Below, one piece after another: positions 1-64,000 of a stretch of DNA of 64,000 nt (its first letter is position 1; every line of letters starts with the position of its first letter). The DNA is taken from IMG/VR virus record IMGVR_UViG_3300027770_000036. One strand, 5' to 3'. This DNA is from an uncultured virus (IMG/VR IMGVR_UViG_3300027770_000036) (taxonomy: Duplodnaviria; Heunggongvirae; Uroviricota; Caudoviricetes). The notes under the pieces are model-generated. The model was not told the origin of the DNA. It ran no database searches and saw only the letters and a list, made by a program, of their open reading frames with translations. Both the position numbers and the translations under genes were made by a program.

Positions 1-1380
1 CTCCTTGCGCTCCGGAGCCTCCTTGGGCTCCAGGATCTCCTTGCGCTCCGGAGCCTCCTTGGGCTCCAGAATCTCCTTGGGCTCCCTGAGCTCCAGGATC
101 TCCTTGCGCTCCGGAGCCTCCTTGGGCCCCAGGATCTCCTTGCGCTCCGGAGCCTCCTTGGGCTCCAGGATCTCCTTGCGCTCCGGAGCCTCCTTGGGCT
201 CCAGAATCTCCTTGGGCTCCCTGAGCTCCAGGATCTCCTTGCGCTCCGGAGCCTCCTTGGGCTCCAGGATCTCCTTGCGCTCCGGAGCCTCCTTGGGCTC
301 CAGGATCTCCTTGCGCTCCGGGGCCTCCTTGGGCTCCAGGATCTCCTTGCGCTCCGGAGCCTCCTTGGGCTCCAGAATCTCCTTGGGCTCCCTGAGCTCC
401 AGGATCTCCTTGCGCTCCGGAGCCTCCTTGGGCTCCAGAATCTCCTTGCGCTCCGGAGCCTCCTTGGGCTCCAGGATCTCCTTGCGCTCCCTGAGCTCCA
501 GGATCTCCTTGCGCTCCGGAGCCTCCTTGGGCTCCGTAATCTCCTTGGGCTCCTTGAGCTCCAGAATCTCCTTGGGCTCCCTGAGCTCCAGGATCTCCTT
601 GCGCTCCGGAGCCTCCTTGGGCTCCAGGATCTCCTTGCGCTCCGGAGCCTCCTTGGGCTCCAGGGTCTCCTTGGTCTCCTCGGCGCCCTCTGCACCCGGC
701 AGCTCCTTGAGCTCCGGAGCCTCCTTGGGCTCCCTGAGCTCCAGGATCTCCTTGCGCTCCGGAGCCTCCTTGGGCTCCAGAATCTCCTTGGGCTCCAGGA
801 TCTCCTTGCGCTCCGGAGCCTCCTTGGGCTCCAGAATCTCCTTGGGCTCCAGAATCTCCTTGGGCTCCCTGAGCTCCAGGATCTCCTTGCGCTCCGTAAT
901 CTCCTTGGGCTCCAGGATCTCCTTGAGCTCCTTGCGCTCCGGAGCCTCCTTGGGCTCCAGGATCTCCTTGAGCTCCTTGCGCTCCGGAGCCTCCTTGGGC
1001 TCCAGGGTCTCCTTGGTCTCCTCGGCGCCCTCTGCACCCGGCAGCTCCTTGAGCTCCGGAGCCTCCTTGGGCCCCTTGAGCTCCGGAGCCTCCTTGGGCT
1101 CCTTGAGCTCCGTAATCTCCTTGGGCTCCTTGAGCTCCGTAATCTCCTTGGGCTCCTTGAGCTCCGTAATCTCCTTGGGCTCCTTGAGCTCCGTAATCTC
1201 CTTGGGCTCCTTGGGCTCCTTGAGCTCCGTAATCTCCTTGAGCTCCATAATCTCCTTGGGCTCCTTGGGCTCCGTAATCTCCTTGGGCTCCTTGGGCTCC
1301 ATAATCTCCTTGGGCTCCTTGGGCTCCATAATCTCCTTGGGCTCCTTGAGCTCCAGAATCTCCTTGGGCTCCTTGGGCTC
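1..1380. repeat. Degenerate 9/18-bp tandem repeats encoding Gly-X-Y collagen
   Basis: Units such as ctccttggg, ctccaggat, ctccggagc; the reverse complement gives GAQ/GDP/GGS/GDS/GDY triplets. Confidence 0.95.
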
Positions 1381-3367
1381 CATCAGGTATCCCAAAGTCA
1401 AACCTGAGTTCATATCCACAAGGTCCTGCACTTGCATCAGGGCCTGGAACTATCTTAGACGTAACTGTAGCATCTTTACCAGCAGCTAACGGAGTTACAG
1501 TAGTGCCCCCCGGAGATATCCAAACATAAGGAGCGCAGCCCTCTTCTCCTTGGTATCCTTGATGGCCTTGATAGCCTTGGGCTCCGTAATCGCCTTGATA
1601 GCCTTGTGGGCCGTAATCGCCTTGATAGCCTTGTGGGCCGTAATCGCCTTGATAGCCTTGTGGGCCGTAATCGCCTTGATAGCCTTGTGGGCCGTAATCG
1701 CCTTGATCGCCTTGTGGGCCGTAATCGCCTTGATCGCCTTGTGGGCCGTAATCGCCTTGGGCTCCTTGGTCTCCTTGGGCTCCGTCTAATCCGTTTGATC
1801 CGTTATATCCGTCTAGTCCATCTAATCCGTTTGATCCGTTATATCCGTCTAGTCCATCTAATCCGTCTAGTCCATCTAATCCGTTTGATCCGGCATATCC
1901 TTGAGGGCCTCTTGGAATATAAAATTCAAAATCTATATTAGTAGTACAGTTTTCCGCATCATTTTCAGTAGTAACAATTAAGTCAGCCGTCTCACTTTCT
2001 TCAGTTAAAGTTATGACGCTGGCCGTTATGGTAACAGTAGGGCACGGCCCCATAGGGCCTACTGATCCGTTATATCCGTCTAGTCCATCTAATCCGTTTG
2101 ATCCGTTATATCCGTCTAGTCCATCTAATCCGTTTGATCCGGCATACCCTTGAGGGCCTCTTGGAATATAAAATTCAAAATCTATATTAGTAGCGCAGTT
2201 TTCCGTATCATTTTCAGTAGTAACAATTAAGTCAGCTACCTCACTTGCTTCTAGCGTGGTGACTGTGGCCGTTATGGTAACAGTAGGGCACGGCCCCATA
2301 GGGCCTACTGATCCGTTATATCCATCTAATCCGTTTGATCCGTTATATCCGTCTAGTCCATCTAATCCGTCTAGTCCATCTAATCCGTTTGATCCGTTAT
2401 ATCCGTCTAGTCCATCTAATCCGTCTAGTCCATCTAATCCGTTTGATCCGGCATATCCTTGAGGGCCTCTTGGAATATAAAATTCAAAATCTATATTAGT
2501 AGCGCAGTCCTCGTAGCTTTCTGAGGTATTTACATTTACAGCCGCGTCCTCACTTGCTTCTAGCGTATTAACTGTGGTCGTTACTGTAACAGTAGGGCAC
2601 GGGCCTTCTGGTCCCATAGGAATTACAAAATCAAACTCAATAGCGGGAGCACAGGCATCAGAGTAATTAATGGTGTTTACGGTTACAACTGCTTCATCTA
2701 TGCCTGTACTTGTGCGGGCCGTTGCTGTAACCCCTAAGACAGGACATGGCCCCTCTGGCCCCATAGGAATTACGAAGTCAAATTCTATAGTGGGAGTACA
2801 GGCATCAGAGTAATTAATGGTGTTTACGGTTACAACTGCTTCATCTATGCCTATGCTTGTGTGGGCTGTTGCTGTTACGTCTAAGGTAGGACATGGCCCC
2901 TCCGGCCCCATAGGAATTACAAAATCAAACTCAATAGTGGGAGTACAGGCATCAGAGTAATTAATGGTGTTTACGGTTACAACTGCCTCATCCAATCCTA
3001 TGCTAGTGTGAGTTGTTGCTGTTACGTCTAAGACAGGACATGGCCCCTCTGGCCCCATAGGAATTACGAAGTCAAATTCTATAGTGGGAGTACAGGCATT
3101 ATCGTAATTAATGGTGTTTACGGTTACAACTGCTTCATCTATGCCTATGCTTGTGTGGGCTGTTGCTGTTACGTCTAGAGTAGGGCATGGGCCTTCTGGG
3201 CCTACTGGGCCAACTACACCAGTCAATGGAATGGCTATGTCTATATCGGGGCAGTCATATATAGGCGGAGGGGGATCGGGAAGCGTACAACTTGATATTA
3301 AATCAAAGTTTGGAATGGCTTCAGTATACGGCAGGCCGCATGTACTATTAGCAAATACATCCGCCAT
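1..3367 (-). CDS. Collagen-like tail fibre protein (partial, 3' end beyond window; >1120 aa)
   Basis: Not in the ORF track. ATG at 3367 reads MADVFANSTCGLPYTEAIPNF..., then Cys-flanked ~49-aa modules (GPEGPCP...C.PTIEFDFVIPM) and long Gly-X-Y tracts (GAQGDPGAQGGS). The frame is consistent at the segments I translated and at position 2. Confidence 0.85.
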   Translation of the reverse strand, partial: MADVFANSTCGLPYTEAIPNFDLISSCTLPDPPPPIYDCPDIDIAIPLTGVVGPVGPEGPCPTLDVTATAHTSIGIDEAVVTVNTINYDNACTPTIEFDFVIPMGPEGPCPVLDVTATTHTSIGLDEAVVTVNTINYSDACTPTIEFDFVIPMGPEGPCPTLDVTATAHTSIGIDEAVVTVNTINYSDACTPTIEFDFVIPMGPEGPCPVLGVTATARTSTGIDEAVVTVNTINYSDACAPAIEFDFVIPMGPEGPCPTVTVTTTVNTLEASEDAAVNVNTSESYEDCATNIDFEFYIPRGPQGYAGSNGLDGLDGLDGLDGYNGSNGLDGLDGLDGLDGYNGSNGLDGYNGSVGPMGPCPTVTITATVTTLEASEVADLIVTTENDTENCATNIDFEFYIPRGPQGYAGSNGLDGLDGYNGSNGLDGLDGYNGSVGPMGPCPTVTITASVITLTEESETADLIVTTENDAENCTTNIDFEFYIPRGPQGYAGSNGLDGLDGLDGLDGYNGSNGLDGLDGYNGSNGLDGAQGDQGAQGDYGPQGDQGDYGPQGDQGDYGPQGYQGDYGPQGYQGDYGPQGYQGDYGPQGYQGDYGAQGYQGHQGYQGEEGCAPYVWISPGGTTVTPLAAGKDATVTSKIVPGPDASAGPCGYELRFDFGIPDGAQGAQGDSGAQGAQGDYGAQGAQGDYGAQGAQGDYGAQGAQGDYGAQGDYGAQGAQGAQGDYGAQGAQGDYGAQGAQGDYGAQGAQGDYGAQGAQGGSGAQGAQGGSGAQGAAGCRGRRGDQGDPGAQGGSGAQGAQGDPGAQGGSGAQGAQGDPGAQGDYGAQGDPGAQGAQGDSGAQGDSGAQGGSGAQGDPGAQGDSGAQGGSGAQGDPGAQGAQGGSGAQGAAGCRGRRGDQGDPGAQGGSGAQGDPGAQGGSGAQGDPGAQGAQGDSGAQGAQGDYGAQGGSGAQGDPGAQGAQGDPGAQGGSGAQGDSGAQGGSGAQGDPGAQGAQGDSGAQGGSGAQGDPGAQGGPGAQGDPGAQGGSGAQGDPGAQGGSGAQGDPGAQGAQGDSGAQGGSGAQGDPGAQGGSGAQGDPGAQGGSGAQGDPGAQGAQGDSGAQGGSGAQGDPGAQGGSGAQG
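1584..1758. repeat. 27-bp tandem repeat (~6.5 copies) encoding GDYGPQGYQ
   Basis: Unit ccgtaatcgccttgatagccttgtggg repeated directly. Confidence 0.9.
2600..3190. repeat. 147-bp (49-aa) tandem module repeat x4 in the fibre gene
   Basis: GPCP-encoding anchor recurs at 2600, 2747, 2894, 3041 and 3188. Confidence 0.9.
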
Positions 3368-3457
3368 TTATGGCACCATTTAAACCAATAAGGTAAAAGT
3401 AACAACATACTCCACTATAATTATAAACTTGCATTTAGGCTACATTAACAATAGTAC

Positions 3458-4384
3458 TCAATCAAGTATTGCTGAAGAAAGGTATATCTCTGGATTAGCG
3501 CATACGGCTAAGCCACTTAGAGTAGCCGACAGGTCTACAGAGAACGTATTTTGATCAACCGACAGGCTTACTCCCCTTCCTCCTACAATCCATAGTCTTT
3601 TAGCCCCCATGCCGTTAATACTCTTAAGCGTGTTCGAGCATTCCGGACCTCCTGTAGTAAATAAAGGAGGTTCGCATATCTGGCCTCTTATAGCCCCATC
3701 TACAGAGGCCGTGAACGTTATCTCATTAAGGGGGGTAGAAGCCGCTACGTTACAGCTGTACCCATGGTCAAATACAATATCCCCTGTAATGCATCGGCTA
3801 TACACCAAGATGCCATCCACAACTGGATAGGGAGTACATCCTTCTGGGGCTGTAGCTTGAGGAGGTACTTTGTTGGCTATGTTTATGGTTCTTATATTGC
3901 TGTCTTGTATATTTATAACTAGAGAAGGCTCTATTACTGCTTCGGAACTAGGAGAGTATACTATTTGGTCAGATGGCATGAGTTCGGCTAGCTCCGTTAA
4001 ATTTCCAGATACCAGATACCCTTCCCATATTATTTTCTTAGGGCACACGTCTTCTATGGGAATAGACGAGCTAGTATACTCTCCAGACGACTCAGAAAAG
4101 CTATATGACATCTCAGGGTCATTAATGCGCTTAACAAATGTAAGGTAGTTTCCGGCTAGTCCAATAGCGTCTGATGCAAATTTGAATATAATTGTGTCGG
4201 AGTCTCTCTCTGTACTGTGAAGCCACACTGTATTTACGCCTTCCACGTACCCTACCTCACTGTATATGTAGCAGTTAAAGTCAACTATAGTAGATTTAGG
4301 GAACGCAGCTATAGAGCCTGTTATGGGATCTACAAATGGGTAGGTCCTGAACATGTTATCTAGGTAGAAGCCTTGTTTTGACAT
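3458..4384 (-). CDS. Cys-rich baseplate/fibre-associated protein, paralogue family member
   Basis: 308 aa; N-terminal N..R.YPF motif and I(R/K)(T/S)IN motifs shared with the four upstream genes; lies next to the fibre gene. Confidence 0.6.
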   Translation of the reverse strand: MSKQGFYLDNMFRTYPFVDPITGSIAAFPKSTIVDFNCYIYSEVGYVEGVNTVWLHSTERDSDTIIFKFASDAIGLAGNYLTFVKRINDPEMSYSFSESSGEYTSSSIPIEDVCPKKIIWEGYLVSGNLTELAELMPSDQIVYSPSSEAVIEPSLVINIQDSNIRTINIANKVPPQATAPEGCTPYPVVDGILVYSRCITGDIVFDHGYSCNVAASTPLNEITFTASVDGAIRGQICEPPLFTTGGPECSNTLKSINGMGAKRLWIVGGRGVSLSVDQNTFSVDLSATLSGLAVCANPEIYLSSAILD

Positions 4385-4396
4385 ATGTTACACCAT

Positions 4397-5167
4397 CTAT
4401 ACTATTGATTGTAGGGACTGTCCTATTAACTCTACTCTAAGCCCCGGTAAAGCACTATCTGGGTAGATTCTTAATATAGTATCGTTAGCTAAGTATGTAC
4501 CTACTACTATCTTAAAGTCACCGTACTCATCAGGAGCTACATTATTTATAGTTTTAATAAACCTAGGAGTTACAAAGGAGGATGGGTTCTCTCTTCTCTT
4601 AAACAAAGGGTCTCCAACTACGTCCACTCTTATGTCTGTACCGTCGTTCTTTATAACTACGCCGTCCTCTCCTATGAGCCACACATCTCCACTTAAATAA
4701 TTTCCACTCGAGTCCTTTATAGCTGTCACATATCCAGATGGCATAGGAGTTATAACAGACGTAACAAACTCTGCACTTTTTCTAAATGGGTGTGATCCCA
4801 GAGTCCATGACTGCAGAAAAGATAAAGCTACTGGATCAACCACCATAAGGCCAGCCTGCCTTCCTGCTGCATCCTCAAACCTTATTACCTCAGGTATATC
4901 AAAGGGGTCTACGTCAGCGTAGGCTGCAGTAGTGGAGACGTCTCCAACATTTAATCTTACACGCTTATTAGGGGAGGAGTAAACCTCTGCGCTAGTTAGA
5001 TACAGCCTAGAGCTCCAGTTTATGATGTAAAAAGAAGCATCATATACGGCTTCTTTAGAGAAGTATAAATTACTGGAGGTCGTTAACGTACTAGTGTCCG
5101 TGAAGGGATACTTAGTGGGCTTATTCTGATCTCTCCACTCCTGTCCGTATTCTCTTTGAAGTCCCAT
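4397..5167 (-). CDS. Baseplate/fibre-associated protein, paralogue family member
   Basis: 256 aa; EWRDQN...KYPF, LSGDVWL and IKTINNVAPDEYGDF motifs. Confidence 0.6.
   Translation of the reverse strand: MGLQREYGQEWRDQNKPTKYPFTDTSTLTTSSNLYFSKEAVYDASFYIINWSSRLYLTSAEVYSSPNKRVRLNVGDVSTTAAYADVDPFDIPEVIRFEDAAGRQAGLMVVDPVALSFLQSWTLGSHPFRKSAEFVTSVITPMPSGYVTAIKDSSGNYLSGDVWLIGEDGVVIKNDGTDIRVDVVGDPLFKRRENPSSFVTPRFIKTINNVAPDEYGDFKIVVGTYLANDTILRIYPDSALPGLRVELIGQSLQSIV
4933..4946. repeat. Dispersed palindrome TGGAGACGTCTCCA (perfect)
   Basis: agTGGAGACGTCTCCAac, inside a CDS. Confidence 0.9.
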
Positions 5168-5175
5168 GCCGCCCC

Positions 5176-6939
5176 CTATGCTACAAAGAAATATGAAAAG
5201 GTAGGTTTACCGGTTATAGTCCCTACTCCGCAATAATTGCTTGCTCCGCTATTAGGGGCGTAGACTTCTACACTTTCTATAATGCCTGCTTCTATAGAGG
5301 TATAATAACCTGGGTATGGAGTACTGTGTAACTCTGTCCACAAAGAAGAGCTAACAGTAGTGTCCGTCCAATAGTTTTCAGCCGTGTACATTCTGAGCTT
5401 ATACTTAATTCCTCCCGCTGCTACATCTGCAGTGTCTTTTTGAAAGTCAAGAGAATACCATTCCCCTGGCATTATTCCACTTATGGCCAAGCTAGCTGCC
5501 AAGACTTCAAACGAAAACCCATTCCAATAAAGTATCTTTAAGGTCTTAGTGGAGAAGTCTATAGCCCCTAAAAGGTAAGTCTTAACATACTTATCACAAC
5601 TCGAGACGTAAGCTGTAGCGAAGTCTAAAGCAACCCCTCCCGACCCTAGAGACGATAAGGGACTAAACATTAAAGTTACTGACGCTCTTGCCCCTGTTGT
5701 AAATGTAGATATGTTTTTAGCAAATGAATGGTCATAGGCGGCGTGGTCGTTCCATATGGCCAACGACCTCGATCCCGGGCTTGTAACTATCCACCCGTCT
5801 GTGCCCCAGTCTTCAGGGAAGCCTCTATCGTATACTGATGTAGCATACTCAAACCCGCCTTTAACGCTCTCCATCCTATATGGTGACGGATCTCCGGGGT
5901 CTCCGACCAGGGGGTCTATGTAGGGCAGAGTAGTCAAGTCAACGTGCGAGATTGATAAGCTCTGATCAGCATCTATAAGATTTGAAGTCTCTGCTGTAGT
6001 ATCTTGATCGCCTTCAGCGGCAGCCACGGCCGCACATATGTCAGAATACTCATTAGGTAAATTACCTTCGCTGTCAGGAAGGTAGTCGTTGCTAGTACAG
6101 GCCTCAGCTAGCCCTAAGGGCATCTCCAGAGCTATACCTACCAACACGCTGTCCACTATTTCTTTTTGGCGTAAGCCGTTTTGCGAGAAGTTAATATTTA
6201 TATTTCCATTACAGTCTGGATAAATGTCATTTATGTATTCAACACTCTCCTTCATGCACGACTCGCTTTCAGGCTTGCCTTGGCACTTTCCTACGTACTT
6301 CTTAAATATGCTAGAAGTAGACGACTGGTTTTCAAGCCGGAAAACCATGGCATCAGTTGTTCCAACCCCCTCTATGTACCTGCTCTCTTTTGTTATTTTT
6401 AAATCGCCTATGCCTCTTAGAGTTATGTCTTTAGTGAGCTTAGCTTGGTTATCCAGTATAGATAAAGAGGTAACAGGGTAAGCGCCATAAGAGTAAGCAA
6501 GTCTTGGAAGTAATACAGCCTGGCCCGAGCTACTGAATCTGCCTAAGAACCCTTTTTCTAGGCCCTCTCCAAATACTATCCACCCAAACACTCCATTAGT
6601 TAAAGCCCGTATAGGGTAGGGGGTGTTTGGAGTAACTGGTTTAGGTAGCGATATAACAGCCAAGGGTTGAAACTCTTCAGATGAGTATGAGGATGATGTA
6701 CTTGTTTCGTTAGGATGGTGTTCATGCCCAACAAAGGTTACTGTAATTATTCTGCTAGAGCATGTGATACTACTGATAGACGCAAATCTTCCAGCTGACC
6801 TAGGGAATCGTAACCTAGCATCAGCTATTATGTCATTAGGCATATCAATTCCGGAGTCGGTCTCTCCCGTAGCAAAGTCGTCAACAGGATATCTTCTTGT
6901 TGAGTTAAGGTTAAACCAGTTGTTATTTAATATGGCCAT
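5176..6939 (-). CDS. Baseplate/fibre-associated protein, paralogue with extra C-terminal beta-rich (possible receptor-binding) domain
   Basis: 587 aa; WFNLNSTRRYPV and YINDIYPDCNGNI motifs; aromatic, beta-rich C-terminal ~250 aa. Confidence 0.55.
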   Translation of the reverse strand: MAILNNNWFNLNSTRRYPVDDFATGETDSGIDMPNDIIADARLRFPRSAGRFASISSITCSSRIITVTFVGHEHHPNETSTSSSYSSEEFQPLAVISLPKPVTPNTPYPIRALTNGVFGWIVFGEGLEKGFLGRFSSSGQAVLLPRLAYSYGAYPVTSLSILDNQAKLTKDITLRGIGDLKITKESRYIEGVGTTDAMVFRLENQSSTSSIFKKYVGKCQGKPESESCMKESVEYINDIYPDCNGNININFSQNGLRQKEIVDSVLVGIALEMPLGLAEACTSNDYLPDSEGNLPNEYSDICAAVAAAEGDQDTTAETSNLIDADQSLSISHVDLTTLPYIDPLVGDPGDPSPYRMESVKGGFEYATSVYDRGFPEDWGTDGWIVTSPGSRSLAIWNDHAAYDHSFAKNISTFTTGARASVTLMFSPLSSLGSGGVALDFATAYVSSCDKYVKTYLLGAIDFSTKTLKILYWNGFSFEVLAASLAISGIMPGEWYSLDFQKDTADVAAGGIKYKLRMYTAENYWTDTTVSSSLWTELHSTPYPGYYTSIEAGIIESVEVYAPNSGASNYCGVGTITGKPTFSYFFVA

Positions 6940-8393
6940 TAATCCCTCAGCCCTATTGAGTACGGAGTAGCTGAAGCTATTACCGTCTCATCGGTGTCGT
7001 GTACAGTCTGAGCAGATATCAGAAGGTAGTCAGAGCTATCTCCTTCATCTATGCTTACTATAAATCTTATCTTAGCCGATCTTCCAGGCTTTATGCTGTC
7101 CCACCTAAAAATATAGTTAGGCCATTCGCCTTCTGGGTCTATAGATATGGGGCTTCCGGCTGTGGTCGGATACCAGGTAACGCTATTGCTCTCTAGGCTG
7201 CCCTCCTTACCACCTGTCTCAAAATCAACTTCTAACCTTATAGGGCCTATAAGGTTAGGAGTTGTATTGCAGTAAGTAACTAGTATAGAGGCTATTCCTC
7301 CCGAGGCTGGAAGGGCAAATATACGCATAGAAGAATTTTCTCGGCACGTCTTTCCGCTAAGCCATCTTTCTTGATTGGCGTAGTGCTGAGTCCTTGTCCT
7401 CATGGCAGTGTCGCCTAGATCTTTAAACCTTGTATACAGGTTCTGAATAGCCCTATAGGTGTAGACATAATCGTCGCACTCGCAGCATGGAAGGCAGTTA
7501 TTTTTAAGACCCATAGTGTGATCTGCCTCGTTATAAGGCCTATATCTAGTTGAATCACTTTCTCCTGCTACACCAAACCAGTAGCAGTTAGTAGCCATGA
7601 ACGAGTAGTTTCCAACTATAGACGGCCCTACACCGTTTATACCTTGGACAGCGTCAGATATGCACCCCTCAGGACAGTTAGGGTAAACCCCTAGACCAAA
7701 CCCGCCTACAGCACCTACTTGTATATAATTTACCTTTCTAGTTCCCTCTACGTCATCTGTAGGTTTAATAGAAAAAACTATGTTGTAGCCTGCTACAAGG
7801 GATATATCTCCCTTTAAATATGACGCACCTATTTTAATAGAGTTAACTTTATATGGCTCTTTTTGATAGGCCCTCTCGTCTAGTATGCCGTTGACTGGTT
7901 CAAACGTCTCATCCCTATCAGTAGCCCCATCTCCTATATACTGAACTAGGGTTAGAAAAATTGATGAGGATTCCCAGGTGTATATTACTCTATCGGCTCC
8001 CCACTCTCTTTTTGAACTAGAGGAAGCCAAGGACGAGTCAAATACCACTGTATTAGCGCTATCAGATATTACTATTATATCTTCTTCACGATACGCGGAG
8101 CTGCTGAGTGAGCCACTCGATGAGCTGCTGAGTGAGCCACTCGATGAGCTGCTGAGTGAGCCACTCGATGAGCTGCTGAGTGAGCCACTCGATGAGCTAC
8201 TACTTGATAGAATATATGGCAGCCTAAATCCCGATATCTGTGACACCTTTAACGGGTACGTGTATATATCCCTGCCCTCAAAGGATAAAAATAAATCCTC
8301 GAATAAACCCTTCACGTCCTGTGAGGGAGTAACGAATGGGAAGTCTGCCCCATTAGGAAACACCCCAGAACCGTAATTAGAAGATACAGCCAT
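6939..8393 (-). CDS. Cys-rich baseplate/fibre-associated protein with Ser-rich insert
   Basis: 484 aa; LKGDISL, GINGVGP and NCLPCCECDD motifs shared with 8433..9383; SSSSSGSL repeats. Confidence 0.6.
   Translation of the reverse strand: MAVSSNYGSGVFPNGADFPFVTPSQDVKGLFEDLFLSFEGRDIYTYPLKVSQISGFRLPYILSSSSSSSGSLSSSSSGSLSSSSSGSLSSSSSGSLSSSAYREEDIIVISDSANTVVFDSSLASSSSKREWGADRVIYTWESSSIFLTLVQYIGDGATDRDETFEPVNGILDERAYQKEPYKVNSIKIGASYLKGDISLVAGYNIVFSIKPTDDVEGTRKVNYIQVGAVGGFGLGVYPNCPEGCISDAVQGINGVGPSIVGNYSFMATNCYWFGVAGESDSTRYRPYNEADHTMGLKNNCLPCCECDDYVYTYRAIQNLYTRFKDLGDTAMRTRTQHYANQERWLSGKTCRENSSMRIFALPASGGIASILVTYCNTTPNLIGPIRLEVDFETGGKEGSLESNSVTWYPTTAGSPISIDPEGEWPNYIFRWDSIKPGRSAKIRFIVSIDEGDSSDYLLISAQTVHDTDETVIASATPYSIGLRD
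8098..8198. repeat. 24-bp perfect tandem repeat x4 encoding SSSSSGSL
   Basis: Unit gagctgctgagtgagccactcgat. Confidence 0.95.
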
Positions 8394-8432
8394 TGATTAT
8401 CCAACAGTATATAAGGTTTTAATTCCTAAGTA

Positions 8433-9383
8433 CTACCCTGAACAGCCCCCGCCGCCGTCTCCAAGTCTACTACCTAGTACAGTAAGGTTCATTCTATTTA
8501 CAGACCCTTCCAGCCTATTTAGGAAGTTAGTTAAGCCAGTAGCCGCTTCTCCGAATCTAACCAAGTCGTTAGTCACTGCCTGAAGTTCTGTACACCCGCA
8601 ACAGGGCTTTGAGCAGTTGTCCTCTAGCTGTAGGCCGTTCTGCACCGCAGACACCGATATACAATCGTCACCTGTAATAGCTATATTACCAGACGTGTCG
8701 GGCCCTATTCCGTTTATGGTTCTTATGCAGTCGCCTGGTGTATTATCGTTTACACAATTACAGTCAATATTGAGCCCCTGCCCGCTTATAGCACTAAATG
8801 TTATATTGTAGTTTCCGTTACTCCCTGAGGAGCTTATAGACATATTAGTTCCTGCTATAAATGATATGTCGCCTTGCAGCCTGCTCGAAGTGGATGAGCC
8901 GTTAACTATAGATACGCTGCTTACCCCTCTTATGGACGGGCGGATTGCATCTGTATCTATCTGCCCAGCTGTAAAGTTGAAATCATATGACCCAGCCGGA
9001 AGGGAGCTTAGTTCGTCTAGCTTGCCGAATACTATCTTACCAAAGCAGTCTATGAATATATCTGACCCAACTAGCGAGTAAGTCTTATACTCTGAGTGCG
9101 ACGCGAACGCTACGGTAGCAGAAGCCGCTGCTACGCCGCTAGTACCATTCCAGTACCCTATCTCTATGTTAAGGCCAGTAGCAAATATAGACAGGGACTT
9201 CACATAGAAGCTTTCAGGATAAGCTACTAAACCAGAGTGTATAGGTAGGTATAACCCTAGAAGCAAGCTATCAGGTATGGTGAACGTACCGGAGCTGTCC
9301 ACCTTAGATGAAAACTCAGCCAAAGGGTAACTCCTTTGGCTGTTGGCGTTAAGCCACTCTAAATTCCAAATTCCTAAAGTCAT
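8433..9383 (-). CDS. Cys-rich baseplate/fibre-associated protein, paralogue family member
   Basis: 316 aa; EWLNANSQRSYPL, LQGDISF, IRTINGIGPDTSGNI and PCCGC motifs, followed by a coiled-coil-like tail. Confidence 0.6.
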   Translation of the reverse strand: MTLGIWNLEWLNANSQRSYPLAEFSSKVDSSGTFTIPDSLLLGLYLPIHSGLVAYPESFYVKSLSIFATGLNIEIGYWNGTSGVAAASATVAFASHSEYKTYSLVGSDIFIDCFGKIVFGKLDELSSLPAGSYDFNFTAGQIDTDAIRPSIRGVSSVSIVNGSSTSSRLQGDISFIAGTNMSISSSGSNGNYNITFSAISGQGLNIDCNCVNDNTPGDCIRTINGIGPDTSGNIAITGDDCISVSAVQNGLQLEDNCSKPCCGCTELQAVTNDLVRFGEAATGLTNFLNRLEGSVNRMNLTVLGSRLGDGGGGCSG

Positions 9384-9405
9384 TTAAAGGTACCTCCATG
9401 GCGGC

Positions 9406-11190
9406 TTATGTAAGGACCGCCACGACCTCTATAATTCCTACTTCTCCCGCATACCCGTCTCCGGCTGCTCGGCTTAGAGTAAAAAATACTATATCCTGCC
9501 CGTCTACCGTCTCCGCCGCGCTATCTACGCTTATATACTCATCTGCGTCTACAGCATGAGCTGTACTAATCGTAAGCGCGCTATCGGACGTAGGCAGTGC
9601 AACTACGCCGGCTCCAACAGGATTAGGCAGAATTCTATAGGTAGCTGTAAGCGATGGCAGAGTTCCAGCTGTCCTTCCTAATATTCTTAACCTTAGCTTT
9701 ATTTCAGGAGAAGCGGATAGGGTGGAAGCATTAGGGACTAACACCTTAAGCCTTATAGAGCTAGCCTGAGAAGGAGGGAATGCAAGATACATTATTTCTT
9801 GATAGTATCTTTCTTTAGCGTCACTTAGCCTTACAACCTGGGGCTGCAAGAATCTTTCTGACGATTCAAGGCTTGAAGCTATTGTTACTACGCCCTGATG
9901 AATGGTGTCGCCATCTGAAACCCGGCTATGCGTCGATGTTAGAGTTATGCTGTTATCGGCAGCAACTATGCCCTCAATAACTCTGCCCCTTTGGAACTTA
10001 TTAGTCACAACCTCTTTGAATACCAAAGAACCTGTAGTGGTATCGTTTGATACGGCTAGGGCCAAATCTAGATCTATTTTAAGTGGGCCTGTGTTTGCAG
10101 CCTTGTTGTCATAACACCCAATAACAGATAGGCCAGAGCCTGATACAGCATCTAAGCTTGTTACAACAGTTTTCTCGTTTCCATATGCTGTTTTTGAAAA
10201 CCTTAATATTAATTTTCTTGATATGTCTCTAGGGCACTCAGGCAAGGATCCCTGAGCCATTGAAGAGGAGCCTAAGTAGTTAGACCACGGAACATCTTCA
10301 TGGCAGTCAGACATCCACCATATACCTATATTATCAATCGCTACCAGTCCGGTAGTCCCTGTGGGCAGCTCAACTCCATTACCATCCGTATCTCCTCTGA
10401 ATAAGGTTATACTTGCGGCCTCAACTGGCATAGGAGGAAATACATTGTACAGAGCTTGATGCTCTTTCAAGTTATAACCGAAGGCCGCTCCCGTAGGAGC
10501 TAAGCCGTTAAACGAGCTATGCCCAGCAGGTAGCCATCCTTTTATTCCGTCATCTACGTTTATTATTGTGTAGGTTCCTCCTGCCCCGGGGTCAGGGGAG
10601 TCTCCACAAGGGGCAAGACTTAAATCAAACTCGTAGTGTACGTGATTAGAGGGGCCATCCCTTAGCTGGGGTTGTACATAAACGTTTCCACTTCCGTCTG
10701 CATGAAGCACGGCTACGTCTGCTATGGCTGGCTTCTTTGCTAATTTTCCTTTAGTTCTACCAGATAGGAAGTACCTTCCAGCAGTTACGGGGGAAGCGCT
10801 ATCTATGACTGAGGATATATCTAAAGCGTATTTACCAAATATGATTATGTCTGCAACGGAGGAGGAGTGCTTATACCCTATAACTCCTATAACGTCAGAA
10901 AGTGGAGACGTCTCCAAAACTCCGTTTTCTCTATTGAACCTAAACTCTGCTAAGGCTCTTTCAAATCTAGAGGTGTCCCCATTCCAGCACACGGCCATAC
11001 CTATGGTTGCGTCTGCCTCTACTGCGGCCTCAAACAGAATTAAGGATTCCTTGTTCTCAATGCCGTCTATACGGTCCTTAAGATACCTGGATTGGTTCTC
11101 CAGGGCCCTAGTAGGCCTACTGTCTACTCTTGCCTCTACCGATTCGCCGTCATTTACATGTTCTACTTTATTGGTCCAAGATGATGCCAT
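9406..11190 (-). CDS. Putative tail fibre/baseplate structural protein
   Basis: 594 aa; N-terminal RP.RALENQSRYLK resembles the NxPxxxLxNRTxYLK start of many tail fibres; position after the baseplate wedge. Confidence 0.55.
   Translation of the reverse strand: MASSWTNKVEHVNDGESVEARVDSRPTRALENQSRYLKDRIDGIENKESLILFEAAVEADATIGMAVCWNGDTSRFERALAEFRFNRENGVLETSPLSDVIGVIGYKHSSSVADIIIFGKYALDISSVIDSASPVTAGRYFLSGRTKGKLAKKPAIADVAVLHADGSGNVYVQPQLRDGPSNHVHYEFDLSLAPCGDSPDPGAGGTYTIINVDDGIKGWLPAGHSSFNGLAPTGAAFGYNLKEHQALYNVFPPMPVEAASITLFRGDTDGNGVELPTGTTGLVAIDNIGIWWMSDCHEDVPWSNYLGSSSMAQGSLPECPRDISRKLILRFSKTAYGNEKTVVTSLDAVSGSGLSVIGCYDNKAANTGPLKIDLDLALAVSNDTTTGSLVFKEVVTNKFQRGRVIEGIVAADNSITLTSTHSRVSDGDTIHQGVVTIASSLESSERFLQPQVVRLSDAKERYYQEIMYLAFPPSQASSIRLKVLVPNASTLSASPEIKLRLRILGRTAGTLPSLTATYRILPNPVGAGVVALPTSDSALTISTAHAVDADEYISVDSAAETVDGQDIVFFTLSRAAGDGYAGEVGIIEVVAVLT
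10903..10916. repeat. Dispersed palindrome (perfect)
   Basis: agTGGAGACGTCTCCAaa, inside a CDS in the LETSP frame. Confidence 0.9.
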
Positions 11191-11209
11191 TATTACTGCA
11201 CCTCATTTA

Positions 11210-11803
11210 TTACTTAAATTGCTCTGTCCAGCTGACTCCGATCTGGCTAGATGCCTGCTTTAACACTTGCTGATTATCAGGATAGTACTCACGGGCGAAT
11301 ATAACGTCCCTGGTACGATCTTCCCATTTGGGCATGGCTACCAGGGCCAGACCAAATACCTTGCTATTAGACCCTACTGAAAAAGTCTTACCGTGCACAC
11401 CTATGCTACCACTACTCTGAGCGTAAAAGGTTAGCTGGTTTGCAGTTGTGGTATACCCCTCGTACCCAGATATAAGCGACGGCTTGGGGCTGGATATTAA
11501 TTGGACTCTAAGAAAGTCTCGGGTAGCGCTGGAGGAAATAGAGGAGTAATACTCAATTCCCTCTGACCTGTCAAAGGATGGGCTGGTAACTGTATCGGAC
11601 CCTGAAGCTACGTTTTCGAATTCTATATACATGCCTGCTATCTTATACTCTGATGCTCCGTCCCCGAATAGCTTGCAGGCTATATCCCCCCATGACCATT
11701 GAATTTGATTATGGAATGATACCCTGGGCAGCCATAAGCCGTCCTTGGTTACTTCATAAGTTTTTATGAAGCCTTCTACCTCTCCATTAGTTTTGTTCGA
11801 CAT
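11210..11803 (-). CDS. Putative baseplate peripheral protein
   Basis: ~197 aa, beta-rich. Start placed at ATG 11803 because of a GAGGT RBS (track start 11818). Confidence 0.5.
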   Translation of the reverse strand: MSNKTNGEVEGFIKTYEVTKDGLWLPRVSFHNQIQWSWGDIACKLFGDGASEYKIAGMYIEFENVASGSDTVTSPSFDRSEGIEYYSSISSSATRDFLRVQLISSPKPSLISGYEGYTTTANQLTFYAQSSGSIGVHGKTFSVGSNSKVFGLALVAMPKWEDRTRDVIFAREYYPDNQQVLKQASSQIGVSWTEQFK

Positions 11804-11810
11804 CTTTACC

Positions 11811-13292
11811 TCATTCACATGAACTACTAACTGATTTCAAAGTAACAGCATTATTTAAAAGGTCTGAATCTATGTAACCCTCTACGGTCTCCATAGCAGT
11901 ATACTTATCTTCGCTATTTGATTGTACATTAAATAAGCTATCAATTGCGAGTGGAGCTTCAAAAATGAAGAATATACCACTACCAAGGGGTACAAGGGCA
12001 GGTATCATCGTAAGATTGGGTAAACCATCTGAAATGGCCTCTACTTTGATGCTTACCAGCGTAAAGCCCCCAGGCATCATCTCATCCACTAAAAACCTTA
12101 AAGGATTAATATAGCCGGGCAAAGACTCTTTTTCGGGCTGGCCTACTTTATCTACCCTCTTATCCAACCCTTCTGCCAGGGTCATGCCCATAGCCTCGCC
12201 TCTCTCGTTAACCATTTCCCAGAACCTTTCTACGTCCAGGGGATGCCCCCCTATGTAGAACCTAAAGTCTGTACTTCCATTTGCAGCTGAGGTTACTGTA
12301 GGAATAACATAGTCATTAACAAAACCCATATCGTACATAAAATCATTTCCTATAAATCCTTTTGTTAGATTTACAGCTCTTATGTCTGATATGTCGCAAT
12401 TTCTCTTTAGCTCGGTAATAACAAGGGCGTCTGATAGGCTTTGGCCTTGCGTTACTTTATCCCCAATAACCACTGAAGAAGTAGCTTTATTAGGTACAAA
12501 GTAAACCATCTTATCAGTGACTATTACTTTCCTAGACGTGCCGTGCACTCTCTCTACCTGCTCGTTACCTACTGCTGTAGGAAGGCTCAAAGCAGCTCCT
12601 AGCATACTACCTAGTTTACCTGAAGACATTCCCAGTATCATCGAATCGTATATTCCGTTAACGTATTTTTTGTAGTCCTCTGTAGATTTACCATCAACCC
12701 CTACTGGAGTTCCGTATATAAGCTGTATAGACCTTTTATCTATTTTAGGGTTAAAAGCCCACATAGCTAGCTGTTTGTCGTAAGTGCCATCCAACTTGTT
12801 GACGTTAGATACTGCAAAGGTTGAATTAGAAAAGGGGTCTTGGTTGAACACTATCTTATTGAGCTTGTAATCTATGTAGAAATCCAACGTTTCTATTAAA
12901 CTGGAGGAGGGGTCAGAGATGCGGTTATATATCTGACTTACAGATACGACCCCCTCAGGAAGGTCCCAAGAATACCCCACAGACACGCCGTACTGGTACT
13001 CTGATTCTCCGTAGTGCCTGCCGCCACCGTAGTTGTTCTTTGTGGAGGACCCTTCTGACTTCATAATAGGAAAGTACAGCCAATTTTTAGAGGTTACAGG
13101 GGTTATAAGAAGCCGGCTCTTAGCTCTATATGCATCTTCCCACTCATCTCTTGCCTGCTGCCAAAGAGTATTTCTAGCGTAGACTAGGTCTTGTATTTGA
13201 TCCTTGCCGTCATATACCTCAGACCAATAGCCACCTATTAAGGCTTTCGCCTTATCTGGTGTGTCTAGGTCGTCCTTTGGAAACTTAAACAT
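11811..13292 (-). CDS. Putative baseplate wedge protein
   Basis: 493 aa; contains STEDYKKYVNGIY, reminiscent of wedge/tail-I ExDxxYR motifs; would follow baseplate J if the protease cassette were removed. Confidence 0.5.
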   Translation of the reverse strand: MFKFPKDDLDTPDKAKALIGGYWSEVYDGKDQIQDLVYARNTLWQQARDEWEDAYRAKSRLLITPVTSKNWLYFPIMKSEGSSTKNNYGGGRHYGESEYQYGVSVGYSWDLPEGVVSVSQIYNRISDPSSSLIETLDFYIDYKLNKIVFNQDPFSNSTFAVSNVNKLDGTYDKQLAMWAFNPKIDKRSIQLIYGTPVGVDGKSTEDYKKYVNGIYDSMILGMSSGKLGSMLGAALSLPTAVGNEQVERVHGTSRKVIVTDKMVYFVPNKATSSVVIGDKVTQGQSLSDALVITELKRNCDISDIRAVNLTKGFIGNDFMYDMGFVNDYVIPTVTSAANGSTDFRFYIGGHPLDVERFWEMVNERGEAMGMTLAEGLDKRVDKVGQPEKESLPGYINPLRFLVDEMMPGGFTLVSIKVEAISDGLPNLTMIPALVPLGSGIFFIFEAPLAIDSLFNVQSNSEDKYTAMETVEGYIDSDLLNNAVTLKSVSSSCE

Positions 13293-13306
13293 ATTAACGC
13301 CCTGCC

Positions 13307-14368
13307 TTATAGGCTTTGATTATCGCATATCTTTTTAATGAAAGAAACGAGTTTCTCCAGCCCGTCTTTTGTAAAATCTGAAGAGCTTATGACCAGCCTC
13401 TCTGACTTTACACCGGCCTTAGACTTGGCCGATATGGATAGCTTCTTAGCCTCTTTTATAGCGCTTAAAGGCTCTATAAGCCCCCAGCCATAAGTGGTGT
13501 CAAACCCCGACTTACCGGCATCAACCGCCGTCTTATAGAACGTATCAGTTATTTTACTTATAAGAGACTTATACTTAATACCCTCAGACTTAAGGGCTGA
13601 AAGAACTAGTGCCAGCACCCCTGCTACAAATGGGGTAGCCATGGATGTTCCAGAGAGCTTGGCGTATCCTTTAGGCGGCCAGCACGATGTAATGTCTACA
13701 CCTGGGGCCGCTATGTTAACTTTTCCACGACTTGAGAACTTTGCAGCCAGACTGTCCCTGTCTACGGCGGCTACGGATATACATTCCTGTAAGTTAGCTG
13801 GGTAATTAGTAGTGCCCTCTCCCGGGCCTTCATTACCTGCGGCGGATACTAGGTAGCACCCTTTGGAGTACGCGTACTTTATTGCTGCTGTTATGGCTTT
13901 ATCCTTAGACGACGACCCAAAGCTCATAGATATAATGTCGGCTCCTGAGTCTGCAGCCCACGTTATGCCCTCGGATATTCCCTTTGAATTACCCGCCCCT
14001 TCGTCGTCTAACACCTTTCCTATCAACAACTTACATCCTGGAGCAACCCCTATAACGCCGCTGTCGTTCTTGTTACCGGCTACTATTCCAGAGCAATGAG
14101 TGCCGTGTCCGTTGGTATCATAAGGGCCAGAAGTAGACCCCGTAAAGTCTTTGGCTTTAAGAATTTGACCCTCTAGGTCTGGGTGCTTTAGCGATGCCCC
14201 GGTGTCTAGTACAGCAACCTTTATATCATTGCCGCAGGCCTCCTTCCAGGCTTCAGGAATATTGCAAGCCCTAAGCCCCCAATCTATAGTCTCAGAGCAG
14301 GCTACGCTTAACCCCTCTACGGTATATGGAGGAATCTTATACTGTAGCTTATCTTTTTTTTTCATCAC
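13307..14368 (-). CDS. Subtilisin-like serine protease (S8)
   Basis: Catalytic motifs VAVLDTG, NGHGTHCSG, AAGN and SGTSMATP. Confidence 0.96.
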   Translation of the reverse strand: MMKKKDKLQYKIPPYTVEGLSVACSETIDWGLRACNIPEAWKEACGNDIKVAVLDTGASLKHPDLEGQILKAKDFTGSTSGPYDTNGHGTHCSGIVAGNKNDSGVIGVAPGCKLLIGKVLDDEGAGNSKGISEGITWAADSGADIISMSFGSSSKDKAITAAIKYAYSKGCYLVSAAGNEGPGEGTTNYPANLQECISVAAVDRDSLAAKFSSRGKVNIAAPGVDITSCWPPKGYAKLSGTSMATPFVAGVLALVLSALKSEGIKYKSLISKITDTFYKTAVDAGKSGFDTTYGWGLIEPLSAIKEAKKLSISAKSKAGVKSERLVISSSDFTKDGLEKLVSFIKKICDNQSL

Positions 14369-14720
14369 TACTTCCTTTAGTTATGTAATTTCTTTCTACC
14401 CATTTAAGAAGAAGCCTAACTAGTATCGGCAGAAGCCATACGGGCACATCAAAGCTTGATGCTGATATACCTGTCTTCTTGCTTGCTGCTATTTTCTCTA
14501 TGGTATCCGCTATTACTTTTTTAGACAGCTTAGGAGCCCTTGACGTCATAGCCGTGTAATCTCCTGCTATGTAGCTAGAAAGAAAGGTTATAAGCTCTAA
14601 GGCGGCATATATGGCCTTCCACTTATCAAAAGGGGCTTTACCCCTAAGCATGTCTACTACGATAGACGCGGCCTCTACCGGAAATGACTTAGACTTTATG
14701 ATAAACGTTTTATGTGCCAA
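14349..14720 (-). CDS. Small hypothetical protein with two amphipathic/hydrophobic helices
   Basis: 123 aa; AIYAALELITFLSSYI and VPVWLLPILVRLLLKW segments. Confidence 0.6.
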   Translation of the reverse strand: MAHKTFIIKSKSFPVEAASIVVDMLRGKAPFDKWKAIYAALELITFLSSYIAGDYTAMTSRAPKLSKKVIADTIEKIAASKKTGISASSFDVPVWLLPILVRLLLKWVERNYITKGSSDEKKR

Positions 14721-14721
14721 T

Positions 14722-15096
14722 TTAATTCTCCAGTTCTTCTAGTATAAAATCGACGTCCTTTTCGCTTAGACCCAAGCATATTTCACTTATAGTTTTTTCT
14801 ATAACTACTAGACCTTCTTCTGCCTTCTTGCCTCTTGGAAGGGCTATGCTATTTTCTTTCAAACTAGATCTAACTGCTTTTCTTATTTTAATCTTGTCAA
14901 TAATTCCAGGCTTTCTTATACGCTCGAGCGCGCCTTTAGCGTCGTTCTTACATAACTTTGATAGCTTAACTAGATTAACTATTATAGAAACTAGAGCTGA
15001 CACTATGACTATAGTAGAAACTATAAACCCCTTCTTATCTAGCTCGTCCTTAAGTGCGGGGGCCATAGAGTCTGCAATCTTCTGTGTATACTTCAT
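14722..15096 (-). CDS. Small membrane protein (one TM helix, basic C-terminus; holin-like candidate)
   Basis: 124 aa; FIVSTIVIVSALVSIIVNLV followed by a Lys-rich region. Confidence 0.6.
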   Translation of the reverse strand: MKYTQKIADSMAPALKDELDKKGFIVSTIVIVSALVSIIVNLVKLSKLCKNDAKGALERIRKPGIIDKIKIRKAVRSSLKENSIALPRGKKAEEGLVVIEKTISEICLGLSEKDVDFILEELEN

Positions 15097-15106
15097 TGGA
15101 TCCTTT

Positions 15107-15120
15107 TGGAGACGTCTCCA
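15107..15120. repeat. Dispersed palindrome (perfect, intergenic)
   Basis: ttTGGAGACGTCTCCAct, 10 nt upstream of the 15096 start. Confidence 0.9.
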
Positions 15121-15175
15121 CTATAGTTTATAAGCGCTGAGCATTTATCGGCAACTGCCGACATAAAGGCTACGT

Positions 15176-15376
15176 TCAGCAGCCCGATTGTCCCTTATAC
15201 CGCCGCCTCTTTGTCTTGCCTTGAGGAGACTCTGTCGCCGGCGCCTCTGGCACTGTGTCAAGTTTTTTTGATGTAAAACTTGACACTGGTTTGTTTGTTA
15301 GTAAATCAAATGATGCTTTATCTAACTTAGTAGTTTGATAAAGCATCAGTGTAGCTAGCGTTATATACAGCATGGC
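15176..15376 (-). CDS. Possible small exported peptide (uncertain)
   Basis: MLYITLATLML... has a hydrophobic start and basic end, but overlaps strong inverted repeats and has no clear RBS. Confidence 0.3.
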   Translation of the reverse strand, partial: AMLYITLATLMLYQTTKLDKASFDLLTNKPVSSFTSKKLDTVPEAPATESPQGKTKRRRYKGQSGC

Positions 15377-15418
15377 AGGCCTTGCCTTGCATACCAAGGC
15401 GTTAGAGCTGTTAGTAAA

Positions 15419-16354
15419 TTACACCAACATGAACAGGGCTTTGTCTATAAGCTGCTCTGGAAACCCATCAAAGTTGCTGTAAGCAAAAGTCTCTCCGGCT
15501 CGAATATGCTTCTCAGCATCCTTGCGCCTGACTCTCAGCACACCTATAGGTAGGTTAACTCCAGTATCAAAGTCTTTAAGCTGGCCATGCGCATCAGCCC
15601 AGCTATTAAGAATAATAGTGTAAGGATCGGTAGCGTTATCATCGACTCCGATGAAACACATTTGATGGCCCCAGTTATCTGTTTGCCTATGGAACCCATC
15701 GTTAGCAGGAGTCATGCTGTAGCCGATATCGCTAGCAGTAGTGCAAGGGTAGCCATTAGATATAGCGGCTACTAAGTCATCCCAGCTCTTAATTAAAGCA
15801 GCTGACTTGACTGGGTGATGCTTGCCTTCATCTACAAACTTAGTATCTGGGCCTGGGCGGTCTCCCCACTTCTTAGCTACTTTTCCAGAATATGCTGGCA
15901 CACCACTAAAATTACTGCGAAGAACACCGTATTTAATAATAGCGTCTGCCATCCAGCTTCCCAAGGAGCCGTCGTCACCATCGAACTGCCCTCCTCCTAT
16001 AAGTACACGACCAGTGCCGTATAGGTAAGGCGGGAACACTGGATTGAAGGCCTCTCTATCGCCCTTCATAATCTTCTCGGTAGCCATTAAATACTCACAA
16101 GCATTCTTGGCTCCGAAACTAACGCAGTCACCGATCTGCTGTTCGTAATTCTCGGTATCTTTACCTAGAAGCTTTCTTACGGCCTCATACAGCATGGTCT
16201 TTCCACCCTTGGTGCTTCTTGTGGCACTGAGGATGTTGAACTCTTTAAAGGAACCTTTAATAAGATTAAATTGAGATTTGACTAGCTCCGGGTTGTCTTT
16301 ACCAATCCAGCCGCCTTTTGCCCCGTCTTTATATAGCTTTAGAATTTCGCTCAT
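15419..16354 (-). CDS. Papain-like cysteine peptidase (C1-like)
   Basis: QQIGDCVSFG (oxyanion Gln and catalytic Cys), WGHQMCFIG (His) and ILNSW (Asn). Confidence 0.9.
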   Translation of the reverse strand: MSEILKLYKDGAKGGWIGKDNPELVKSQFNLIKGSFKEFNILSATRSTKGGKTMLYEAVRKLLGKDTENYEQQIGDCVSFGAKNACEYLMATEKIMKGDREAFNPVFPPYLYGTGRVLIGGGQFDGDDGSLGSWMADAIIKYGVLRSNFSGVPAYSGKVAKKWGDRPGPDTKFVDEGKHHPVKSAALIKSWDDLVAAISNGYPCTTASDIGYSMTPANDGFHRQTDNWGHQMCFIGVDDNATDPYTIILNSWADAHGQLKDFDTGVNLPIGVLRVRRKDAEKHIRAGETFAYSNFDGFPEQLIDKALFMLV

Positions 16355-16364
16355 TTTATTTTCC

Positions 16365-17144
16365 TTATTTTACAGCCTTCAAGCCCGCTGCAACTTCTCT
16401 CCAAGCTTCGGCAAAATCTGTGGCCGTTACCATTTGCTTACCCTCATAGAGAGAGTAAAGCGTGTCCTGCATTTCTTTAAAGAAAGGCTCCCATGCGGCC
16501 TTGTTGGAGCCTACGGCTGCCCTGTTAGACTCAGCAGTCTTCTTCAAAAGATCATCGACCTCCTTAACCGCCCCTGCAGCTACGGCTGATGCCATAGACT
16601 CAAAGGACTTTGCAACAGCCGTTGCAGTACTCTTACGTATGGCTGCAGGTACCTTGCTCGTAGCTAAAGAATAAGATTTCTTTTGGAGGTTGTATCTAGC
16701 TTCTGGGAGTACAGGGTCAGGCACAGCTGGGTCTGGGGACGGGCCTGGGTCTTCTCCGATGATAACTGGAGTAGAGATAATCACAGTCCTAGTTGTTATC
16801 TCTGTTGTCTTATCCCCGTCTTTAACCGCGTAGAGATAAGTAATAGCCACTAAAGCTGTCATTCTCTTAGTGACAACTCCTGCCCCGAAGAAGATACCAT
16901 CTTGGTACTCCCTTACTCTTTTTTCCCTATCTCCGTCGAAAACCTTCCATGCTACGCTATAGGATATGAAATGTTTTGGCGGGTCTTTGATTGGAGAGAT
17001 AGTTAGGTCTACAAGCTCACCAAGAGGAACTGCAGATTCTGCTCCCACTATCTTTTGCTGAGGAACTACGAAATCTGCTGCAAAAGCAGACGTAGTGCAC
17101 AGCACAACAAATGTTACAAATGTAACAAATAGCCTTAATAACAT
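16365..17144 (-). CDS. Exported protein (signal peptide, beta domain, Pro-rich linker, helical domain)
   Basis: MLLRLFVTFVTFVVLCTTSAFA-A signal peptide; PGPSPDPAVPDP linker. Confidence 0.75.
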   Translation of the reverse strand: MLLRLFVTFVTFVVLCTTSAFAADFVVPQQKIVGAESAVPLGELVDLTISPIKDPPKHFISYSVAWKVFDGDREKRVREYQDGIFFGAGVVTKRMTALVAITYLYAVKDGDKTTEITTRTVIISTPVIIGEDPGPSPDPAVPDPVLPEARYNLQKKSYSLATSKVPAAIRKSTATAVAKSFESMASAVAAGAVKEVDDLLKKTAESNRAAVGSNKAAWEPFFKEMQDTLYSLYEGKQMVTATDFAEAWREVAAGLKAVK

Positions 17145-17172
17145 TGTATTTCCTTTCTTTTATAAAACATAC

Positions 17173-17200
17173 TACCTCCACATATTAAATTGTGGAGGTA
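17173..17200. promoter_or_regulatory. 10-bp perfect inverted repeat (hairpin or operator)
   Basis: TACCTCCACA-tattaaat-TGTGGAGGTA in the intergenic space. Confidence 0.55.
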
Positions 17201-17220
17201 ATAAGTAATTAAAGTATTAA

Positions 17221-17484
17221 CTACTTAGATAACGCGTCTGGAGCTAAGGTCATCTTAACAATAAATAACTTGATAGCTTCTTCCTTGCTGACAGGCTTGT
17301 CAGCAGAGAACGTGTCTACAAGGGTTACGACAAGTTCTGCAAACCAAGGTTGGGACGCAAACTGTTCGAAGACAGCTACAATCCTGTCATCAGTGTCTCC
17401 TGGAATCATCTTCGTAATAGACGAAGCAATCTTAATAATAAGATCCATAGTCTTTTGAACCTTATCTACTGATAAATCGCTCAT
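17221..17484 (-). CDS. Small hypothetical protein
   Basis: 87 aa; AAAAGGAGAG RBS; amphipathic helices around IPGDTDD. Confidence 0.7.
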   Translation of the reverse strand: MSDLSVDKVQKTMDLIIKIASSITKMIPGDTDDRIVAVFEQFASQPWFAELVVTLVDTFSADKPVSKEEAIKLFIVKMTLAPDALSK

Positions 17485-17521
17485 GATACTCTCCTTTTAA
17501 TAGAACAACACAGTACACCTT

Positions 17522-19156
17522 TTATACACTCCTAACATTTATTTCAATATCAGCTTTGTCTAAAAAGTATATTACAGTCTTAGCTGACACCATTTTACCA
17601 GAGTCATCAGGGGGCGACAGCTTTATTCTTCCATTGATAAACCTTATGTGACCGTCAGGGTATACTACCCTACCTCGTAAATCTATATCTGCTATAGACT
17701 GATCATCACTTAGAACGTTCTGAACTATGGCTACTATGTTTGACTCGTAAATAACTGAGGAAAACCCAAGGTTACTTACGTACTTGTAAATTTCTTCTCT
17801 GATAGTATCAGAGGGCACAGTGTAGTCTTTGTTTCTATTATCTATTGTTATGGATAGCTTTACATCTAATGGTATAGCCGCCTTTACTAATATGTCAGAG
17901 TTAGCTGGGCGTACGTCCCTGCCTCCTAGAAACAGTTGCAGGTCCTGCAACCCATTTTGATATCTTAGGGTTAGCGTATATATAGCTTTTGTACCTAAGG
18001 CTAGCGATGCGTCTGTAGACGTGTCTAGGAACTGTAACGTTGAGGTCTGGAAGGGGGAGAATGCTGCTTCGTTCGCGTGCTCTATTTCTGGTATAAACCC
18101 TGTTCCGTCGGCTGTAAGATCGTAAGCCCTTACTAGACTGATAGTCTCGTACCCGTTAACAATAGACGTGTTGTTCTTGTCTGCGTACTTTACTATTCTA
18201 GTGGCTTCATAGAACCCAGGAGCTATATCTCTGGATATGGATACCTGCCACAGGCTTCCTACTGCTCTTTGTTCTACTAGAGTTGCTGACAAATCTACAT
18301 TTACCTTAGAAGGAAGTCCTGTGTTTCTTACATAAACATCAACCCTACCTCCGTGGGATAGAGGAAACAGACCGTGGTACCTAAGTTGCTCAGGGTCCCC
18401 GTGACTTATGCAGGATACGTCGTGTATACTTACGTAGTTGCTCTTTATCAAAGACGATAATGAGTATTTGTTAGAAAAGTTCTTACTTGCAACCCCTTCC
18501 TTTAATCTACTAATAAGTTCAAGATTAGTTTCAGTGGACACCCCGCTGGAGAAGTCTACGCTAACTATTGCTCGTATAAAGCCTGGAACAGGGGAGCTCA
18601 TCTCTAAGGCGTCTCCTTGTTTAAGGGATGAACCATCCCCATCTAGAGAGGCTACTACACTAATACTGAATCCGTATGTTCCATCTCCAAGAGAGTATAT
18701 GAGCCTATCAGTTGCACTTATTACTGATGCTGCATTCGTTTTAGCTGCGTAAGTAGCTATGGCTACGAATGACTTACCAAACGACGTGAACACAGAGTTC
18801 TGGGACACAGACATAGGAGTGCTGTTAGCTATTACTACGGTTATCTCGCCATTAGCCTTTCTTCCGGCTTTTCTAGTTATTAGAAAGTTACTAAGTACAG
18901 CATCTACTAGAGCATCATCAGCAATAGTAGGGTCTGCCTCTATAGCACTAATTGATCCGCTCTTCCTAAACTTGTCCGCGTATGTTTCTTGGGCAGCGTG
19001 AATTATGCTCTCAAGGTGCAGAACAAGATCGTGAAGTACCCCTCTCCTAAAGTCAGACGTAGGACTTTTTTCTTGCAGCCTCTGAACTAGAAGCGCCCTA
19101 GCGGCCGTAACGTCAGCCACTGGAAGGGAAGTAAGAGAAGGAAAAGTAATAGCCAT
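17522..19156 (-). CDS. Baseplate J-like wedge protein
   Basis: 544 aa; ITRKAGRKANGEI, SGVSTETNLELISR and GRVDVYV match typical baseplate-J motifs. Confidence 0.85.
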   Translation of the reverse strand: MAITFPSLTSLPVADVTAARALLVQRLQEKSPTSDFRRGVLHDLVLHLESIIHAAQETYADKFRKSGSISAIEADPTIADDALVDAVLSNFLITRKAGRKANGEITVVIANSTPMSVSQNSVFTSFGKSFVAIATYAAKTNAASVISATDRLIYSLGDGTYGFSISVVASLDGDGSSLKQGDALEMSSPVPGFIRAIVSVDFSSGVSTETNLELISRLKEGVASKNFSNKYSLSSLIKSNYVSIHDVSCISHGDPEQLRYHGLFPLSHGGRVDVYVRNTGLPSKVNVDLSATLVEQRAVGSLWQVSISRDIAPGFYEATRIVKYADKNNTSIVNGYETISLVRAYDLTADGTGFIPEIEHANEAAFSPFQTSTLQFLDTSTDASLALGTKAIYTLTLRYQNGLQDLQLFLGGRDVRPANSDILVKAAIPLDVKLSITIDNRNKDYTVPSDTIREEIYKYVSNLGFSSVIYESNIVAIVQNVLSDDQSIADIDLRGRVVYPDGHIRFINGRIKLSPPDDSGKMVSAKTVIYFLDKADIEINVRSV

Positions 19157-19162
19157 TTTATT

Positions 19163-19657
19163 TTACCTCGCTGGGACTACTGAAACCGGTACTACGAATA
19201 CTCTAGTGCTGCCGGCTAAACTGTTTATTCTAACTGATATTGTCATCTTTGACCCTGTTACTACCTGTACCCCTAAAAGATCAGCGCTTCCGTACCTCTC
19301 GTCAGCAGGGTATGTACCTAAGTTATCCTCTTGTATGAGGTTAAAGGATACCTGGTCCCTGGCGAAGTTAAAGAGCAGGGAAGCATCTATTTCTGTTCTT
19401 ATCTTACCTGATCTAACGTCATTAAGAAAAGATGACCCCCTAGTGGGCAGGTATGGCATTGATCCTCTAGGGGTTAAAAGCTCTATAACCCATCTTTGTG
19501 TAAGTTTCTGAATACCTGCGCATACCTGTCCAGAGGGTTTAGAGGAGCTGTGCAGTGACTGCGCCAGCTCAAACTTACCGTCCGAAAAGGCGCCGTCGAA
19601 GGCTAGAACATCTACGGTCCTTCCAGTATAATCAGTAGTTTTTTTAGTGGCTGCCAT
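19163..19657 (-). CDS. Baseplate wedge/sheath initiator (gp25-like)
   Basis: 164 aa; GIQKL.Q..VIELLTPRGSMPYLPTRGS motif; lies directly upstream of baseplate J. Confidence 0.75.
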   Translation of the reverse strand: MAATKKTTDYTGRTVDVLAFDGAFSDGKFELAQSLHSSSKPSGQVCAGIQKLTQRWVIELLTPRGSMPYLPTRGSSFLNDVRSGKIRTEIDASLLFNFARDQVSFNLIQEDNLGTYPADERYGSADLLGVQVVTGSKMTISVRINSLAGSTRVFVVPVSVVPAR

Positions 19658-19664
19658 AGTACAC

Positions 19665-20138
19665 CTACTGGGTTATTTGTGACCTTTTTATTATCTGCTC
19701 TACGTACGCCTTAACCCCGCCTATGAGGGGGCCTCTAGGGTCTGCTTGACCTTTTCTTCTTCCTGCGGCAAAGGCTTCGCACCTAATTGTTGTGGCGTGC
19801 CTAAGGTTGAACGCTCTCTCCATAGCCTGAAGATAGGCCGCCTGCAACTTTATAGCTTTCATATCTCCTTCTGTTCCGGGTGACCCCGTATCAAATATCT
19901 TGTCGTACTGCTTATCTAACTCTTTAGCTCTAGAGAACGTTATATCATGAACTTCAGAAGTGCTCCAAGGGTTTAGGCCTAGCTTAGAGTGTTGCCCCTG
20001 ATTCCACTGCCTAACCTTACCTGGCTCCAACATGAAGTCAGAGAGGGACTTAGACTGCTCTGCTAAGAGTTCTATGTTCTTTACGAACTCCTCACAGGGA
20101 GCCTTTACTTTTGAATTTCCTTTATAAATGTTGCTCAT
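19665..20138 (-). CDS. Hypothetical protein coupled to the sigma factor gene
   Basis: 157 aa; ATGA start/stop overlap with 20135..20956. Confidence 0.65.
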   Translation of the reverse strand: MSNIYKGNSKVKAPCEEFVKNIELLAEQSKSLSDFMLEPGKVRQWNQGQHSKLGLNPWSTSEVHDITFSRAKELDKQYDKIFDTGSPGTEGDMKAIKLQAAYLQAMERAFNLRHATTIRCEAFAAGRRKGQADPRGPLIGGVKAYVEQIIKRSQITQ

Positions 20139-20956
20139 AATATTCCCATCCTTCCTCTGCTATCCATTTTACTTTGTAGCTCAGCCCTTAGCTGGCTAAC
20201 CCTGGCCGGGCTTACCCTTAGCTTATTGGCCAATCTTGTATTGTCTAATACTGGCTTTCCATGCATTCCAAAAGTATGCTCCATTATTAGTTTAGACCTA
20301 TCGTCTAATCCATCATACACGAAACCCTTCCAGGCTGCACCGGTGTCCATTCCAGGTATAGTAGTAGAGGGGTCGCTAGAGTTTTCATTATCACTATTTA
20401 CCATAGGGGCTGATGCAGCCCCCTCTGATATACCAGATCTAAAGCTTCTAACCTTACCTATTCTCTTAGCGGACAGACCAGTATGCTCAGATAGTTCATA
20501 GTCAGACGGGTCTCTACCTAGCTTGTCCTCAAGCTCGTTAAACGATCTATCTATATAATGGCTGTCTAGCCGTACCCTCTCAGGCACGTTTAATATTTGA
20601 TTAGCCTTGCTTGATATTCTCTTAAGGCCTTGCATATGCCACATAATATGGGTCTTTAATTTAGACTGCATAGGGTCATATGTCTTAAGCCCATCCAAGG
20701 CCATTCTCTTTGCCTGCAGTCTTACACTAGGCGGCACGTCCTGTCCTACATAAGCTTTTACAGCAGAATCAATTAAAGGCTGCATCTTTAGGACCATATC
20801 ATCGTTGCTTTTAAGATTTTGGTTGGTGGTCCACCCTTGGTAGGCAGGAGCGTACTCAGCCTCAAGCTTTGACGGGTTTACAGGTGCTGCTTTGGCGGGC
20901 TTATTATCCAAAGAGAACATTGTGGGGACGTCTCCAAACTTCTTTTTATCTGCCAT
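20135..20956 (-). CDS. Sigma-70 family RNA polymerase sigma factor
   Basis: Region-2-like DGLKTYDP..SKLKTHIMW, region 3 LGRDPSDYELSEHTGL, region 4 HTH RLANKLRVSPARVSQL. Confidence 0.88.
   Translation of the reverse strand: MADKKKFGDVPTMFSLDNKPAKAAPVNPSKLEAEYAPAYQGWTTNQNLKSNDDMVLKMQPLIDSAVKAYVGQDVPPSVRLQAKRMALDGLKTYDPMQSKLKTHIMWHMQGLKRISSKANQILNVPERVRLDSHYIDRSFNELEDKLGRDPSDYELSEHTGLSAKRIGKVRSFRSGISEGAASAPMVNSDNENSSDPSTTIPGMDTGAAWKGFVYDGLDDRSKLIMEHTFGMHGKPVLDNTRLANKLRVSPARVSQLRAELQSKMDSRGRMGIL
20923..20936. repeat. Dispersed palindrome (1 mismatch)
   Basis: tgTGGGGACGTCTCCAaa in the 5' end of the sigma gene. Confidence 0.75.
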
Positions 20957-20965
20957 TGTTAATAC

Positions 20966-22672
20966 CTATTTTGAGGGTAATGGTGCGTCTAGGTCTCCGC
21001 CAATCCAAGTAGTATTGTATATCGGGTGCTCTGCCATAACAAAATCTTTATTGTTTTCTTCTGCGTGCGTTCTTACGTGGGCTACCGTATAGGTAGTAGA
21101 AGATGTAGCCGAGTTAGAATCTATTACAAATGATACCCTAACTACTGTCCCATAAAAATACCTATCAGTACTAGCGCTGGGCATTAAGGGCACTACTATG
21201 TATGACGACGAGTGAGTTTCTTCCGGAAGCTCGAACGCTATAAAACTTCCTACTCCTATATCAAACCTTAATGGCCCAGAGATGGTTCCTTGCCTTCCCT
21301 TGGTGACCTCAACCCCAAAAAGTGCCTTGGCATAACTGTCCCTAATGCTTAAAATCTTATTGTCTTCTTTAGAAGCAGAGTTAGTACCGGGCTCCTTAGG
21401 GCTTATAGTGGTGTCGACTGGTAACGGGGACGGTTCAAACCAGTCATGGCTAGGGCATAGCCAACCAGGCGGGTGCTTAAACAAAACCACACCTTTACAC
21501 TTAGCCGCCGGGCTAATGTAGGCTCCTCCGAGCTGGACCTTGGCCACAGGTACTCCCCCCGGCCATGAGGCACCTTCGCTTGCGTCAACTAGGGGAGTTC
21601 CTTCCTGCGGCACTACAAGGGCCACTCCCCTTAGAGTTCTAGGGCAATCTCCGGATATATTAATTGAGCTTATTTGATCTGCTGTTATTGTTTTAAAGGC
21701 CCTACCTGTAGAGATGGTAGGGCAATAAGGAACCACCTGCGCCATATCTATTGATGGGGCAACTGCAAACATATAATTACCGCTGCAAGCTATAAGGCAG
21801 TCCCACATCGTCTGCCCTGCCAGATTCTCTAAGTAAAGGCTGCTAAGGTCTGCAAATATCCCCTTACCTACGTTAAGGGATGAAGCGTCTGATAACTTTA
21901 TTGATAGTTTAGCGTTTAGGCTTGTAATCTTATTCAAGGCACTCTCGGCCACCTTATTTAAAGCGTCCTTGGCTTCCTCTAGCTGGCAGCCTGCTTCCCC
22001 TCCGCCAAATACGTTAGCATCCCCATGTAAGTCTGCCAAGTTTTGCGATTTAGACGCTGCTAATAGTATGCTTTTTATGCCAGTCTCCCAAAGATCGTTG
22101 CAGACATTGCTCTCCCCACCGGTAGCAGCCCCTATCCAGCTTGAGCCCATTAAGGTAGGCCCTCCTTTAGAGGTGTTCTCTACAGTAGTTGGTTCCCTAT
22201 ATAGGGCTGACCTTTGTAGATCCGCTGGAGTTGCGCTGTGCGTAGCTGAACTTAGCATTGTAGCCGCGGCTAAGTCTGCCAGCCAGTGCTCTGCCGATAT
22301 AGTTAAAACACTTGAGCTAGGCGTTCTTTGAAACCCGAACCCTGCAACATATCCTGAAAATATAAGTTTTTTATCAAACCCAGGTACTGTCTTGTCAAAT
22401 GCAAGCAGATCTGGGCTCTCATCTTGAATAACAGAAGTTGCAAATACTTTTACAGTGTTTCTAAATAAGAACTTATCATTGACACTAGTGGCTCTTCCTT
22501 TAGATCCTACAGAGTCTGACTCATCTGCTTTTATTCCCAGAGCTAAAGTTATTACAGCCGTAGGTATAGTGTTCAGAGCAAAGTCGGAGCTAATCTGTAC
22601 GATGTCGTACTCTTCGCCGCCTATCTCGGCCCAGCAGGTTAGTTTACGCTTAGAGAACGTTTGGTCTATCAC
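20966..22672 (-). CDS. Baseplate hub protein (gp27/Mu gp44-like, putative)
   Basis: 568 aa; beta-rich, with C-terminal GTISGPLRFDIGVG...YFYGTVVRVSF typical of hub proteins; position after the tape measure gene. Confidence 0.6.
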   Translation of the reverse strand: MIDQTFSKRKLTCWAEIGGEEYDIVQISSDFALNTIPTAVITLALGIKADESDSVGSKGRATSVNDKFLFRNTVKVFATSVIQDESPDLLAFDKTVPGFDKKLIFSGYVAGFGFQRTPSSSVLTISAEHWLADLAAATMLSSATHSATPADLQRSALYREPTTVENTSKGGPTLMGSSWIGAATGGESNVCNDLWETGIKSILLAASKSQNLADLHGDANVFGGGEAGCQLEEAKDALNKVAESALNKITSLNAKLSIKLSDASSLNVGKGIFADLSSLYLENLAGQTMWDCLIACSGNYMFAVAPSIDMAQVVPYCPTISTGRAFKTITADQISSINISGDCPRTLRGVALVVPQEGTPLVDASEGASWPGGVPVAKVQLGGAYISPAAKCKGVVLFKHPPGWLCPSHDWFEPSPLPVDTTISPKEPGTNSASKEDNKILSIRDSYAKALFGVEVTKGRQGTISGPLRFDIGVGSFIAFELPEETHSSSYIVVPLMPSASTDRYFYGTVVRVSFVIDSNSATSSTTYTVAHVRTHAEENNKDFVMAEHPIYNTTWIGGDLDAPLPSK

Positions 22673-22679
22673 GTAAACC

Positions 22680-23432
22680 TCATACAGTTTTTATTGAAGG
22701 TACATTACTCATACCAATTGCCAATGCTAAACTAATCGCCCCTAACCTCTCAGGAAGAAACTCTGAAGTCTTCCACATCTCCTTAAGTGAGCCAAGGCCT
22801 CCAAATAGTAGCAGCTCTACATCAGAATTACTAATAAGATCGCAGTCCATAAGTATCTGACCTAAGTCTTTTTGGGGTCTTCCTATTATCGACAGTCTAT
22901 AGTTTCCGTTACCTACTTGTACCTTAGTGTTATTACCGAAGTTAAAATCATTCCCAATCCTGCCTATTGTTGTAGCTAGCTTCGACCGCTCATCTAAGGC
23001 TACGCAGGAATCTTCTGTGACTGTAATATCATATATAAACTCAGACCTTCCATTCTTATCATCTGCATACGGAGTTCCTGTATAGGAGAATACCGGAGTA
23101 GACTCTGTATTTACGCCTACCATCTTTACAGTTCCAAACGCTGACATACCTGCAGAAAACTTAAGGGGCCAATACGTTACGCGGCTATCCTTATCGAGGG
23201 CGGCTTCGTTTAGTGCGCTATCGTGCCATAGAGTAGTTATCTGCTTTAGCCTGTAGTTTAAATAAGCCCTATCTGGGTTCTCCCCGAATATAAGTCTCCT
23301 AGCAGTACTGAGGTGGTATGGTAGGGTCTTCTCAGAGAATAGGGGGTCGACTAACTCTTCTCCTGGGTACTCTAGCCCAGGCCAGTTAGATCCTTTTATA
23401 TTAAGCAACGCTGTTCTATAGTGATTAATCAT
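22680..23432 (-). CDS. Hypothetical baseplate-region protein
   Basis: 250-aa ORF in the tail module. Confidence 0.6.
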   Translation of the reverse strand: MINHYRTALLNIKGSNWPGLEYPGEELVDPLFSEKTLPYHLSTARRLIFGENPDRAYLNYRLKQITTLWHDSALNEAALDKDSRVTYWPLKFSAGMSAFGTVKMVGVNTESTPVFSYTGTPYADDKNGRSEFIYDITVTEDSCVALDERSKLATTIGRIGNDFNFGNNTKVQVGNGNYRLSIIGRPQKDLGQILMDCDLISNSDVELLLFGGLGSLKEMWKTSEFLPERLGAISLALAIGMSNVPSIKTV

Positions 23433-23442
23433 TTGATACCTA

Positions 23443-23943
23443 TTATGCGGCTGAAGTAAGTTGAGCCTTCTTAGGCACTATTGCAAGGCTCATAGTGAAC
23501 TGCCCCAAGGATGTTTGAGCATCCGCTACCTGAAGGTTAAACCCTAAAAGAAAAGCCTTAAACGCCACATTTGCTCCTATTTGAATATCTAATGCTTTCG
23601 CTCTAGCCACGGCGTTGTTGTTAGTATAGTAATTGTGAAACTTTTCAAACGGAGCACCACTGGGATCTTTCGCCCCGTTTTCGCACACGTCTGACAAGAA
23701 TAGAATACCAGACAGAGTCATCTGCCCTATCTTATTGCCGAAAACATTAATGTATATAGTATCCCTAAGAGAGTGCATGAACTGAATACTGATGTCCTGA
23801 CTCACACTCATTGAAGATACTATTCCCCTTATAAGGTCTCTGCTTAGCTCACTTTTGTCCACCTTCATAACGAAGGGGGAAGTGGCTGTTTGGTCTGACA
23901 CTATGACGCCTACGGTTCCGGGATTAGAGCTAAATATTTGCAT
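23443..23943 (-). CDS. Tail-tube-like baseplate initiator protein (putative)
   Basis: 166 aa; FMHSL...YINVFG.KIGQMTLSG parallels the tube motif LFEVG..YYVIGK.SGTF.I; lies immediately after the tape measure gene. Confidence 0.55.
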   Translation of the reverse strand: MQIFSSNPGTVGVIVSDQTATSPFVMKVDKSELSRDLIRGIVSSMSVSQDISIQFMHSLRDTIYINVFGNKIGQMTLSGILFLSDVCENGAKDPSGAPFEKFHNYYTNNNAVARAKALDIQIGANVAFKAFLLGFNLQVADAQTSLGQFTMSLAIVPKKAQLTSAA

Positions 23944-23959
23944 TAGTTATTCCTTATGT

Positions 23960-26900
23960 TTAAGCTGCATGAGGGGGAGCGCTGTCAGGGCTCATGAGTA
24001 AGTCAGCCTCTCCTTTTATATTTATTATGCCGCTAACTTTAACTCCATCTTTGAAGACTACCTCAATAGGTCCTTTACCCGCTGCCTTATCCTGATCAGC
24101 CTTCATTTTCTTGTCTTCCGCTAGGAAGCTCTTTTTCAAATCATCAGTGCTAAACTCAACACCTTCATTTCCTTTACCCGCCTTAAACATGCCTTTAGAT
24201 ATGCCGTGCGTCTTAGTAAGAATATCCCTGCGTGACTTATCCTCAGGTGAAAGAGTTCCCTCTTCTGCGTGCATAAGGTTTCTTAGTGATTTAGTCCTTT
24301 CTTCGAGCGTGTCTTTCTTACCTGCTGCAGTTTTATCTGCATCAAAAGCTATTCTAGCGGCCTGATTTATCTGGCTGGCCACCTTTCCTCTTCCGGCCCC
24401 TGTGCCCTCTTTTGCAGCATCCTCCACATTTAAGTCTTTTAAGAACTTATCAGCTACGTCCTTATTTTGTTGTAGACTTACGTTTAATTTTGCCTCATCG
24501 AGTTGTTTCGGAGTAAGTCTAGAACCTGAGGGTTTACTTATAGATTGACCGAGTTCATTTGTTGCCTCCTTATTCTGGGTTAACAAGGCGTCAGTATATT
24601 TCTTTAAGCCGGTTGCCTTTAATACAGACGCAAGAGCCGCTCCGCCGAACCCTTTAAGGCCCCCCAGGGCGGAGTCCACATCTTTAGTTGCCCCCTCAGC
24701 GGCAGCCTGCTTATCCTTTAACTCTTTCCTTTCTTGCGGTGTTAGCTGTTCCATCTGTCTTTGTTTTAGCTGCGCGGTTCTTTCTAGAGAATTTAGGTCT
24801 GGGTACTTCTCCCTGTCGGCTCCTAGGCTTTCAATCTTATTTATAATACCCGTAAGATTGGCTTTGTCTTTAGGGTCTTTAGTAGACTTGGCGATCTTCT
24901 TGGCCTCGTCTATGTCCCTAGCCCCGGCTGCCTTCAATAGGTCAGCCTTTTTAATCTCGTCAGCAGAAGACAGGCCCCCAGGTGTAAGAAGTTTATCCTT
25001 TTTAGCCTTCTCCTCAGCAGTAAGTCCGGCGCGGTTGTACCCCATTAGCTCCTGGCTGTCTGTTTTATCTAGCCCCTTCTTGGCCGCTAGCTTCTTATAC
25101 TCATTCTCGTCGGCCGCTCCAGATTCTTTTAGCAAGCTAGCTAGCTTAACCTTTTGGTCACTGCTCTTCTCTTTTATATTTAGGAGAGTCTCCAGCTCGG
25201 TCTTCTTTTCAGGGGTTAAAGACTTTACCTGATCTATCTTTCTCATCTCTTCTACGGAGCCTGCCCCAGCCTTCTTTAATAGGGCCTCTTTTCTCTGTTG
25301 ATCAGGGGCTGATAATTTGGCCTTGTCATTTCCAAGACCAACGGCTTCTTTAAGGTCTGCTGCGCTAATGCCCTCTTTAGTGAACTGATCAATGGTATTT
25401 TTAGTTAGGCCCGCGCCTGGTTTAGCTTTATTGATATTCTTGATTAAGTTGTCAAGCTCTGTATCTACCTTGACTTTACCAGCCTGAGCCACCTCAAAAG
25501 CCTTGAACTCTTTTGTAATAGCTTCTGCGGATCCGCTAGACAAATCCGATACAGTCTTATCGGCTGAGGCCTTAATTTCTTTTAACTCTTCTGGACTTGC
25601 GTTTAGTATTTTTTCTTTTTCTTTTATTCTAAGGTCGTTTTTTTCCTTAAGCTTAGCATCTGTTGGTGTGCTGGCCTTAAGGTTTTCCACCTCTTTTTTA
25701 GTACTTGCTCTGACTGCTTCTGCCTGCTTAGGGTCTTGTAGCTTGGCTGCGAGGGCTGAATCTTCTTTTTTCTTAGTTATAAGTTCGTTATCCACTCCGG
25801 ACAAATCCGCTACAGTCTTATCAGCCGAAGCCTTAATATCTTCTAGCTCGTCTGGCTTTGCGTTTAGTATTTTTTCTAGTTCTTTTATTCTAAGGTTGTT
25901 TTTATCCCTAAGCTCCGGCTTCTTCTCTGCACCCTCCTTAAGGCTTTTTATCTTCTCCTTAGCCCCTTCTCTATAAGCGTCATTCTGTGTCTTATTTGCT
26001 TCCGAAGCTTGCAGGTTGCCTATAAGCCCTGAGTCTTCTTTCCTTATCTGATTCAGGTAACTAGTATCCGCCCCCTCTGGTACCTTTCCTCCCAGCAGGT
26101 CATCTATACTAACTTTAAGGTCTGAGGCTAGGTCCCTTAGAGTGTTACCGGCCCCCTTGCCCTTATTCATGGCAGCTAGTCCTTTTTCCCCCATAGATGA
26201 GGCTTCTGCTGACTTAAGGTATGTATCTGAAAACTTCTCAAAAGCGTCCATGCCGTACTTAGCGTTCTTTATGTTGGTGTCATTTAAGTTGTTATATGCA
26301 CTATTAAGCCCAGCGAAAGGAGTCTTACCCGGAACAAATCTTCCTTGCCTTTGTATAGCTTCCATACCGGCCCCGTTCATTGTCTTCTGAAGATTGTCAA
26401 GGGCGCGCCCTTGTCCTATAATGGTTACGCTACGATTATCGAACTGGTCTAGCTCTTCTGCAGTTACTCCCGTGTCCTCCTTAAGGTTAGCCAACTTTGC
26501 ATTTGCCGCAGCTAAGGCTCCTGCCTTATCCTTACCTTTAAACTCATCAAGCTTAGTAAAGTCAGAGAAACTAGTGTATGCCTTCTCTAGATCTTCTGGA
26601 GTACTTCCTCCAAGACCAGCAGATTTAAGCTGTGCTTTTATTTTTTCTTTTTCTTGCCCTAACAACTTAAACCCTTCGGGATCCTCAATATCGGCGCCCT
26701 GGGCTACGGCCTCATCCGTCTCTATCTTGTTCTTTACGGCGGCGTTCCTTATATAGCTCTCTCTAACTTTATTAGCGTCAAACCCGTTTAATTGCTTGCT
26801 TGCTTTTTCCATAGCCTCTATCTCTGGACCTAGCAGGCCTTCTATCTCGTCCGTTTTTGTGAATCCTAGTATAGCTGCTATTCCCTCCTTCATACTGGTT

Positions 26901-28996
26901 CCAGGCCCAGCCCCTCTAATTAAGTCTGACACTCTTTGCCCTACGTCAGTCTTTCCAACTCCCCTTAGTATTTCTTGAAACCTGCTTTCCTGAGATACTT
27001 CGGCCTTTGAAATGGCGGCCTCTCTAAGTATCTTGGGGCTCATAGTTGTCGCCATGTTTGCGTAGCTTCCCATATTTCCTCTAACCGCATAACCCTTTGC
27101 AGAGTCGGAAAGTCCTGCAGCCATACTGTCTATTAGCTTATCGTCATCGGCTCCGTTAGTTGCAACTCCCTTTGACTTAAGGTGAGCTTGTATAGCCCTT
27201 TTAGCTATGCCTTGAGGGTCTCCAACTTCTTCACTACTAGGGTTCATAAGGGCTCTAGCTACAACCTGACTTAAGTCTTTCGAGTCACCTAGCATAGCCT
27301 TCTTAAGGTCTGAGGACCCTCCTGATGTGTCATCTTTAGCATACCTAGCTATTACGTTTTCCCCGTACATGGATAGCTCTCGTGTCACCCTCTCTGTCTG
27401 CATTGGTTTGCCTAGCTTACCGCCTATATCATACTTATGCATGTACTCAGCGTTAGCGTGTTCATTAGAAGACAGGTCTTGAATAACAGAGGCAGAAACA
27501 CCCTCTTTCTTAAGGAATGCAGCCATGCCTCCGGGCCTGCTGGTTATATTAACGATCCTGCGGCTCTCCTCTTCAGTAGCCTCCCTCTTTCCAGTTATTA
27601 CCTCATGAATTCGGGCTAGCTCTGAGTTTTTCTCGGGCTCAAATTTATACTGATCTACTAGGCGAGCTATGGCAGCCATTTGCTGCACCCTAGGATCTTT
27701 AGTAGCCTGCACTCCTAACTGCTGTGACATGTTAAGTCTCTTCTCCGCAGTAGACAGGCCAAAAGCCTTAGAGTCACCAAACATTCTTTTGGAAGCTTCA
27801 TTTTCAAGTACAGCTTGATTAGTTATTCCAGGAGTAAATACTCTGTCTACGCCTGCCCTATCGGACATAGCTGCTGTGGATCCCATTAGCTTAAACATTT
27901 GCGGCATATCAATTCCAGCTGCCTTTGCCGTATTAGAGGTGTCGCGTATCATTCTCTCAGTCTTAGCTGAGTCCATAGACGGTAAGTTAGCCTGCGTAAG
28001 AGCTTCGATAGCCCCGACTAGCTGCCCCATAGGCGCATCTGGCTGACCCATCTCTCCGAATATCTCTTTCATGGCGGATACGGCTTTGGACATCTCTTTT
28101 AGCTTTTCAGATATTCTATTAGCGTCTAACTCGCGTATCTTAGTGTCCAGCTCCGGCAGAGAAGAGGCCTCCCCTATAGTAATATTCATGTCTTTTGAAA
28201 CCTGCTCTAGGGCCTTAGACCTTGTAGAGGCCGAGCCCATAAGCCCTTTTCTTTGCATGACATCGTACATCTCTCCGGCTTTACCGGCGGTTATTCCTCC
28301 CATTTCGGCTACGTCTTTTCCGGGCCCGTATAAATTCTCAAATACTTTTCCTGTCATATCGCCTATGTGACCAGGGTCTATTCCTCTTTTACCTGTAATA
28401 GGGTCGGTAGCGTACCTAGCTCCCATAAACATGTTCTGGGCCATAGCGGTAGCCAGGCCTGTTTTTCCTCCCAAACCCATAGACTCTAGCTGGGTCGCGG
28501 GTATTGGTAGATTTGGTAAAATAGAGGCGGCTACGCCTGAGAACTTACGAGCAGCCTCCTGCTCTCTCGGCCCAAACTCAGAGCCGGTCATCTGGGCAAC
28601 TCCCCTTTGCATTTCAAAGAACATGTCGCTGTCTGCTGGCGCGGCCCCGCTCATAGCATTACGATAGCCTTTTGTGGCGTTCATAGCTTTCATTTGGGAA
28701 TACATATTAGTGGTAGGAGAGTACTGTGAAGGTAGGTATCCTCCTCCCAATGCACTAGTTAAAACTCCACCCATTACGCTATTTAAAATAGTTTTAGTTC
28801 CTGGGTCTGTCATCCCAAGAAGCCCTGTTATTGGAGACAGGTCTAATGGGCCTTTTCCGCCCATACCCTGCGCTATAGGTCCGCCAGTATATAGAGTCTG
28901 GGACAACAGCGACGTTAGGGGGGCCGCCCATATGTTGCCGGGAGCATTAATATCAAACTGATTAGCTAGGGGATTTTGGTTCCAGTCCGGCGCCAT
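23960..28996 (-). CDS. Tail tape measure protein
   Basis: 1678 aa, helical, Ala/Lys/Gly-rich; follows the chaperone frameshift pair. Confidence 0.8.
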   Translation of the reverse strand: MAPDWNQNPLANQFDINAPGNIWAAPLTSLLSQTLYTGGPIAQGMGGKGPLDLSPITGLLGMTDPGTKTILNSVMGGVLTSALGGGYLPSQYSPTTNMYSQMKAMNATKGYRNAMSGAAPADSDMFFEMQRGVAQMTGSEFGPREQEAARKFSGVAASILPNLPIPATQLESMGLGGKTGLATAMAQNMFMGARYATDPITGKRGIDPGHIGDMTGKVFENLYGPGKDVAEMGGITAGKAGEMYDVMQRKGLMGSASTRSKALEQVSKDMNITIGEASSLPELDTKIRELDANRISEKLKEMSKAVSAMKEIFGEMGQPDAPMGQLVGAIEALTQANLPSMDSAKTERMIRDTSNTAKAAGIDMPQMFKLMGSTAAMSDRAGVDRVFTPGITNQAVLENEASKRMFGDSKAFGLSTAEKRLNMSQQLGVQATKDPRVQQMAAIARLVDQYKFEPEKNSELARIHEVITGKREATEEESRRIVNITSRPGGMAAFLKKEGVSASVIQDLSSNEHANAEYMHKYDIGGKLGKPMQTERVTRELSMYGENVIARYAKDDTSGGSSDLKKAMLGDSKDLSQVVARALMNPSSEEVGDPQGIAKRAIQAHLKSKGVATNGADDDKLIDSMAAGLSDSAKGYAVRGNMGSYANMATTMSPKILREAAISKAEVSQESRFQEILRGVGKTDVGQRVSDLIRGAGPGTSMKEGIAAILGFTKTDEIEGLLGPEIEAMEKASKQLNGFDANKVRESYIRNAAVKNKIETDEAVAQGADIEDPEGFKLLGQEKEKIKAQLKSAGLGGSTPEDLEKAYTSFSDFTKLDEFKGKDKAGALAAANAKLANLKEDTGVTAEELDQFDNRSVTIIGQGRALDNLQKTMNGAGMEAIQRQGRFVPGKTPFAGLNSAYNNLNDTNIKNAKYGMDAFEKFSDTYLKSAEASSMGEKGLAAMNKGKGAGNTLRDLASDLKVSIDDLLGGKVPEGADTSYLNQIRKEDSGLIGNLQASEANKTQNDAYREGAKEKIKSLKEGAEKKPELRDKNNLRIKELEKILNAKPDELEDIKASADKTVADLSGVDNELITKKKEDSALAAKLQDPKQAEAVRASTKKEVENLKASTPTDAKLKEKNDLRIKEKEKILNASPEELKEIKASADKTVSDLSSGSAEAITKEFKAFEVAQAGKVKVDTELDNLIKNINKAKPGAGLTKNTIDQFTKEGISAADLKEAVGLGNDKAKLSAPDQQRKEALLKKAGAGSVEEMRKIDQVKSLTPEKKTELETLLNIKEKSSDQKVKLASLLKESGAADENEYKKLAAKKGLDKTDSQELMGYNRAGLTAEEKAKKDKLLTPGGLSSADEIKKADLLKAAGARDIDEAKKIAKSTKDPKDKANLTGIINKIESLGADREKYPDLNSLERTAQLKQRQMEQLTPQERKELKDKQAAAEGATKDVDSALGGLKGFGGAALASVLKATGLKKYTDALLTQNKEATNELGQSISKPSGSRLTPKQLDEAKLNVSLQQNKDVADKFLKDLNVEDAAKEGTGAGRGKVASQINQAARIAFDADKTAAGKKDTLEERTKSLRNLMHAEEGTLSPEDKSRRDILTKTHGISKGMFKAGKGNEGVEFSTDDLKKSFLAEDKKMKADQDKAAGKGPIEVVFKDGVKVSGIINIKGEADLLMSPDSAPPHAA

Positions 28997-29012
28997 GTTA
29001 ACTCCTGTCTAT

Positions 29013-29303
29013 CTATTCATCCTTTGCTAGCCAAGGCATAGTGGAATCTATGTAGTCTTTAACGAGACCACCCATACTTTCCCAGGAATCATTAAACAGT
29101 TCTGCAGTGCCGTAGCCTAAGGCACCAGTATACCTTATTAAGGCCAGCTTAACCACATCAGCAGACTTTCTAGACATAAAAGATTTTGCTAACCATTTTA
29201 ATCTAAGTTGCCACTTGCGATCGAGTAAATTAGCGGAGCTAAAATCTACTGCCCCGCTGGCAGCCAGCTCAACTAAAAGGGATGCTACCCGATCGCTTTC
29301 CAA
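29013..29303 (-). CDS. Tail assembly chaperone, frameshift extension (lambda gpT-like)
   Basis: Overlaps the upstream gene in the -1 frame, beginning at the slippery heptamer; TTG start. Confidence 0.75.
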   Translation of the reverse strand: MESDRVASLLVELAASGAVDFSSANLLDRKWQLRLKWLAKSFMSRKSADVVKLALIRYTGALGYGTAELFNDSWESMGGLVKDYIDSTMPWLAKDE

Positions 29304-30559
29304 AAATTTGGCTGTTCCGCCATCACTTGAAGCTTGTCACAAAGAGCTTGAAACTCGTAGTATGCGTGCCCTACTACAGCTCTTGTGCTTTCCATAGGAA
29401 GAAATGTTTCTAATACATGAGTTAAGAAAGGCACCAGCTTTGACTGAAGGTCCTTTCCGGTAAAGTCCTCTATCTGGGCGTCAGCCAGCATTGGCACGTC
29501 TATAGCTCCATAGGTCGTAGATTCGATGCTCTCAAGAGACATAGCCATTCTGTAGGCCTGAAGGTTTCTCCAGTAAAAGTCCGTGCCGCCTAATGCTCGG
29601 CCATTAAAGTCAGTTTGTCCGTCTATAACTATCTGCCTGAAGGCAAGGTCTGACTCCTTAGATGTCAGAGCCCTGAAGGTTACCTTCCACTGTCCGTTAA
29701 ACATGTCATAAGACTTCTTAAACCGTATGGACCCCAATATTGACTGCACGAAGTCGTACCTATCCTCCTCAGACGCCTCTGTCAGGTCTGACTTTTTAAG
29801 ATCCCACCCGCAGTGGGGACAGTTATCAATAAGGCTGAATGGTTGTGCGGGCTCCCTAGTAGGAGTAGGCGCAGGAACATCAAATTGTGGCTCAGGCTCT
29901 TTATACGGCTTAGATTTCATATAATCTAGTTTTGTAGATTGTATGTCGTTTATAAACTCCATACTATCTTTAGCCTTGCTAGGTGAAGAAGGAACAGCAT
30001 TATTAGGCACTTGGGGGTCTACGTAATACGGCTCACCAGGCTCGCCTTGAGCGCCTGTAGACCCTACCGAGCCGATCGGGCCCTCCTTAATAGTGGAGAC
30101 ATCTCCACTTTCTTTAATTGGTTCTTTCTTATTTGGCATAAGTTCTGGAGGCAATACAGGAGCCTTAAACGGGTTGACACTTTCGGTGACAGACTTGAAC
30201 GCGGAATCATGGGCAGCCTTCAAGACCTTAAGCCCTTCCTTATCTTCCACTAGGGCTCTAAGAGTAGCAATCCCTTCTTCTATCTGAGCTCTTTGCTTAG
30301 GCGGTACCTTGTCTAAGCTAATAGGATTGTTAACAGTAGCAAGGATATTGTTGTATAATCGCAGATCCTCACCAGTAGCCACCTCAGGCGGTGGCGGCTC
30401 TTCTGGCTGCTCTTTCTGAAGGCCCCTACTAGATATCTCTTCTTGAACTTCGCTATCCTTTCCTTCCTTCTGTAGCTTAAGGGCTCTTACTTCAAACTCT
30501 GTAAGAGATGATAGTTTTGGTTTATCTGCCAATGGTGGATCATTTTCACTAGTAGACAT
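29285..30559 (-). CDS. Tail assembly chaperone (gpG-like) with long disordered N-terminus and CxxC
   Basis: 424 aa; C-terminal FKKSYDMF..VTFRALTSKE chaperone-like region; CPHCG; position before the tape measure gene. Confidence 0.65.
   Translation of the reverse strand: MSTSENDPPLADKPKLSSLTEFEVRALKLQKEGKDSEVQEEISSRGLQKEQPEEPPPPEVATGEDLRLYNNILATVNNPISLDKVPPKQRAQIEEGIATLRALVEDKEGLKVLKAAHDSAFKSVTESVNPFKAPVLPPELMPNKKEPIKESGDVSTIKEGPIGSVGSTGAQGEPGEPYYVDPQVPNNAVPSSPSKAKDSMEFINDIQSTKLDYMKSKPYKEPEPQFDVPAPTPTREPAQPFSLIDNCPHCGWDLKKSDLTEASEEDRYDFVQSILGSIRFKKSYDMFNGQWKVTFRALTSKESDLAFRQIVIDGQTDFNGRALGGTDFYWRNLQAYRMAMSLESIESTTYGAIDVPMLADAQIEDFTGKDLQSKLVPFLTHVLETFLPMESTRAVVGHAYYEFQALCDKLQVMAEQPNFWKAIG
29303..29309 (-). 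other. Programmed -1 ribosomal frameshift site A_AAT_TTT
   Basis: Frame 0 reads CCA AAT TTT TGG; the -1 frame reads AAA TTT TTG GAA AGC (..LESDRVAS). Confidence 0.75.
30094..30107. repeat. Dispersed palindrome (1 mismatch)
   Basis: agTGGAGACATCTCCAct. Confidence 0.8.
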
Positions 30560-30577
30560 TAGTTCCTCAATTCTTTG

Positions 30578-33193
30578 TTATCCGATAATTCTGTAATTAC
30601 CGTCTGGCGTAGTGCCGTTTTCTTCACCTCTATTTACCTTATCTTCCATTCTCTCAGCGGGCTTTAGATCGTAGAACATTAAGTCTACCTCCTTTAAAGA
30701 GGACTCAACAGTCCACGCTTCTGCTCCAGGGTAAGGGTACGTTTGTTCTTCTAAATAAGCAACAGGTTTCTCGGACCACATTACACCTTCTCCACTAAAA
30801 AGTCTATCCCTCTGCTGCCATCGTGTTTCGTATATTGTAAATCCAGTGGCGTTGTACTCTTCTGTACTTTTAAATCTAAAAGCATTGCTTCCCCATCCGC
30901 CGGCTGGATCCTTGTCGCCTATGTTTCCGCTATCTGTAAATCTGTTACTTATAAATCCCTGTTGAAGAGAGGCCCCTAGCCCATCAATTTGTTTTATATA
31001 ATCTGATATCTTATTAAGCTCATCGTTAGACTTCTGGGCCGCAGTTGTACCATCCCCTATGTCCTTGCTTAAGTCTCCTACGAACCCACTAAAGTCTTTT
31101 GCCCTAGCCGTAGCTATATGCCCTTCAGTAGATATTAAATAATCTCTGCACACTAGGTATCCTAGCCCAGCTATAGTGCCGGTGGAGTACAGAGGAGCGC
31201 CTATAACAGCGGCAGCCGGAGTGAATGCATTAGACGGGTCATAGTTTCCTCCTCCACCAAAAAAGTCATATCTTCCTTCGGATACAAAGCAGCTAACTCT
31301 ATTACCAGACAGGCATACGTCACCGGACCCATCTGACCCGGCATCTACTATGACGTTGCGGGCAGACCCATCAGAGCCGGATCTTATGTACACGTCTCCT
31401 ACTGCTACTGAGTTTATTCCGCCAGCTGACCTTAGTACTATACCGGTTTCAGCTTTACTCTTACTCTCTAGTATAAATTCACCATCAGTAGAGTTACCAC
31501 CTAGAATCATTAGGTTCTTTTCTGCTTTAACCCTTACATCCGCATCTGTAGAGCTTATATCAATGTCTTCTTTAGACCTAATACATGTTGACCTACCGGC
31601 AAGGGATATAAGGTTTCTACCTGGACGGAGCTGAATATCGCCTGGGCAGCTTAGCTCTATAGATCCTCCAACCATTCTTATCTCTTCACCATTAGGGCCA
31701 GCTATAACTATAGTGCCGTCTGGAAGTATCTTAAAGTACGACATAAGCTTGTTGTAGCCGGCCGTATATCTATGGTCCACCTTCCTGGTTACAGACCCTG
31801 GTGGATCTATATACCATTGTCCGCTTAGCTGAGAGTATGTTGGCGTAGCTTCTTCGTCTGGGGCTTCAAAGGGCATGAAGTCTTTTTTATGATAAACAAA
31901 TGGGTGCTCATTCCTCCACGCAAAGGAGTATGCCACATCGTCATCTGCTGTTAGGGCTCTGCCCGCGAACTTATCCGACTGTATAGGAGTGTCTCTTATC
32001 TTATGATTTTCACCACCTCCTACGGCCCCAGCAAACTTATAGTTATCTTTAGTGTCTCCGTTCTGCTCATCTTCTATTCTCGCCATCCTTGCAGGAGATC
32101 TATACAGAGGTGAGTGCGCTATGGTTATACCTTGACCGGATCTTATATGGTAGTTTCCATCCAAGGCCAAGTGCTGCTCCCAAACTATATCTCCGCCCCT
32201 TTGACCTAGAGTGTGGATTCCATCAGACTCAGGCGGAAGTCTAAGTACTTGTCTTATACCCTGCCCTAGGTATCCTGTGTAAGTCTGTAGCCTATGATAA
32301 GGCATCTGATCTTCTAGTCCGACGGTACTAGCCACATCAGTAAACCCCGTATCAGATATTATCTGAGCCGTAGACGTACTAACAGTTAATGAGCCTAACC
32401 CTTCCCACGGATACGGAGTCATTCCTATATAGCCTGAAGACTCTGCTGCGTCAGTGAAATGCTCCTGCTCATAAGAACATGACCTTATCTGTATGTTATG
32501 TCCGTGCATTCTAGCGAGCTGATCCATATGGAACGCCCAGAAGCCACAATTCTCGTCTGCCTTTAAGAAGGCCATAAATGAATCTACGAACACGGAGGTT
32601 CCAGTCTCGCACACCCAACCCCTCTCTCCTGATAGAGTGGAGTCAATAGGCGAGCCTCTAGAGAAGTCACTAAAACATTTTTTATCGTAAGTATACAGAG
32701 CCTTATTAGTGTACTCATCCGTAGCTTTGAAATTTGATGCCATAGATATAATATCTGGTAGCACATCAGACGTATTAGGCATAGCTTCGGGCTCTATACC
32801 TATGATGGTGCCATAAGAGCTGTTATGCGCTCGTATGAAGTGCACTTTAGTATGAGGCTGCAGGTTACCTATCTTTCTAGCCCCCATAGGCGTCTGAGAC
32901 ACATCTGATAGGTAATTACAGGCTAGAGAGTAACCACCGTTATGAGATATGACCTTGTACCATCCCCAGAAAGGAAGGGCCTCGGCTATTACACCTATCT
33001 GAAGGCTGTTGGTCTTAGACAGGTCCTGCCTATTTCCGGCCATAGTTGAATATGGGTCCGAGTTAGACTTGGTGGGTCTTACAGGGTTATCCCTAGTTAT
33101 AATAGTAGCTGTGGTCTTTATAGCCTCCTGAGATCTAGTAAAGAAGTCACCTATTATTTTACTAAAGTCAGAGCTGCCTGGTGCGTTAGCCAT
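30578..33193 (-). CDS. Central spike/hub protein (gp5/VgrG-like, putative)
   Basis: ~871 aa; N-terminal OB-fold-like region and C-terminal beta-helix-like repeats (EIRMVGGSIELSCPGDIQLRPGRNL...). Start taken at MANAPG. Confidence 0.6.
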   Translation of the reverse strand: MANAPGSSDFSKIIGDFFTRSQEAIKTTATIITRDNPVRPTKSNSDPYSTMAGNRQDLSKTNSLQIGVIAEALPFWGWYKVISHNGGYSLACNYLSDVSQTPMGARKIGNLQPHTKVHFIRAHNSSYGTIIGIEPEAMPNTSDVLPDIISMASNFKATDEYTNKALYTYDKKCFSDFSRGSPIDSTLSGERGWVCETGTSVFVDSFMAFLKADENCGFWAFHMDQLARMHGHNIQIRSCSYEQEHFTDAAESSGYIGMTPYPWEGLGSLTVSTSTAQIISDTGFTDVASTVGLEDQMPYHRLQTYTGYLGQGIRQVLRLPPESDGIHTLGQRGGDIVWEQHLALDGNYHIRSGQGITIAHSPLYRSPARMARIEDEQNGDTKDNYKFAGAVGGGENHKIRDTPIQSDKFAGRALTADDDVAYSFAWRNEHPFVYHKKDFMPFEAPDEEATPTYSQLSGQWYIDPPGSVTRKVDHRYTAGYNKLMSYFKILPDGTIVIAGPNGEEIRMVGGSIELSCPGDIQLRPGRNLISLAGRSTCIRSKEDIDISSTDADVRVKAEKNLMILGGNSTDGEFILESKSKAETGIVLRSAGGINSVAVGDVYIRSGSDGSARNVIVDAGSDGSGDVCLSGNRVSCFVSEGRYDFFGGGGNYDPSNAFTPAAAVIGAPLYSTGTIAGLGYLVCRDYLISTEGHIATARAKDFSGFVGDLSKDIGDGTTAAQKSNDELNKISDYIKQIDGLGASLQQGFISNRFTDSGNIGDKDPAGGWGSNAFRFKSTEEYNATGFTIYETRWQQRDRLFSGEGVMWSEKPVAYLEEQTYPYPGAEAWTVESSLKEVDLMFYDLKPAERMEDKVNRGEENGTTPDGNYRIIG

Positions 33194-33208
33194 TTTGTGT
33201 CCAATCAT

Positions 33209-33252
33209 AAAAAAATCTGCTGTACAGCACAGAATAGGCCGTACAGCAGATT
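33209..33252 (-). terminator. Rho-independent terminator after the tail tube genes
   Basis: 12-bp stem AATCTGCTGTAC/GTACAGCAGATT ending in a T7 run on the minus strand. Confidence 0.75.
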
Positions 33253-33283
33253 AATTCAATATCAACTTTTATAGTAAACTAAA

Positions 33284-33790
33284 CTACTTTGGGACTGTTA
33301 TGTATTCCAGCTCTGTCATTACACCTTGAACCTGAGTTGATATAAGGTTGTCCTGGGCCTGGGTGCTAAAGCCCATGCTCTGCAGTAAGACCCCTTTCAA
33401 GGTAAGGGTAAGTGACCCGCCTTTAGCATTCGCTGCTTCTGCCCCGGTACAATAAGAGTTTGGAAACGAGATAGTCATAATTCTGCCGCCTGGAACCGAA
33501 CAAGGGTCAGCCAGCGCCGTAACACTACCCAAAACGGCTGGACCAAATCCCAGAATCTGGCTTATAGAGAAGGTACCACTGGACTTGCCTATAACGTAGT
33601 ATCGTTTATTAGACCCGACCTCAAATAGGTTTTGGACGGGCTGTTGGTGGGATACTTGCATGTTCTGTATAAGGCTGACACCGCCGGCGATTCCACCAAA
33701 GGTGACACCTGTTCCGCCTTGCGCCTTACCAACAGTACGAAAGGCGCCGCCGTACTCTGCCTCACTGTTCTTTCCGAATATAGATGGCAT
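33284..33790 (-). CDS. Tail tube protein 2
   Basis: 168 aa; clear paralogue of 33805..34299; follows the sheath. Confidence 0.75.
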   Translation of the reverse strand: MPSIFGKNSEAEYGGAFRTVGKAQGGTGVTFGGIAGGVSLIQNMQVSHQQPVQNLFEVGSNKRYYVIGKSSGTFSISQILGFGPAVLGSVTALADPCSVPGGRIMTISFPNSYCTGAEAANAKGGSLTLTLKGVLLQSMGFSTQAQDNLISTQVQGVMTELEYITVPK

Positions 33791-33804
33791 TTTTTCCCCT
33801 TTCT

Positions 33805-34299
33805 TTAGGAAATAGCTACGTTGGAATATTCCAAATCAACCATTACCCCAGAGAGGTTAGAGTTGATTAGGTTGTCCTGGGCAGCTACGCTAAATCCTAC
33901 TTGTTGTAAAAGTACGCCTTTAAGTGATAAGCTAAGAGTGCCGCCTTTATTGGTAGCCCCTGTCTTGTCACCGCCAAGCTTACAGAAAGAGTTAGGAATA
34001 ACCAGGTTAAGCTGTCTGTCACCTTGGCAGGGATTAGCAAGGTCAGTAACCCCAGAAAGGGTTTCATTTCCAAATCCAAGAATTTGACCAATAGTAAAGG
34101 TACCAGAGGCCTTTCCTACAACGTAGAATCTTTTTTGTGACCCTACTTCAAACAAAGGTTGAACAGGCTGAGCGTGAGTAACTTGTAAGTTCTGAACAAG
34201 TGTCACGTTCTTACCCGCAAATTTAAGGGCAGTGCCCGCTGTTGAGCGGAACGCGCCTTGATACTCACCCCTAGAAGCATCGCCAAAAATAGAAGCCAT
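33805..34299 (-). CDS. Tail tube protein 1
   Basis: 164 aa directly after the sheath; LVQNLQVTHAQPVQPLFEVGS motif. Confidence 0.78.
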   Translation of the reverse strand: MASIFGDASRGEYQGAFRSTAGTALKFAGKNVTLVQNLQVTHAQPVQPLFEVGSQKRFYVVGKASGTFTIGQILGFGNETLSGVTDLANPCQGDRQLNLVIPNSFCKLGGDKTGATNKGGTLSLSLKGVLLQQVGFSVAAQDNLINSNLSGVMVDLEYSNVAIS

Positions 34300-34353
34300 A
34301 GTTAGTTCTCCAGATTAGTTTAGCCAGCTGTTAAACAACCAACTTACAGAAAG

Positions 34354-37119
34354 TTATACAACCAACTGAAGGTCGATATTATTAAGGGGGTAAGGGACGG
34401 TTAAGTTAATAGTCGCAACGATATGATCCTTAAGGATCGCGTGCTGACGAAGCTCTACGATTTCGTAGTCGATGAGCTGCGCCCCAATGTTACCAGCACC
34501 TAAGTCCGTCTTAAACCCATCGCCTATTGACCTGAGCATAATTTCGATGGCGGTAAGGTTTCCTTCATTTACATTGGTCCTTCCGATAAAGGGAAGAAGA
34601 CCGTTGCGGAATGCGTAACTCATGTTATCTACATTGGTTCGAACTTGCTCTTCACGTCGGTTGAGGTCGTCGTTATCAGTGTTCACAGCGTGACGACTGA
34701 TAAAACTGCCGTCTTCCGCTTTGATGATTACCCAACCGCCGCTTCCTGCGATGGTATTAAGTTGAGCAACGTTAAAGCTTGTAATAGCACCTCCAACATA
34801 ATCAACCCCTGACAAGGATACACTTGTAAGACCTTGGTGAGGATTAACTCCTGATCGGAGGCCTGCAATCGCTGCTGCGAAAAAGTAGCCAGGTTGGTCA
34901 GAGTATCCGCTAAGAGTTACTTTGTCATTTGCGATAGCTACTACTCGGTTAGAGCTGTACTTACCGCACTTTTCTGCAATAACCTTAGAGTACTCAGTAT
35001 TGTTCTGGGTTCTCCAAATTTCTACTTTCTGGGCTACAGATACCGGAGCAGCGGGACCTGCTTTCAGTCTAATTGAGTTTTCAGAGATGACAAAATCAAC
35101 TATGTACTCAGTGTAGGATACACGGCTGAACCCATCAGTAGCGAAGAAGTATCTTACTTTATCCCCGGCGCGTACACCCTTAGTAACAAATCTTGCATTA
35201 TTTGCAGGAACGCTAAGTCGGGTATATTGAGTGCCTGAGGTCAAAGGATCATCAGCAATGATAGCTAAGGCTTCTCCCTTGTCTGTGGTAACTGCTGCGT
35301 TTACTACGGCTACTGTACGGTCGGCTGTAACGCCTACCATTGTAGCACGCCATCGGCCTACTTCTGCCCCTGACTGATCTTTAGCATGAGCATTGTATGC
35401 ATCAATAACCACTTGGTCAAAGGTAAGCGGTACAAGGTTATAAAGGTCGTCTCGTCCGGCTACTACATCAAGTGCAGTGAGCCAATTATCATCATCATAG
35501 GGGTCTGACACTGCAGTAAACCTTACGTCTTGTCCGTTTGAGTTTTGAAGCGCCATGAACACGCCCCAACACAAAGGATTATCTGGATGCAGGGTTCCCA
35601 ATGTTGCGGGCAGCGAGGCGACATCATTGATGCTGCCGTATTCGCCTACAAAGGTTGGCAACCATGCTCTGTACTGCAAGTACAAGGTAGCTGATTCAAT
35701 AGGAAGAGCAACCTTAACACCAAGGTCAGTCCACTCCGAGCTAAAGGCTGTGGCGTTCTCTTTGGTGATAAATTCAGTTGCACTGGCTACATAGTTAACA
35801 TTAGGTGCGCTTTCTTCTCGGAAAACTGGGACTTCTATGTTTCCTACGATGAAAAGCTTAAGGTCAAAGTCAGATGCGCTTTGGATTTCAGTAGGAAGGT
35901 CGTCCGCTAGCACCAGTGTGCGTAGGAAGCCTTCGGTCTCTGCGGTGGCTGTAATATAATACTTATCGCCTTTGCAAAGTTTAGTACCACTGAAGTTAAT
36001 AGTAACGCCTTCGTTGCCCACACTGAATGCAGTGCCGGAAGCGCTAACAACTAAAGGAGCAGCATAGTCAATTCCGTTAGTAGTGGATACCGAGATTTCA
36101 GGGGATGAAGCAAAAGCCCCGCCCTTAGAAACCGTTACAATGTAAGTCGTGTCTTTGACGCCGGTATACGTGCCGCCTTTGGTTCCTACGGGAGGAGTAA
36201 AGGCCTGAATTACATGTACTCTCCACTTCTGCCCTACTACTAAGTCATTAGGGCTAGCGTCATCTTGGGAGGCAGCCGATGAAGCTGAGGCGGTAGCGTG
36301 ACTATCAAACTCAATCTTAAGGCCCCTTGTACCGATATTTGTGAACCCGCCAACCGCCGAGGGCGTGACAGATGCGACATTATCAAGTCCTGAGCTAGTG
36401 GTAACTCTAAGCACACCTGTGGTTAAATCGCCCTCTCTTGAGCTCTGAGTAACTTCAACGGTGTAGTACTCGTCTACGACACCGTCTTCAGTGCCATCAT
36501 AGGCCGATGCGTCAACCGTAACTGTAATAGTGTTCTTAACGGAGCCGATGTCATCTACGCTAGTGGCTAGCGCGCTGGACTCTTTATTAGTGGTAGCTGG
36601 TACAGTAGTGTCTACGGACGAGGCTACTGTGTCACCAAGAAAACCAGTGATACTGGTGTTGAGCGAGTATGTGGTGCCAGAGTTTACTCCTCGCACGTAT
36701 ACTGCATCGCCTACTTTAGCTCCTCGATCCAAAAATGCTCCGGACTTAGGATAGCTGGAGCCATTGCTGGCGAAGGCTATGCCTACGGCCCTAATGCGAT
36801 TGGGGTGGCCCGATACGGGAGTAACCATTCCACCTACACCTGCATCATTTTCATAGTACCTTAACTTAACATCTTCAGCCATTAGCTTCACATAAGAGAG
36901 GTCTACTACAGCCCCTGCTTTAATAGAAGGCCAGCTGTAGGAAGTGTCTGAGGCTGAGTCGTAAGACCCAATGATGATGGCCTGTTTTTCAGTAGCATCG
37001 CTGTACCTGAAGAGGTCGGCGTGTCCGCCACTAATGTGAGCGTTTAAAACTCCAGCTGTTGCCACTGGGGCTAACCTGAATTCTTGGAAAACTTTTACTT
37101 GCGGAAGAACATATGCCAT
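34354..37119 (-). CDS. Contractile tail sheath protein
   Basis: 921 aa; N-terminal YVLPQVKVFQE and C-terminal FIGRTN...D.IVATINLTVPYPLNNIDLQL are typical of sheath proteins. Confidence 0.88.
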   Translation of the reverse strand: MAYVLPQVKVFQEFRLAPVATAGVLNAHISGGHADLFRYSDATEKQAIIIGSYDSASDTSYSWPSIKAGAVVDLSYVKLMAEDVKLRYYENDAGVGGMVTPVSGHPNRIRAVGIAFASNGSSYPKSGAFLDRGAKVGDAVYVRGVNSGTTYSLNTSITGFLGDTVASSVDTTVPATTNKESSALATSVDDIGSVKNTITVTVDASAYDGTEDGVVDEYYTVEVTQSSREGDLTTGVLRVTTSSGLDNVASVTPSAVGGFTNIGTRGLKIEFDSHATASASSAASQDDASPNDLVVGQKWRVHVIQAFTPPVGTKGGTYTGVKDTTYIVTVSKGGAFASSPEISVSTTNGIDYAAPLVVSASGTAFSVGNEGVTINFSGTKLCKGDKYYITATAETEGFLRTLVLADDLPTEIQSASDFDLKLFIVGNIEVPVFREESAPNVNYVASATEFITKENATAFSSEWTDLGVKVALPIESATLYLQYRAWLPTFVGEYGSINDVASLPATLGTLHPDNPLCWGVFMALQNSNGQDVRFTAVSDPYDDDNWLTALDVVAGRDDLYNLVPLTFDQVVIDAYNAHAKDQSGAEVGRWRATMVGVTADRTVAVVNAAVTTDKGEALAIIADDPLTSGTQYTRLSVPANNARFVTKGVRAGDKVRYFFATDGFSRVSYTEYIVDFVISENSIRLKAGPAAPVSVAQKVEIWRTQNNTEYSKVIAEKCGKYSSNRVVAIANDKVTLSGYSDQPGYFFAAAIAGLRSGVNPHQGLTSVSLSGVDYVGGAITSFNVAQLNTIAGSGGWVIIKAEDGSFISRHAVNTDNDDLNRREEQVRTNVDNMSYAFRNGLLPFIGRTNVNEGNLTAIEIMLRSIGDGFKTDLGAGNIGAQLIDYEIVELRQHAILKDHIVATINLTVPYPLNNIDLQLVV

Positions 37120-37155
37120 GATATTCGGCCTCCATGCCTTGTTGAGGGGTACCAG

Positions 37156-37779
37156 TTAAGGTAGGTAAGAAGACAAGTTAATCCTTTTAAGTATAGGGCC
37201 CTGTTGGGCCAGTGTCCAGACCTCTTGTCCAGTATACTGTACAACTATGGGGGCTGCATAGTTTTCTTTTCCTTCTTCAACCTGAAATATTTGCCCCAGC
37301 TCCACTGCTTCAAATTTAATCAAATTTAAAACATTTGCAATAACTAATCCGTAAATATTCAAATCTTTAAATACCTCTCCGGCTAGAACCTCTGCCTGAG
37401 CACCCGTATTAGCTATACAAAATAGAGTATGGGACCCTGTCATTAGTCTACCATAAGTGGTTGAACCTAGAAAGAAATTATCTGTTCCAGCCGAGTCATT
37501 TAGTACTAATCTGCTAGAAGTCCAGTTTCCTCTCTTAATAATAATGGCAGGTCTAGTCTCTGTAGTCTCTGGTTTCCACCTTGTAATTGACTCTATAAGA
37601 ATGTTTGTAGGCTGAGTAGCCCTCCACAGTAAGCCCCTGGACTTGTCATTGACTATGTTGTCCGGGTCAGAGAACCTGTTTGTGAGCCAGTCTCTAAGGA
37701 ACCCAGTCACTATGTGAGGAGTAATGCCGAGGGCTTTCAGGTTATTACCAGTGTCAAATGCTGGTTGAGGATCACTCAT
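37156..37779 (-). CDS. Tail completion/terminator protein (putative)
   Basis: 207 aa directly upstream of the sheath; RPAIIIKRG motif. Confidence 0.55.
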   Translation of the reverse strand: MSDPQPAFDTGNNLKALGITPHIVTGFLRDWLTNRFSDPDNIVNDKSRGLLWRATQPTNILIESITRWKPETTETRPAIIIKRGNWTSSRLVLNDSAGTDNFFLGSTTYGRLMTGSHTLFCIANTGAQAEVLAGEVFKDLNIYGLVIANVLNLIKFEAVELGQIFQVEEGKENYAAPIVVQYTGQEVWTLAQQGPILKRINLSSYLP

Positions 37780-37782
37780 TTA

Positions 37783-37998
37783 TTATTTTCCCTTTTCATT
37801 AGTTCCAAATGTGTGCATCTTGTATGGCTTAGGGGGCTCCATCTGTGGAAACTCTGATCCAGCTTCCTTTTTGTTTTTGGAGACGTCTCCACTATGTAAG
37901 TCTTTTACGTGATTAGCCATTTTATCAAATGTTGAAACATGGTCTTTAAGGGCCATCTTCTCTATGAATAATGGTGACGGTGCTCTCTTCTCCATCAT
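37783..37998 (-). CDS. Small K-x-A motif protein
   Basis: 71 aa with EKRA, EKMA and DKMA; contains a palindrome site. Confidence 0.55.
   Translation of the reverse strand: MMEKRAPSPLFIEKMALKDHVSTFDKMANHVKDLHSGDVSKNKKEAGSEFPQMEPPKPYKMHTFGTNEKGK
37878..37891. repeat. Dispersed palindrome (perfect)
   Basis: ttTGGAGACGTCTCCAct. Confidence 0.9.
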
Positions 37999-38801
37999 AT
38001 GCCTTCCTCCGGTATAGTGTAAATGACATCAGAATAAGGCGCTAGCCTTAGATTAACTGCCGAGATTATATTATAACCTCTAATAGTTACTACCTCAGTT
38101 GTTTCATGGACTACATACCTTCTGCCGCTTCCCTTGTCCCATATAACATCCTGACTTACAACTGGGCCTCCTATAACTCTACAGTTCTGAGTAGTGCCTT
38201 GACTAGTTGTTCCAGCGTACTCTAAGTTTATCTTTTCTATCTCGTTAGATACAGGAAACTCTATTAATATGGGCACAGCACTAAAGTAGCCTCCCGTCTT
38301 TCCAGTGCCTAGGCATATAGGGCACCTTCCATCTAGAGGCTCATCTGAAAGAAAGTCAGCGCACCTAGTGCATTTATAGCCATATCTTTTTCTCTTTAAT
38401 AAGTAGGTATCTGGCATACCCGCAAACTTCGAGAACCTTAAGGTTTCTTTTCTTAGAACCTCCCTTACTATTCTCCAAGTATGATAATCAATCGAGGTGT
38501 CTAAGGTTACTGATGGGGAGTAGTACGCCCTAAGTGCAGTTTGAAGCTTTACCCTATAGAACCAGTCCATCTCTTTTCCATACAGTCTTGTCTCATCATC
38601 GCTTAAAAAATACGTGTTAACGGCTGGTATGCCTATGTCTGAAAAGTCAGCGGTACCTACAGGGTGGTGAGACCCCTGAAGAGTAAAGTAGTAAGGACCA
38701 GGGTCAGTGAACAGCGGATTAAGGTCCCACTCCACCCTGCTATAGCCTTGAGGAGAGTAAGAAGCCTTAAGTCTTTCAAAAGGATCTATACCTTGTGGCA
38801 C
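37995..38801 (-). CDS. Neck/head-closure protein with zinc finger (putative)
   Basis: 268 aa; CTRC...CPICLGTG..GGY; position in the neck module. Confidence 0.6.
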   Translation of the reverse strand: MPQGIDPFERLKASYSPQGYSRVEWDLNPLFTDPGPYYFTLQGSHHPVGTADFSDIGIPAVNTYFLSDDETRLYGKEMDWFYRVKLQTALRAYYSPSVTLDTSIDYHTWRIVREVLRKETLRFSKFAGMPDTYLLKRKRYGYKCTRCADFLSDEPLDGRCPICLGTGKTGGYFSAVPILIEFPVSNEIEKINLEYAGTTSQGTTQNCRVIGGPVVSQDVIWDKGSGRRYVVHETTEVVTIRGYNIISAVNLRLAPYSDVIYTIPEEGI

Positions 38802-39097
38802 GGTCTGCTCCTTACCTTTTTAAGGTGATCTGCGCAGTCCTCTCTTACATTAACATTCCAAGACCTAAAAGAGTGCAGATGACCAAACACTAGATGACAG
38901 GTGCTGCAAAGAGTCATGCAGTTACTCTCTTCTAGTTCCTGAGATGCATCTACACTTACTGGTACTTCGTGATGTACTTGTAGATCCTTTTTAGAGCCAC
39001 AGGCGCAGCACGTAGGGTTGGCTCCTAGGAATACTTTTCTAAAAGTAGGCCACTTGCCTGACCTAGAGCTTATTATCCAAGCTAGTAATCTAAACAT
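38786..39097 (-). CDS. HNH endonuclease
   Basis: CCACG...LQVHH..P......N..TLC..CH motif. Confidence 0.9.
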   Translation of the reverse strand: MFRLLAWIISSRSGKWPTFRKVFLGANPTCCACGSKKDLQVHHEVPVSVDASQELEESNCMTLCSTCHLVFGHLHSFRSWNVNVREDCADHLKKVRSRPCHKV

Positions 39098-39102
39098 GGG
39101 TA

Positions 39103-40038
39103 TTATCTATACCTCCCTAAACCGTCGTAGCCAGACCCTAGCGTACCATCCCAAGCTTCTTTATTAATCTGGACCTTAACCATCCTACACCACTTTAGGT
39201 ACTCTTGAATCATTCTATCTCCGATTGCTTCGTATTCTTGGGCTTTATTCTTATCGTCAACAGATAACCCACCAGCGGTGTAAGCTAACTGATTTCTTCT
39301 GTAGTGCTTAGCAGCTATAAAATAAAGCTCTCCCATAACGCCTGTAATTAATACAGCGGGGTTTAGGAAGTTGTTTGTATTAAAAGTCTTTCTTACATTA
39401 GGCTGCATCGTATTCCAGCTCTCTACACACTTGACCATAGACTGGACTATCTCTGATGCGTCGAACTCGAAGTTGTTAAGTAAAGGATTATCCTCAGGCG
39501 CGCTGTCCCTTAGATAAGTCCTTATCTGAGCTAATGATGGCAGGCCAGCTGGCTTTCCAAAGCTTGCTACAACGCTGCCAAACTGGCTCTTATCCACCAG
39601 CATATATAGATTGGTTAGGTGGATTAGCTCACCAGAAGCAGATACGACTCCACAATTGATATCAACTATTTGATGAAGTTGTGTAGCGTCAGATGGTATC
39701 TTAGCCCTTATTACTCCGGCTGCTGCGTTAGTAAAGTAACCCTCTATATCTATAAGGGGAGTTCCATTCGATGTGTCTAAGGCTTCTCTTCCCTTTAGTT
39801 GCACTTTTCCTTGCGGAGAAGAGGACGAAGAGGAGCTAGAGGTTACGTTGTGGAATCCGCAGCTTTCAAAGTTAATAGGCCTGCCTCTGTCGTCTCTAAG
39901 CACTAGCTCTATGATAGGAGCCATGGTCTGAGCTGTAGTTATAGCAGGGGTCTTGGCCAGTACAGGTCGGCCATCTACGGTTGTTACAGCAGGCCTTACC
40001 ACTAATTGATCAGGACACTCTATGATAGTAGGATCCAT
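39103..40038 (-). CDS. Head-tail adaptor/neck protein (putative)
   Basis: 311 aa; C-terminal IRTYLRD..PEDN.LL...RNQLAYTAGGLSVDD helical region; N-terminal beta domain with poly-Ser. Confidence 0.6.
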   Translation of the reverse strand: MDPTIIECPDQLVVRPAVTTVDGRPVLAKTPAITTAQTMAPIIELVLRDDRGRPINFESCGFHNVTSSSSSSSSPQGKVQLKGREALDTSNGTPLIDIEGYFTNAAAGVIRAKIPSDATQLHQIVDINCGVVSASGELIHLTNLYMLVDKSQFGSVVASFGKPAGLPSLAQIRTYLRDSAPEDNPLLNNFEFDASEIVQSMVKCVESWNTMQPNVRKTFNTNNFLNPAVLITGVMGELYFIAAKHYRRNQLAYTAGGLSVDDKNKAQEYEAIGDRMIQEYLKWCRMVKVQINKEAWDGTLGSGYDGLGRYR

Positions 40039-40046
40039 AATTTCTC

Positions 40047-41309
40047 CTAGATCTTACATATACCAGCCTGATGTTGCCCCTTCAGAGCACAGAGATCAGC
40101 ATATACATAAGATATATTATTATTCTTGTGGAACTCCCCTGGAAAACCAGTCCAGACGCGAGTACCCTGAAATCTACACTTTATCTCAGGCACGTACTTA
40201 GAATAGTTCCTATCAGTATAATACCAAAAAGAATTTTGATTCATAAAGTTAATATGTGTGGGATCCTGATAAGCTCCTCTTCCATCGGAGCTAGGGGTAG
40301 AAGACAGTATCCAACCGCCCGGCGCCAGGACCCTATAGAAGTCGTTCATACACCCTATAAACTTATCTCTAGGTACATGCTCAAAAAAGTCTACAGCCCT
40401 AAGGATTCCTATAGAGTTATCTTTAAATGGTAGCGGGGATTCTCCAACATGATGGATAATGTCTGCGTTTTTTATATCTAGGCTTCTGTAGTTTTTAGGG
40501 GAGTTATGTGCTCCTCCTAGGTCTATCATTTCTAGTCCCTCTCTCCGGGACCACTCCTCACACATAAGATGAAGGTAGCGGTTAAAGGTATTAGTCTGCG
40601 TAGCTGCTATAAGATCTATCTTTTTTATATATGAGTTACTCTTTCCGCCTCCTACAATTCTTCTGTAAAGGTACAGACACTCGTGATGCTGTATAAACTT
40701 ACACCCTGCAAGATAGGTCTTGCATACTAGATCGTGATCGTCTCCTACCTCCATAGAAGCCTCATGCCCCCCGGCTGCTAGATATACATCCTTATGCCAT
40801 GCCCTGACATGGTTAGGGGCATAGTATATTTCGCCTAAAGACCTTGGAGTAGCTGGAAACGCTTTGTGAGCCTTATATGCCTTTCCTTCATGATGGAAGT
40901 CGTAGGTCCTCCACCCATAGGCGCTGCCATAGACTTCTGGAGTACCATCAGGAAAAAAATTAGCAGAGTCAGAATAATGAAAGGCTGGCCCCTCTCTATT
41001 GTGGGCGGTGACTATAGAGTTAAGCGCCCATGGTACCAAAATGTCATCATGGTCTAACTCTACATAGATGTCTCCAGTTGCTTGGGAGCAGGCATAGTGC
41101 TTTAGGGCTCCTATCTTATTACTAGTGGTGGGTCTTATAACCGCCCTAGAGTCCGCTACTATCTCTGGCGGTAGGTCTACTGGGACTTCCCCGTTAGGGA
41201 CTATAACCCATTCCCAATTAGAGTAGGTTTGCTTCAGAAGACTCTGGTAAGTGTCTCTGATCCAAGTTGTGTCGTTTGTAGGAGTAAATATGCTGAACTT
41301 TATAGACAT
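40047..41309 (-). CDS. GT2-family glycosyltransferase fused to a SAM-dependent methyltransferase
   Basis: FSIFTPT, QTYSNWEWVIV, ELDHDD (DxD) and GDDHDL; then IDLGG, LPFKDNS, FFEHV and RVLAPGG. Confidence 0.9.
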   Translation of the reverse strand: MSIKFSIFTPTNDTTWIRDTYQSLLKQTYSNWEWVIVPNGEVPVDLPPEIVADSRAVIRPTTSNKIGALKHYACSQATGDIYVELDHDDILVPWALNSIVTAHNREGPAFHYSDSANFFPDGTPEVYGSAYGWRTYDFHHEGKAYKAHKAFPATPRSLGEIYYAPNHVRAWHKDVYLAAGGHEASMEVGDDHDLVCKTYLAGCKFIQHHECLYLYRRIVGGGKSNSYIKKIDLIAATQTNTFNRYLHLMCEEWSRREGLEMIDLGGAHNSPKNYRSLDIKNADIIHHVGESPLPFKDNSIGILRAVDFFEHVPRDKFIGCMNDFYRVLAPGGWILSSTPSSDGRGAYQDPTHINFMNQNSFWYYTDRNYSKYVPEIKCRFQGTRVWTGFPGEFHKNNNISYVYADLCALKGQHQAGICKI

Positions 41310-41391
41310 GCTTTTCCTTCTTTCTGCCCTAGGTTAGGCTTATAAGATACAAGGATAGCCATATGCCGGTAAAGTTTCTAGTCTATTAAAT

Positions 41392-41420
41392 AAAAAAAGC
41401 CCCGGCAGTGCCGAGGCTTT
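41392..41420 (-). terminator. Rho-independent terminator ending the capsid operon
   Basis: AAAGCCTCGGC-ACT-GCCGGGGCTTTTTTT on the minus strand. Confidence 0.85.
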
Positions 41421-41438
41421 GTTTTAATGTTATTAGAT

Positions 41439-41771
41439 CTATATGGAGCTGGAGTAACCTACGCCAAATGGATCGGTTGTGGAGAAGGAGTTGTTATCTA
41501 ATTTGATAGTCTTGCTAACATCCAAGGTAGCGTCGTAGAGTATTGGGGTAGGCCCGCTAACTACTACAAGGTCACCAGACTGGACTGCAGCTGTAAAGCC
41601 TGCTCTTTTTCGGCCAGAGGTTACTTTGGACAAAAGACTTTCAATAGACCCGAAGAATGTGTACTCTTCGCCAGCTTCAAGTTTTTTACCGTGTGGGGGT
41701 AAGAAACCAAACACTGCTGCCTTTCCAGACATGTTTCGTACTTTAGTGTTAACGCAATCTATATTAGCCAT
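41439..41771 (-). CDS. Small capsid-operon protein (possible minor capsid/decoration)
   Basis: 110 aa; AGGAGG RBS; last gene before the terminator. Confidence 0.65.
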   Translation of the reverse strand: MANIDCVNTKVRNMSGKAAVFGFLPPHGKKLEAGEEYTFFGSIESLLSKVTSGRKRAGFTAAVQSGDLVVVSGPTPILYDATLDVSKTIKLDNNSFSTTDPFGVGYSSSI

Positions 41772-41793
41772 TTTAACCTCCTAGGTTAGTTAA

Positions 41794-42183
41794 TTAAGCA
41801 GACATCTGCTTAGCAATAGCGCCATGATAGGTAAGGACAGCATCAATCAGGTCGGGCCTGTTAGCAAGTGCATAGGAAGCACTTTTAACAGTCTGTGAAA
41901 GACCTGCGTCTTCTACAGGGCTACCTACCAAAGTACCAAGCTGCCTGCTGGCCACTTTAAGAAAATCTGTTTGTTCAGATGCACTCTTAACTTGCATACC
42001 AGCGTGAGCTTCGCCTAGGCGAGCTGCGATTTCAAGAAGGCTTCCGACTTCTTCATCGCTCTGTGGAACGATGTTGTAGTCACTGGCAAGCTTTTCGAGA
42101 AACACGGGAACAAAGATTTCCCTAACAAGAGTAGAGTGTGCAGCCTGAGCTTGATTTTGCTCATCGCGCGTTAAGTTAGCCAT
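41794..42183 (-). CDS. Capsid-operon K-x-A motif protein
   Basis: ~129 aa; GGAGG RBS favours ATG 42183; contains KLAS, KSAS, KVAS and KSAS. Confidence 0.7.
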   Translation of the reverse strand: MANLTRDEQNQAQAAHSTLVREIFVPVFLEKLASDYNIVPQSDEEVGSLLEIAARLGEAHAGMQVKSASEQTDFLKVASRQLGTLVGSPVEDAGLSQTVKSASYALANRPDLIDAVLTYHGAIAKQMSA

Positions 42184-42208
42184 TTTAGCCTCCAAGCCTA
42201 TGAAATAT

Positions 42209-42230
42209 GGAGCCCCCTCACGAGGGCTCC
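42209..42230 (-). promoter_or_regulatory. GNRA-capped hairpin after the major capsid gene (mRNA stabiliser or weak terminator)
   Basis: GGAGCCCTC-GTGA-GGGGGCTCC. Confidence 0.6.
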
Positions 42231-42237
42231 GGCATGA

Positions 42238-43167
42238 TTACGCAAAGTCGACTCGAGCAATAGAGTTAGTATTGCCGATAGCACCGCCAAGGGTTTCGTA
42301 AGCGAAAAATTCCAGCATATAGGCCTTTCGGTCTATGTAAAGCGTGGTATCTTCCAAAATAAAATTTTTGCCCACGAATTTTGGATCAGCGAACATAAAG
42401 ATGCTGTCCGTAGGAATCAAGTCATGCTTGATAGAGATAATCCAGCGAGCATTCATGAAGTTCTGCTCAGTCCAGCCATTCTTGAAGACGTCCTGGCTAA
42501 AATCACCACCCATTTCTTCACGACCGAACTTCATCAGTTCGCGAATAGTAAGGTTGTTGATCAAGCAGGTGCCTACTTCAAGGCGACTGATTGTTCGTGG
42601 CAGAATCTTGAAAGCGTCCTGCAAGGTGTCACGGGTGATACCACCATAGATGGTTTCCCATTGAACCTGGCCGGATTGAGCTACTGTAGAGTCAGCGGCT
42701 CCGCCCATGGATGCGTTGCAGGCATCGATGAATTTTCTATCTTCTTCCGCTAACATATCTTTAATGGCATTATCCGAGAGGATCTGCCTAATGTCCATGC
42801 GGTAAGTACGAAGTTCATCTACATCCTTCGTGAATCGTGGGGTCACGATACGGTCGAAGGTTACTCGATACTTCTGACCACGAACATAAAGGTTCATAGG
42901 AAGAGTAGCGAAGGGGATGGAAATTGCTGCTGGCGAATCAGGTTCGCGTTCGATAATCTTGACAGGCTTATCGGTATCAACCTGTTGATCGAGATCATCA
43001 TTGCTAACCATGATTGGTGGAAGGATTCTACGGTAGAAACCTTCTTCACGCATCCTGTATCGGGTATAGTCGACCACTGCGTCGAGTGCTCGCTTTTCCA
43101 TTCCAGGGGTGTCAAGGTAGCTGAGGAATGTTTCATTCATCAGTTTAGTGTCGTTATCGTAAGCCAT
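42238..43167 (-). CDS. Major capsid protein (HK97/encapsulin-like fold, putative)
   Basis: 309 aa; MREEGFYRRILPP...RIVTPRF..DVDEL....DI...A.KDMLAEEDRKFI pattern; gene order protease-scaffold-decoration-MCP. Confidence 0.8.
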   Translation of the reverse strand: MAYDNDTKLMNETFLSYLDTPGMEKRALDAVVDYTRYRMREEGFYRRILPPIMVSNDDLDQQVDTDKPVKIIEREPDSPAAISIPFATLPMNLYVRGQKYRVTFDRIVTPRFTKDVDELRTYRMDIRQILSDNAIKDMLAEEDRKFIDACNASMGGAADSTVAQSGQVQWETIYGGITRDTLQDAFKILPRTISRLEVGTCLINNLTIRELMKFGREEMGGDFSQDVFKNGWTEQNFMNARWIISIKHDLIPTDSIFMFADPKFVGKNFILEDTTLYIDRKAYMLEFFAYETLGGAIGNTNSIARVDFA

Positions 43168-43187
43168 TGTCAGAGTTCCTCCTAGTA

Positions 43188-43742
43188 TTAGTAACTGGTT
43201 TTGCCTGGTTTGTAAACAGTCCAGAACGCTAATACGTTATTGCGATCTGATTGGCGTTTGCGCACGCCTCTGGAGACAACTCCAACTATATTAGTAGGAT
43301 TGCCGGAGCCCGCTTCTGCAGCTACTGTGCTGGCGTTGGTCAAAAGACCGCCGTCAGTACTGCTGTTAGAGCTACTCTTGCAACGAAGATATTGGTTAGG
43401 AGCATAAGTGTTACCGGAGTCAAACTCAGTGGTTTCAAGCTCGTAAGAGCCTGCGCCCACCAAACCTGTAATAGCTCCTGTTGGCCCGATAGGGTACCAG
43501 CGGGTGCCACCGGCGTTACTTACATCGTTGTCGGACCCGTTTTGAAGAAGGAAGATAGGCATCTGTGATCCAGTTGCGCCGAGTTCAAACTCGCCGTCTG
43601 AATTAAGGTGCACGCATCTACCTGCATAAACGTCAACCGTAACATTACTAGACAGCTTGGATGTATAGTCCAAAGCTGCCATATGAAACCAACCCTTGAT
43701 TGCATCTAAGGTATGGTCAAACATCTGGCTTGGTACTGCCAT
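43188..43742 (-). CDS. Head decoration/cement protein (putative)
   Basis: 184 aa, Gly/Ser-rich and beta-rich, directly upstream of the MCP. Confidence 0.6.
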   Translation of the reverse strand: MAVPSQMFDHTLDAIKGWFHMAALDYTSKLSSNVTVDVYAGRCVHLNSDGEFELGATGSQMPIFLLQNGSDNDVSNAGGTRWYPIGPTGAITGLVGAGSYELETTEFDSGNTYAPNQYLRCKSSSNSSTDGGLLTNASTVAAEAGSGNPTNIVGVVSRGVRKRQSDRNNVLAFWTVYKPGKTSY

Positions 43743-43799
43743 TTTTAAAGACCTCCATGTCTTTGAACTAACACCTGGCGCGAGTTAAAATCCAGACAC

Positions 43800-44186
43800 T
43801 TATAGACCTAAGTGTTGGCGGAAACGACGATCGGACTCGCGCTCGGAAGTAGTCCGTCGTCCCACGTAAGGATCATTCATAGAATCGTATGAGCCAGCCT
43901 GCTTTTCGGACTTTCCGATAGCTTTAGGTCTGACAGTTCGGTTAACATCAGCAGCCTTGATAAGGATTTCCAAGGCCTTCGCGTGATTAGATAGAGCAGA
44001 CGCTGCCTTTTCTCGGTCAGCTGGGTCAACTCTTTCGAATTGAATCAGGGCGTCCACTGCTTTAGGTATCAGGTCAGCGATTCTATTGTCGCCGGCTTGT
44101 TTCTCATTAAGTTGCTTGCCCGCTGCTTCCAGCGCCGCTTCAACACATTGAACATAGTCAACTGTCTTTTCGTAAAAGCTAGACAT
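43800..44186 (-). CDS. Scaffold-associated helical protein
   Basis: 128 aa; two EKQAG motifs. Confidence 0.6.
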   Translation of the reverse strand: MSSFYEKTVDYVQCVEAALEAAGKQLNEKQAGDNRIADLIPKAVDALIQFERVDPADREKAASALSNHAKALEILIKAADVNRTVRPKAIGKSEKQAGSYDSMNDPYVGRRTTSERESDRRFRQHLGL

Positions 44187-44200
44187 TATAATAGCCTCCT

Positions 44201-45505
44201 TTAACCAATTATATCACGAACACATGCTTTAATTTGATCACGCAGGACTCTCTGCTGAGCAGTCTTAGCCCCTGTAACCCTAAACCTGCCTGACCGGATT
44301 TGAGCGTTTTTAACCGCACTAGCCCGCTTTACTAACTTGACAAGTTCTACTGTTTCTTGATTATGTCTGTATGATGCCGTTTTAGGAGGAGCACCACCCA
44401 TCATGGAAGGGTCCATTGGAGGGGCGCCACCTTCTCCGCCGGCTCCGCCAAGCGCACCGCTTTGAATCATGTGCAAAAGCTGCTCTGGCTCAATGCCTTG
44501 TTCCTGAAGTGCCATCAAGAGTTCTTGAATAGCGTCACCTTCTTGCTGTTGGCCTTCTGGAGGGCCTCCCTGAGGAGCGGATTCTTCTCCGGCCATCTGG
44601 GACAGCATGGATGGATCCATTTCCATTCCACTGCCCTCTTGAGGAGCTTCCCCTTGTGGCTGAGAGTCACCTTCGCCGCCGGCTGCTTCACCCTCAGCTG
44701 CGGCTTTGTAAAAAGACTGTAAGTATGCTCCTACCATGGCCGCTTTTTCAAGGCCATCAGCGATAGTGTGCTCAATAGATCCAGCTACAGAGGCTTGTGC
44801 TTGCTTAACTAATTCATGGTTCTGATCGTTAGTCAGAGTAGCAGCGGCTTCTCCAGCAGCAGCGGCAACCTTGCCCATGCTAGTGAGTCGGCCTCTAGAG
44901 TCAATGTAGCCAGCTTCTTTAGCTTCTTCCTTGGCCATTTCCTCTACTTCTTCCTGATCAGATTCGCTATCTCCGTTGTCATCGTTCTTTTTTTTTGATT
45001 CTTCTTCGTCTTCATCTTCTTCGCATTCTTCTTCTGCCCTTTTCACGATATCAGAAAGGATATCGTTGGCTTTGTACGCAGCTAACTTACGGAGTTGGCC
45101 AAAGTGCAGTGAGCTGTACTTTTCGCCGTCAGTAGTAGCTGGGTGAGTAGTGCCTGGGTCTTCTTTTTCGCTCTTGTAGTTATCTTCGTTAGAAGGGTCT
45201 TCACCAGTGGAGGTGCTACCGATACCAACGTCGTATTGTTGATCTTCCTGGGAAGGTGTGTCATCTGATGCAGCGTCAACGCCCCCAGTAGGAATCATCT
45301 TCTTTACATCACCAGTGTTTTCTTTTGACCTGGCGCCGTCCGTAGCAGGAGTGGTGCCGTCATCTTCATCTTTGCTGGGGTGGGAGGTAGGGCCTCCTTG
45401 TGCGGTAGTTTCTGTATTAGCTTCTGCACGCTTCCTAACAGAAGCTCTTTTTTCGTTTTCAACTTCTGACAAGAAGTCCCGAAGTTGGTCAAATAGCTGA
45501 GCCAT
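44201..45505 (-). CDS. Prohead scaffold/core protein (putative)
   Basis: 434 aa, acidic and low-complexity, more than 10 K-x-A motifs, between protease and MCP. Confidence 0.65.
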   Translation of the reverse strand: MAQLFDQLRDFLSEVENEKRASVRKRAEANTETTAQGGPTSHPSKDEDDGTTPATDGARSKENTGDVKKMIPTGGVDAASDDTPSQEDQQYDVGIGSTSTGEDPSNEDNYKSEKEDPGTTHPATTDGEKYSSLHFGQLRKLAAYKANDILSDIVKRAEEECEEDEDEEESKKKNDDNGDSESDQEEVEEMAKEEAKEAGYIDSRGRLTSMGKVAAAAGEAAATLTNDQNHELVKQAQASVAGSIEHTIADGLEKAAMVGAYLQSFYKAAAEGEAAGGEGDSQPQGEAPQEGSGMEMDPSMLSQMAGEESAPQGGPPEGQQQEGDAIQELLMALQEQGIEPEQLLHMIQSGALGGAGGEGGAPPMDPSMMGGAPPKTASYRHNQETVELVKLVKRASAVKNAQIRSGRFRVTGAKTAQQRVLRDQIKACVRDIIG

Positions 45506-45588
45506 GTAATTACTCCTATATCTAAGGCGCGTATATCGTTAAGTTTAATCTTAACTTGTAACTGGTACAGTACGCAACGCCTTTAATG

Positions 45589-45617
45589 ATTGTGCACGGT
45601 ACATCAAAAGTGCGCAA
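45589..45617 (-). promoter_or_regulatory. Candidate promoter TTGCGC-N17-CACAAT upstream of the capsid operon
   Basis: Exact 17-nt spacer; similar to the element at 54544..54572. Confidence 0.4.
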
Positions 45618-45638
45618 GACCTTCTTACGCTTTTTTTT
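45605..45638. terminator. Possible bidirectional terminator hairpin
   Basis: GCGCAAGA-cct-TCTTACGC followed by T8 on plus, and by ACTTTT on minus. Confidence 0.5.
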
Positions 45639-45652
45639 AATAATTCCAAAAT

Positions 45653-47092
45653 TTATGGTAACCGGTTGTAAGCCACAACTGCTCTTCCATAATTAAACTC
45701 TTGCTCAATAGCAGATGATGCAGCTTTAATCCACTGAAGCTGATGTATAGCATAAGCCTTAGCTAGCTCCATGTGCTGCTCTGAGTATGATGCAGATTTC
45801 TCTATTCCTACGCTAGTTCTAGGTGTATTAGCCCCAGATACAATAGCCCTTCTAATACTAGGTTCAAGGTATGTCCAACTGAGAGAGTTAGACGAGGCTT
45901 GTTTAATCGCCTCACCGGACTGCTTTTCAGTAGATGTTGTCTTGTAGGGATTAGAATTCCTGTTTGATGCTACTTTTTCAATTGTGGAGATGTCTCCACA
46001 AAGCCTGCTGAATATGTTTGGAAGATACTTTTTAACTTCTGAGGCTATCTTTTTTTGGCCTCTAACCTCTAACCAGTTCTCGATTGGAACAAGTATTGCA
46101 GTATTAGCACAAGCAGACCAAGGGTAGTTTCCGCTTATACTGGCCTTCTTAAAGAAGTCTAATGGCTTAACCGTGCTGCTTACAGCGGATAAAAACGCTG
46201 AGCTGAAGTTAGTTGCTGTTCGCTCATATGCCGCTAAGTCTTTAGCAAGTCCAGCCAGCTTTTCTGTCTCGTCGGAAAAAGTATTAGACCATACTCCGTC
46301 TGGAGCTTCTATTCCTGCCATTTCTGCAAGCTCCGCTCCGCCTGCTACATAGAGGCCTGAAGCTGCTTTGTAATGACCTACAACCCAGGCTATTCTATCT
46401 GCTGGTCTATACACATCACTAATATCGAACCATGTAGGGTTAGGATTATCTACGTGTAAAACGTGCCCATCCGCAGCTACCTTTGTTAAGTTACTTCTGC
46501 AGCCGCCGTAGTTACAGTCACTCTCTTCACAATACTCATCTCTGTTTCTAGCTTTGTTTCCGCACCCTGAGCATACGTCATAGGCTACTTTACAAGCCAT
46601 ACTTACGCCCCAGTTGTCATCTCCTCTAGCTATCTTCTGCATTTCTTTATCAGCTAGTAAACCACCATTACGAGCTGCTGCTTCTTTAGTTCCATTAAGG
46701 GCTACTATAAGCTCTACTCGTTTCATTTTATCATTATAGGTAGAAGCCTTTACTAAACCGTAGCTGGCTTTAGGGTCTTTATTCTTATGATTACGGTACC
46801 ATCTAGCGTGCTTTACAAACGTATCATGATGCTTACGGCATGTAGCTTCTTTAAACCCATCACCATTGCGGTTAGGGCCATAGGCCTCTGTTGAGCCGAT
46901 AGCAATCATATGAATAGGTTGTTCACCAGGCTTAAACTCTATACCCTTTAGGAGATTAGCCGTACCAGCTCCGGCCCTTTTTATAAAGCTAGAAAGGTCA
47001 GAGCCAACTAATCCTTTAGAAGATATCTTAATCAAAGAGCTTACTGATTCTCCGAAGTCCTGAGAATGAGGCGTAATTACTTTGATCATCAT
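45653..47092 (-). CDS. Prohead maturation protease (putative) with Cys-rich insertion
   Basis: PNRNGDGF, RNH (candidate catalytic His), GVSMAC (candidate catalytic Ser), DVCSGCG and FDISDV..PAD; position before scaffold and MCP. Confidence 0.72.
   Translation of the reverse strand: MMIKVITPHSQDFGESVSSLIKISSKGLVGSDLSSFIKRAGAGTANLLKGIEFKPGEQPIHMIAIGSTEAYGPNRNGDGFKEATCRKHHDTFVKHARWYRNHKNKDPKASYGLVKASTYNDKMKRVELIVALNGTKEAAARNGGLLADKEMQKIARGDDNWGVSMACKVAYDVCSGCGNKARNRDEYCEESDCNYGGCRSNLTKVAADGHVLHVDNPNPTWFDISDVYRPADRIAWVVGHYKAASGLYVAGGAELAEMAGIEAPDGVWSNTFSDETEKLAGLAKDLAAYERTATNFSSAFLSAVSSTVKPLDFFKKASISGNYPWSACANTAILVPIENWLEVRGQKKIASEVKKYLPNIFSRLCGDISTIEKVASNRNSNPYKTTSTEKQSGEAIKQASSNSLSWTYLEPSIRRAIVSGANTPRTSVGIEKSASYSEQHMELAKAYAIHQLQWIKAASSAIEQEFNYGRAVVAYNRLP
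45985..45998. repeat. Dispersed palindrome (1 mismatch)
   Basis: tgTGGAGATGTCTCCAca. Confidence 0.8.
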
Positions 47093-47110
47093 GGTTGTTG
47101 TCCTCTTTCT

Positions 47111-48499
47111 TTAATCTACTTTACCTGTGAACGGCGACGTAATATCTATCTTCCCAAAATTAGGATTATACGGCTCATTATACGAACCCACCGCTGGGGG
47201 GACACCTCCACCAAACGACTCCATAAGGCGTTTTATATAGTTACTAGCTAAAACATTTTTGGCAGCCTGAGCCTTAATTTTGGCATCGGTACTAAAAAGT
47301 TGCTTTCCGTAGGTTTGGTTTTTAAGTTGTGCACGGATTTTTTGTTCTTCCTCTTTAATCGCTCTTTGCTTAAGCACGCGATTAAATAGGCTGGGGTCTG
47401 ATTCCCTTAGGGCTGAAAGTTCCCCGTAAAGGCCCTCATCCGTTCGTCCAAGCGGCCGATCTCTCGTAGGTTGAAATATCTTGTTATAGCCGTAGAATGT
47501 ATCGTCCTCCATCTTAGCCCTATCAGCATCTAACGTCTTCGCGGCGGCAGCCCTGGCTGCGTCCCCTTTTATATCTGGCTGCCTATCTACGATCCTTTCC
47601 CTATCTAATTCCTTTTCTAATTCCTTTTCACTTCTAGGGGTAACGGGTTTAGGGGTGTAAGTCCGATTGTACATGGGCGGCGGTACTACTGGTACTGCAG
47701 GCTCCGGTGTTACGTAGCTAGTTCTAGGAGACGTTACTGCAGAGGTATCAGGTTTAGTTTGGTCAGCTTGCGCATTCGCCCTGTCTGTCGCAGCCTGGAA
47801 CGTCGCAAGCTCATTACTTTGATTGGTTAACTTCTTTAAGCGATCGGCGTACGCAGGTGACCTTGAGTCTCCACCGACGGCCTTTAAGGCTTCTAGGGCT
47901 GCAGTATTCGTTGCTAACTCTTCTTGTGCGGAGTAGGGTTTTAAAGAAGATAATGTACCAAAGTTTCCAAGGCTAGGAGGCGTAACACTATTAAGGTTAG
48001 GTCCTGGGGTATTAGCAGCAGGAAGGTTAAGTTTAAGAGCACCGGGGCCCGACGACCCGAGTGGGGCAGGCTCATCTACTTTAGGGCTTAGCGATAAGTC
48101 TGCGCCCATTTCTTTTGCTGTTGGGAAATCTCCTAGCACTTTTTTTTCTTCCAATTCTTTTGTGACAGCGGCTGCGTCTGCTCTGTTCTTTAAGTGATTT
48201 TGTATGCCCTTACCTATAGAAGAGCCGTACATATTTCCAATGACAGCACCAGGGACGCTTCCCATCAAGGCGCCATATAGAGCATCCCGGGCTCTAAGCT
48301 TTTTACCTTTGATGAGGCTTCTTCCCATCATACCAACTCCGCCCACTCCAGCCCCCACTAGCCCCCCTATAAGGGTGTTTCTCGCATCATCACTAAGCGC
48401 CTGCTTAGTCATAGAGGCCTGCTTTTCTTCATAGGCGGAGCAGAGAATATCTATGGCTTCGTTAATAGGTTTTCCTAATACTTTATTTAGCAGCGGCAT
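47111..48499 (-). CDS. Putative internal head protein with KQA sites and glycine zipper
   Basis: EKQASMTKQA followed by LIGGLVGAGVGG...GALMGSVPGAVIG. Confidence 0.6.
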   Translation of the reverse strand: MPLLNKVLGKPINEAIDILCSAYEEKQASMTKQALSDDARNTLIGGLVGAGVGGVGMMGRSLIKGKKLRARDALYGALMGSVPGAVIGNMYGSSIGKGIQNHLKNRADAAAVTKELEEKKVLGDFPTAKEMGADLSLSPKVDEPAPLGSSGPGALKLNLPAANTPGPNLNSVTPPSLGNFGTLSSLKPYSAQEELATNTAALEALKAVGGDSRSPAYADRLKKLTNQSNELATFQAATDRANAQADQTKPDTSAVTSPRTSYVTPEPAVPVVPPPMYNRTYTPKPVTPRSEKELEKELDRERIVDRQPDIKGDAARAAAAKTLDADRAKMEDDTFYGYNKIFQPTRDRPLGRTDEGLYGELSALRESDPSLFNRVLKQRAIKEEEQKIRAQLKNQTYGKQLFSTDAKIKAQAAKNVLASNYIKRLMESFGGGVPPAVGSYNEPYNPNFGKIDITSPFTGKVD

Positions 48500-48544
48500 A
48501 ACTATCTCCGATATATTTAAAATAAAACCACTTCACACGAACTT

Positions 48545-50362
48545 TTAAAGAGGAAATATCCTTGGCTTCCCTTTAGGGGTCGGCGTAGGCGTAGGGCTAG
48601 GTGTTGGCGTAGGGCTAGGTGTTGGCGTAGGCGTAGGAGACGGCTTAGGTTTCCTGTTATACCATAGGTCCTCATTCTTCGATGGGAAGTTTATGATGTT
48701 TCCACTAAAAGGGCTAGGACTAGGGCGGGGTTTAGGGGCAGGCTCGGGCTCGGGCTTGGGCTTGGGCTTGGGTTTACTCTCCGGTTCTTTAGTCTCTTTC
48801 TTGGATTTCCTAGCGGCTAACTCATCTTCTCTTTCCCATTTAGCGTCCCTATCATCTAGTACTCGGTTTCTATCTCTGATGTCCTTGGCCCTAGCTTCCG
48901 CCTTAGCTTCCGCCGCCGCATCGGCCTTTGCTCTATCCTCGTCGTATTTTTTATATGGGCTTTCTTTAGGTTCTTTAGGTTTTTTTCTATTAAGGCGGAA
49001 TGGGTTTATACCCCCAGAGCCGTAAGCGCCTTCCTTCTCCCCGCCGAGGGGGTTTATATGTCGTGTGGGCACACCGTATCTAGAGTTTTCCATTTCAATC
49101 ATCTGCTGAACGTCTGCTGCGTCAACTTGGCCCATACCGCTCTCTAGTCTTTTTCTTAGTAGAGGGCGCATGATGGCCGTGTTAATAGTCGATTCAGGCA
49201 TAACCTTACTGATTTCATTAAAATGAAAGGCAACATCTTCCGGGTGATGAGAAGATATTCTTTCATCATTAGCAAGTAAGTCTGCAAAGGCTGCGCTAGC
49301 CCTTATATTCTTTAGTGCCATCTCTTGCATTCTTTGGTCGGCTAAAAACTTCCAGTCAGCAGATTCATTATTCGAATCGGAGTCTCTATTATGCTCCCCT
49401 ATAGCGCCCACGGTTGCACTAATAGGCTTACTTACAACGTCCCACATTCCAGGCTTACCAGCTAGTTTATCCATACCGTCTAATACCGACCCAGTGTTAT
49501 CTTCTGGAAGGGAATTATTAAACCCTAGCTGTAACGCCTGTTTAGATAAGCCTTTAAGGTAGTTAGATGATGCCTGCTTATTTAAATGAAGCTGGGCTAG
49601 CTCTATGCAGGATTTAATTGATTTATATGGCTCATCATTAACTTCAACTGGAGCCATTAGGTCATCAACAGTTCCAGCTTGCTTATTAAGATGTCTATTT
49701 GAAGACAAGACGATGCCAAGAAGAGCAGACGCCTGCTTTCCAAAAAGTCTTTCACTATTGTCTTTTACTACTAAGAATGGCTTGCTTCCGTAGGTCCTAA
49801 AGTAATTAGCAAGCTTAGCTATGCCATAGGTAACTTCATCCTTGGTGGCAGCTGAATCCATTCTAAGCTTATCAGATTCACTACCTATCTTCTCTATTAG
49901 GGAAGATAGGGTTCTGGTGGAGCCTAGAGTGTCATGCTCTGCCCTATAGTTAGGTAAAGAGGACGCTAGCTTAGTAAGCGGAGTAAGGGGAGCCAACTTT
50001 ACTGGCTCTACTTTATTAAATGGCCTGGAATACGCGCCTGATACATGGGTGTCTTTTGAGAGCACAGATGCAGACTTAACTATAGAGGGGTACATGATGT
50101 CCATTACGGATTTAACGTCGGCTAGGTCAAAGTCCGCTAGCTTTTCATGGGCCTCATCCCCAGCGTGCCTTTGAGCTTCGCTTCTTCCTACATTGAAGGC
50201 CCTAACCATCAGCTCTATATGCCCTACGGGAATGCCGTGAGCAGATGCTGTTTTGGCTATGGCTTCATTAGGTGACGTACCAGAGTTTACAAGCTCTGAC
50301 ACCTCGCCCAACGAGTCAGTGATTTTGTTTTCCGCTTCTTTATTAAGCCTAGATGTTGCCAT
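48545..50362 (-). CDS. Putative internal head protein, K-x-A-rich, Pro-rich tail
   Basis: 605 aa; about 12 K-x-A motifs; PKPKPEPEP and PTPSPTPTP repeats. Confidence 0.6.
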   Translation of the reverse strand: MATSRLNKEAENKITDSLGEVSELVNSGTSPNEAIAKTASAHGIPVGHIELMVRAFNVGRSEAQRHAGDEAHEKLADFDLADVKSVMDIMYPSIVKSASVLSKDTHVSGAYSRPFNKVEPVKLAPLTPLTKLASSLPNYRAEHDTLGSTRTLSSLIEKIGSESDKLRMDSAATKDEVTYGIAKLANYFRTYGSKPFLVVKDNSERLFGKQASALLGIVLSSNRHLNKQAGTVDDLMAPVEVNDEPYKSIKSCIELAQLHLNKQASSNYLKGLSKQALQLGFNNSLPEDNTGSVLDGMDKLAGKPGMWDVVSKPISATVGAIGEHNRDSDSNNESADWKFLADQRMQEMALKNIRASAAFADLLANDERISSHHPEDVAFHFNEISKVMPESTINTAIMRPLLRKRLESGMGQVDAADVQQMIEMENSRYGVPTRHINPLGGEKEGAYGSGGINPFRLNRKKPKEPKESPYKKYDEDRAKADAAAEAKAEARAKDIRDRNRVLDDRDAKWEREDELAARKSKKETKEPESKPKPKPKPEPEPAPKPRPSPSPFSGNIINFPSKNEDLWYNRKPKPSPTPTPTPSPTPTPSPTPTPTPKGKPRIFPL

Positions 50363-51287
50363 CGGCCTTGGCCTCCGGTAGTTTGATTCCTACTAAATTT
50401 ACCAAAACCTCTTCGTTACCATTAGCTATTAGGGCTGCTTCACTAGCCCTGGGCTCCGCGGCGTTTGTATCATCAGACATCCAGCTAAGCTCTTTGTTTT
50501 CTTTAATCTGAGAGCCGGTACTAATAACTGATGATATAGCGCTCATGAAACTCCCTAACAAGTTGGGGTTAGAGGATTCAGAGCTTGCCGCAGTAGTATT
50601 CAGGCCAAGCTCCTTATTCTTCTGATGCAGCTGCAATAGCTGCACCTGGTTCCAACTATTCACAGCAACGATTCTAGAACTATGCAGAGTTTTTCTCAAC
50701 ATATTTACGTCTATTTCTTTATCGGCCCACTCCATAGCCTCTTGGCTATTAGTATGGTGCACCAGCCAGTTAAGCTTTTCTGAACCATAGAAGTATCCAC
50801 AGAATTTCCAGATAGCATCAAAGTCTCTCTCGCCTGCGCCGTAGAATACTACCTTGCCTATAGCGTGGTGGACTATCCATGATACATTATCTATTCTATC
50901 AAGCACGTTGAAAAACAGACTCTCATACCACTTTATACATTTAGGAGTAAGACACATATGGCTAGCTATAGTATTAATGTCTTCTCTAGCAAGTATTCTA
51001 GCCTCTAATTCCCATTTTGTAAGTTTAGCGTCGCTCTGTGAATATATAGCATGGGCGTCGGATATGGCCTCATTTAAGATATGCTTGTTATAATACTCCC
51101 AAGAGTTATCAACACTATCAATCATGTAGGCGAACTTATACGATGCCTGAACGAACTTGTCGTCTGAGAACCTGTCTGGAACTCGTTTAGCTTCTACCAT
51201 TGCCAAAGCCTTACGCCATCTCCAGTCCGCAGGGCGGAGAGGGCTAGACTTTCTGTAGTTGGCAAGTTCGGCTGTGGAGGTGTCCAT
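50349..51287 (-). CDS. Hypothetical protein with possible HTH
   Basis: Start at ATG 51287 (TAATG overlap); DINTIASHMCLTPKCIKWYE resembles a helix-turn-helix. Confidence 0.6.
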   Translation of the reverse strand: MDTSTAELANYRKSSPLRPADWRWRKALAMVEAKRVPDRFSDDKFVQASYKFAYMIDSVDNSWEYYNKHILNEAISDAHAIYSQSDAKLTKWELEARILAREDINTIASHMCLTPKCIKWYESLFFNVLDRIDNVSWIVHHAIGKVVFYGAGERDFDAIWKFCGYFYGSEKLNWLVHHTNSQEAMEWADKEIDVNMLRKTLHSSRIVAVNSWNQVQLLQLHQKNKELGLNTTAASSESSNPNLLGSFMSAISSVISTGSQIKENKELSWMSDDTNAAEPRASEAALIANGNEEVLVNLVGIKLPEAKADGNI

Positions 51288-51718
51288 TATCCTATGTCGC
51301 TCCAGCCTGTTAGTGCTACGTCCCAAGTTGCAGCTCCAGAGCCCTCTGGAGTTAACTTTATATAGATACGGCGTTTACGATCGGAAAGAGGGCCGTCATA
51401 ATTCTTGTAAGCTCTGCCCAGCTCGTCACTAATGGTCAAGTACTCTCCAGAAGTACCGCTGGCAGTAGGGAATACTCTATACAGCTCTGGATCAGATGAG
51501 TAGTCTCCTTCTGGGTTGGCTCCTCCCGATGAAGAAGCCCCTAGAAAAGCCTTTTTTGAGTTATAGACATCTACGGTAAAGTTAACAAGTTGGTCATCGC
51601 CTACTTGCTTTATAATTATTTTCTTAATAAATCCTTCCGAGAAGAACCCTAGCTCTAGCTCGGAGCTTTGGCCCTTAGGGGCTTGGATACTTCTATAGTG
51701 TTTTTCGTATATACGCAT
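51287..51718 (-). CDS. Hypothetical beta-rich protein
   Basis: 143 aa; AGGAG RBS. Confidence 0.65.
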   Translation of the reverse strand: MRIYEKHYRSIQAPKGQSSELELGFFSEGFIKKIIIKQVGDDQLVNFTVDVYNSKKAFLGASSSGGANPEGDYSSDPELYRVFPTASGTSGEYLTISDELGRAYKNYDGPLSDRKRRIYIKLTPEGSGAATWDVALTGWSDIG

Positions 51719-51731
51719 TGGTCACTCCTGG

Positions 51732-54503
51732 TTACGCATCGCCTTCTAAGCTTACACCCTCATCAGGATAAGCATTAATAGTCTTCTGCTTAAGGAAAAG
51801 TAGTAGGTCGCCTAGTTGCTCAAAGGAGTCCCTAAGACCATCTTCTAGTTCTGGAAGGTCCTTCTTACCATACCTGTCCTCAAACTTGTCTTTATGCCAG
51901 TAGAAACTAAACAGTATTCTTCCAAGTTTATCAAGACCTTTCATAAGGTCTCCAAGGTGAGAGTCCACCATGCTGTCATCTCTAACTGACTTTACCAAAG
52001 AACCAATCATAGAGGTATCAAATACATCTTTCTGCCCAGTAGAGGCGGCGTTGTATCCGACAGCCATTGTTTTAGGGTCAGGAAGTCTTGGATCATATAA
52101 TGCATTGTTACCCTGAATAGAAGGGTTAAACGCAGGAACAGTTTGCTCGGAAGGGTACGTTGAATTAACGCTTCCCATAAGAGTCTGCTCCATTCCAGTA
52201 GGGGCTGATGGAAAAGATGGAGAGGCTGGGCCGCCCATCATGGTCTGATCTATATTATCGCCTGGAGCTGCCGACTTAATAAGGTCTCCAGCGTTATCAG
52301 CCTTGTAGAGTCTGTAGTCTACTACTTTTTTATGAGCAGCTTCTTTTAGAATAGCTCTAGCGTGACTCTCTCCCATAGATACATCTCTAACTAAATGGAT
52401 AAGCGCATCTTCAGGATTAAACCTACGCCCATTAACCATGACTTCAGAGCCAGAGTGTCGGACATTAAGGCTAGCTGTCTTTTGATAGATAGCGTGCTGA
52501 AGGTCAGTGAGACTTCCTGGAGTGATAGCTCCGTCATTGTTATCAGAATCAGACAGCTTAAGTATCTTGAAGTTACCTGGAATATACAGGTCACCTCTAA
52601 TACCTTTAATGCGAACTCCAGGCTTGCTGGTAACATACATAAGACTTCCGCCGCCAGGAATCTTAGTACTATGCATATCGAAATCGCTGTAAGAACCTCT
52701 ATGCTTAACATCAGGAAGGTAAGATGGCCTAGAACAGCAGGCCCAGTCCTTATAGTTAACCCTATAAGTCTTAGTGCCGTCAGCCTCTCCTACTTCTTTG
52801 AGTACCGTAAATGGCACGGATGAGTCTCCGTTTTCACTGACAGCCATATAGGTGTTTCCAGATTTTAACTTGGAAATAGGGTCCATTGCTTCAAACACAT
52901 CTCTAAAGTTTTTGGACTTTAAACTGTATGGTGAATCCTGACTTCCGTCCTTGGGGTCCCTAATGAATAGGTTACCTGGATGAGAGTTGATCCAGTTATG
53001 ATCACTGTTATCTAGCCCTACAACTGTAGCAAACTCTTGTCGACCTTTAGGGCCGTGAGGGGCCATAAATACGGCAACTCTTCGCATTGCAAAAGGAGAG
53101 ATAAGAAGGTCATACACGCCTGGGTTAGAGGGGTTCTCTAAACTTGTAGGCTGTTGAACTTTATAAGGTATGGCTAACTCGTCTGCAGACCTTGCATCAT
53201 TGAATATGACGCCGTCTGTAATTAATTTCTTTTTTTCTTCTTCGCTAGCCCCCATAACTCCGTCAGAGGAGGAGCCGAAGCTCTTTATAACAATACTAAG
53301 AGCACTCTTATAGTGAGTAGCTACCTTTACTGGGCCGTCAAGTACTCCAGGAGTCTTTAGGTTCTTATAGGTTTCTACTGCTTCTTTAAGAAAGTTACTG
53401 CCGTATACCTTTTCGACTGCTTCTGCAATCTTAGGAAACTTCTGGCAGGTGTTTAATAAAGAGGTAACAAGTTGCTTGTAGGACTCTTTACCTCTAGACG
53501 CTTCCTTTTTAAGGAATGTCTTTAAGGTAAGCCTGTTCTTGTACTTAGGATCAAACTCTGGATTAGTGCAGGCATACTTAGCTAGCTGCCTAATACCATC
53601 TAGCATTTCTTTTCTATCAGCTGATCCAGCCTTGTAGCCGCCGGGAACGCCCATGCTTGCTCCGCTGTTTCCAGGGAATTGTTGTGGCACTGGAGTAGGT
53701 CTAGGAGCTGAACGGCTGAATCCTTGGGAGCCTGCGCCACCTTGTCCGCCGTTATAGACAGGGCCAGTCAATGAGCGATCTCTAGGACCTTGAGTTCCTG
53801 TACCACCTTGCCCGCCATTATAACCTGCAGTCGTACTTCTTGTAGGATCCTTTGGCGGCTTATTGTACTCGAGCCCAGTACCTCCGTGGCCACCATTCCA
53901 GCCCGCTACGGTAGCGGCGGGGTCTGGCTTAAAGCGTGTAGGAGTAGGCTGATTAGAAGAGTAGTTATTATCTGCCGTATTAGGCTTATTACCTTCTGAA
54001 GTATTATAAGTAGGGAAAGCCTGCTTGGTAGAAGCAAACTTAGTAGGAGGGCGGGTGAAGGCCTGAAGGTCAGGAGCTAGAAATCCTAACCTAGCCATAT
54101 TCTGATCGGTCTTCTTTCCTAGGCTAGCTGGCTTTCTTCTGAGAATATAATTTAACCAGTTCTCCTTAAGGGGAACAAACTGATCTTGGTCTTTCAAGAA
54201 CAATAACTCATGCCCTTTTAGATCACCGTTAATAAAGAATACTGGTGCGTAGAGCCATTGAGGGCCTACCTTGAATCCGAATACACCAACAGCTTTGGTG
54301 TTATCTTCATTACGTTCCATAAGCTCAAAGCCCACTTCATAGTCCAGAAGACCAGGGGCTTTATCTTTTAGGTAAGCATGAGCAAGATTGCTAAATGCTT
54401 GCTCAAACTGGGTATCATTACCTGGATCTCCCTCGGCTGTCTTTTCGACAAAGCCGTTAATAGGAGGAAGTTCAACAAAGAAGTTCTTAATATCTTTACT
54501 CAT
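51732..54503 (-). CDS. Large putative head-associated protein with K-x-A sites and disordered inserts
   Basis: 923 aa; EKTA, KFASTKQA, KEAS, KTAS and KSAA; (Y/W)NGG(Q/H)GG repeats. Confidence 0.65.
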   Translation of the reverse strand: MSKDIKNFFVELPPINGFVEKTAEGDPGNDTQFEQAFSNLAHAYLKDKAPGLLDYEVGFELMERNEDNTKAVGVFGFKVGPQWLYAPVFFINGDLKGHELLFLKDQDQFVPLKENWLNYILRRKPASLGKKTDQNMARLGFLAPDLQAFTRPPTKFASTKQAFPTYNTSEGNKPNTADNNYSSNQPTPTRFKPDPAATVAGWNGGHGGTGLEYNKPPKDPTRSTTAGYNGGQGGTGTQGPRDRSLTGPVYNGGQGGAGSQGFSRSAPRPTPVPQQFPGNSGASMGVPGGYKAGSADRKEMLDGIRQLAKYACTNPEFDPKYKNRLTLKTFLKKEASRGKESYKQLVTSLLNTCQKFPKIAEAVEKVYGSNFLKEAVETYKNLKTPGVLDGPVKVATHYKSALSIVIKSFGSSSDGVMGASEEEKKKLITDGVIFNDARSADELAIPYKVQQPTSLENPSNPGVYDLLISPFAMRRVAVFMAPHGPKGRQEFATVVGLDNSDHNWINSHPGNLFIRDPKDGSQDSPYSLKSKNFRDVFEAMDPISKLKSGNTYMAVSENGDSSVPFTVLKEVGEADGTKTYRVNYKDWACCSRPSYLPDVKHRGSYSDFDMHSTKIPGGGSLMYVTSKPGVRIKGIRGDLYIPGNFKILKLSDSDNNDGAITPGSLTDLQHAIYQKTASLNVRHSGSEVMVNGRRFNPEDALIHLVRDVSMGESHARAILKEAAHKKVVDYRLYKADNAGDLIKSAAPGDNIDQTMMGGPASPSFPSAPTGMEQTLMGSVNSTYPSEQTVPAFNPSIQGNNALYDPRLPDPKTMAVGYNAASTGQKDVFDTSMIGSLVKSVRDDSMVDSHLGDLMKGLDKLGRILFSFYWHKDKFEDRYGKKDLPELEDGLRDSFEQLGDLLLFLKQKTINAYPDEGVSLEGDA

Positions 54504-54543
54504 GTTCTTAACCTTCTGTGGCGTAGAAAATGTTCATAGAGCT

Positions 54544-54572
54544 ATTATGCCCTTTATTCCGCATCTCTGCAA
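54544..54572 (-). promoter_or_regulatory. Candidate promoter TTGCAG-N17-CATAAT
   Basis: Intergenic, exact 17-nt spacer, ~40 nt upstream of the 54503 start. Confidence 0.5.
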
Positions 54573-54587
54573 TGATTACACAAAACT

Positions 54588-55001
54588 TTAATGTCTAATA
54601 TATGTTTCTTTTACATTAATAAGGCTTCTAGCCGCTACCCCGCTCTTAATAAAGTTAAAGAAGTTTATTAGGTTTCTAACTTCAGCCATCTTATCATTAC
54701 TGTTAATGGAAGCAGAAGTGGAGACGTCTCCACTAACTGGAGGGGCCGCCATAGGGGATGGTATAGCGTCCCTTGGCTGAATAGAGGAAGCCGACTGCTG
54801 ATTTGTAACTGGAGGAGGTTTTATATTAGGAGCAGTGTCTACCGCCTTAACCGCGACTTCAGCTGGAGGCTTACCTTTAGAGGCAGAGGATAGGTCCATA
54901 GGCTTTAAAGCCTTCTGCTCTACTTTAGATTCTGAGCCTTCTAGCTTAAGGTTTTTTTCTGCCTTCTTCCAGTTGGCCCATTTATTAAGAAACGCACTCA
55001 T
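54588..55001 (-). CDS. Low-complexity hypothetical protein
   Basis: 137 aa; TAATG-coupled to the beta' C-terminal gene; contains an 18-bp perfect palindrome site. Confidence 0.6.
   Translation of the reverse strand: MSAFLNKWANWKKAEKNLKLEGSESKVEQKALKPMDLSSASKGKPPAEVAVKAVDTAPNIKPPPVTNQQSASSIQPRDAIPSPMAAPPVSGDVSTSASINSNDKMAEVRNLINFFNFIKSGVAARSLINVKETYIRH
54719..54732. repeat. Dispersed palindrome (perfect, extends to 18 bp)
   Basis: AGTGGAGACGTCTCCACT. Confidence 0.9.
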
Positions 55002-56908
55002 TACAGTACCCCTTTACTATCTAGCTGTGGGCCTATTTCGTTTATGTCGTAGCCTCTTACGGCCCCTTTTCGACCGAAGTCTACAGCCTTTGCAAGAGAA
55101 GGTACATATGAAGTTCCCTTCTCATCACTTATAGCCCCACTGTGTACGGCTTTTAGAGTGGACTTCTTTAGATTACTTCCTAGCATCCTAGTCATCCAGT
55201 CAGGGTCATGCTGAAGATTCTCCAAGCCCCTAACAAAGTGAGGAGCAAATGGAGGAGGATTTTTATGTATTGTCACATCCTTAATGCCAAACTTATCAAG
55301 ATTACTTGCAACAGAGGCTTTTATAGGAGTGCCTATAGTGTAGTGAAGAACGGGCCTTTCTAAGTAAGACCCTATAGCCTGTGAGGGTTTAACTACCCTA
55401 GAGTCATCTCTAGGCTCCCAATCGTGCTCTACAGAATCATAAGGAACCACTTCGTCTGGAGAGAACTGCTTATACTCGTCACTCATCATTACATGGTTTA
55501 TAAGGCCCTTTGACATGACCTCTACGTTGCGCCTATGTCCGCTCATACCCGCGTCCTTCATAGCGTTCTTAAAGGATGATACAAATTGCCTTCGGCCTTC
55601 GCCTATACCTTTATGCTTAGTAAACTGAGCAGGGTTAGGTATGCCTGATGATAAGACGTCTCCGGCTTCTACCATGTCACCTATCTTTACAGTAGGAGTA
55701 GCTCCTGGGGCTATGTAATGATCTATGCCGTTAATATTTAAGAACACACCGCCCGTAGGCGCAGGCTTAATACCAGCTACTCTTCCGTCATTATCAGCGT
55801 GCCTAGCCCAGAACGGAGACTGCTTAGGGGCCTGAACTAATTGATTTAGGTGCTTAAACCCGGAGACTCCACCAGAGGCTCCAGCTACACCGCCAGTGTG
55901 CTTGGAGTTAAGCTGCCCTTGGGATATAGGCTCAGATAGGGCCTGCATAGCGGCAATACCTACTGAGTCCCCGAAAGGCGACATCCCTGATCTTTCTCTC
56001 ATTCCCAGATCCTTGGAATACAAACCTCCGTTAGGACCACCAGAGGCAATAGGGCTTCTTACTACAATATCGTCGATGCCTTTTGCTTTGAGATCTTTTA
56101 GAACTCTAGGAGTTAATAAGGTGTTCCTTTTATAGCCTCCAGCTGGCATAGATAATAAAGCGCCTTCGTTATCACTGTCTTCAGTACTTACTGGCATACC
56201 TCTGTTCTCTAATGACGTAGGATCTTCTGCGTCTTCTCCTGTTACTATCATTCTATGGCCGATCTGATTAAGCTGCTTTGAAAAGAAGCCAGCGTCCATA
56301 GTAGCAAACTTATTATCAGTAACTCCCTTTCTAGCTCCAAAGCTTCCAGCGAAGTATTCAGCAGGGCTTAGCCCTTTTGCGTAAGAGTTAAATACAGGAA
56401 TAGGTATAGCGTTATCGTGATGATCAGTATAAAGCATGTCACCGCCGAGTAAGCTCTTTAGATTAATAGGCTTACCTCTAGACCCGGACTGGACTTGCCT
56501 AGCTAACTGATTACCTGTTTGTTTGGCTTCTTCGAATATGCCCTTCTCTATGTCTGCCTGAGATGAGTTTAGTAGGCTAGATACTTCTTTGTTTTTATCT
56601 TTATCGTCTCTATTTGGGTTAGACATTATTTTAGCTATCTGCATCTTTAGCTTATCTTTAGCTCCAGCGTAGAACTTAGACTCCCTCATGTCCTTAAGGC
56701 CAAACGAGAATCCACCGCTGCTGTAGGATACTGCTCTGCCTACGTCTAGCAGTTTCTTGGCTACTTCTCTGTACTTATCTGGGTGATTTTCTGCGACAGA
56801 CTGCATAAGCTGTTGTGTAGCTTTGCTGTCTAGAACTCTAGAGTAGTCTCTAAGCCCTTCAGGTAGAGCGTCGTTGACCATGATCTGTCCTATCGTGGTC
56901 TTTAACAA
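55001..56908 (-). CDS. RNA polymerase beta' subunit, C-terminal part (bridge helix and trigger loop)
   Basis: TTIGQ..VN..LP, SGSRG, GLSPAEYF..SFGARKG..D....T.DAGFF (bridge helix), QALSEPISQ...KHTGG (trigger loop) and RRNVEV. Confidence 0.92.
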   Translation of the reverse strand: MLKTTIGQIMVNDALPEGLRDYSRVLDSKATQQLMQSVAENHPDKYREVAKKLLDVGRAVSYSSGGFSFGLKDMRESKFYAGAKDKLKMQIAKIMSNPNRDDKDKNKEVSSLLNSSQADIEKGIFEEAKQTGNQLARQVQSGSRGKPINLKSLLGGDMLYTDHHDNAIPIPVFNSYAKGLSPAEYFAGSFGARKGVTDNKFATMDAGFFSKQLNQIGHRMIVTGEDAEDPTSLENRGMPVSTEDSDNEGALLSMPAGGYKRNTLLTPRVLKDLKAKGIDDIVVRSPIASGGPNGGLYSKDLGMRERSGMSPFGDSVGIAAMQALSEPISQGQLNSKHTGGVAGASGGVSGFKHLNQLVQAPKQSPFWARHADNDGRVAGIKPAPTGGVFLNINGIDHYIAPGATPTVKIGDMVEAGDVLSSGIPNPAQFTKHKGIGEGRRQFVSSFKNAMKDAGMSGHRRNVEVMSKGLINHVMMSDEYKQFSPDEVVPYDSVEHDWEPRDDSRVVKPSQAIGSYLERPVLHYTIGTPIKASVASNLDKFGIKDVTIHKNPPPFAPHFVRGLENLQHDPDWMTRMLGSNLKKSTLKAVHSGAISDEKGTSYVPSLAKAVDFGRKGAVRGYDINEIGPQLDSKGVL

Positions 56909-56911
56909 AGC

Positions 56912-57130
56912 CTACCCTCCTAAGTTTATCTTCCTAATATTAGACGGCTTTATACCGTAGTCTTCCAGCATCTTTATGAAGTTAGCGTCACCTGCTGCAT
57001 AGTAGGTTGTTATGTTCTTCTCGTTCTCAACAAACAAGGCCAGAGGATTATTAAAGTTGTCACATACTAGAAGCCTTGTGGCTTTTACTTCAGCCTTGTC
57101 CCTAAATGAGTCATGGAAGTCTAGGATCAT
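56912..57130 (-). CDS. Small hypothetical protein
   Basis: 72 aa, tightly packed between its neighbours. Confidence 0.6.
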   Translation of the reverse strand: MILDFHDSFRDKAEVKATRLLVCDNFNNPLALFVENEKNITTYYAAGDANFIKMLEDYGIKPSNIRKINLGG

Positions 57131-57822
57131 TTCTTCATCTTTCTGAGCAGGTACATAATACCGGCAGCCTTTTCAGCTGTAGGTACATGGCGCATACCAG
57201 CTGTCTTAGCCGGAGGTGCTGCTGGAGCATCTTTTCCTGCCGCCTGATCATCAGGTTGTTTTGGTACATCATCTAGGATGTCGCCAGGAAGATTGAGCCC
57301 TAATGAGGAATACAGGTGAGTTAACAGCTTTTGAATGCGGTGCATATACAGCTCAGCATTACCGCCGTCATTCTTCTTAGCTGTGCCCTTACCGCCCTTA
57401 GCAGCAGACAAGGCTTTTGCCAGCTCTTCTTGAATTACAGAGCGAAGTTGTGCTGAAGGGTCAGCTGGAGGAGCACCACCCATCATGGAAGGATCCATAG
57501 GAGGAGCACCGCCCATCATGGAAGGATCCATAGGAGGAGCACCACCTCCCGGAGGAGGAGCACCACCTCCCGGAGGAGGAGCACCACCCATCATGGAAGG
57601 GTCCATAGGAGGAGCACCACCCATCATGGAAGGGTCCATAGGAGGAGCGCCACCCATCATGGAAGGATCCATAGGAGGTCCACCTGGCGGAGGGGCACCT
57701 CCCATCATAGAAGGATCCATAGGAGGTCCACCTGGCGGAGGAGCGCCGCCGCCTTGAGGAGGCATGAATGCTTGTTTGATGCTCTGTCTAGCTGCTTGCA
57801 GAAGATACTTATTAACTGCCAT
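57127..57822 (-). CDS. Pro/Gly/Met-rich disordered protein
   Basis: 231 aa; KQA followed by GGAPPMDPSMM repeats. Confidence 0.75.
   Translation of the reverse strand: MAVNKYLLQAARQSIKQAFMPPQGGGAPPPGGPPMDPSMMGGAPPPGGPPMDPSMMGGAPPMDPSMMGGAPPMDPSMMGGAPPPGGGAPPPGGGAPPMDPSMMGGAPPMDPSMMGGAPPADPSAQLRSVIQEELAKALSAAKGGKGTAKKNDGGNAELYMHRIQKLLTHLYSSLGLNLPGDILDDVPKQPDDQAAGKDAPAAPPAKTAGMRHVPTAEKAAGIMYLLRKMKK
57466..57762. repeat. 33-bp-type tandem repeats encoding GGAPPMDPSMM (6 copies) with GGAPPP spacers
   Basis: Repeated ggaggagcaccacccatcatggaaggatccata. Confidence 0.9.
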
Positions 57823-57861
57823 GTAATCACCTTAGTTTTCAGGAAGACTGTTCATTTTTAA

Positions 57862-58437
57862 TTAGCGGTGATAGACCTTACCTGGTTCTTGATCTTCCTC
57901 TTTGCCGGTATAGTCATTAGTAAAGCTTTCCCAAGCCCCGGGTCTATGCTCACCGTACCCAGCCCAGTTCTCTGGGTTCATCTCATCTCCTTCTACTAAA
58001 GAGTACTCCTTCTTTGGAGCTCTTTTGAGCTTGTGCAACAAATTAGACAGCGTAGACTTAGCGTAGTTTACTGGAAGCGTGCCCCCTTCTTCACCCCAGT
58101 TGTTGTCTGGAGACAAGTAGGAAGCTCTATCCGCGCCCGTACGCCCCATTCCAAGCCTAATGGCGGCTTCATTAATACCACCACCAGCTAAAGCACCAAT
58201 ACCGCCGCCAGCTAAGGCTCCTCGACCTAATCGGCCTAGAGCACCTACGCCTTTCTTTCTTTTACCAAAGAGAGCATTGCCTACGCCGCCTACAGCAGCA
58301 CCAGCTCCTCCGGCTAAGAGAGCAGCTTGAACTGTGGGGTCCATGCTTTCTAGGAAGGCTTGCTTAACCCTAAGGCCATTTACATGACCTAAGTATGAAG
58401 CCAGTTTAACTGCGTCGCTGTTATCTATATTTCTCAT
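57862..58437 (-). CDS. KQA-preceded glycine-zipper protein
   Basis: RVKQA-FLESMDPTVQAALLAGGAGAAVGGVGNALFG...GALAGGGIGALAGGG. Confidence 0.7.
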   Translation of the reverse strand: MRNIDNSDAVKLASYLGHVNGLRVKQAFLESMDPTVQAALLAGGAGAAVGGVGNALFGKRKKGVGALGRLGRGALAGGGIGALAGGGINEAAIRLGMGRTGADRASYLSPDNNWGEEGGTLPVNYAKSTLSNLLHKLKRAPKKEYSLVEGDEMNPENWAGYGEHRPGAWESFTNDYTGKEEDQEPGKVYHR

Positions 58438-58473
58438 GCTTGCACCTTTTAATAAAAAGAAGTAACTGGTTGG

Positions 58474-59613
58474 TTAAAGTTGGGATCTACCGCTTGAAGG
58501 GAAGTCCCCGAGACGCATATTTGGATTACGTTGTCTTCCAGCGCTTTCAAAGTTATATTCACCTGGAAGACCTGGAGATGCTTCTGCGGGATTACCAAGA
58601 AGCCTTGAAAGGCCCTTGTTAATGCCTTCATTCCTTGTGCTACTAAGGCCCCCGCTAGCTCTGGATATTGGATCGCCTTCTCCAGGAAACATTTCAGGGT
58701 TGATCTGCATGTGCCTAATCACATCATCTTTAGAGAAAGTGTTAAGAAGCTTATCGCCAAATCGTTGCGCCGCCCCGTGGGCGCCTCGGCTAAGTCCTTG
58801 AAGACCAAAGATCGGTCCTTCAGCCTTTTCTTGAAGTGACCTAATAAGTTCAGCATTATTACTCATATTCTGATCGTCGGATGGGTCATACTGACTGCTG
58901 ACCAGCTCCAAATTAGTAGGACTATCACTGTTTAGCTTATTATTGGATAAGCCTAGGCGGTATTGAAGTTCCTTAGCTTTATCTGAAAGGTAATTGGCCC
59001 CGCCAACAGCCTTATCTTTAACAGAGTTAGCCGCACCAACGACCGAGTCCTTAGCGGAATTAGCCGCACCCATAGCCTTGTCTTTAATCTTACCGGTTTC
59101 AGCTACAATTTTGTCTTTAGCCTTACCTACTCCCTTTTCTAACTTGTCTTTATTCTTACCTAGAACTCTACTAACTTCTGCAATGCCTGGATCGATATAT
59201 TTTTTCTTGATAGGATCGTATATGTTGTCTTTTCCGAGTCGGCCAAGAGCGCCTACACCTGCGCCAGCTACACCGCCAATGCCTGCGCCTTCACCTAAGC
59301 GGCGAATAAGGCTCTTCTTCTTATTACCTAAAACTGCATTACCTACACCGCCAACGCCTGCGCCGCCAAGCCCACCGAGAATAGCTGCTCTGGCAGTTGG
59401 GTCAAGAGCTTGAAATCTTCCTAACGCATTCATGGTAGCGTTTCGTGAGCCCTCCATGGCGCTGTTAGCGTAACCCTTAACTCCAGAAGTGATACCCCTA
59501 AGGACTTTCCCAATGGAATCGTGTTGAGCTTCTGAGTCATCTCCCTCTGCTTGCTTATAGAGGTTTCCTACTCGGTTTGAAAATGCTCTGAGTACTATTT
59601 CTCGATTAGTCAT
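58474..59613 (-). CDS. KQA-preceded glycine-zipper protein with 11-mer amphipathic repeats
   Basis: Start at ATG 59613 (AAGGAG RBS); LDPTARAAILGGLGGAGVGGVGNAVLG; KDKAMGAANSA/KDSVVGAANSV/KDKAVGGANYL. Confidence 0.7.
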   Translation of the reverse strand: MTNREIVLRAFSNRVGNLYKQAEGDDSEAQHDSIGKVLRGITSGVKGYANSAMEGSRNATMNALGRFQALDPTARAAILGGLGGAGVGGVGNAVLGNKKKSLIRRLGEGAGIGGVAGAGVGALGRLGKDNIYDPIKKKYIDPGIAEVSRVLGKNKDKLEKGVGKAKDKIVAETGKIKDKAMGAANSAKDSVVGAANSVKDKAVGGANYLSDKAKELQYRLGLSNNKLNSDSPTNLELVSSQYDPSDDQNMSNNAELIRSLQEKAEGPIFGLQGLSRGAHGAAQRFGDKLLNTFSKDDVIRHMQINPEMFPGEGDPISRASGGLSSTRNEGINKGLSRLLGNPAEASPGLPGEYNFESAGRQRNPNMRLGDFPSSGRSQL

Positions 59614-59791
59614 CACCTTGACTCCTTGTCTTTTAAATGTTCCATCATTTGAACACACAACACAGCGAGGCCGGATAGCCTCAAATATAAATCCAATACT
59701 ATTAACATTACCACGAATTACTATCACAGCAGTAGTCTAATATTTACTTATAACATTTATCTATATCTATCCGCTAGACCTTAAAGCCTAC

Positions 59792-61282
59792 TTATTTTAC
59801 TTTTTGAGATCCTACTTCCCTTAGCAGACCAAGGAACTTTTCATTCAATTCCTGCTTACGAGCGGCTGCTGCTATAAGGTAGTCATCGGTAGCCATATCT
59901 GGGTTAGCCTTAATGCCGACGTACCTCAATAGAGACTTTAATCTTCCTGGTGCAGTTCTAGCTATGTATCTCTCTATCTTAACCTTTCTGTCTTCAGGAG
60001 GAAGATGTTCATGGCTGTCATATCTTAGAGCCCTGCCTTCACTTTGCGTACTCCTAACGTTATTCCAATGTGGATCCAGAAGCTGAACAAGTTTAGTGCC
60101 CTTAAAGGATAGCCCCTCAGTTCCAGACGGTCCTAGCAGAGCTACTTTTAGTTTGTCTGAGTTGTAGTCGTCAACTAGCTGCTTTCTCTTCTTATCAGAT
60201 AGGGAGCCAGTGAAAGAAGCTGCAGGTATTCCGGCTTTATCTAGGGCTGCTTGATAAGGGTCTAAGCCGGCTTCTATAAAGTTAGAGAATATAAGAGCCT
60301 TGCCTTTAGGGTCTTTAGTAAGCAAAGAGTTAAGGCGCTTAAAGGCTTCTGTCAGTTTTGGAGACCTATCAAACGCAGTTATTGGCTGGGCATTATCTTT
60401 CATGAACGTACTAGTGGACAACCCGATCTGTCTAGGCCCTGTTAGGAAGCTAAACATCTTCTTAGACTCTGCGTCCGTAAGAGGATAATTTAGCTGAAGT
60501 TTCCACTTTAGAATAGCTGGCAGTTTTCCGTATAGCTGGTTATGGAGATCGGTCTGATCTCTATTCATTTCTGTTATTACATCTTCTCTATTGATCTCAG
60601 CCTTGGGCTTAAGCGGAGCAAAGTAATCTACTTTACCTTCTAAGTCCTTCTTAAGCTCGGCTACGTTTTTTAGCTCTGGGCCCGGGGCCTTAGAGTGTAA
60701 AAGGACATTATACCAAGAGGGCTTTGTAACCTTTTGTACATACCTATCTTGAAAAGCCTCTGGAGTTATATCTTTTCCAGTAAGAACGCTATAGGGCATA
60801 GCGAAGTCTGCAGGAGAGTTAACTATAGGAGTGCCAGTCAGCATCACTACTTGCCTAGCTTTTCTTGCTGCTTCTAATAGGTTCTTAGACTGATCTGACT
60901 GAGTGTTTCTAAACCTATGGGCCTCGTCTACTAATAAGGAGTCTGGGTTCTCTATAGGAAGCCCCTTACCAACACCTGTATGGCTCATTATGCTACTAGG
61001 AACAGCAGTAGCTTGATCTATGAACTTCTCTTGTTCTTTCTTTAAGTTAGTTCTTAGAGATGCAGGAACTATAGCTGTATATGGTGTCTTACTAGCTTCA
61101 GCGGCGGCTAATCCGCTCAGAGTCTTACCAGAACCTAGGCTATGGTATAGAAGTAGTCTTGCGCTGTCTTTCTTAGCTAGCTGAGATTGTACCTTATTTA
61201 CAACCCTCTCTTGGTGGGGCTGCAACTGGATACTAGGGCTAATATCCGCCTGCTTATCAATTATGGAGACGTCTCCACTCAT
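59792..61282 (-). CDS. SNF2-family (SF2) helicase/ATPase
   Basis: HSLGSGKT, VDEAH, LTGTP, LIFSNF, EGLS and QSEGRALR. Confidence 0.93.
   Translation of the reverse strand: MSGDVSIIDKQADISPSIQLQPHQERVVNKVQSQLAKKDSARLLLYHSLGSGKTLSGLAAAEASKTPYTAIVPASLRTNLKKEQEKFIDQATAVPSSIMSHTGVGKGLPIENPDSLLVDEAHRFRNTQSDQSKNLLEAARKARQVVMLTGTPIVNSPADFAMPYSVLTGKDITPEAFQDRYVQKVTKPSWYNVLLHSKAPGPELKNVAELKKDLEGKVDYFAPLKPKAEINREDVITEMNRDQTDLHNQLYGKLPAILKWKLQLNYPLTDAESKKMFSFLTGPRQIGLSTSTFMKDNAQPITAFDRSPKLTEAFKRLNSLLTKDPKGKALIFSNFIEAGLDPYQAALDKAGIPAASFTGSLSDKKRKQLVDDYNSDKLKVALLGPSGTEGLSFKGTKLVQLLDPHWNNVRSTQSEGRALRYDSHEHLPPEDRKVKIERYIARTAPGRLKSLLRYVGIKANPDMATDDYLIAAAARKQELNEKFLGLLREVGSQKVK
61264..61277. repeat. Dispersed palindrome (perfect)
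   Basis: taTGGAGACGTCTCCAct at the start of the helicase gene. Confidence 0.9.
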
Positions 61283-64000
61283 TACTTAGTCTCCATTATA
61301 ACTATCTTGTCGTTGGCTTCAATCTCGCCTGCGTGGTAGGCCCTAACAGCATCAGCCTTAGTCTTGAAGTACTTTTCTTGCCTATTGCTAGGAGCAGACG
61401 TAGCGGTATACAAGCCACCTTGATATTCATTAGCTGGAAGCTGGTGAGCTTTAAAGTTCTTAACAGCAAAGAGGTTTTTACTTGGAAGCATCTTATCCAT
61501 AGCATCTTTAACGGCTTCGTCTGTAGCCGGAACGTGGTAGTTCATAGCATCTCCATCGAAGTCGGCATTAAAGCCCTTAACAATAATAGGAGGAACTTGA
61601 AGCGTGCTACCGCTTACTAACCTAGGTCGAAAGGCCATAACTCCATACCTGTGTAGAACTGGAGCGCGGGCAATGATTACCGGCCTAGCCCCCATCTCTT
61701 CTAGCATGGCGTCTTTGGCCATTGGATCTTTATTTTCAATAAGGTCTACGGCTGCGTGCCTATCTACTCCGCGCCTAATTAATCTTCTCATTATGAATGG
61801 CTTATACACCGACCATGCTCTGTCTTCTGGTAAGCCAACCTCATCCATGTCTAAGTCAGGGTTAGGAGTAATAGCTGCTCTGCCTACCATATCTACCTGA
61901 GACCCTAATAACTTACGTTGTAGAACACCAAACTTAGGGCTGTCCCCGAATACTTGTTTAAGTATTCCTTTGACGCCCTTCTTTACAAGCTTAGGATTTA
62001 CTGGGTCGCCTATACCTGTAACAGCCTTAAATGAATCGTAGAGAGCCAGCCTGTGATCTCCTATATCGGAGAATGACTTAGAGGCTTCTTTCATTTCATT
62101 GTTAGTGTCTATTAGTTCTTTGTATAGATAGTTAGCATCAGCAATCATTGGAAGGCCACTACCGCCCATTAAGCTTACTGGCCTAAACAGTGGCGGAATA
62201 ACTGGTACTTTGTTCATCATCCAATCTGATGGGTGTATCTTTAGCTCTTTAGATGACTTGAGGTATCCTAGCTTTCTTACAGCAGCATCTCTATAGGACT
62301 TCTTTCCAGATGCTATATCAGCCCGGGCCTTAAGAAGCTCTCGATCAACATTTATTGATCCTAGTGCGCTCTTTATAGCCGCCGGGCCTGACGCTCCATT
62401 AAGCTGCTCCTTGCCAGATAGGACTGCCCTAAACTTATCCTCTGTTAAACCTAGCACCCGCCTAATAGGGTCTTCCATTACTGGATTAGGCATTGCCTCA
62501 TGAAGCTTTATATGACTCCAGTCTGTGCCTCCGTGGCCTCCAGTAAGTCTAACGTCAAATAAGCCACCACCAGCAGGCTCAAGCCCTTTGTCCCAGTCTA
62601 CTGTGTCTGATCTCTGAATCTCTCTATTACCTGATAGGGAGTCTACGTCCTTATCGGTCATAGCCATTAACTGCGTTCTGGAGCCGTTCCTTACAGGGTT
62701 AATTCCTGAGGCCTGCAGCTGCGCCATAAACTTTCTATAGGTAAGCGGCACCCTCGGAATAGGCATAGCCTTTCCAGTCATAAATGCTGCCCAGTAATCT
62801 TCATTCTTTTGGCCTCTGATAGCGCCCGCATCTCTGGCAACTTCATGGGCTCCGTGAGAAAGAAGGGCATTAATATCCATCAAGGATACTCTCTTACTTC
62901 CCTCTTCCCCGCCTCTAGCTGGAGTGTCTTCGGCAGTATAGCCGCCTGCACCTGCACCCCTACCCTGCCCCTTTGACTCAGATGTATGGTGTAGCTTCAT
63001 AAAGAAGCGGCTGCCGGTGAAAATTCCCTTTATCTTTTTACCTGTCTCGGGGTCTTCTATGTCTTCCATGTCGCTTAAGTTATTCTTCTTAAGCTCATTA
63101 ATAGCGAACTCTGTAAGATCATTGATATTTTCGAAGTCCTTTACGGCGTACCTTTTACCTGTCTTCTCGGCTATCTTGCCTAGGGCCGTCTCTATCATTT
63201 GACTAGGGTTTGTTCTTGTTATAACGCCGAGAGGGTTTAGTAGTACTTCAAAAGGTCTACCATTAGCATCTCTAGGCATTTTATCGTCTGGCACAATTGT
63301 AGATATAACGCCCTTATCGCCGTACCTTCCAGAAAGCTTATCGCCTTCTTTCATAGCGCTTAGGCTCTTTACAGTTACAGCTGTTCCTTTACCGGTTTTA
63401 GACACATCAGTAACTACACCATCGTTTTCGTGGTCCCAGGTTACAGAGTTATTACTAAACCCAGACCTAGACCTTCCAACTTGGTTATGTGACCTGGAGA
63501 GTATCTTAGACTGAACTATAAGTGGCTCTCCCTTTTTGACTACAGCCCCAGGCTGAATTACGCCATCATCGTCGAGCCTGTCTAGTACTTGTCTGGTATA
63601 CTCTGATGGAAATAAAGTTGTGAATGAGTTCTTACCCTGCTTAGTGTCCGCTCCATACTCTGCTTCATGCTGATACATGTGCTCAGAAGTAAGACGCTTA
63701 GCTGCAGCCTCTGAAATTACTATGGCATCCTCAAAGTTATGTCCCTTGTAGGGTATATAAGCCGTTCTAAGGTTCATACCTAAAGCGGTAGCGCCTTTAT
63801 CGTCAGTGTAGTTTGACTTGGCAAGAAGAGCCCCCTTGTTTATAACGTCTCCTACCTTTACAACTGGAGTGTTGTGTAAAAAGGTCTTTCTATTAAAAGG
63901 AAGATTATTATAGATCTCTTGCTTATACAACTTTCCGTCTCTACCTCTTATGTGTACTTCATCTCCGTCTACTTTAATAACCTGCCCTTCTACCTCTGAG
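61282..64000 (-). CDS. RNA polymerase beta::beta'(N-terminal) fusion protein (partial, 5' end beyond window)
   Basis: Beta motifs GHNFEDAI, GDKLSGRYGDKG, LNPLGV..R.N and MKLHH; beta' motifs PVIPP.FRP, LLG..VD..GR..I, RAPVLH and NADFDGD. The frame stays open upstream of 63930 to the window edge (SEVEGQVIKVDG...). Confidence 0.93.
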   Translation of the reverse strand, partial: SEVEGQVIKVDGDEVHIRGRDGKLYKQEIYNNLPFNRKTFLHNTPVVKVGDVINKGALLAKSNYTDDKGATALGMNLRTAYIPYKGHNFEDAIVISEAAAKRLTSEHMYQHEAEYGADTKQGKNSFTTLFPSEYTRQVLDRLDDDGVIQPGAVVKKGEPLIVQSKILSRSHNQVGRSRSGFSNNSVTWDHENDGVVTDVSKTGKGTAVTVKSLSAMKEGDKLSGRYGDKGVISTIVPDDKMPRDANGRPFEVLLNPLGVITRTNPSQMIETALGKIAEKTGKRYAVKDFENINDLTEFAINELKKNNLSDMEDIEDPETGKKIKGIFTGSRFFMKLHHTSESKGQGRGAGAGGYTAEDTPARGGEEGSKRVSLMDINALLSHGAHEVARDAGAIRGQKNEDYWAAFMTGKAMPIPRVPLTYRKFMAQLQASGINPVRNGSRTQLMAMTDKDVDSLSGNREIQRSDTVDWDKGLEPAGGGLFDVRLTGGHGGTDWSHIKLHEAMPNPVMEDPIRRVLGLTEDKFRAVLSGKEQLNGASGPAAIKSALGSINVDRELLKARADIASGKKSYRDAAVRKLGYLKSSKELKIHPSDWMMNKVPVIPPLFRPVSLMGGSGLPMIADANYLYKELIDTNNEMKEASKSFSDIGDHRLALYDSFKAVTGIGDPVNPKLVKKGVKGILKQVFGDSPKFGVLQRKLLGSQVDMVGRAAITPNPDLDMDEVGLPEDRAWSVYKPFIMRRLIRRGVDRHAAVDLIENKDPMAKDAMLEEMGARPVIIARAPVLHRYGVMAFRPRLVSGSTLQVPPIIVKGFNADFDGDAMNYHVPATDEAVKDAMDKMLPSKNLFAVKNFKAHQLPANEYQGGLYTATSAPSNRQEKYFKTKADAVRAYHAGEIEANDKIVIMETK

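Follow-up and report, generated by a model that had tools for sequence, protein, structure and literature searches.

The genome of an uncultured freshwater giant phage contains, approximately every 7,000 nucleotides, copies of a single palindromic word, which most likely represent docking sites for a paired DNA-binding protein. The whole stretch of DNA analysed here (64 kb; hereafter, the window) contains 10 matches to TGGAGACGTCTCCA at up to two mismatches. The six exact and three one-mismatch copies reported in a preliminary description of this DNA were recovered at the same positions by a motif scan, and one two-mismatch copy, at 43271, is additional to that list. The logo of the site extends to an 18-bp palindrome, A-G/T-TGGAGACGTCTCCA-C/A-T, with all 14 core positions fixed, a self-complementary ACGT center, symmetry up to position ±9 and zero information beyond, which supports the previously claimed two-fold symmetry. 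There is no enrichment of isolated half-sites, and GAGACGTCTC, the core, is found only within full sites. Each site in the window is flanked by AG or TG on one side or by CT on the other. The sites are listed below, together with their state in three related phage contigs (G001, G002 and G004).

4933..4946: exact copy within the minus-strand gene 4397-5167, reading V-G-D-V-S-T; lineage-specific, the mapped place in G001 and G002 differing by 5-6 mismatches.
10903..10916: exact copy within gene 9406-11190, reading L-E-T-S-P; G001, G002 and G004 have an exact copy at the orthologous place.
15107..15120: exact intergenic copy, 11 nt before the ATG of gene 14725-15096, which encodes a 124-aa membrane-helix protein; exact at the mapped place in G002 and located just before the orthologous gene start in G001 and G004.
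20923..20936: one-mismatch copy (TGGGGACGTCTCCA on the + strand), located at codon 6 of the sigma-factor-like gene 20138-20956; G001 has no copy at the mapped place but has another site in the same interval, at 28408.
30094..30107: one-mismatch copy (central G to A) within gene 29285-30559, reading S-G-D-V-S-T; G004 has an exact copy at the mapped place, and in G001 and G002 the orthologue carries SGDVST at approximately the same codon.
37878..37891: exact copy in the small ORF 37783-37998 (71 aa), which is itself conserved in relatives; 0-1 mismatch in G001, G002 and G004.
43271..43284: two-mismatch copy TGGAGACAACTCCA within gene 43188-43742, possibly a decaying site; left out of the spacing statistics.
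45985..45998: one-mismatch copy within gene 45653-47092, reading C-G-D-I-S-T; the orthologous place holds an exact copy in G002 and G004, as does the same codon (364) in G001.
54719..54732: exact copy that has the entire 18-bp palindrome, AGTGGAGACGTCTCCACT, and lies in a low-complexity part of gene 54588-55001; likewise exact in G001, G002 and G004.
61264..61277: exact copy at codons 2-6 of gene 59792-61282, which encodes an SNF2-type helicase; the counterparts in G001 and G004 are exact, and that in G002 is lost (6 mismatches), with a one-mismatch site 3.1 kb away.

The number of copies greatly exceeds the chance level. None of 100 dinucleotide-preserving shuffles of the window reached the observed 10 matches (mean 0.11, maximum 2), and five exact sites are found in coding sequence versus ~0.03 expected from codon-preserving shuffles. 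With 0, 1 and 2 mismatches allowed, the window contains 6, 9 and 10 sites versus means of 1.03, 1.29 and 2.51 in 500 codon-preserving rounds, where 1 in each mean is the intergenic site, which such shuffling leaves untouched; for G001, the corresponding numbers are 23, 26 and 27 sites versus 4.09, 4.82 and 7.58. The peptide readings given previously, G-D-V/I-S/P at seven sites and L-E-T-S-P at one, with 15107 being intergenic, hold upon re-examination, and among the proteins predicted for the window and G001, the GDVS, ETSP and WRRL peptides are confined to the motif or its one-mismatch copies. Together with the loss of the coding sites upon codon-preserving shuffling, this shows that the constraint acts at the level of the DNA. 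The doubt that the palindrome could be an assembly or cloning scar can be put aside because independent metagenome runs bridge it: contigs from independent DNA runs span the sites at 4933, 10903, 15107 and 20923, and contigs of an RNA library, in which DNA carry-over is possible, span those at 4933 and 10903 (24 public runs, all as contigs, so that the bridging is seen at the contig level and not in raw reads).

The palindrome fills six related phage contigs of 82-190 kb in IMG/VR, with 26 copies in G001, 21 in G002, 14 in G004, 15 in G005, 18 in G008 and 10 in G010; a reversed, non-complemented control pattern has no matches in any of these six. The sites are also kept in place. In 142 of the 179 mapped ordered pairs, the orthologous place holds a copy with 0-2 mismatches, even though the flanks are only ~74% identical (median), and the other 37 pairs have at least 4 mismatches. 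Turnover is observed as well: 6 of the 10 lineage-specific interior sites split what would otherwise be gaps of 14-17 kb, at ratios of 0.31-0.49. The more distant relative G007 has a different gap-free palindrome, AAAAAGTACTTTTT, in 14 copies with the same arrangement (coefficient of variation (CV) of the gaps 0.40), and a search for a palindrome set in G006, which is 100% complete by CheckV and equally related, found none, so that the system is dispensable for this phage group. Relatives with a very different G+C content (43-47% versus 62.5%) have other palindromes or none.

The gaps between sites in the window (5970, 4204, 5816, 9171, 7784, 8107, 8734 and 6545 bp, in agreement with the figures given before) are more even than chance. 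Their CV is 0.24 (P=0.00015), compared with ~0.95 for random placement, and the same holds for G001 (0.47, P=0.00005), G002 (0.59), G004 (0.52) and G005 (0.46). No phase-locked period was found in the site positions, so the term "lattice", where it is applied to these sites, denotes even gaps only. All three reading frames are used: of the 85 sites counted over five sequences, the respective frames hold 35, 22 and 7, and 21 are intergenic or partial, although only ~5% of this DNA is non-coding; these counts are not independent because orthologous copies are included. Approximately 90% of the ORFs lie on one strand, and site density is alike in structural and non-structural regions.

The search for a protein that reads the site employed Pfam and PHROGs profiles and covered 51 window proteins and 150 or 122 G001 proteins, where the first ~63 kb of G001 was represented by the window counterparts only and eight genes spanning the boundaries of 20-kb pieces, along with a few terminal genes, were left out. 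These scans yielded no ParB, TetR, Xre, RHH or similar candidate and no integrase or repressor families, and the Pfam scans, with the same coverage, detected neither ParA, CbiA or AAA_31 type proteins nor a KorA-like partner. The ParB_N, HTH_ParB and KorB profiles (PF02195, PF17762 and PF08535) had no matches at E<=1 in G001, G002, G006, G007 and G008 but did match control genomes, an absence that holds at profile sensitivity; a relative recognizable only by its fold may exist. The predicted folds of two candidate reader proteins have a mean pLDDT of 55-56, too low to be used. Thus, the earlier interpretation stands as to a DNA-level constraint on symmetric sites that are spread genome-wide and kept at orthologous places, whereas the models it named, ParB/parS, Noc, SlmA and MatP, are not supported because no such domains were detected in the profile searches of the window and its relatives. 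None of the three refuting conditions set out with that interpretation (similar counts in codon-shuffled controls, a motif missing from relatives, and an assembly scar) applied. Since no binding protein was identified, the roles it proposed, organizing, segregating, protecting or packaging the chromosome, can be put forward only conditionally, with segregation the least likely among them.

We place at about even the chances that the 18-bp palindrome is the recognition site of a phage-encoded symmetric double-stranded DNA-binding protein that acts chromosome-wide. Such a protein would be two-fold symmetric on DNA, most simply a homodimer, and selection would keep one site per ~4-10 kb over the whole ~190 kb chromosome, placing sites in the scarce non-coding gaps where available and otherwise writing them into tolerant coding stretches in any reading frame. 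From each site, the reach of the protein would be limited, through spreading, sliding or bridging, and the outcome would be a phage chromosome that is marked, compacted or shielded, rather than the regulation of a single gene; chromosome-wide action with a limited reach is suggested by the even gaps and by the indifference of the sites to gene class. A protein tightly bound within genes would meet transcribing polymerases, which is a difficulty for the docking model, as are the lack of a reader among the scanned proteins and of a palindrome set in G006. More tentatively, and in our estimate somewhat improbably, the sites could represent a not yet described class of self-marking in giant phages, whereby a non-ParB protein loads at evenly spaced private palindromes and covers or bridges the chromosome, for example, for compaction or shielding from host nucleases. 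Whole lineages would then change the spelling of all their sites in concert with the reader protein, a possibility suggested by the different palindrome in G007 and the absence of any in G006.

Among the alternatives, global transcription control appears unlikely. Here, a symmetric DNA-binding protein would repress transcription genome-wide, act as a roadblock or silence over long distances, so as to time or shut down expression on a nearly unidirectionally transcribed genome, with KorB-OB and the stoperators of Cluster A mycobacteriophages as models. The strand bias of the ORFs and the over-representation of intergenic sites are compatible with this possibility, and three G001 sites are followed at a distance of 2 nt by a repeated promoter-like element, CTTAATYCA-N9-GCGTCATAAT, each of these sites coming directly after a T run that resembles a terminator. 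However, just 3 of the 8 copies of this element in G001, and none of the 4 in G004 or the 6 in G005, carry the palindrome, the majority of the sites are deep inside genes and distant from such elements, site density is much the same across structural and non-structural parts of the genome, stoperators have an orientation that the symmetric site lacks, and no KorB, ParB or repressor-type domain emerged from the profile scans. The palindrome could also be the target of a symmetric, restriction-like or HNH endonuclease of the phage that seeds recombination-dependent replication or introduces fixed nicks into virion DNA as in T5, an explanation that we consider distinctly unlikely. The site is a gap-free perfect palindrome, like restriction sites, evenly spread entry points would fit the even gaps, recombination proteins resembling Rad50/Mre11, UvsX and RuvC are encoded by the phage group, and the window, G001, G002 and G004 share a small HNH gene (38789-39097) that G006 and G007 lack. 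Yet G007 has its own palindrome set without the HNH gene, the 103-aa HNH protein is small for the recognition of 18 bp, and the nick sites of T5 are asymmetric; the bridging of four window sites by independent DNA-run contigs and the fact that none of the listed IMG/VR contigs ends at a site (the nearest end is ~250 bp off) weakly argue in the same direction.

Recognition by a host nucleoid-associated, occlusion or partition factor recruited by the phage is very unlikely in our assessment. The lack of a phage reader in the Pfam and PHROGs scans would fit, and different hosts could explain the other or missing palindromes in relatives with a very different G+C content, but the full 18-mer, the only form searched for, occurs 7 times, about the chance number and never twice per genome, in 185,579 species represented by one genome each, a collection that may not include the host. 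A signal at the RNA level, that is, a transcribed hairpin bound or cleaved by a protein that processes or stabilizes the long one-directional transcripts, seems highly improbable. Every site is transcribed because nearly all genes are on one strand, and several intergenic sites directly follow a stop codon and just precede a Shine-Dalgarno sequence; however, the hairpin has only a 5-bp stem and a 4-nt loop (~-6 kcal/mol, z-scores -0.6 to -3.4), the loop is also fixed and self-complementary, one-mismatch copies are uncompensated, the gene strand has no U tract, and the RNA-library contigs bridge two sites, with the above caveat of DNA carry-over. Least probable, to the point of being scarcely credible, is that the 18-mers promote module exchange between co-infecting relatives or spread as a selfish mini-element. 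In Cluster O mycobacteriophages, indels are flanked by the 17-bp repeats (PMC4351075), and the three promoter-associated G001 sites are within a duplicated module consisting of the site and the promoter-like element. Nevertheless, no larger unit moves, given that the information content drops to nil at the borders of the 18-mer; most of the sites are old, orthologous ones, and even spacing with gap-filling would not be expected. Two further candidates were considered and rejected, an intrinsic terminator, given the short, weak stem followed by A-rich or mixed sequence on the gene strand, and a phage promoter, given that the site is symmetric and mostly intragenic and that the separate promoter-like motif usually lacks it. 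A terminator consensus scan flagged 15107 and 20923, on the + strand only, opposite to the genes.

We know of no need of large lytic phages for cis-acting sites distributed over the whole chromosome, and no description of such a site set was found in the literature on jumbo phages. In the phages analyzed here, one 18-bp word has been written by selection into synonymous positions, extending even to the sequences of proteins, and is kept across genomes that have diverged around it, with overlong gaps apparently refilled. Evenly kept and refilled sites point to a process that reads the viral chromosome in its entirety, reaching over a few kb, and that could bear on the compaction, protection, replication or expression of phage DNA.

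Scattered palindromes of 12-16 bp, often intragenic, are typical of parS/ParB, NBS/Noc, SBS/SlmA, matS/MatP and the centromere repeats of prophage N15, where they are read by dimers that organize or position DNA; the parS, NBS, SBS and matS sets cluster in particular chromosome regions and are not evenly spread. To our knowledge, the motif matches none of these consensus sequences, and the profile scans detected no member of the respective protein families. The stoperators of Cluster A mycobacteriophages comprise dozens of identical short sites, some of them intragenic, that bind one phage protein, the immunity repressor; they are asymmetric, oriented with transcription and serve lysogeny, unlike the symmetric site described here, which occurs in phages without integrase or repressor matches in the scans. 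The dispersed 13-16 bp palindrome that characterizes ParABS and KorB-OB has a counterpart here (14-18 bp, 9-26 copies per sequence), whereas neither a ParB/KorB-family reader nor a ParA/KorA-type partner was found in the profile scans. OB, a dispersed palindromic operator of the IncP plasmid RK2 with promoter-proximal and distant copies, is read by KorB, a dimer that exerts its action at a distance through sliding (McLean et al. 2025, PMC11790492). The three G001 sites next to promoter-like elements resemble OB copies located 4-10 bp upstream of promoters (PMC11790492), but the sequences differ, and most sites here are intragenic, in a phage that looks lytic.

The closest printed case, itself unexplained, is that of Cluster O mycobacteriophages (Corndog), which carry more than 30 copies of an invariant 17-bp inverted repeat genome-wide, in intergenic and intragenic positions that are for the most part shared by all relatives, with single-base losses; its authors suggested a dimeric binding protein, considered ordinary promoter regulation unlikely and left the function unexplained (Cresawn et al. 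2015, PMC4351075). The Cluster O repeat has a 7-3-7 structure with an A/T spacer as opposed to the gap-free 18-mer of a different sequence described here, and occurs at ~2-kb spacing in phages of ~70 kb that belong to a different group and infect a different host; even spacing, seen here, is not reported for it, and most sites here are intragenic. Both sets nonetheless fall into the same descriptive class of invariant inverted repeats that are present in tens of copies, inside and between genes, at conserved places.

The 14-mer palindrome TGGAGACGTCTCCA is present in the window in exact and near-exact copies, where 0.11 matches with up to two mismatches are expected from dinucleotide-preserving shuffles of the window. 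The flanks and reading frames given for these sites in the preliminary description were borne out on re-inspection, and the sole addition to its account of gene context concerns the site at 37878, which lies between large ORFs, inside a 71-aa ORF conserved in relatives.

Copies of TGGAGACGTCTCCA in the window (start coordinates)
4933: exact
10903: exact
15107: exact
20923: one mismatch
30094: one mismatch
37878: exact
43271: two mismatches
45985: one mismatch
54719: exact
61264: exact

An exact scan of IMG/VR with the motif returned at least 135 loci, with many copies on nine contigs among the matches listed. A search for the motif in relatives, which the preliminary description had proposed, found multiple copies in the related IMG/VR contigs listed below, and a control pattern (the motif reversed and non-complemented) gave no match in any record counted.

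Sites in relatives of the window (contig, length, sites found by whole-record search with up to one mismatch)
G001, 190 kb: 26 sites
G002, 181 kb: 21 sites
G004, 102 kb: 14 sites
G005, 102 kb: 15 sites
G008, 137 kb: 18 sites
G010, 82 kb: 10 sites

The contig G003 was excluded as a near-duplicate of part of G001 in reverse complement (mirrored site coordinates sum to 99,244), and G008 and G010 enter the site counts only. The window and G001 are collinear, with a nucleotide identity of 64-82%. At least part of one 10-kb stretch of the window is contained in 20 public runs from 16 studies, mostly freshwater, and 14 of these runs contain at least half of the words of the stretch. The possibility of an assembly or cloning scar, raised in the preliminary description, was rejected because contigs of the independent metagenomic DNA runs X3, X4 and X6 span the sites at 4933, 10903, 15107 and 20923. 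Contigs from RNA libraries span the sites at 4933 and 10903, which is evidence neither for nor against transcription.

The minus strand holds 55 of the 59 window ORFs in a greedy ORF call. About 90% of the ORFs of G001, G002, G004 and G005 lie on one strand across 100-190 kb, an uncommon bias in phages this large; the terminase large subunit gene of G001 is among the few on the opposite strand. INPHARED contains no phage near-identical to the window, the nearest by protein being Salmonella phage Arash (35% identity), in the first 50 kb of which no recurrent palindrome was found.

Products encoded in the window (coordinates and strand where assigned)
1-3367, minus strand: collagen-repeat tail fibre
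20138-20956: sigma-factor-like protein, match weak but full-length
38789-39097: small HNH protein
55004-56908 and 61285-63999: multisubunit RNA polymerase in two pieces, one a beta/beta' fusion
S8 protease
baseplate J-like protein
major-head-like protein
SNF2-type helicase

The region 1-3367 has a raised G+C content (52%) and all six frames open, and its minus-strand ORF, a collagen-triple-helix-repeat tail fibre (Collagen E=5e-82; tail fibre PHROGs), continues past the window end. The split of the RNA polymerase ORFs is unusual: one of them fuses the beta C-terminal domain (Rpb2_6) with the beta' N-terminal domains (Rpb1_1/2) and is cut by the window end, its G001 orthologue having 1485 aa. 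The sigma-70-family-like protein shows weak matches to FliA/WhiG and SigB/F/G spanning regions 2-4, and its gene sits among baseplate and tail genes; the structural block of Arash likewise has an annotated sigma factor. Short in-frame tandem repeats are found at 8097-8178 (gene 6942-8393) and 57485-57659 (gene 57130-57822, mucin-like), and in the independent run X4 the former differs in copy number, 48 nt (8097-8146) being skipped. A 12-bp-stem inverted repeat, GTGTCAAGTTTT...AAAACTTGACAC, occupies 15255-15286 in a 320-nt intergenic region upstream of the site at 15107; loose contig ends fall exactly at 15256 or 15286 in three independent runs (X3, X4 and X6), and the repeat could mark a junction that is invertible or varies between strains, or assembly may have broken at the hairpin.

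The logo of the site (n=85) is symmetric and carries zero information outside the positions listed below; the unit is therefore an 18-bp spacer-free palindrome.

Positions of the site logo (85 sites)
-2: A in 72/85
-1: G in 60/85, T in 22/85
1-14: the 14-mer core
+15: C in 63/85, A in 20/85
+16: T in 50/85, A in 32/85

The centre of the palindrome, ACGT, is self-complementary, and the core GAGACGTCTC is absent outside full sites. A half-site (Chi-like) reading was rejected, as 7-8-mers alone occur at about expectation, without enrichment.

The preliminary description placed the constraint on the DNA rather than on the encoded peptides, and this was upheld by shuffling synonymous codons within genes, which leaves intergenic sites unaltered: about 0.03 exact coding sites were obtained in the window vs 5 observed, and about 0.09 exact coding sites in G001 vs 19 observed. 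In a tally of 85 sites from five sequences, in which orthologous copies are included and counts are not independent, 35 read in the S-G-D-V-S-T frame, 22 in V/L-E-T-S-P and 7 in W-R-R-L, with 21 intergenic or partial; the non-coding share of the DNA is about 5%. The peptides GDVS, ETSP and WRRL were found in the window and G001 only at the motif or a one-mismatch copy, and at the sites it is the DNA that dictates the peptide, not the peptide the DNA. Many coding sites fall in low-complexity sequence enriched for A, P, S, T, K and E. A common layout of intergenic sites is a start at the preceding stop codon or no more than 6 nt from it, and an end 11-12 nt ahead of the following ATG, the ribosome-binding site lying in between. 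In G001, a site is separated from the PhoH-like gene by a stretch (80133-80200) that is conserved in four genomes and has a hairpin, ACCGGGTTAATACCCGGT, directly ahead of the ribosome-binding site.

Orthology was mapped by masking each site and placing it through its flanks, which yielded 179 ordered pairs with a median flank identity of 74%. The orthologous place had no mismatch in 120 pairs, one in 21, two in 1 and four or more in 37; sites are therefore either intact or missing. Six of the 10 interior lineage-specific sites fall in would-be 14-17 kb gaps and divide them at ratios of 0.31-0.49, and the remaining four lie within a cluster of promoter modules. One interval between two conserved sites holds an extra site at 20923 in the window and at 28408 in G001, while in G002 and G004 it has no site and is among the longest gaps of both. 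A site at the helicase-gene start is lost in G002, where a one-mismatch site is present 3.1 kb away.

Evenness of gaps between sites (coefficient of variation, CV)
Window: gap CV 0.24, P 0.00015
G001: gap CV 0.47, P 0.00005
G002: gap CV 0.59, P 0.006
G004: gap CV 0.52, P 0.008
G005: gap CV 0.46, P 0.0009

Random placement gives a gap CV of about 0.95, so the observed gaps, with medians of 7.2-7.8 kb, are far more even. A fixed period was rejected, no phase-locked period being seen in the Rayleigh test against gap-shuffled nulls (P 0.1-0.95). The spacing rule thus looks like one in which long gaps are avoided and short ones are few, not a ruler.

The motif is wholly absent from two more distant relatives, G006 and G007, whose polymerase is 55-58% identical. 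G007 (202 kb, 62.5% G+C) has another palindrome spelling, the A+T-rich AAAAAGTACTTTTT, in 14 copies with a gap CV of 0.40 and a spacing of about 14 kb (for example at 103643, 144100 and 176721); it is often lengthened to about 22 bp (ATCYAAAAAGTACTTTTTRGAT), and an ATG is no more than about 15 nt away in roughly half of the copies. G006 (224.5 kb, CheckV 100% complete) has no recurrent palindrome of at least 12 bp, and no 10-mer exceeds 5 copies. Since each shares a similar core with G001 (about 62-66 of 224 G001 proteins), the feature is lineage-specific and dispensable, and was respelled or gained independently, a pattern that fits a private phage-encoded reader, that is, a protein recognising the palindrome.

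The preliminary description had drawn on ParB-type models for such a protein, which were not borne out: ParB_N, HTH_ParB and KorB domains are absent from five contigs, and a ParB-type reader is not detectable in this lineage. Pfam and PHROGs scans of window and G001 proteins gave no match to ParA, TetR, Xre or RHH types. Genes directly 3' of conserved intergenic sites, which encode a membrane-helix protein, a PhoH-like ATPase and an 81-aa beta-rich protein, were rejected as none is an evident DNA binder; the 124-aa membrane-helix protein gave no lead in the ESM Atlas (best score 0.79). The sole ORF labelled 'DNA binding protein' by PHROGs (154 aa) had no match in a PDB sequence search, and with a mean pLDDT of 55.9 for this protein and 55.1 for the 81-aa one, the AlphaFold2 models were too low in confidence for a fold search. 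The sigma-like proteins (window 20138-20956; G001 157026-157736, with no G002 homologue) were set aside as sigma factors, not symmetric binders. None of the 9 G001 proteins matched in G007 but not in G006 has a DNA-binding signature, and the 87 common to G001 and G002 and missing from both distant relatives are too numerous to single out a reader.

The best-supported reading of the palindromes, to which we give about an even chance, is that a symmetric DNA-binding protein encoded by the phage docks at them. Such a protein would act chromosome-wide, its influence extending a few kilobases from each site. Control of transcription across the genome, after the manner of KorB or the stoperators, draws on a repeated promoter-like element of G001, CTTAATYCA-N9-GCGTCATAAT (8 copies, at 74548, 75233, 76297, 106711, 107241, 108703, 109366 and 120523), which is often directly 3' of a terminator-like hairpin with a T run and AGCTATYAG and probably represents an early or middle class of promoters native to the phage. 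The palindrome stands 2 nt upstream of 3 of the 8 copies, so that a few sites occupy an operator-like place, but it is absent at the element copies of G004 (0/4) and G005 (0/6), and the window has no copy of the element. Being missing from most element copies, the palindrome is therefore not a promoter; with the absence of KorB-type domains also counting against this kind of control, we consider it unlikely.

A symmetric nuclease could also recognise such sites, which we regard as quite unlikely; the HNH gene at 38789-39097 (103 aa), flanked by conserved structural genes, is present in the window, G001, G002 and G004 and missing from G006 and G007, thus following the TGGAGAC lineage, as do many other genes. 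Recognition by a host protein is very unlikely, given that the 18-mer has 7 matches, about the chance number, in a collection of 185,579 species with one genome per species; it is never repeated within a genome, which speaks against a multi-copy host site, and none of the 7 matches is phage-like. A function as an RNA hairpin is highly improbable: the stem would have only 5 bp (about -6 kcal/mol) and one-mismatch copies never carry a compensating change, the pattern expected where double-stranded DNA is read with two-fold symmetry, and not that of a structural RNA. That the palindromes are recombination linkers is barely credible.

The closest understood mechanism is that of KorB and the OB operators of RK2 (PMC11790492), from which the phages differ in that the defining protein family of the RK2 system was not found in their contigs. 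Our literature search turned up no account of comparable site sets for jumbo phages. Among printed cases, the closest is a 17-bp dyad repeat in Cluster O mycobacteriophages, with 34 copies in Corndog; it occurs inside and between genes, is conserved in position and was viewed by the authors as a site for a dimer, its purpose being unclear to them (PMC4351075).

Follow-up and report, generated by a model that had tools for sequence, protein, structure and literature searches.

A bacterial-type phage RNA polymerase in two predicted chains: beta fused to the front half of beta-prime, with the back half encoded separately

Multisubunit RNA polymerases are thought to require an alpha dimer as their assembly platform. 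Fusions of beta to beta-prime occur in Helicobacter and Wolbachia, and the polymerases known to be carried in phage virions include the single-subunit enzyme of N4, the multiply split enzyme of phiKZ, and crAss-like and tape-measure-fused types. In cyanobacteria and plastids, beta-prime is cut into gamma/RpoC1 and RpoC2 between the catalytic barrel and the bridge helix, as it is in the phage described here. According to the accessible parts of two papers on the phiKZ/AR9 jumbo-phage polymerases, these two-barrel enzymes likewise lack alpha and omega and have beta-prime split after the barrel, one enzyme set is packaged and the polymerase genes have an SNF2-type helicase linked to them, but beta is in two to three pieces, there are two enzyme sets and no sigma homologue, and the sequences are highly divergent (PMC7598289, PMC7824862). 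The nearest cultured relative, which has the same architecture, is Salmonella phage Arash, which encodes gp206 (1525 aa), gp216 (606 aa), the sigma factor gp10 and the helicase gp217 (OQ632216; PMC10585845); in the accessible part of the Arash paper the two polymerase proteins are named simply beta and beta-prime, and neither fusion nor split is mentioned (PMC10585845).

The locus analysed here belongs to an uncultured freshwater tailed virus (IMG/VR IMGVR_UViG_3300027770_000036), of which a stretch of 64,000 nucleotides, hereafter the window, was available; the features discussed are collected in Table 1. Our preferred reading, which we regard as rather likely, is that two of its genes together specify the whole catalytic core of a sigma-dependent, alpha-less two-chain phage polymerase, which would be made late, packed in the capsid and brought into the cell along with the DNA.

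Table 1. Positions of the polymerase genes and associated features in the window
Feature	Position	Strand	Remarks
Chain-1 gene, 3' 2.7 kb	61282..64000	(-)	beta and catalytic N-terminal half of beta-prime
SNF2/SWI2-type helicase, 496 aa	59792..61282	(-)	Pfam Helicase_C, SNF2-rel_dom, ResIII
417-aa protein	58474..59727	(-)	glycine-zipper stretch, no family; sequence read by eye
191-aa glycine-zipper protein	57862..58437	(-)	no family; homologues in 3 of the closest loci
231-aa repeat protein	57127..57822	(-)	PPMDPSMMGGA-type tandem repeats
72-aa conserved protein	56912..57130	(-)	directly 5' of chain 2; 16-row alignment
Chain 2, beta-prime C-half	55001..56908	(-)	putative funnel, bridge helix, trigger loop, C-terminal clamp part
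137-aa Pro/Ala/Ser-rich protein	54588..55001	(-)	start overlaps chain-2 stop
923-aa protein	51732..54503	(-)	homologue of Arash gp218, phmmer E 4.4e-12
Divergent sigma-70-family protein, 273 aa	20135..20956	(-)	among baseplate genes; candidate initiation factor
Subtilase-type protease gene	13307..14368

The two polymerase chains

The original prediction held that beta motifs run directly into beta-prime motifs through NADFDGD in one ORF, and this is what the locus contains. The part of chain 1 that lies in the window comprises 905 codons in one stop-free frame with an open 5' end, along which GDKLSGRYGDKG at residue 219, LNPLGV at 254, MKLHH at 334 and NADFDGD at 811 follow one another. The proposed profile searches found RNA_pol_Rpb2_6 (PF00562) at residues 30-350 (E 1.3e-51) and, in the same frame, RNA_pol_Rpb1_2 (PF00623, E 2.8e-24) with the metal-binding DxDGD triad present, together with a weak match to Rpb1_1; in chain 2 they found Rpb1_5 (PF04998) at 179-357. 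The leading 591 codons of chain 1 lie beyond the window end, and the full protein, P0003, has 1496 aa and matches Rpb2_3 in addition to Rpb2_6 and Rpb1_2; the beta N-terminus that was to be looked for upstream is present there, giving a whole, trimmed beta. A profile of 38 fused homologues aligned to Salmonella RpoB as far as residue 1375 of 1380, at most five residues from the C-terminus, and past the RpoB end it continued into Salmonella RpoC (beta-prime) at residues 159-550. The beta-prime portion halts approximately 85 residues past the catalytic Asp triad, and the C-terminal end of chain 1 is equivalent to Salmonella beta-prime residue 550-555. As judged from these alignments, chain 1 is a complete but trimmed beta followed by the N-terminal half of beta-prime without its zinc domain. 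An AlphaFold2 model of the 905-residue window part, built from a 25-row alignment, was poor (mean pLDDT 60.7, pTM 0.38, beta-prime barrel below 50).

Chain 2 (635 aa) starts as TTG-L-K-T-T-I-G, with GGAGG nine bases 5' of the start, and aligned to beta-prime from the TTVGR (TTxG) position on. It carries GARKG at 191 and HTGG at 337, and it matched Thermus beta-prime at 943-1111 and 1175-1383, across both motifs; the regions spanning them are what we take to be the bridge helix and the trigger loop. A separate gene for these two elements, starting at the TTxG motif, had been noted five genes and 4.4 kb downstream; chain 2 begins M-L-K-T-T-I-G, and the two chains are separated by five ORFs and 4374 bases. 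Searched by themselves, the 120 residues at the start of chain 2 gave no significant match in the PDB, and a profile built from 16 aligned chain-2 N-termini matched actinobacterial and other beta-prime chains, with no cyanobacterial chain at E<=0.01.

In the enzyme that we envisage, beta would run on, with no flexible linker between, into the clamp helices and Mg-binding double-psi barrel of beta-prime, the zinc domain having been deleted, and chain 2 would supply the remainder of beta-prime, namely the funnel, the bridge helix, the trigger loop and the clamp's C-terminal portion.

Conservation of the layout and integrity of the junction

The layout is common to a large phage group and is neither an artefact nor private to the window. 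Among 42 related IMG/VR loci, 33 carry the fused ORF in full (1441-1491 aa), a separate chain-2 gene lies 830-5091 bases downstream in 37, and both genes are present at 37. At a related locus, L043, no chain-2 gene was found within 10 kb, and its 525-aa downstream ORF, considered as a candidate chain 2, was rejected (BLASTP E 0.71). A TTxGQ motif is conserved a few residues from the start in all 16 aligned chain-2 proteins, 15 of which read MLKTT or MLRTT, and an N-terminal extension was seen in 0 of 120 longer chain-2 relatives. The best 120 protein clusters for chain 1 include 113 of 1400-1530 aa, and xxDFDGD is kept in 113 of 113 full-length fused homologues. A 181-aa query across the junction retrieved 991 representatives of 50%-identity clusters at E<=1e-10, and still 439 when the limit was set at E<=1e-30. 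A scan of genome contigs gave one 3.1-kb contig of a MAG (L050), and with it no clue to the host.

The phylogeny that had been called for was built as two quick beta-prime trees of 22 rows, only four of them bacterial and with long branches flagged, and in these the 14 fused/split rows, including Arash, form one branch (SH-aLRT 100), which points to common descent with Arash gp206/gp216. The grouping was unchanged when the tree was rebuilt without the L043 ORF, and bacterial-type phage polymerases branch outside the bacterial sequences used in these quick trees.

Almost no credence can be given to the idea that assembly or sequencing created the fusion or the split, or that either marks a decaying gene. 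In three DNA runs, which come from three studies, the contigs extend over 30 of 30 bins of 61282-64000 and show neither insertions or deletions nor a joint, two long contigs span the junction at approximately 62440-62802 with no gaps, and neither a stop nor a frameshift occurs at the beta/beta-prime junction in these independent runs. The 40 listed substitutions, when applied jointly, cause seven amino-acid changes and no stop, 33 of the 40 being silent, and the layout recurs in hundreds of independent assemblies and in three groups of cultured phages. Short contigs of an RNA-library run (X19) fell on 11 of the 30 bins, which was not taken as expression since such libraries may hold DNA.

It has also to be considered whether chain 1 is a precursor that is cut, for example by a head-maturation protease, or internally re-initiated, so that the working enzyme would have a separate beta and beta-prime-N, like other phage polymerases with split subunits. 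In large phages, proteins from inside the head often undergo processing, the window holds a subtilase-type protease gene, and peptide mass spectrometry cannot distinguish a fusion from its pieces. On the other hand, the junction region is gap-free in the 38 aligned homologues and, with an identity of 56-78% per 30-residue window, is as conserved as the catalytic domains, which is not what a loose linker looks like; moreover, all 150 representatives among the matches listed span the junction in one frame, and beta/beta-prime fusions are also found in some bacteria (NF007172, NF011417). We consider processing of this kind improbable.

Sigma-like factor, neighbouring genes and packaging

Promoters are most likely read via the divergent sigma-70-type factor of the phage, an assignment that draws on distant sequence matches. 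The 273-aa protein matched Arash gp10, which is annotated as sigma (BLASTP E 3e-16); all 11 of its NCBIfam matches are sigma models, the best being FliA/WhiG (E 1.2e-6) and all far below cut-off; Pfam Sigma70_r3 reached 23.8 bits, short of its cut-off of 25.3; and 19 of 20 PDB matches at E<=1 are sigma factors, the best being FliA (E 0.0046). A homologue is present in five of five related records, in none of which Sigma70_r2 was matched, and the parts of the polymerase on which sigma docks, the beta flap tip and the beta-prime clamp helices, are retained. In the same five records (four at least 90% complete, with control profiles matched in 14 of 14 cases), Pfam profiles detected alpha (PF01000) in 0/5 and omega (PF01192) in 0/5, and neither was found among the window ORFs; the covalent join of beta to beta-prime most likely replaces the assembly platform provided by the alpha dimer and omega. 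Each of the five records has one ORF bearing Rpb1_2, which indicates a single polymerase.

The start of the helicase gene overlaps the chain-1 stop by one base (TAATG), and its product is homologous to Arash gp217 (phmmer E 3.2e-67). The neighbours had been regarded as putative internal head proteins; they are glycine-zipper and low-complexity proteins of no known family. In the 231-aa protein, the repeats lie between an N-terminal helix and a C-terminal part that are both conserved, relatives have a counterpart at the same position, and the Pfam match (Mucin-like) is below cut-off. The gene of the 72-aa protein overlaps the preceding gene by four bases and ends three bases before the chain-2 start; its product has no Pfam family and no usable ESM Atlas match, and a complex prediction with chain 2 (scores 0.01 and 0.00) speaks neither for nor against binding. 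In a related locus (L005), the five genes 5' of chain 1 belong to no family. A scan of 50000-64000 gave 15 promoters against 19.8 expected and 12 terminators against 12.7, that is, no signal.

We propose that the enzyme is made late, packed in the capsid and injected with the DNA, and that it would then transcribe the early genes. Late synthesis, packing and delivery are suggested by the location in a structural block, by the absence of cysteine from polymerase, sigma-like factor and helicase, and by the Arash homologues in virions. The polymerase genes lie within a block of structural genes that exceeds 60 kb, all on one strand. Cysteine is absent from the 905+635+496+273 residues of the chain-1 window part, chain 2, the helicase and the sigma-like protein, compared with 0.78% in the window genes, and 105 of 113 fused homologues are cysteine-free. 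In the accessible part of the Arash paper, virion mass spectrometry lists 3516 spectra for gp206, 1210 for gp216, 1148 for gp217 and 467 for gp10 (PMC10585845), which is roughly equal per residue (2.3, 2.0, 2.4 and 2.0, respectively); the portal, with 877 spectra for 579 aa (1.5), lies below the polymerase counts, which could reflect many copies or contamination. Homologues of gp216, gp217, gp218 and gp10 are encoded in the window, gp218 being a structural protein in the Arash record and in the accessible part of the paper (PMC10585845); when the Arash portal, gp199, gp213 and others were compared with the related IMG/VR loci by tblastn, gp218 alone found relatives. By analogy with Arash, whose gp206, gp216, gp217 and gp10 were detected in virions, packaging, which the original prediction had raised as a possibility, becomes plausible, and the polymerase is probably packaged in the virion.

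The same data can be read differently. The two-chain polymerase might be active in infected cells, in middle or late or in all transcription, and not be a virion enzyme, the Arash signal then reflecting abundance in the lysate; we hold this to be rather unlikely. The Arash authors themselves, in the accessible part of their paper, suggest that the abundant enzymes are possibly mere carry-over, and their structural proteome includes clearly non-structural enzymes such as ribonucleotide reductases, RNA ligases, a dNMP kinase and a pyrophosphatase (PMC10585845). Furthermore, the multisubunit polymerases of Y65, 1.031.O and Va2 sit among replication genes, and with one polymerase per genome in five of five relatives, later transcription must in any case fall to it as well, if it is not left to the host polymerase. 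Against this stand the position of the genes in the one-strand structural block, next to the homologue of structural gp218; the location of the sigma-like gene amid baseplate genes in both the window phage and Arash; and the near-equal spectra per residue of polymerase, sigma and helicase in the accessible Arash data, all of these proteins being cysteine-free in the window.

The packaged two-chain enzyme may even represent a distinct class of virion RNA polymerase, free of zinc and cysteine, without alpha or omega, using a sigma-70-type factor, and packed and injected together with sigma and the SNF2 helicase, for which the products of two conserved small genes directly 5' of chain 2 (the Pro/Met-repeat and 72-aa proteins) would be assembly or packaging helpers; this fuller proposal is put forward tentatively, as a possibility we would not yet bet on. 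Were it true, approximately 1000 50%-identity clusters, mostly of freshwater phages of approximately 200 kb, would begin infection without the host polymerase. If the enzyme is packaged and injected, a large and barely studied phage group would have a sigma-dependent parallel to what phiKZ and N4 do, and the absence of cysteine and of both zinc sites offers a testable clue to the passage of large proteins through a phage tail. Beyond packaging, a widespread natural enzyme without alpha and omega, in which beta is tied covalently to beta-prime and beta-prime is cut at a surface loop, would provide a ready-made minimal core for work on assembly, sigma docking and evolution, and the group has in Arash a cultured member open to direct test.

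Comparison with described polymerases

The claim of a distinct architecture stands in so far as the enzyme is distinct and of bacterial type, whereas it is not unique to the window, being already present in Arash and in the Vibrio phages D181, D148 and D69, which have the same layout and were deposited without description of it. In the literature, including the part of the mReC supplementary table that was covered, no description of a fused and split architecture was found. By tblastn, Arash matches the chain-1 part over 99% of its length without a break (35% identity) and chain 2 over 96% (23.5% identity), which marks a deep divergence. It differs from the window in that the helicase follows chain 2 instead of chain 1, opposite-strand genes lie between the chains, and chain 2 has no TTxG motif at its start; in Vibrio D181, the beta part is additionally cut by a homing-endonuclease gene.

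The bacterial fusions (NF007172/NF011417) join the beta C-terminus to the beta-prime N-terminus as chain 1 does, and by E-value no NCBIfam model matches P0003 better than NF007172 (1.9e-105), whose 353 bits fall far short of the cut-off of 5372. The bacterial fusions, however, hold both subunits in full (their profiles have 2839-2890 positions) and function together with alpha and omega, whereas chain 1 has the N-terminal half of beta-prime only. Among PDB chains, a cyanobacterial gamma chain (8syi_D, E 1.2e-47) matches the beta-prime-N part best; in cyanobacteria beta is unfused. Chain 1 ends at approximately 556-562 of the 619-626-position gamma profiles, which by arithmetic only puts the cyanobacterial cut some 25-55 residues further on, the gamma profile continuing for about 60 positions; the statement that TTxGR stays in cyanobacterial RpoC1 agrees with these profile coordinates, again by arithmetic rather than by direct alignment. 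The split shares its inter-domain region with the splits of cyanobacteria and of phiKZ/AR9 and, by these coordinates, lies upstream of the cyanobacterial cut.

Other phage polymerases depart further from this arrangement. In the accessible part of the mReC study, metagenomic phages have a beta of approximately 1144-1211 aa and a beta-prime of approximately 1400-1500 aa in separate, distant genes, unlike the window (PMC7481178). Rhizobium phage Y65 and Vibrio phages 1.031.O and Va2 have a separate beta and an unsplit beta-prime of 1127-1263 aa, and Ralstonia phage RP13 has a split beta-prime and no fusion. Compared with phiKZ/AR9, finally, the window polymerase has a beta that is whole and fused, is accompanied by a sigma-like gene, occurs as one set in its relatives and retains plain similarity to bacterial enzymes (E 1e-47).

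Architecture of the polymerase in the window

Rightwards of about 3.4 kb, every gene of the window is on the minus strand; two of these genes, separated by 4374 bases and five ORFs, encode an RNA polymerase in which beta is fused to the N-terminal half of beta-prime (chain 1) while the C-terminal half is a protein of its own (chain 2). The original prediction had beta motifs running into beta-prime motifs within one ORF, with a separate downstream gene starting at TTxG, and this is borne out by the ORFs, by the positions of those motifs in the window part of chain 1 (residues 219, 254, 334 and 811) and by Pfam, which places Rpb2 domain 6 (E 1.3e-51) and Rpb1 domain 2 (E 2.8e-24) in that same part; the fused-plus-split polymerase is real and was correctly read. 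Chain 2 begins with a TTG codon, three bases after the gene before it stops and nine bases downstream of a GGAGG, and its start position is identical in 16 of 16 aligned relatives, where it nearly always reads MLKTT.

The beta N-terminus, beyond the right end of the window, is supplied by the window's own full-length chain 1 (P0003 of the protein collection; 1496 aa, encoded on a 125,993-base contig), which was retrieved by protein search and also contains Rpb2 domain 3. A profile of 38 fused homologues aligned with Salmonella RpoB in four blocks, reaching residue 1375 of the annotated 1380, with the RpoB regions around 267-458 and 977-1088 absent; after the RpoB part it aligned with Salmonella RpoC 159-550, the first 158 beta-prime residues being represented by only about 80 profile positions. 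Inspection by eye indicated that the segment matching the E. coli N-terminal zinc-binding cysteines is missing from chain 1 and the second-zinc-site cysteines from chain 2. Residues 1-50 of P0003, beyond the window, form a variable, gap-rich and Pro-rich extension of about 50 residues before the conserved beta N-terminus, possibly a leader that directs targeting or is processed.

A stop or frameshift at the beta/beta-prime junction, named beforehand as evidence against the fusion, was looked for with a negative outcome. In three DNA runs, each from a different study, contigs cover the chain-1 stretch 61282-64000 fully and cross the junction without indel or joint; their 40 listed substitutions give seven amino-acid changes and no stop. 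Among 38 aligned homologues the junction region (P0003 961-1110) shows no gap, and its conservation equals that of the catalytic parts. In public runs, 14 hold half or more of the stretch's words, and at least part of it is present in 20 rows from 15 studies.

Features of the window and intein-bearing relatives (positions of relatives are those of their own records)
Feature	Position	Strand	Remarks
Collagen-like tail-fibre gene	1-3367	-	runs off left end; 36-, 99- and 135-base tandem repeats; GC 0.59 vs about 0.45 elsewhere; all six frames open over first 1.4 kb
Subtilase	13307-14368	-	Peptidase_S8, E 5e-56; among tail/baseplate genes; proteases of this type are unusual in phage structural blocks; may act in maturation or processing
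Baseplate J/wedge protein	17522-19156	-
Further baseplate proteins			homologues of Arash gp12-gp14
Sigma-like protein	20135-20956
1678-aa protein	23960-28996	-	largest gene of block; no family, no cysteine; possibly tape-measure or ejected protein
Small HNH endonuclease	38786-39097	-	7.8% Cys; inside structural block, near head-protein-like gene
Glycosyltransferase-2/methyltransferase fusion	40047-41309	-	inside structural block, near head-protein-like gene
Weak major-head-protein match	42238-43167	-
gp218-like protein	51732-54503	-	homologue of Arash structural protein gp218
Pro/Ala-rich ORF	54588-55001		137 aa, after chain 2
Chain 2	55001-56908	-	635 residues; N-terminus L(M)-L-K-T-T-I-G; Rpb1 domain 5
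Counterpart of 68-90-aa gap protein	56912-57130
Counterpart of Pro/Ala/Met-rich-repeat protein	57127-57822
Chain 1, window part	61282-63999	-	905 open codons; continues past window end
Intein-bearing relative L041	8297-14029
Intein-bearing relative L008	14713-18897
Intein-bearing relative L013	13718-16756
Intein-bearing relative L042	16034-22777

Spread among mostly uncultured phages

The window polymerase adds to a very large phage lineage, most of it uncultured. IMG/VR gave 42 related loci (43-84% identity, contigs up to 225 kb). In 33 of them the fused ORF is complete, at 1441-1491 aa; the remaining nine comprise four cut by contig ends, three longer (1814, 1814 and 1911 aa) and two whose beta part is spread over more than one ORF. 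A separate same-strand chain-2 gene lies 830-5091 bases downstream in 37 loci; a contig end cuts four of the other five, and L043 has no such gene within 10 kb. In the protein collection, 1217 of 7998 candidates were clusters at E<=1e-20, and among the best 120 of these, 113 are 1400-1530 aa long and 119, by table reading, have both Rpb2_6 and Rpb1_2. A 181-residue query spanning the junction retrieved 1049 representatives at E<=0.001, of which 991 reach E<=1e-10 and 439 reach E<=1e-30; the match crosses the junction in all of the 150 best, many of which are 1800-3350 aa long, probably owing to inteins. No unsplit form was seen, an N-terminal extension being present in 0 of 120 longer chain-2 relatives.

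Inteins with LAGLIDADG homing endonucleases (Pfam Intein_splicing, Hom_end_hint, LAGLIDADG_2/3) sit inside chain 1 or chain 2 of relatives; the window's polymerase genes have none. In 117 of the 120 longer relatives (P0124-P0242) chain 2 keeps the same start residue and is prolonged at its C-terminus by 500-800 aa or more, in a tail rich in Ala/Gly/Pro/Gln and of low conservation; the window has a separate Pro/Ala-rich ORF instead. In Vibrio phage D181 (L002, 9330-14844) a free-standing homing-endonuclease gene interrupts the beta part, the order being a 1545-base ORF, small ORFs with the endonuclease, and a 3021-base ORF in which beta-prime-N is fused to the remainder of beta. Such polymerase genes may owe their cuts to mobile endonucleases.

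The larger sub-group (about 59% identity) has only about 1 kb between the chains, with two genes inside, for a Pro/Ala/Met-rich-repeat protein of about 200-250 aa and a 68-90-aa protein ending just before chain 2. Both have window counterparts, whose 4-base overlap and subsequent 3-base gap suggest coupled translation, and the window gap additionally contains two glycine-zipper proteins and a helicase. The window's 72-aa protein (56912-57130) had no counterpart that could be seen by eye in D181 or in Salmonella phage Arash, the nearest cultured relative. Arash has a glycine-zipper protein, gp213, encoded between the two polymerase genes, and the Arash paper counts it as structural (PMC10585845).

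Partners, composition and the virion

The search for alpha and omega proposed in the original prediction, made in five related records (four at least 90% complete by CheckV), found neither the alpha N-terminal domain nor omega (0/5 each), and every record has one ORF with Rpb1 domain 2. Sigma70_r2 was likewise found in none of the five. A homologue of the window's sigma-like protein is present in all five (36-63% identity), with a faint Sigma70_r4 match in two, and one record has an additional clear r4 protein. For the window protein, all 11 NCBIfam matches are sigma models, all far below cut-off (best FliA/WhiG, E 1.2e-6 over 88-264), sigma factors make up 19 of 20 PDB matches at E<=1, and it is homologous to gp10 (E 3e-16), annotated as the Arash sigma. 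The beta flap-tip segment and beta-prime clamp helices of chain 1 align with their Salmonella counterparts, which have a role in sigma docking.

The SNF2 helicase gene overlaps the chain-1 stop and is a homologue of Arash gp217 (E 3.2e-67). Homologues occur in four of the five related records; because two of these lie about 27 kb from the polymerase, adjacency is a feature of the window's sub-group and Arash. A polymerase-linked Swi2/Snf2 helicase with a suggested RapA-like role is described for phiKZ-type phages in the accessible text of Iyer and co-workers.

Cysteine is absent from the window part of chain 1 (905 residues), chain 2 (635), the helicase (496) and the sigma-like protein (273); the average over the window's 51 genes is 0.78%. 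P0003 has one, in its N-terminal part, and 113 full-length chain-1 homologues have none (105), one (7) or two (1). Across the polymerase neighbourhood (54588-64000), six of eight genes lack cysteine, the 72-aa protein having one and the 417-aa protein two.

According to the available excerpts of the Arash paper, virion spectra number 3516 for gp206 (chain 1; the most of any protein), 1210 for gp216 (chain 2), 1148 for gp217 and 467 for gp10, and early transcription and carry-over are offered as explanations (PMC10585845). Dividing these counts by protein length gives 2.0-2.4 spectra per residue for the four proteins vs 1.5 for the Arash portal, which fits a stoichiometric set and is no proof of packaging. 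The mechanism we favour is an alpha-less two-chain core that would use its own sigma and be delivered in the virion: its architecture and composition are well supported, and its packaging we only infer.

Relationships and comparison with known polymerases

Two quick maximum-likelihood beta-prime trees, built on about 1045 columns, compared 14 fused/split phages with 4 other phages and no more than 4 bacteria, 22 rows in all. They place every fused/split phage on a single branch (SH-aLRT 100) with two lineages inside it, one of them Arash plus D181. A second branch unites the unfused phages (Y65, RP13, 1.031.O and Va2), and the bacteria are on a third; the deep branching order is not trustworthy because long branches were flagged. 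The beta-prime-N part matches PDB chains from different bacterial phyla equally well (E about 1e-47 to 1e-41).

The accessible parts of the Arash paper (PMC10585845), the mReC paper (PMC7481178), a 2020 jumbo-phage polymerase review (PMC7598289) and a 2021 comparative survey (PMC7824862) hold no description of the architecture, nor do those of a 2026 review (PMC13282480), in which neither 'Arash' nor 'fused' occurs; full-text literature, subscription journals aside, gave no other description. As far as searched, the architecture is deposited in GenBank and undescribed. The mReC entries listed in the accessible text differ in having separate beta and beta-prime, 'fused' being used there of crAssphage only (PMC7481178).

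When both chains are aligned with Salmonella beta-prime, chain 1 stops level with '...HARVKVRI' (about residue 551-555) and chain 2 sets in at '..LKDTTVGR' (TTVGR at 572), so that nothing but a variable loop of some 15 beta-prime residues is missing between them; the NCBIfam rpoC profile agrees, with chain 1 up to position 534 and chain 2 from 548. On cyanobacterial gamma profiles (619 and 626 positions) chain 1 extends to 552-558, and its match to the solved gamma chain 8syi_D (624 aa) reaches 551, ten residues short of its own end. By arithmetic from these profile coordinates, the cyanobacterial cut lies roughly 25-55 residues beyond the chain-1 end, gamma (RpoC1) keeping the TTxGR segment, as originally stated. 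The phiKZ/AR9 cut, 'following the DPBB', is put at the same place as the cyanobacterial one in the available part of the 2020 review (PMC7598289). In Ralstonia phage RP13 beta-prime is also split, its second gene starting about where chain 2 does, but the first piece stops some 40 residues short of the chain-1 end and is not fused to beta.
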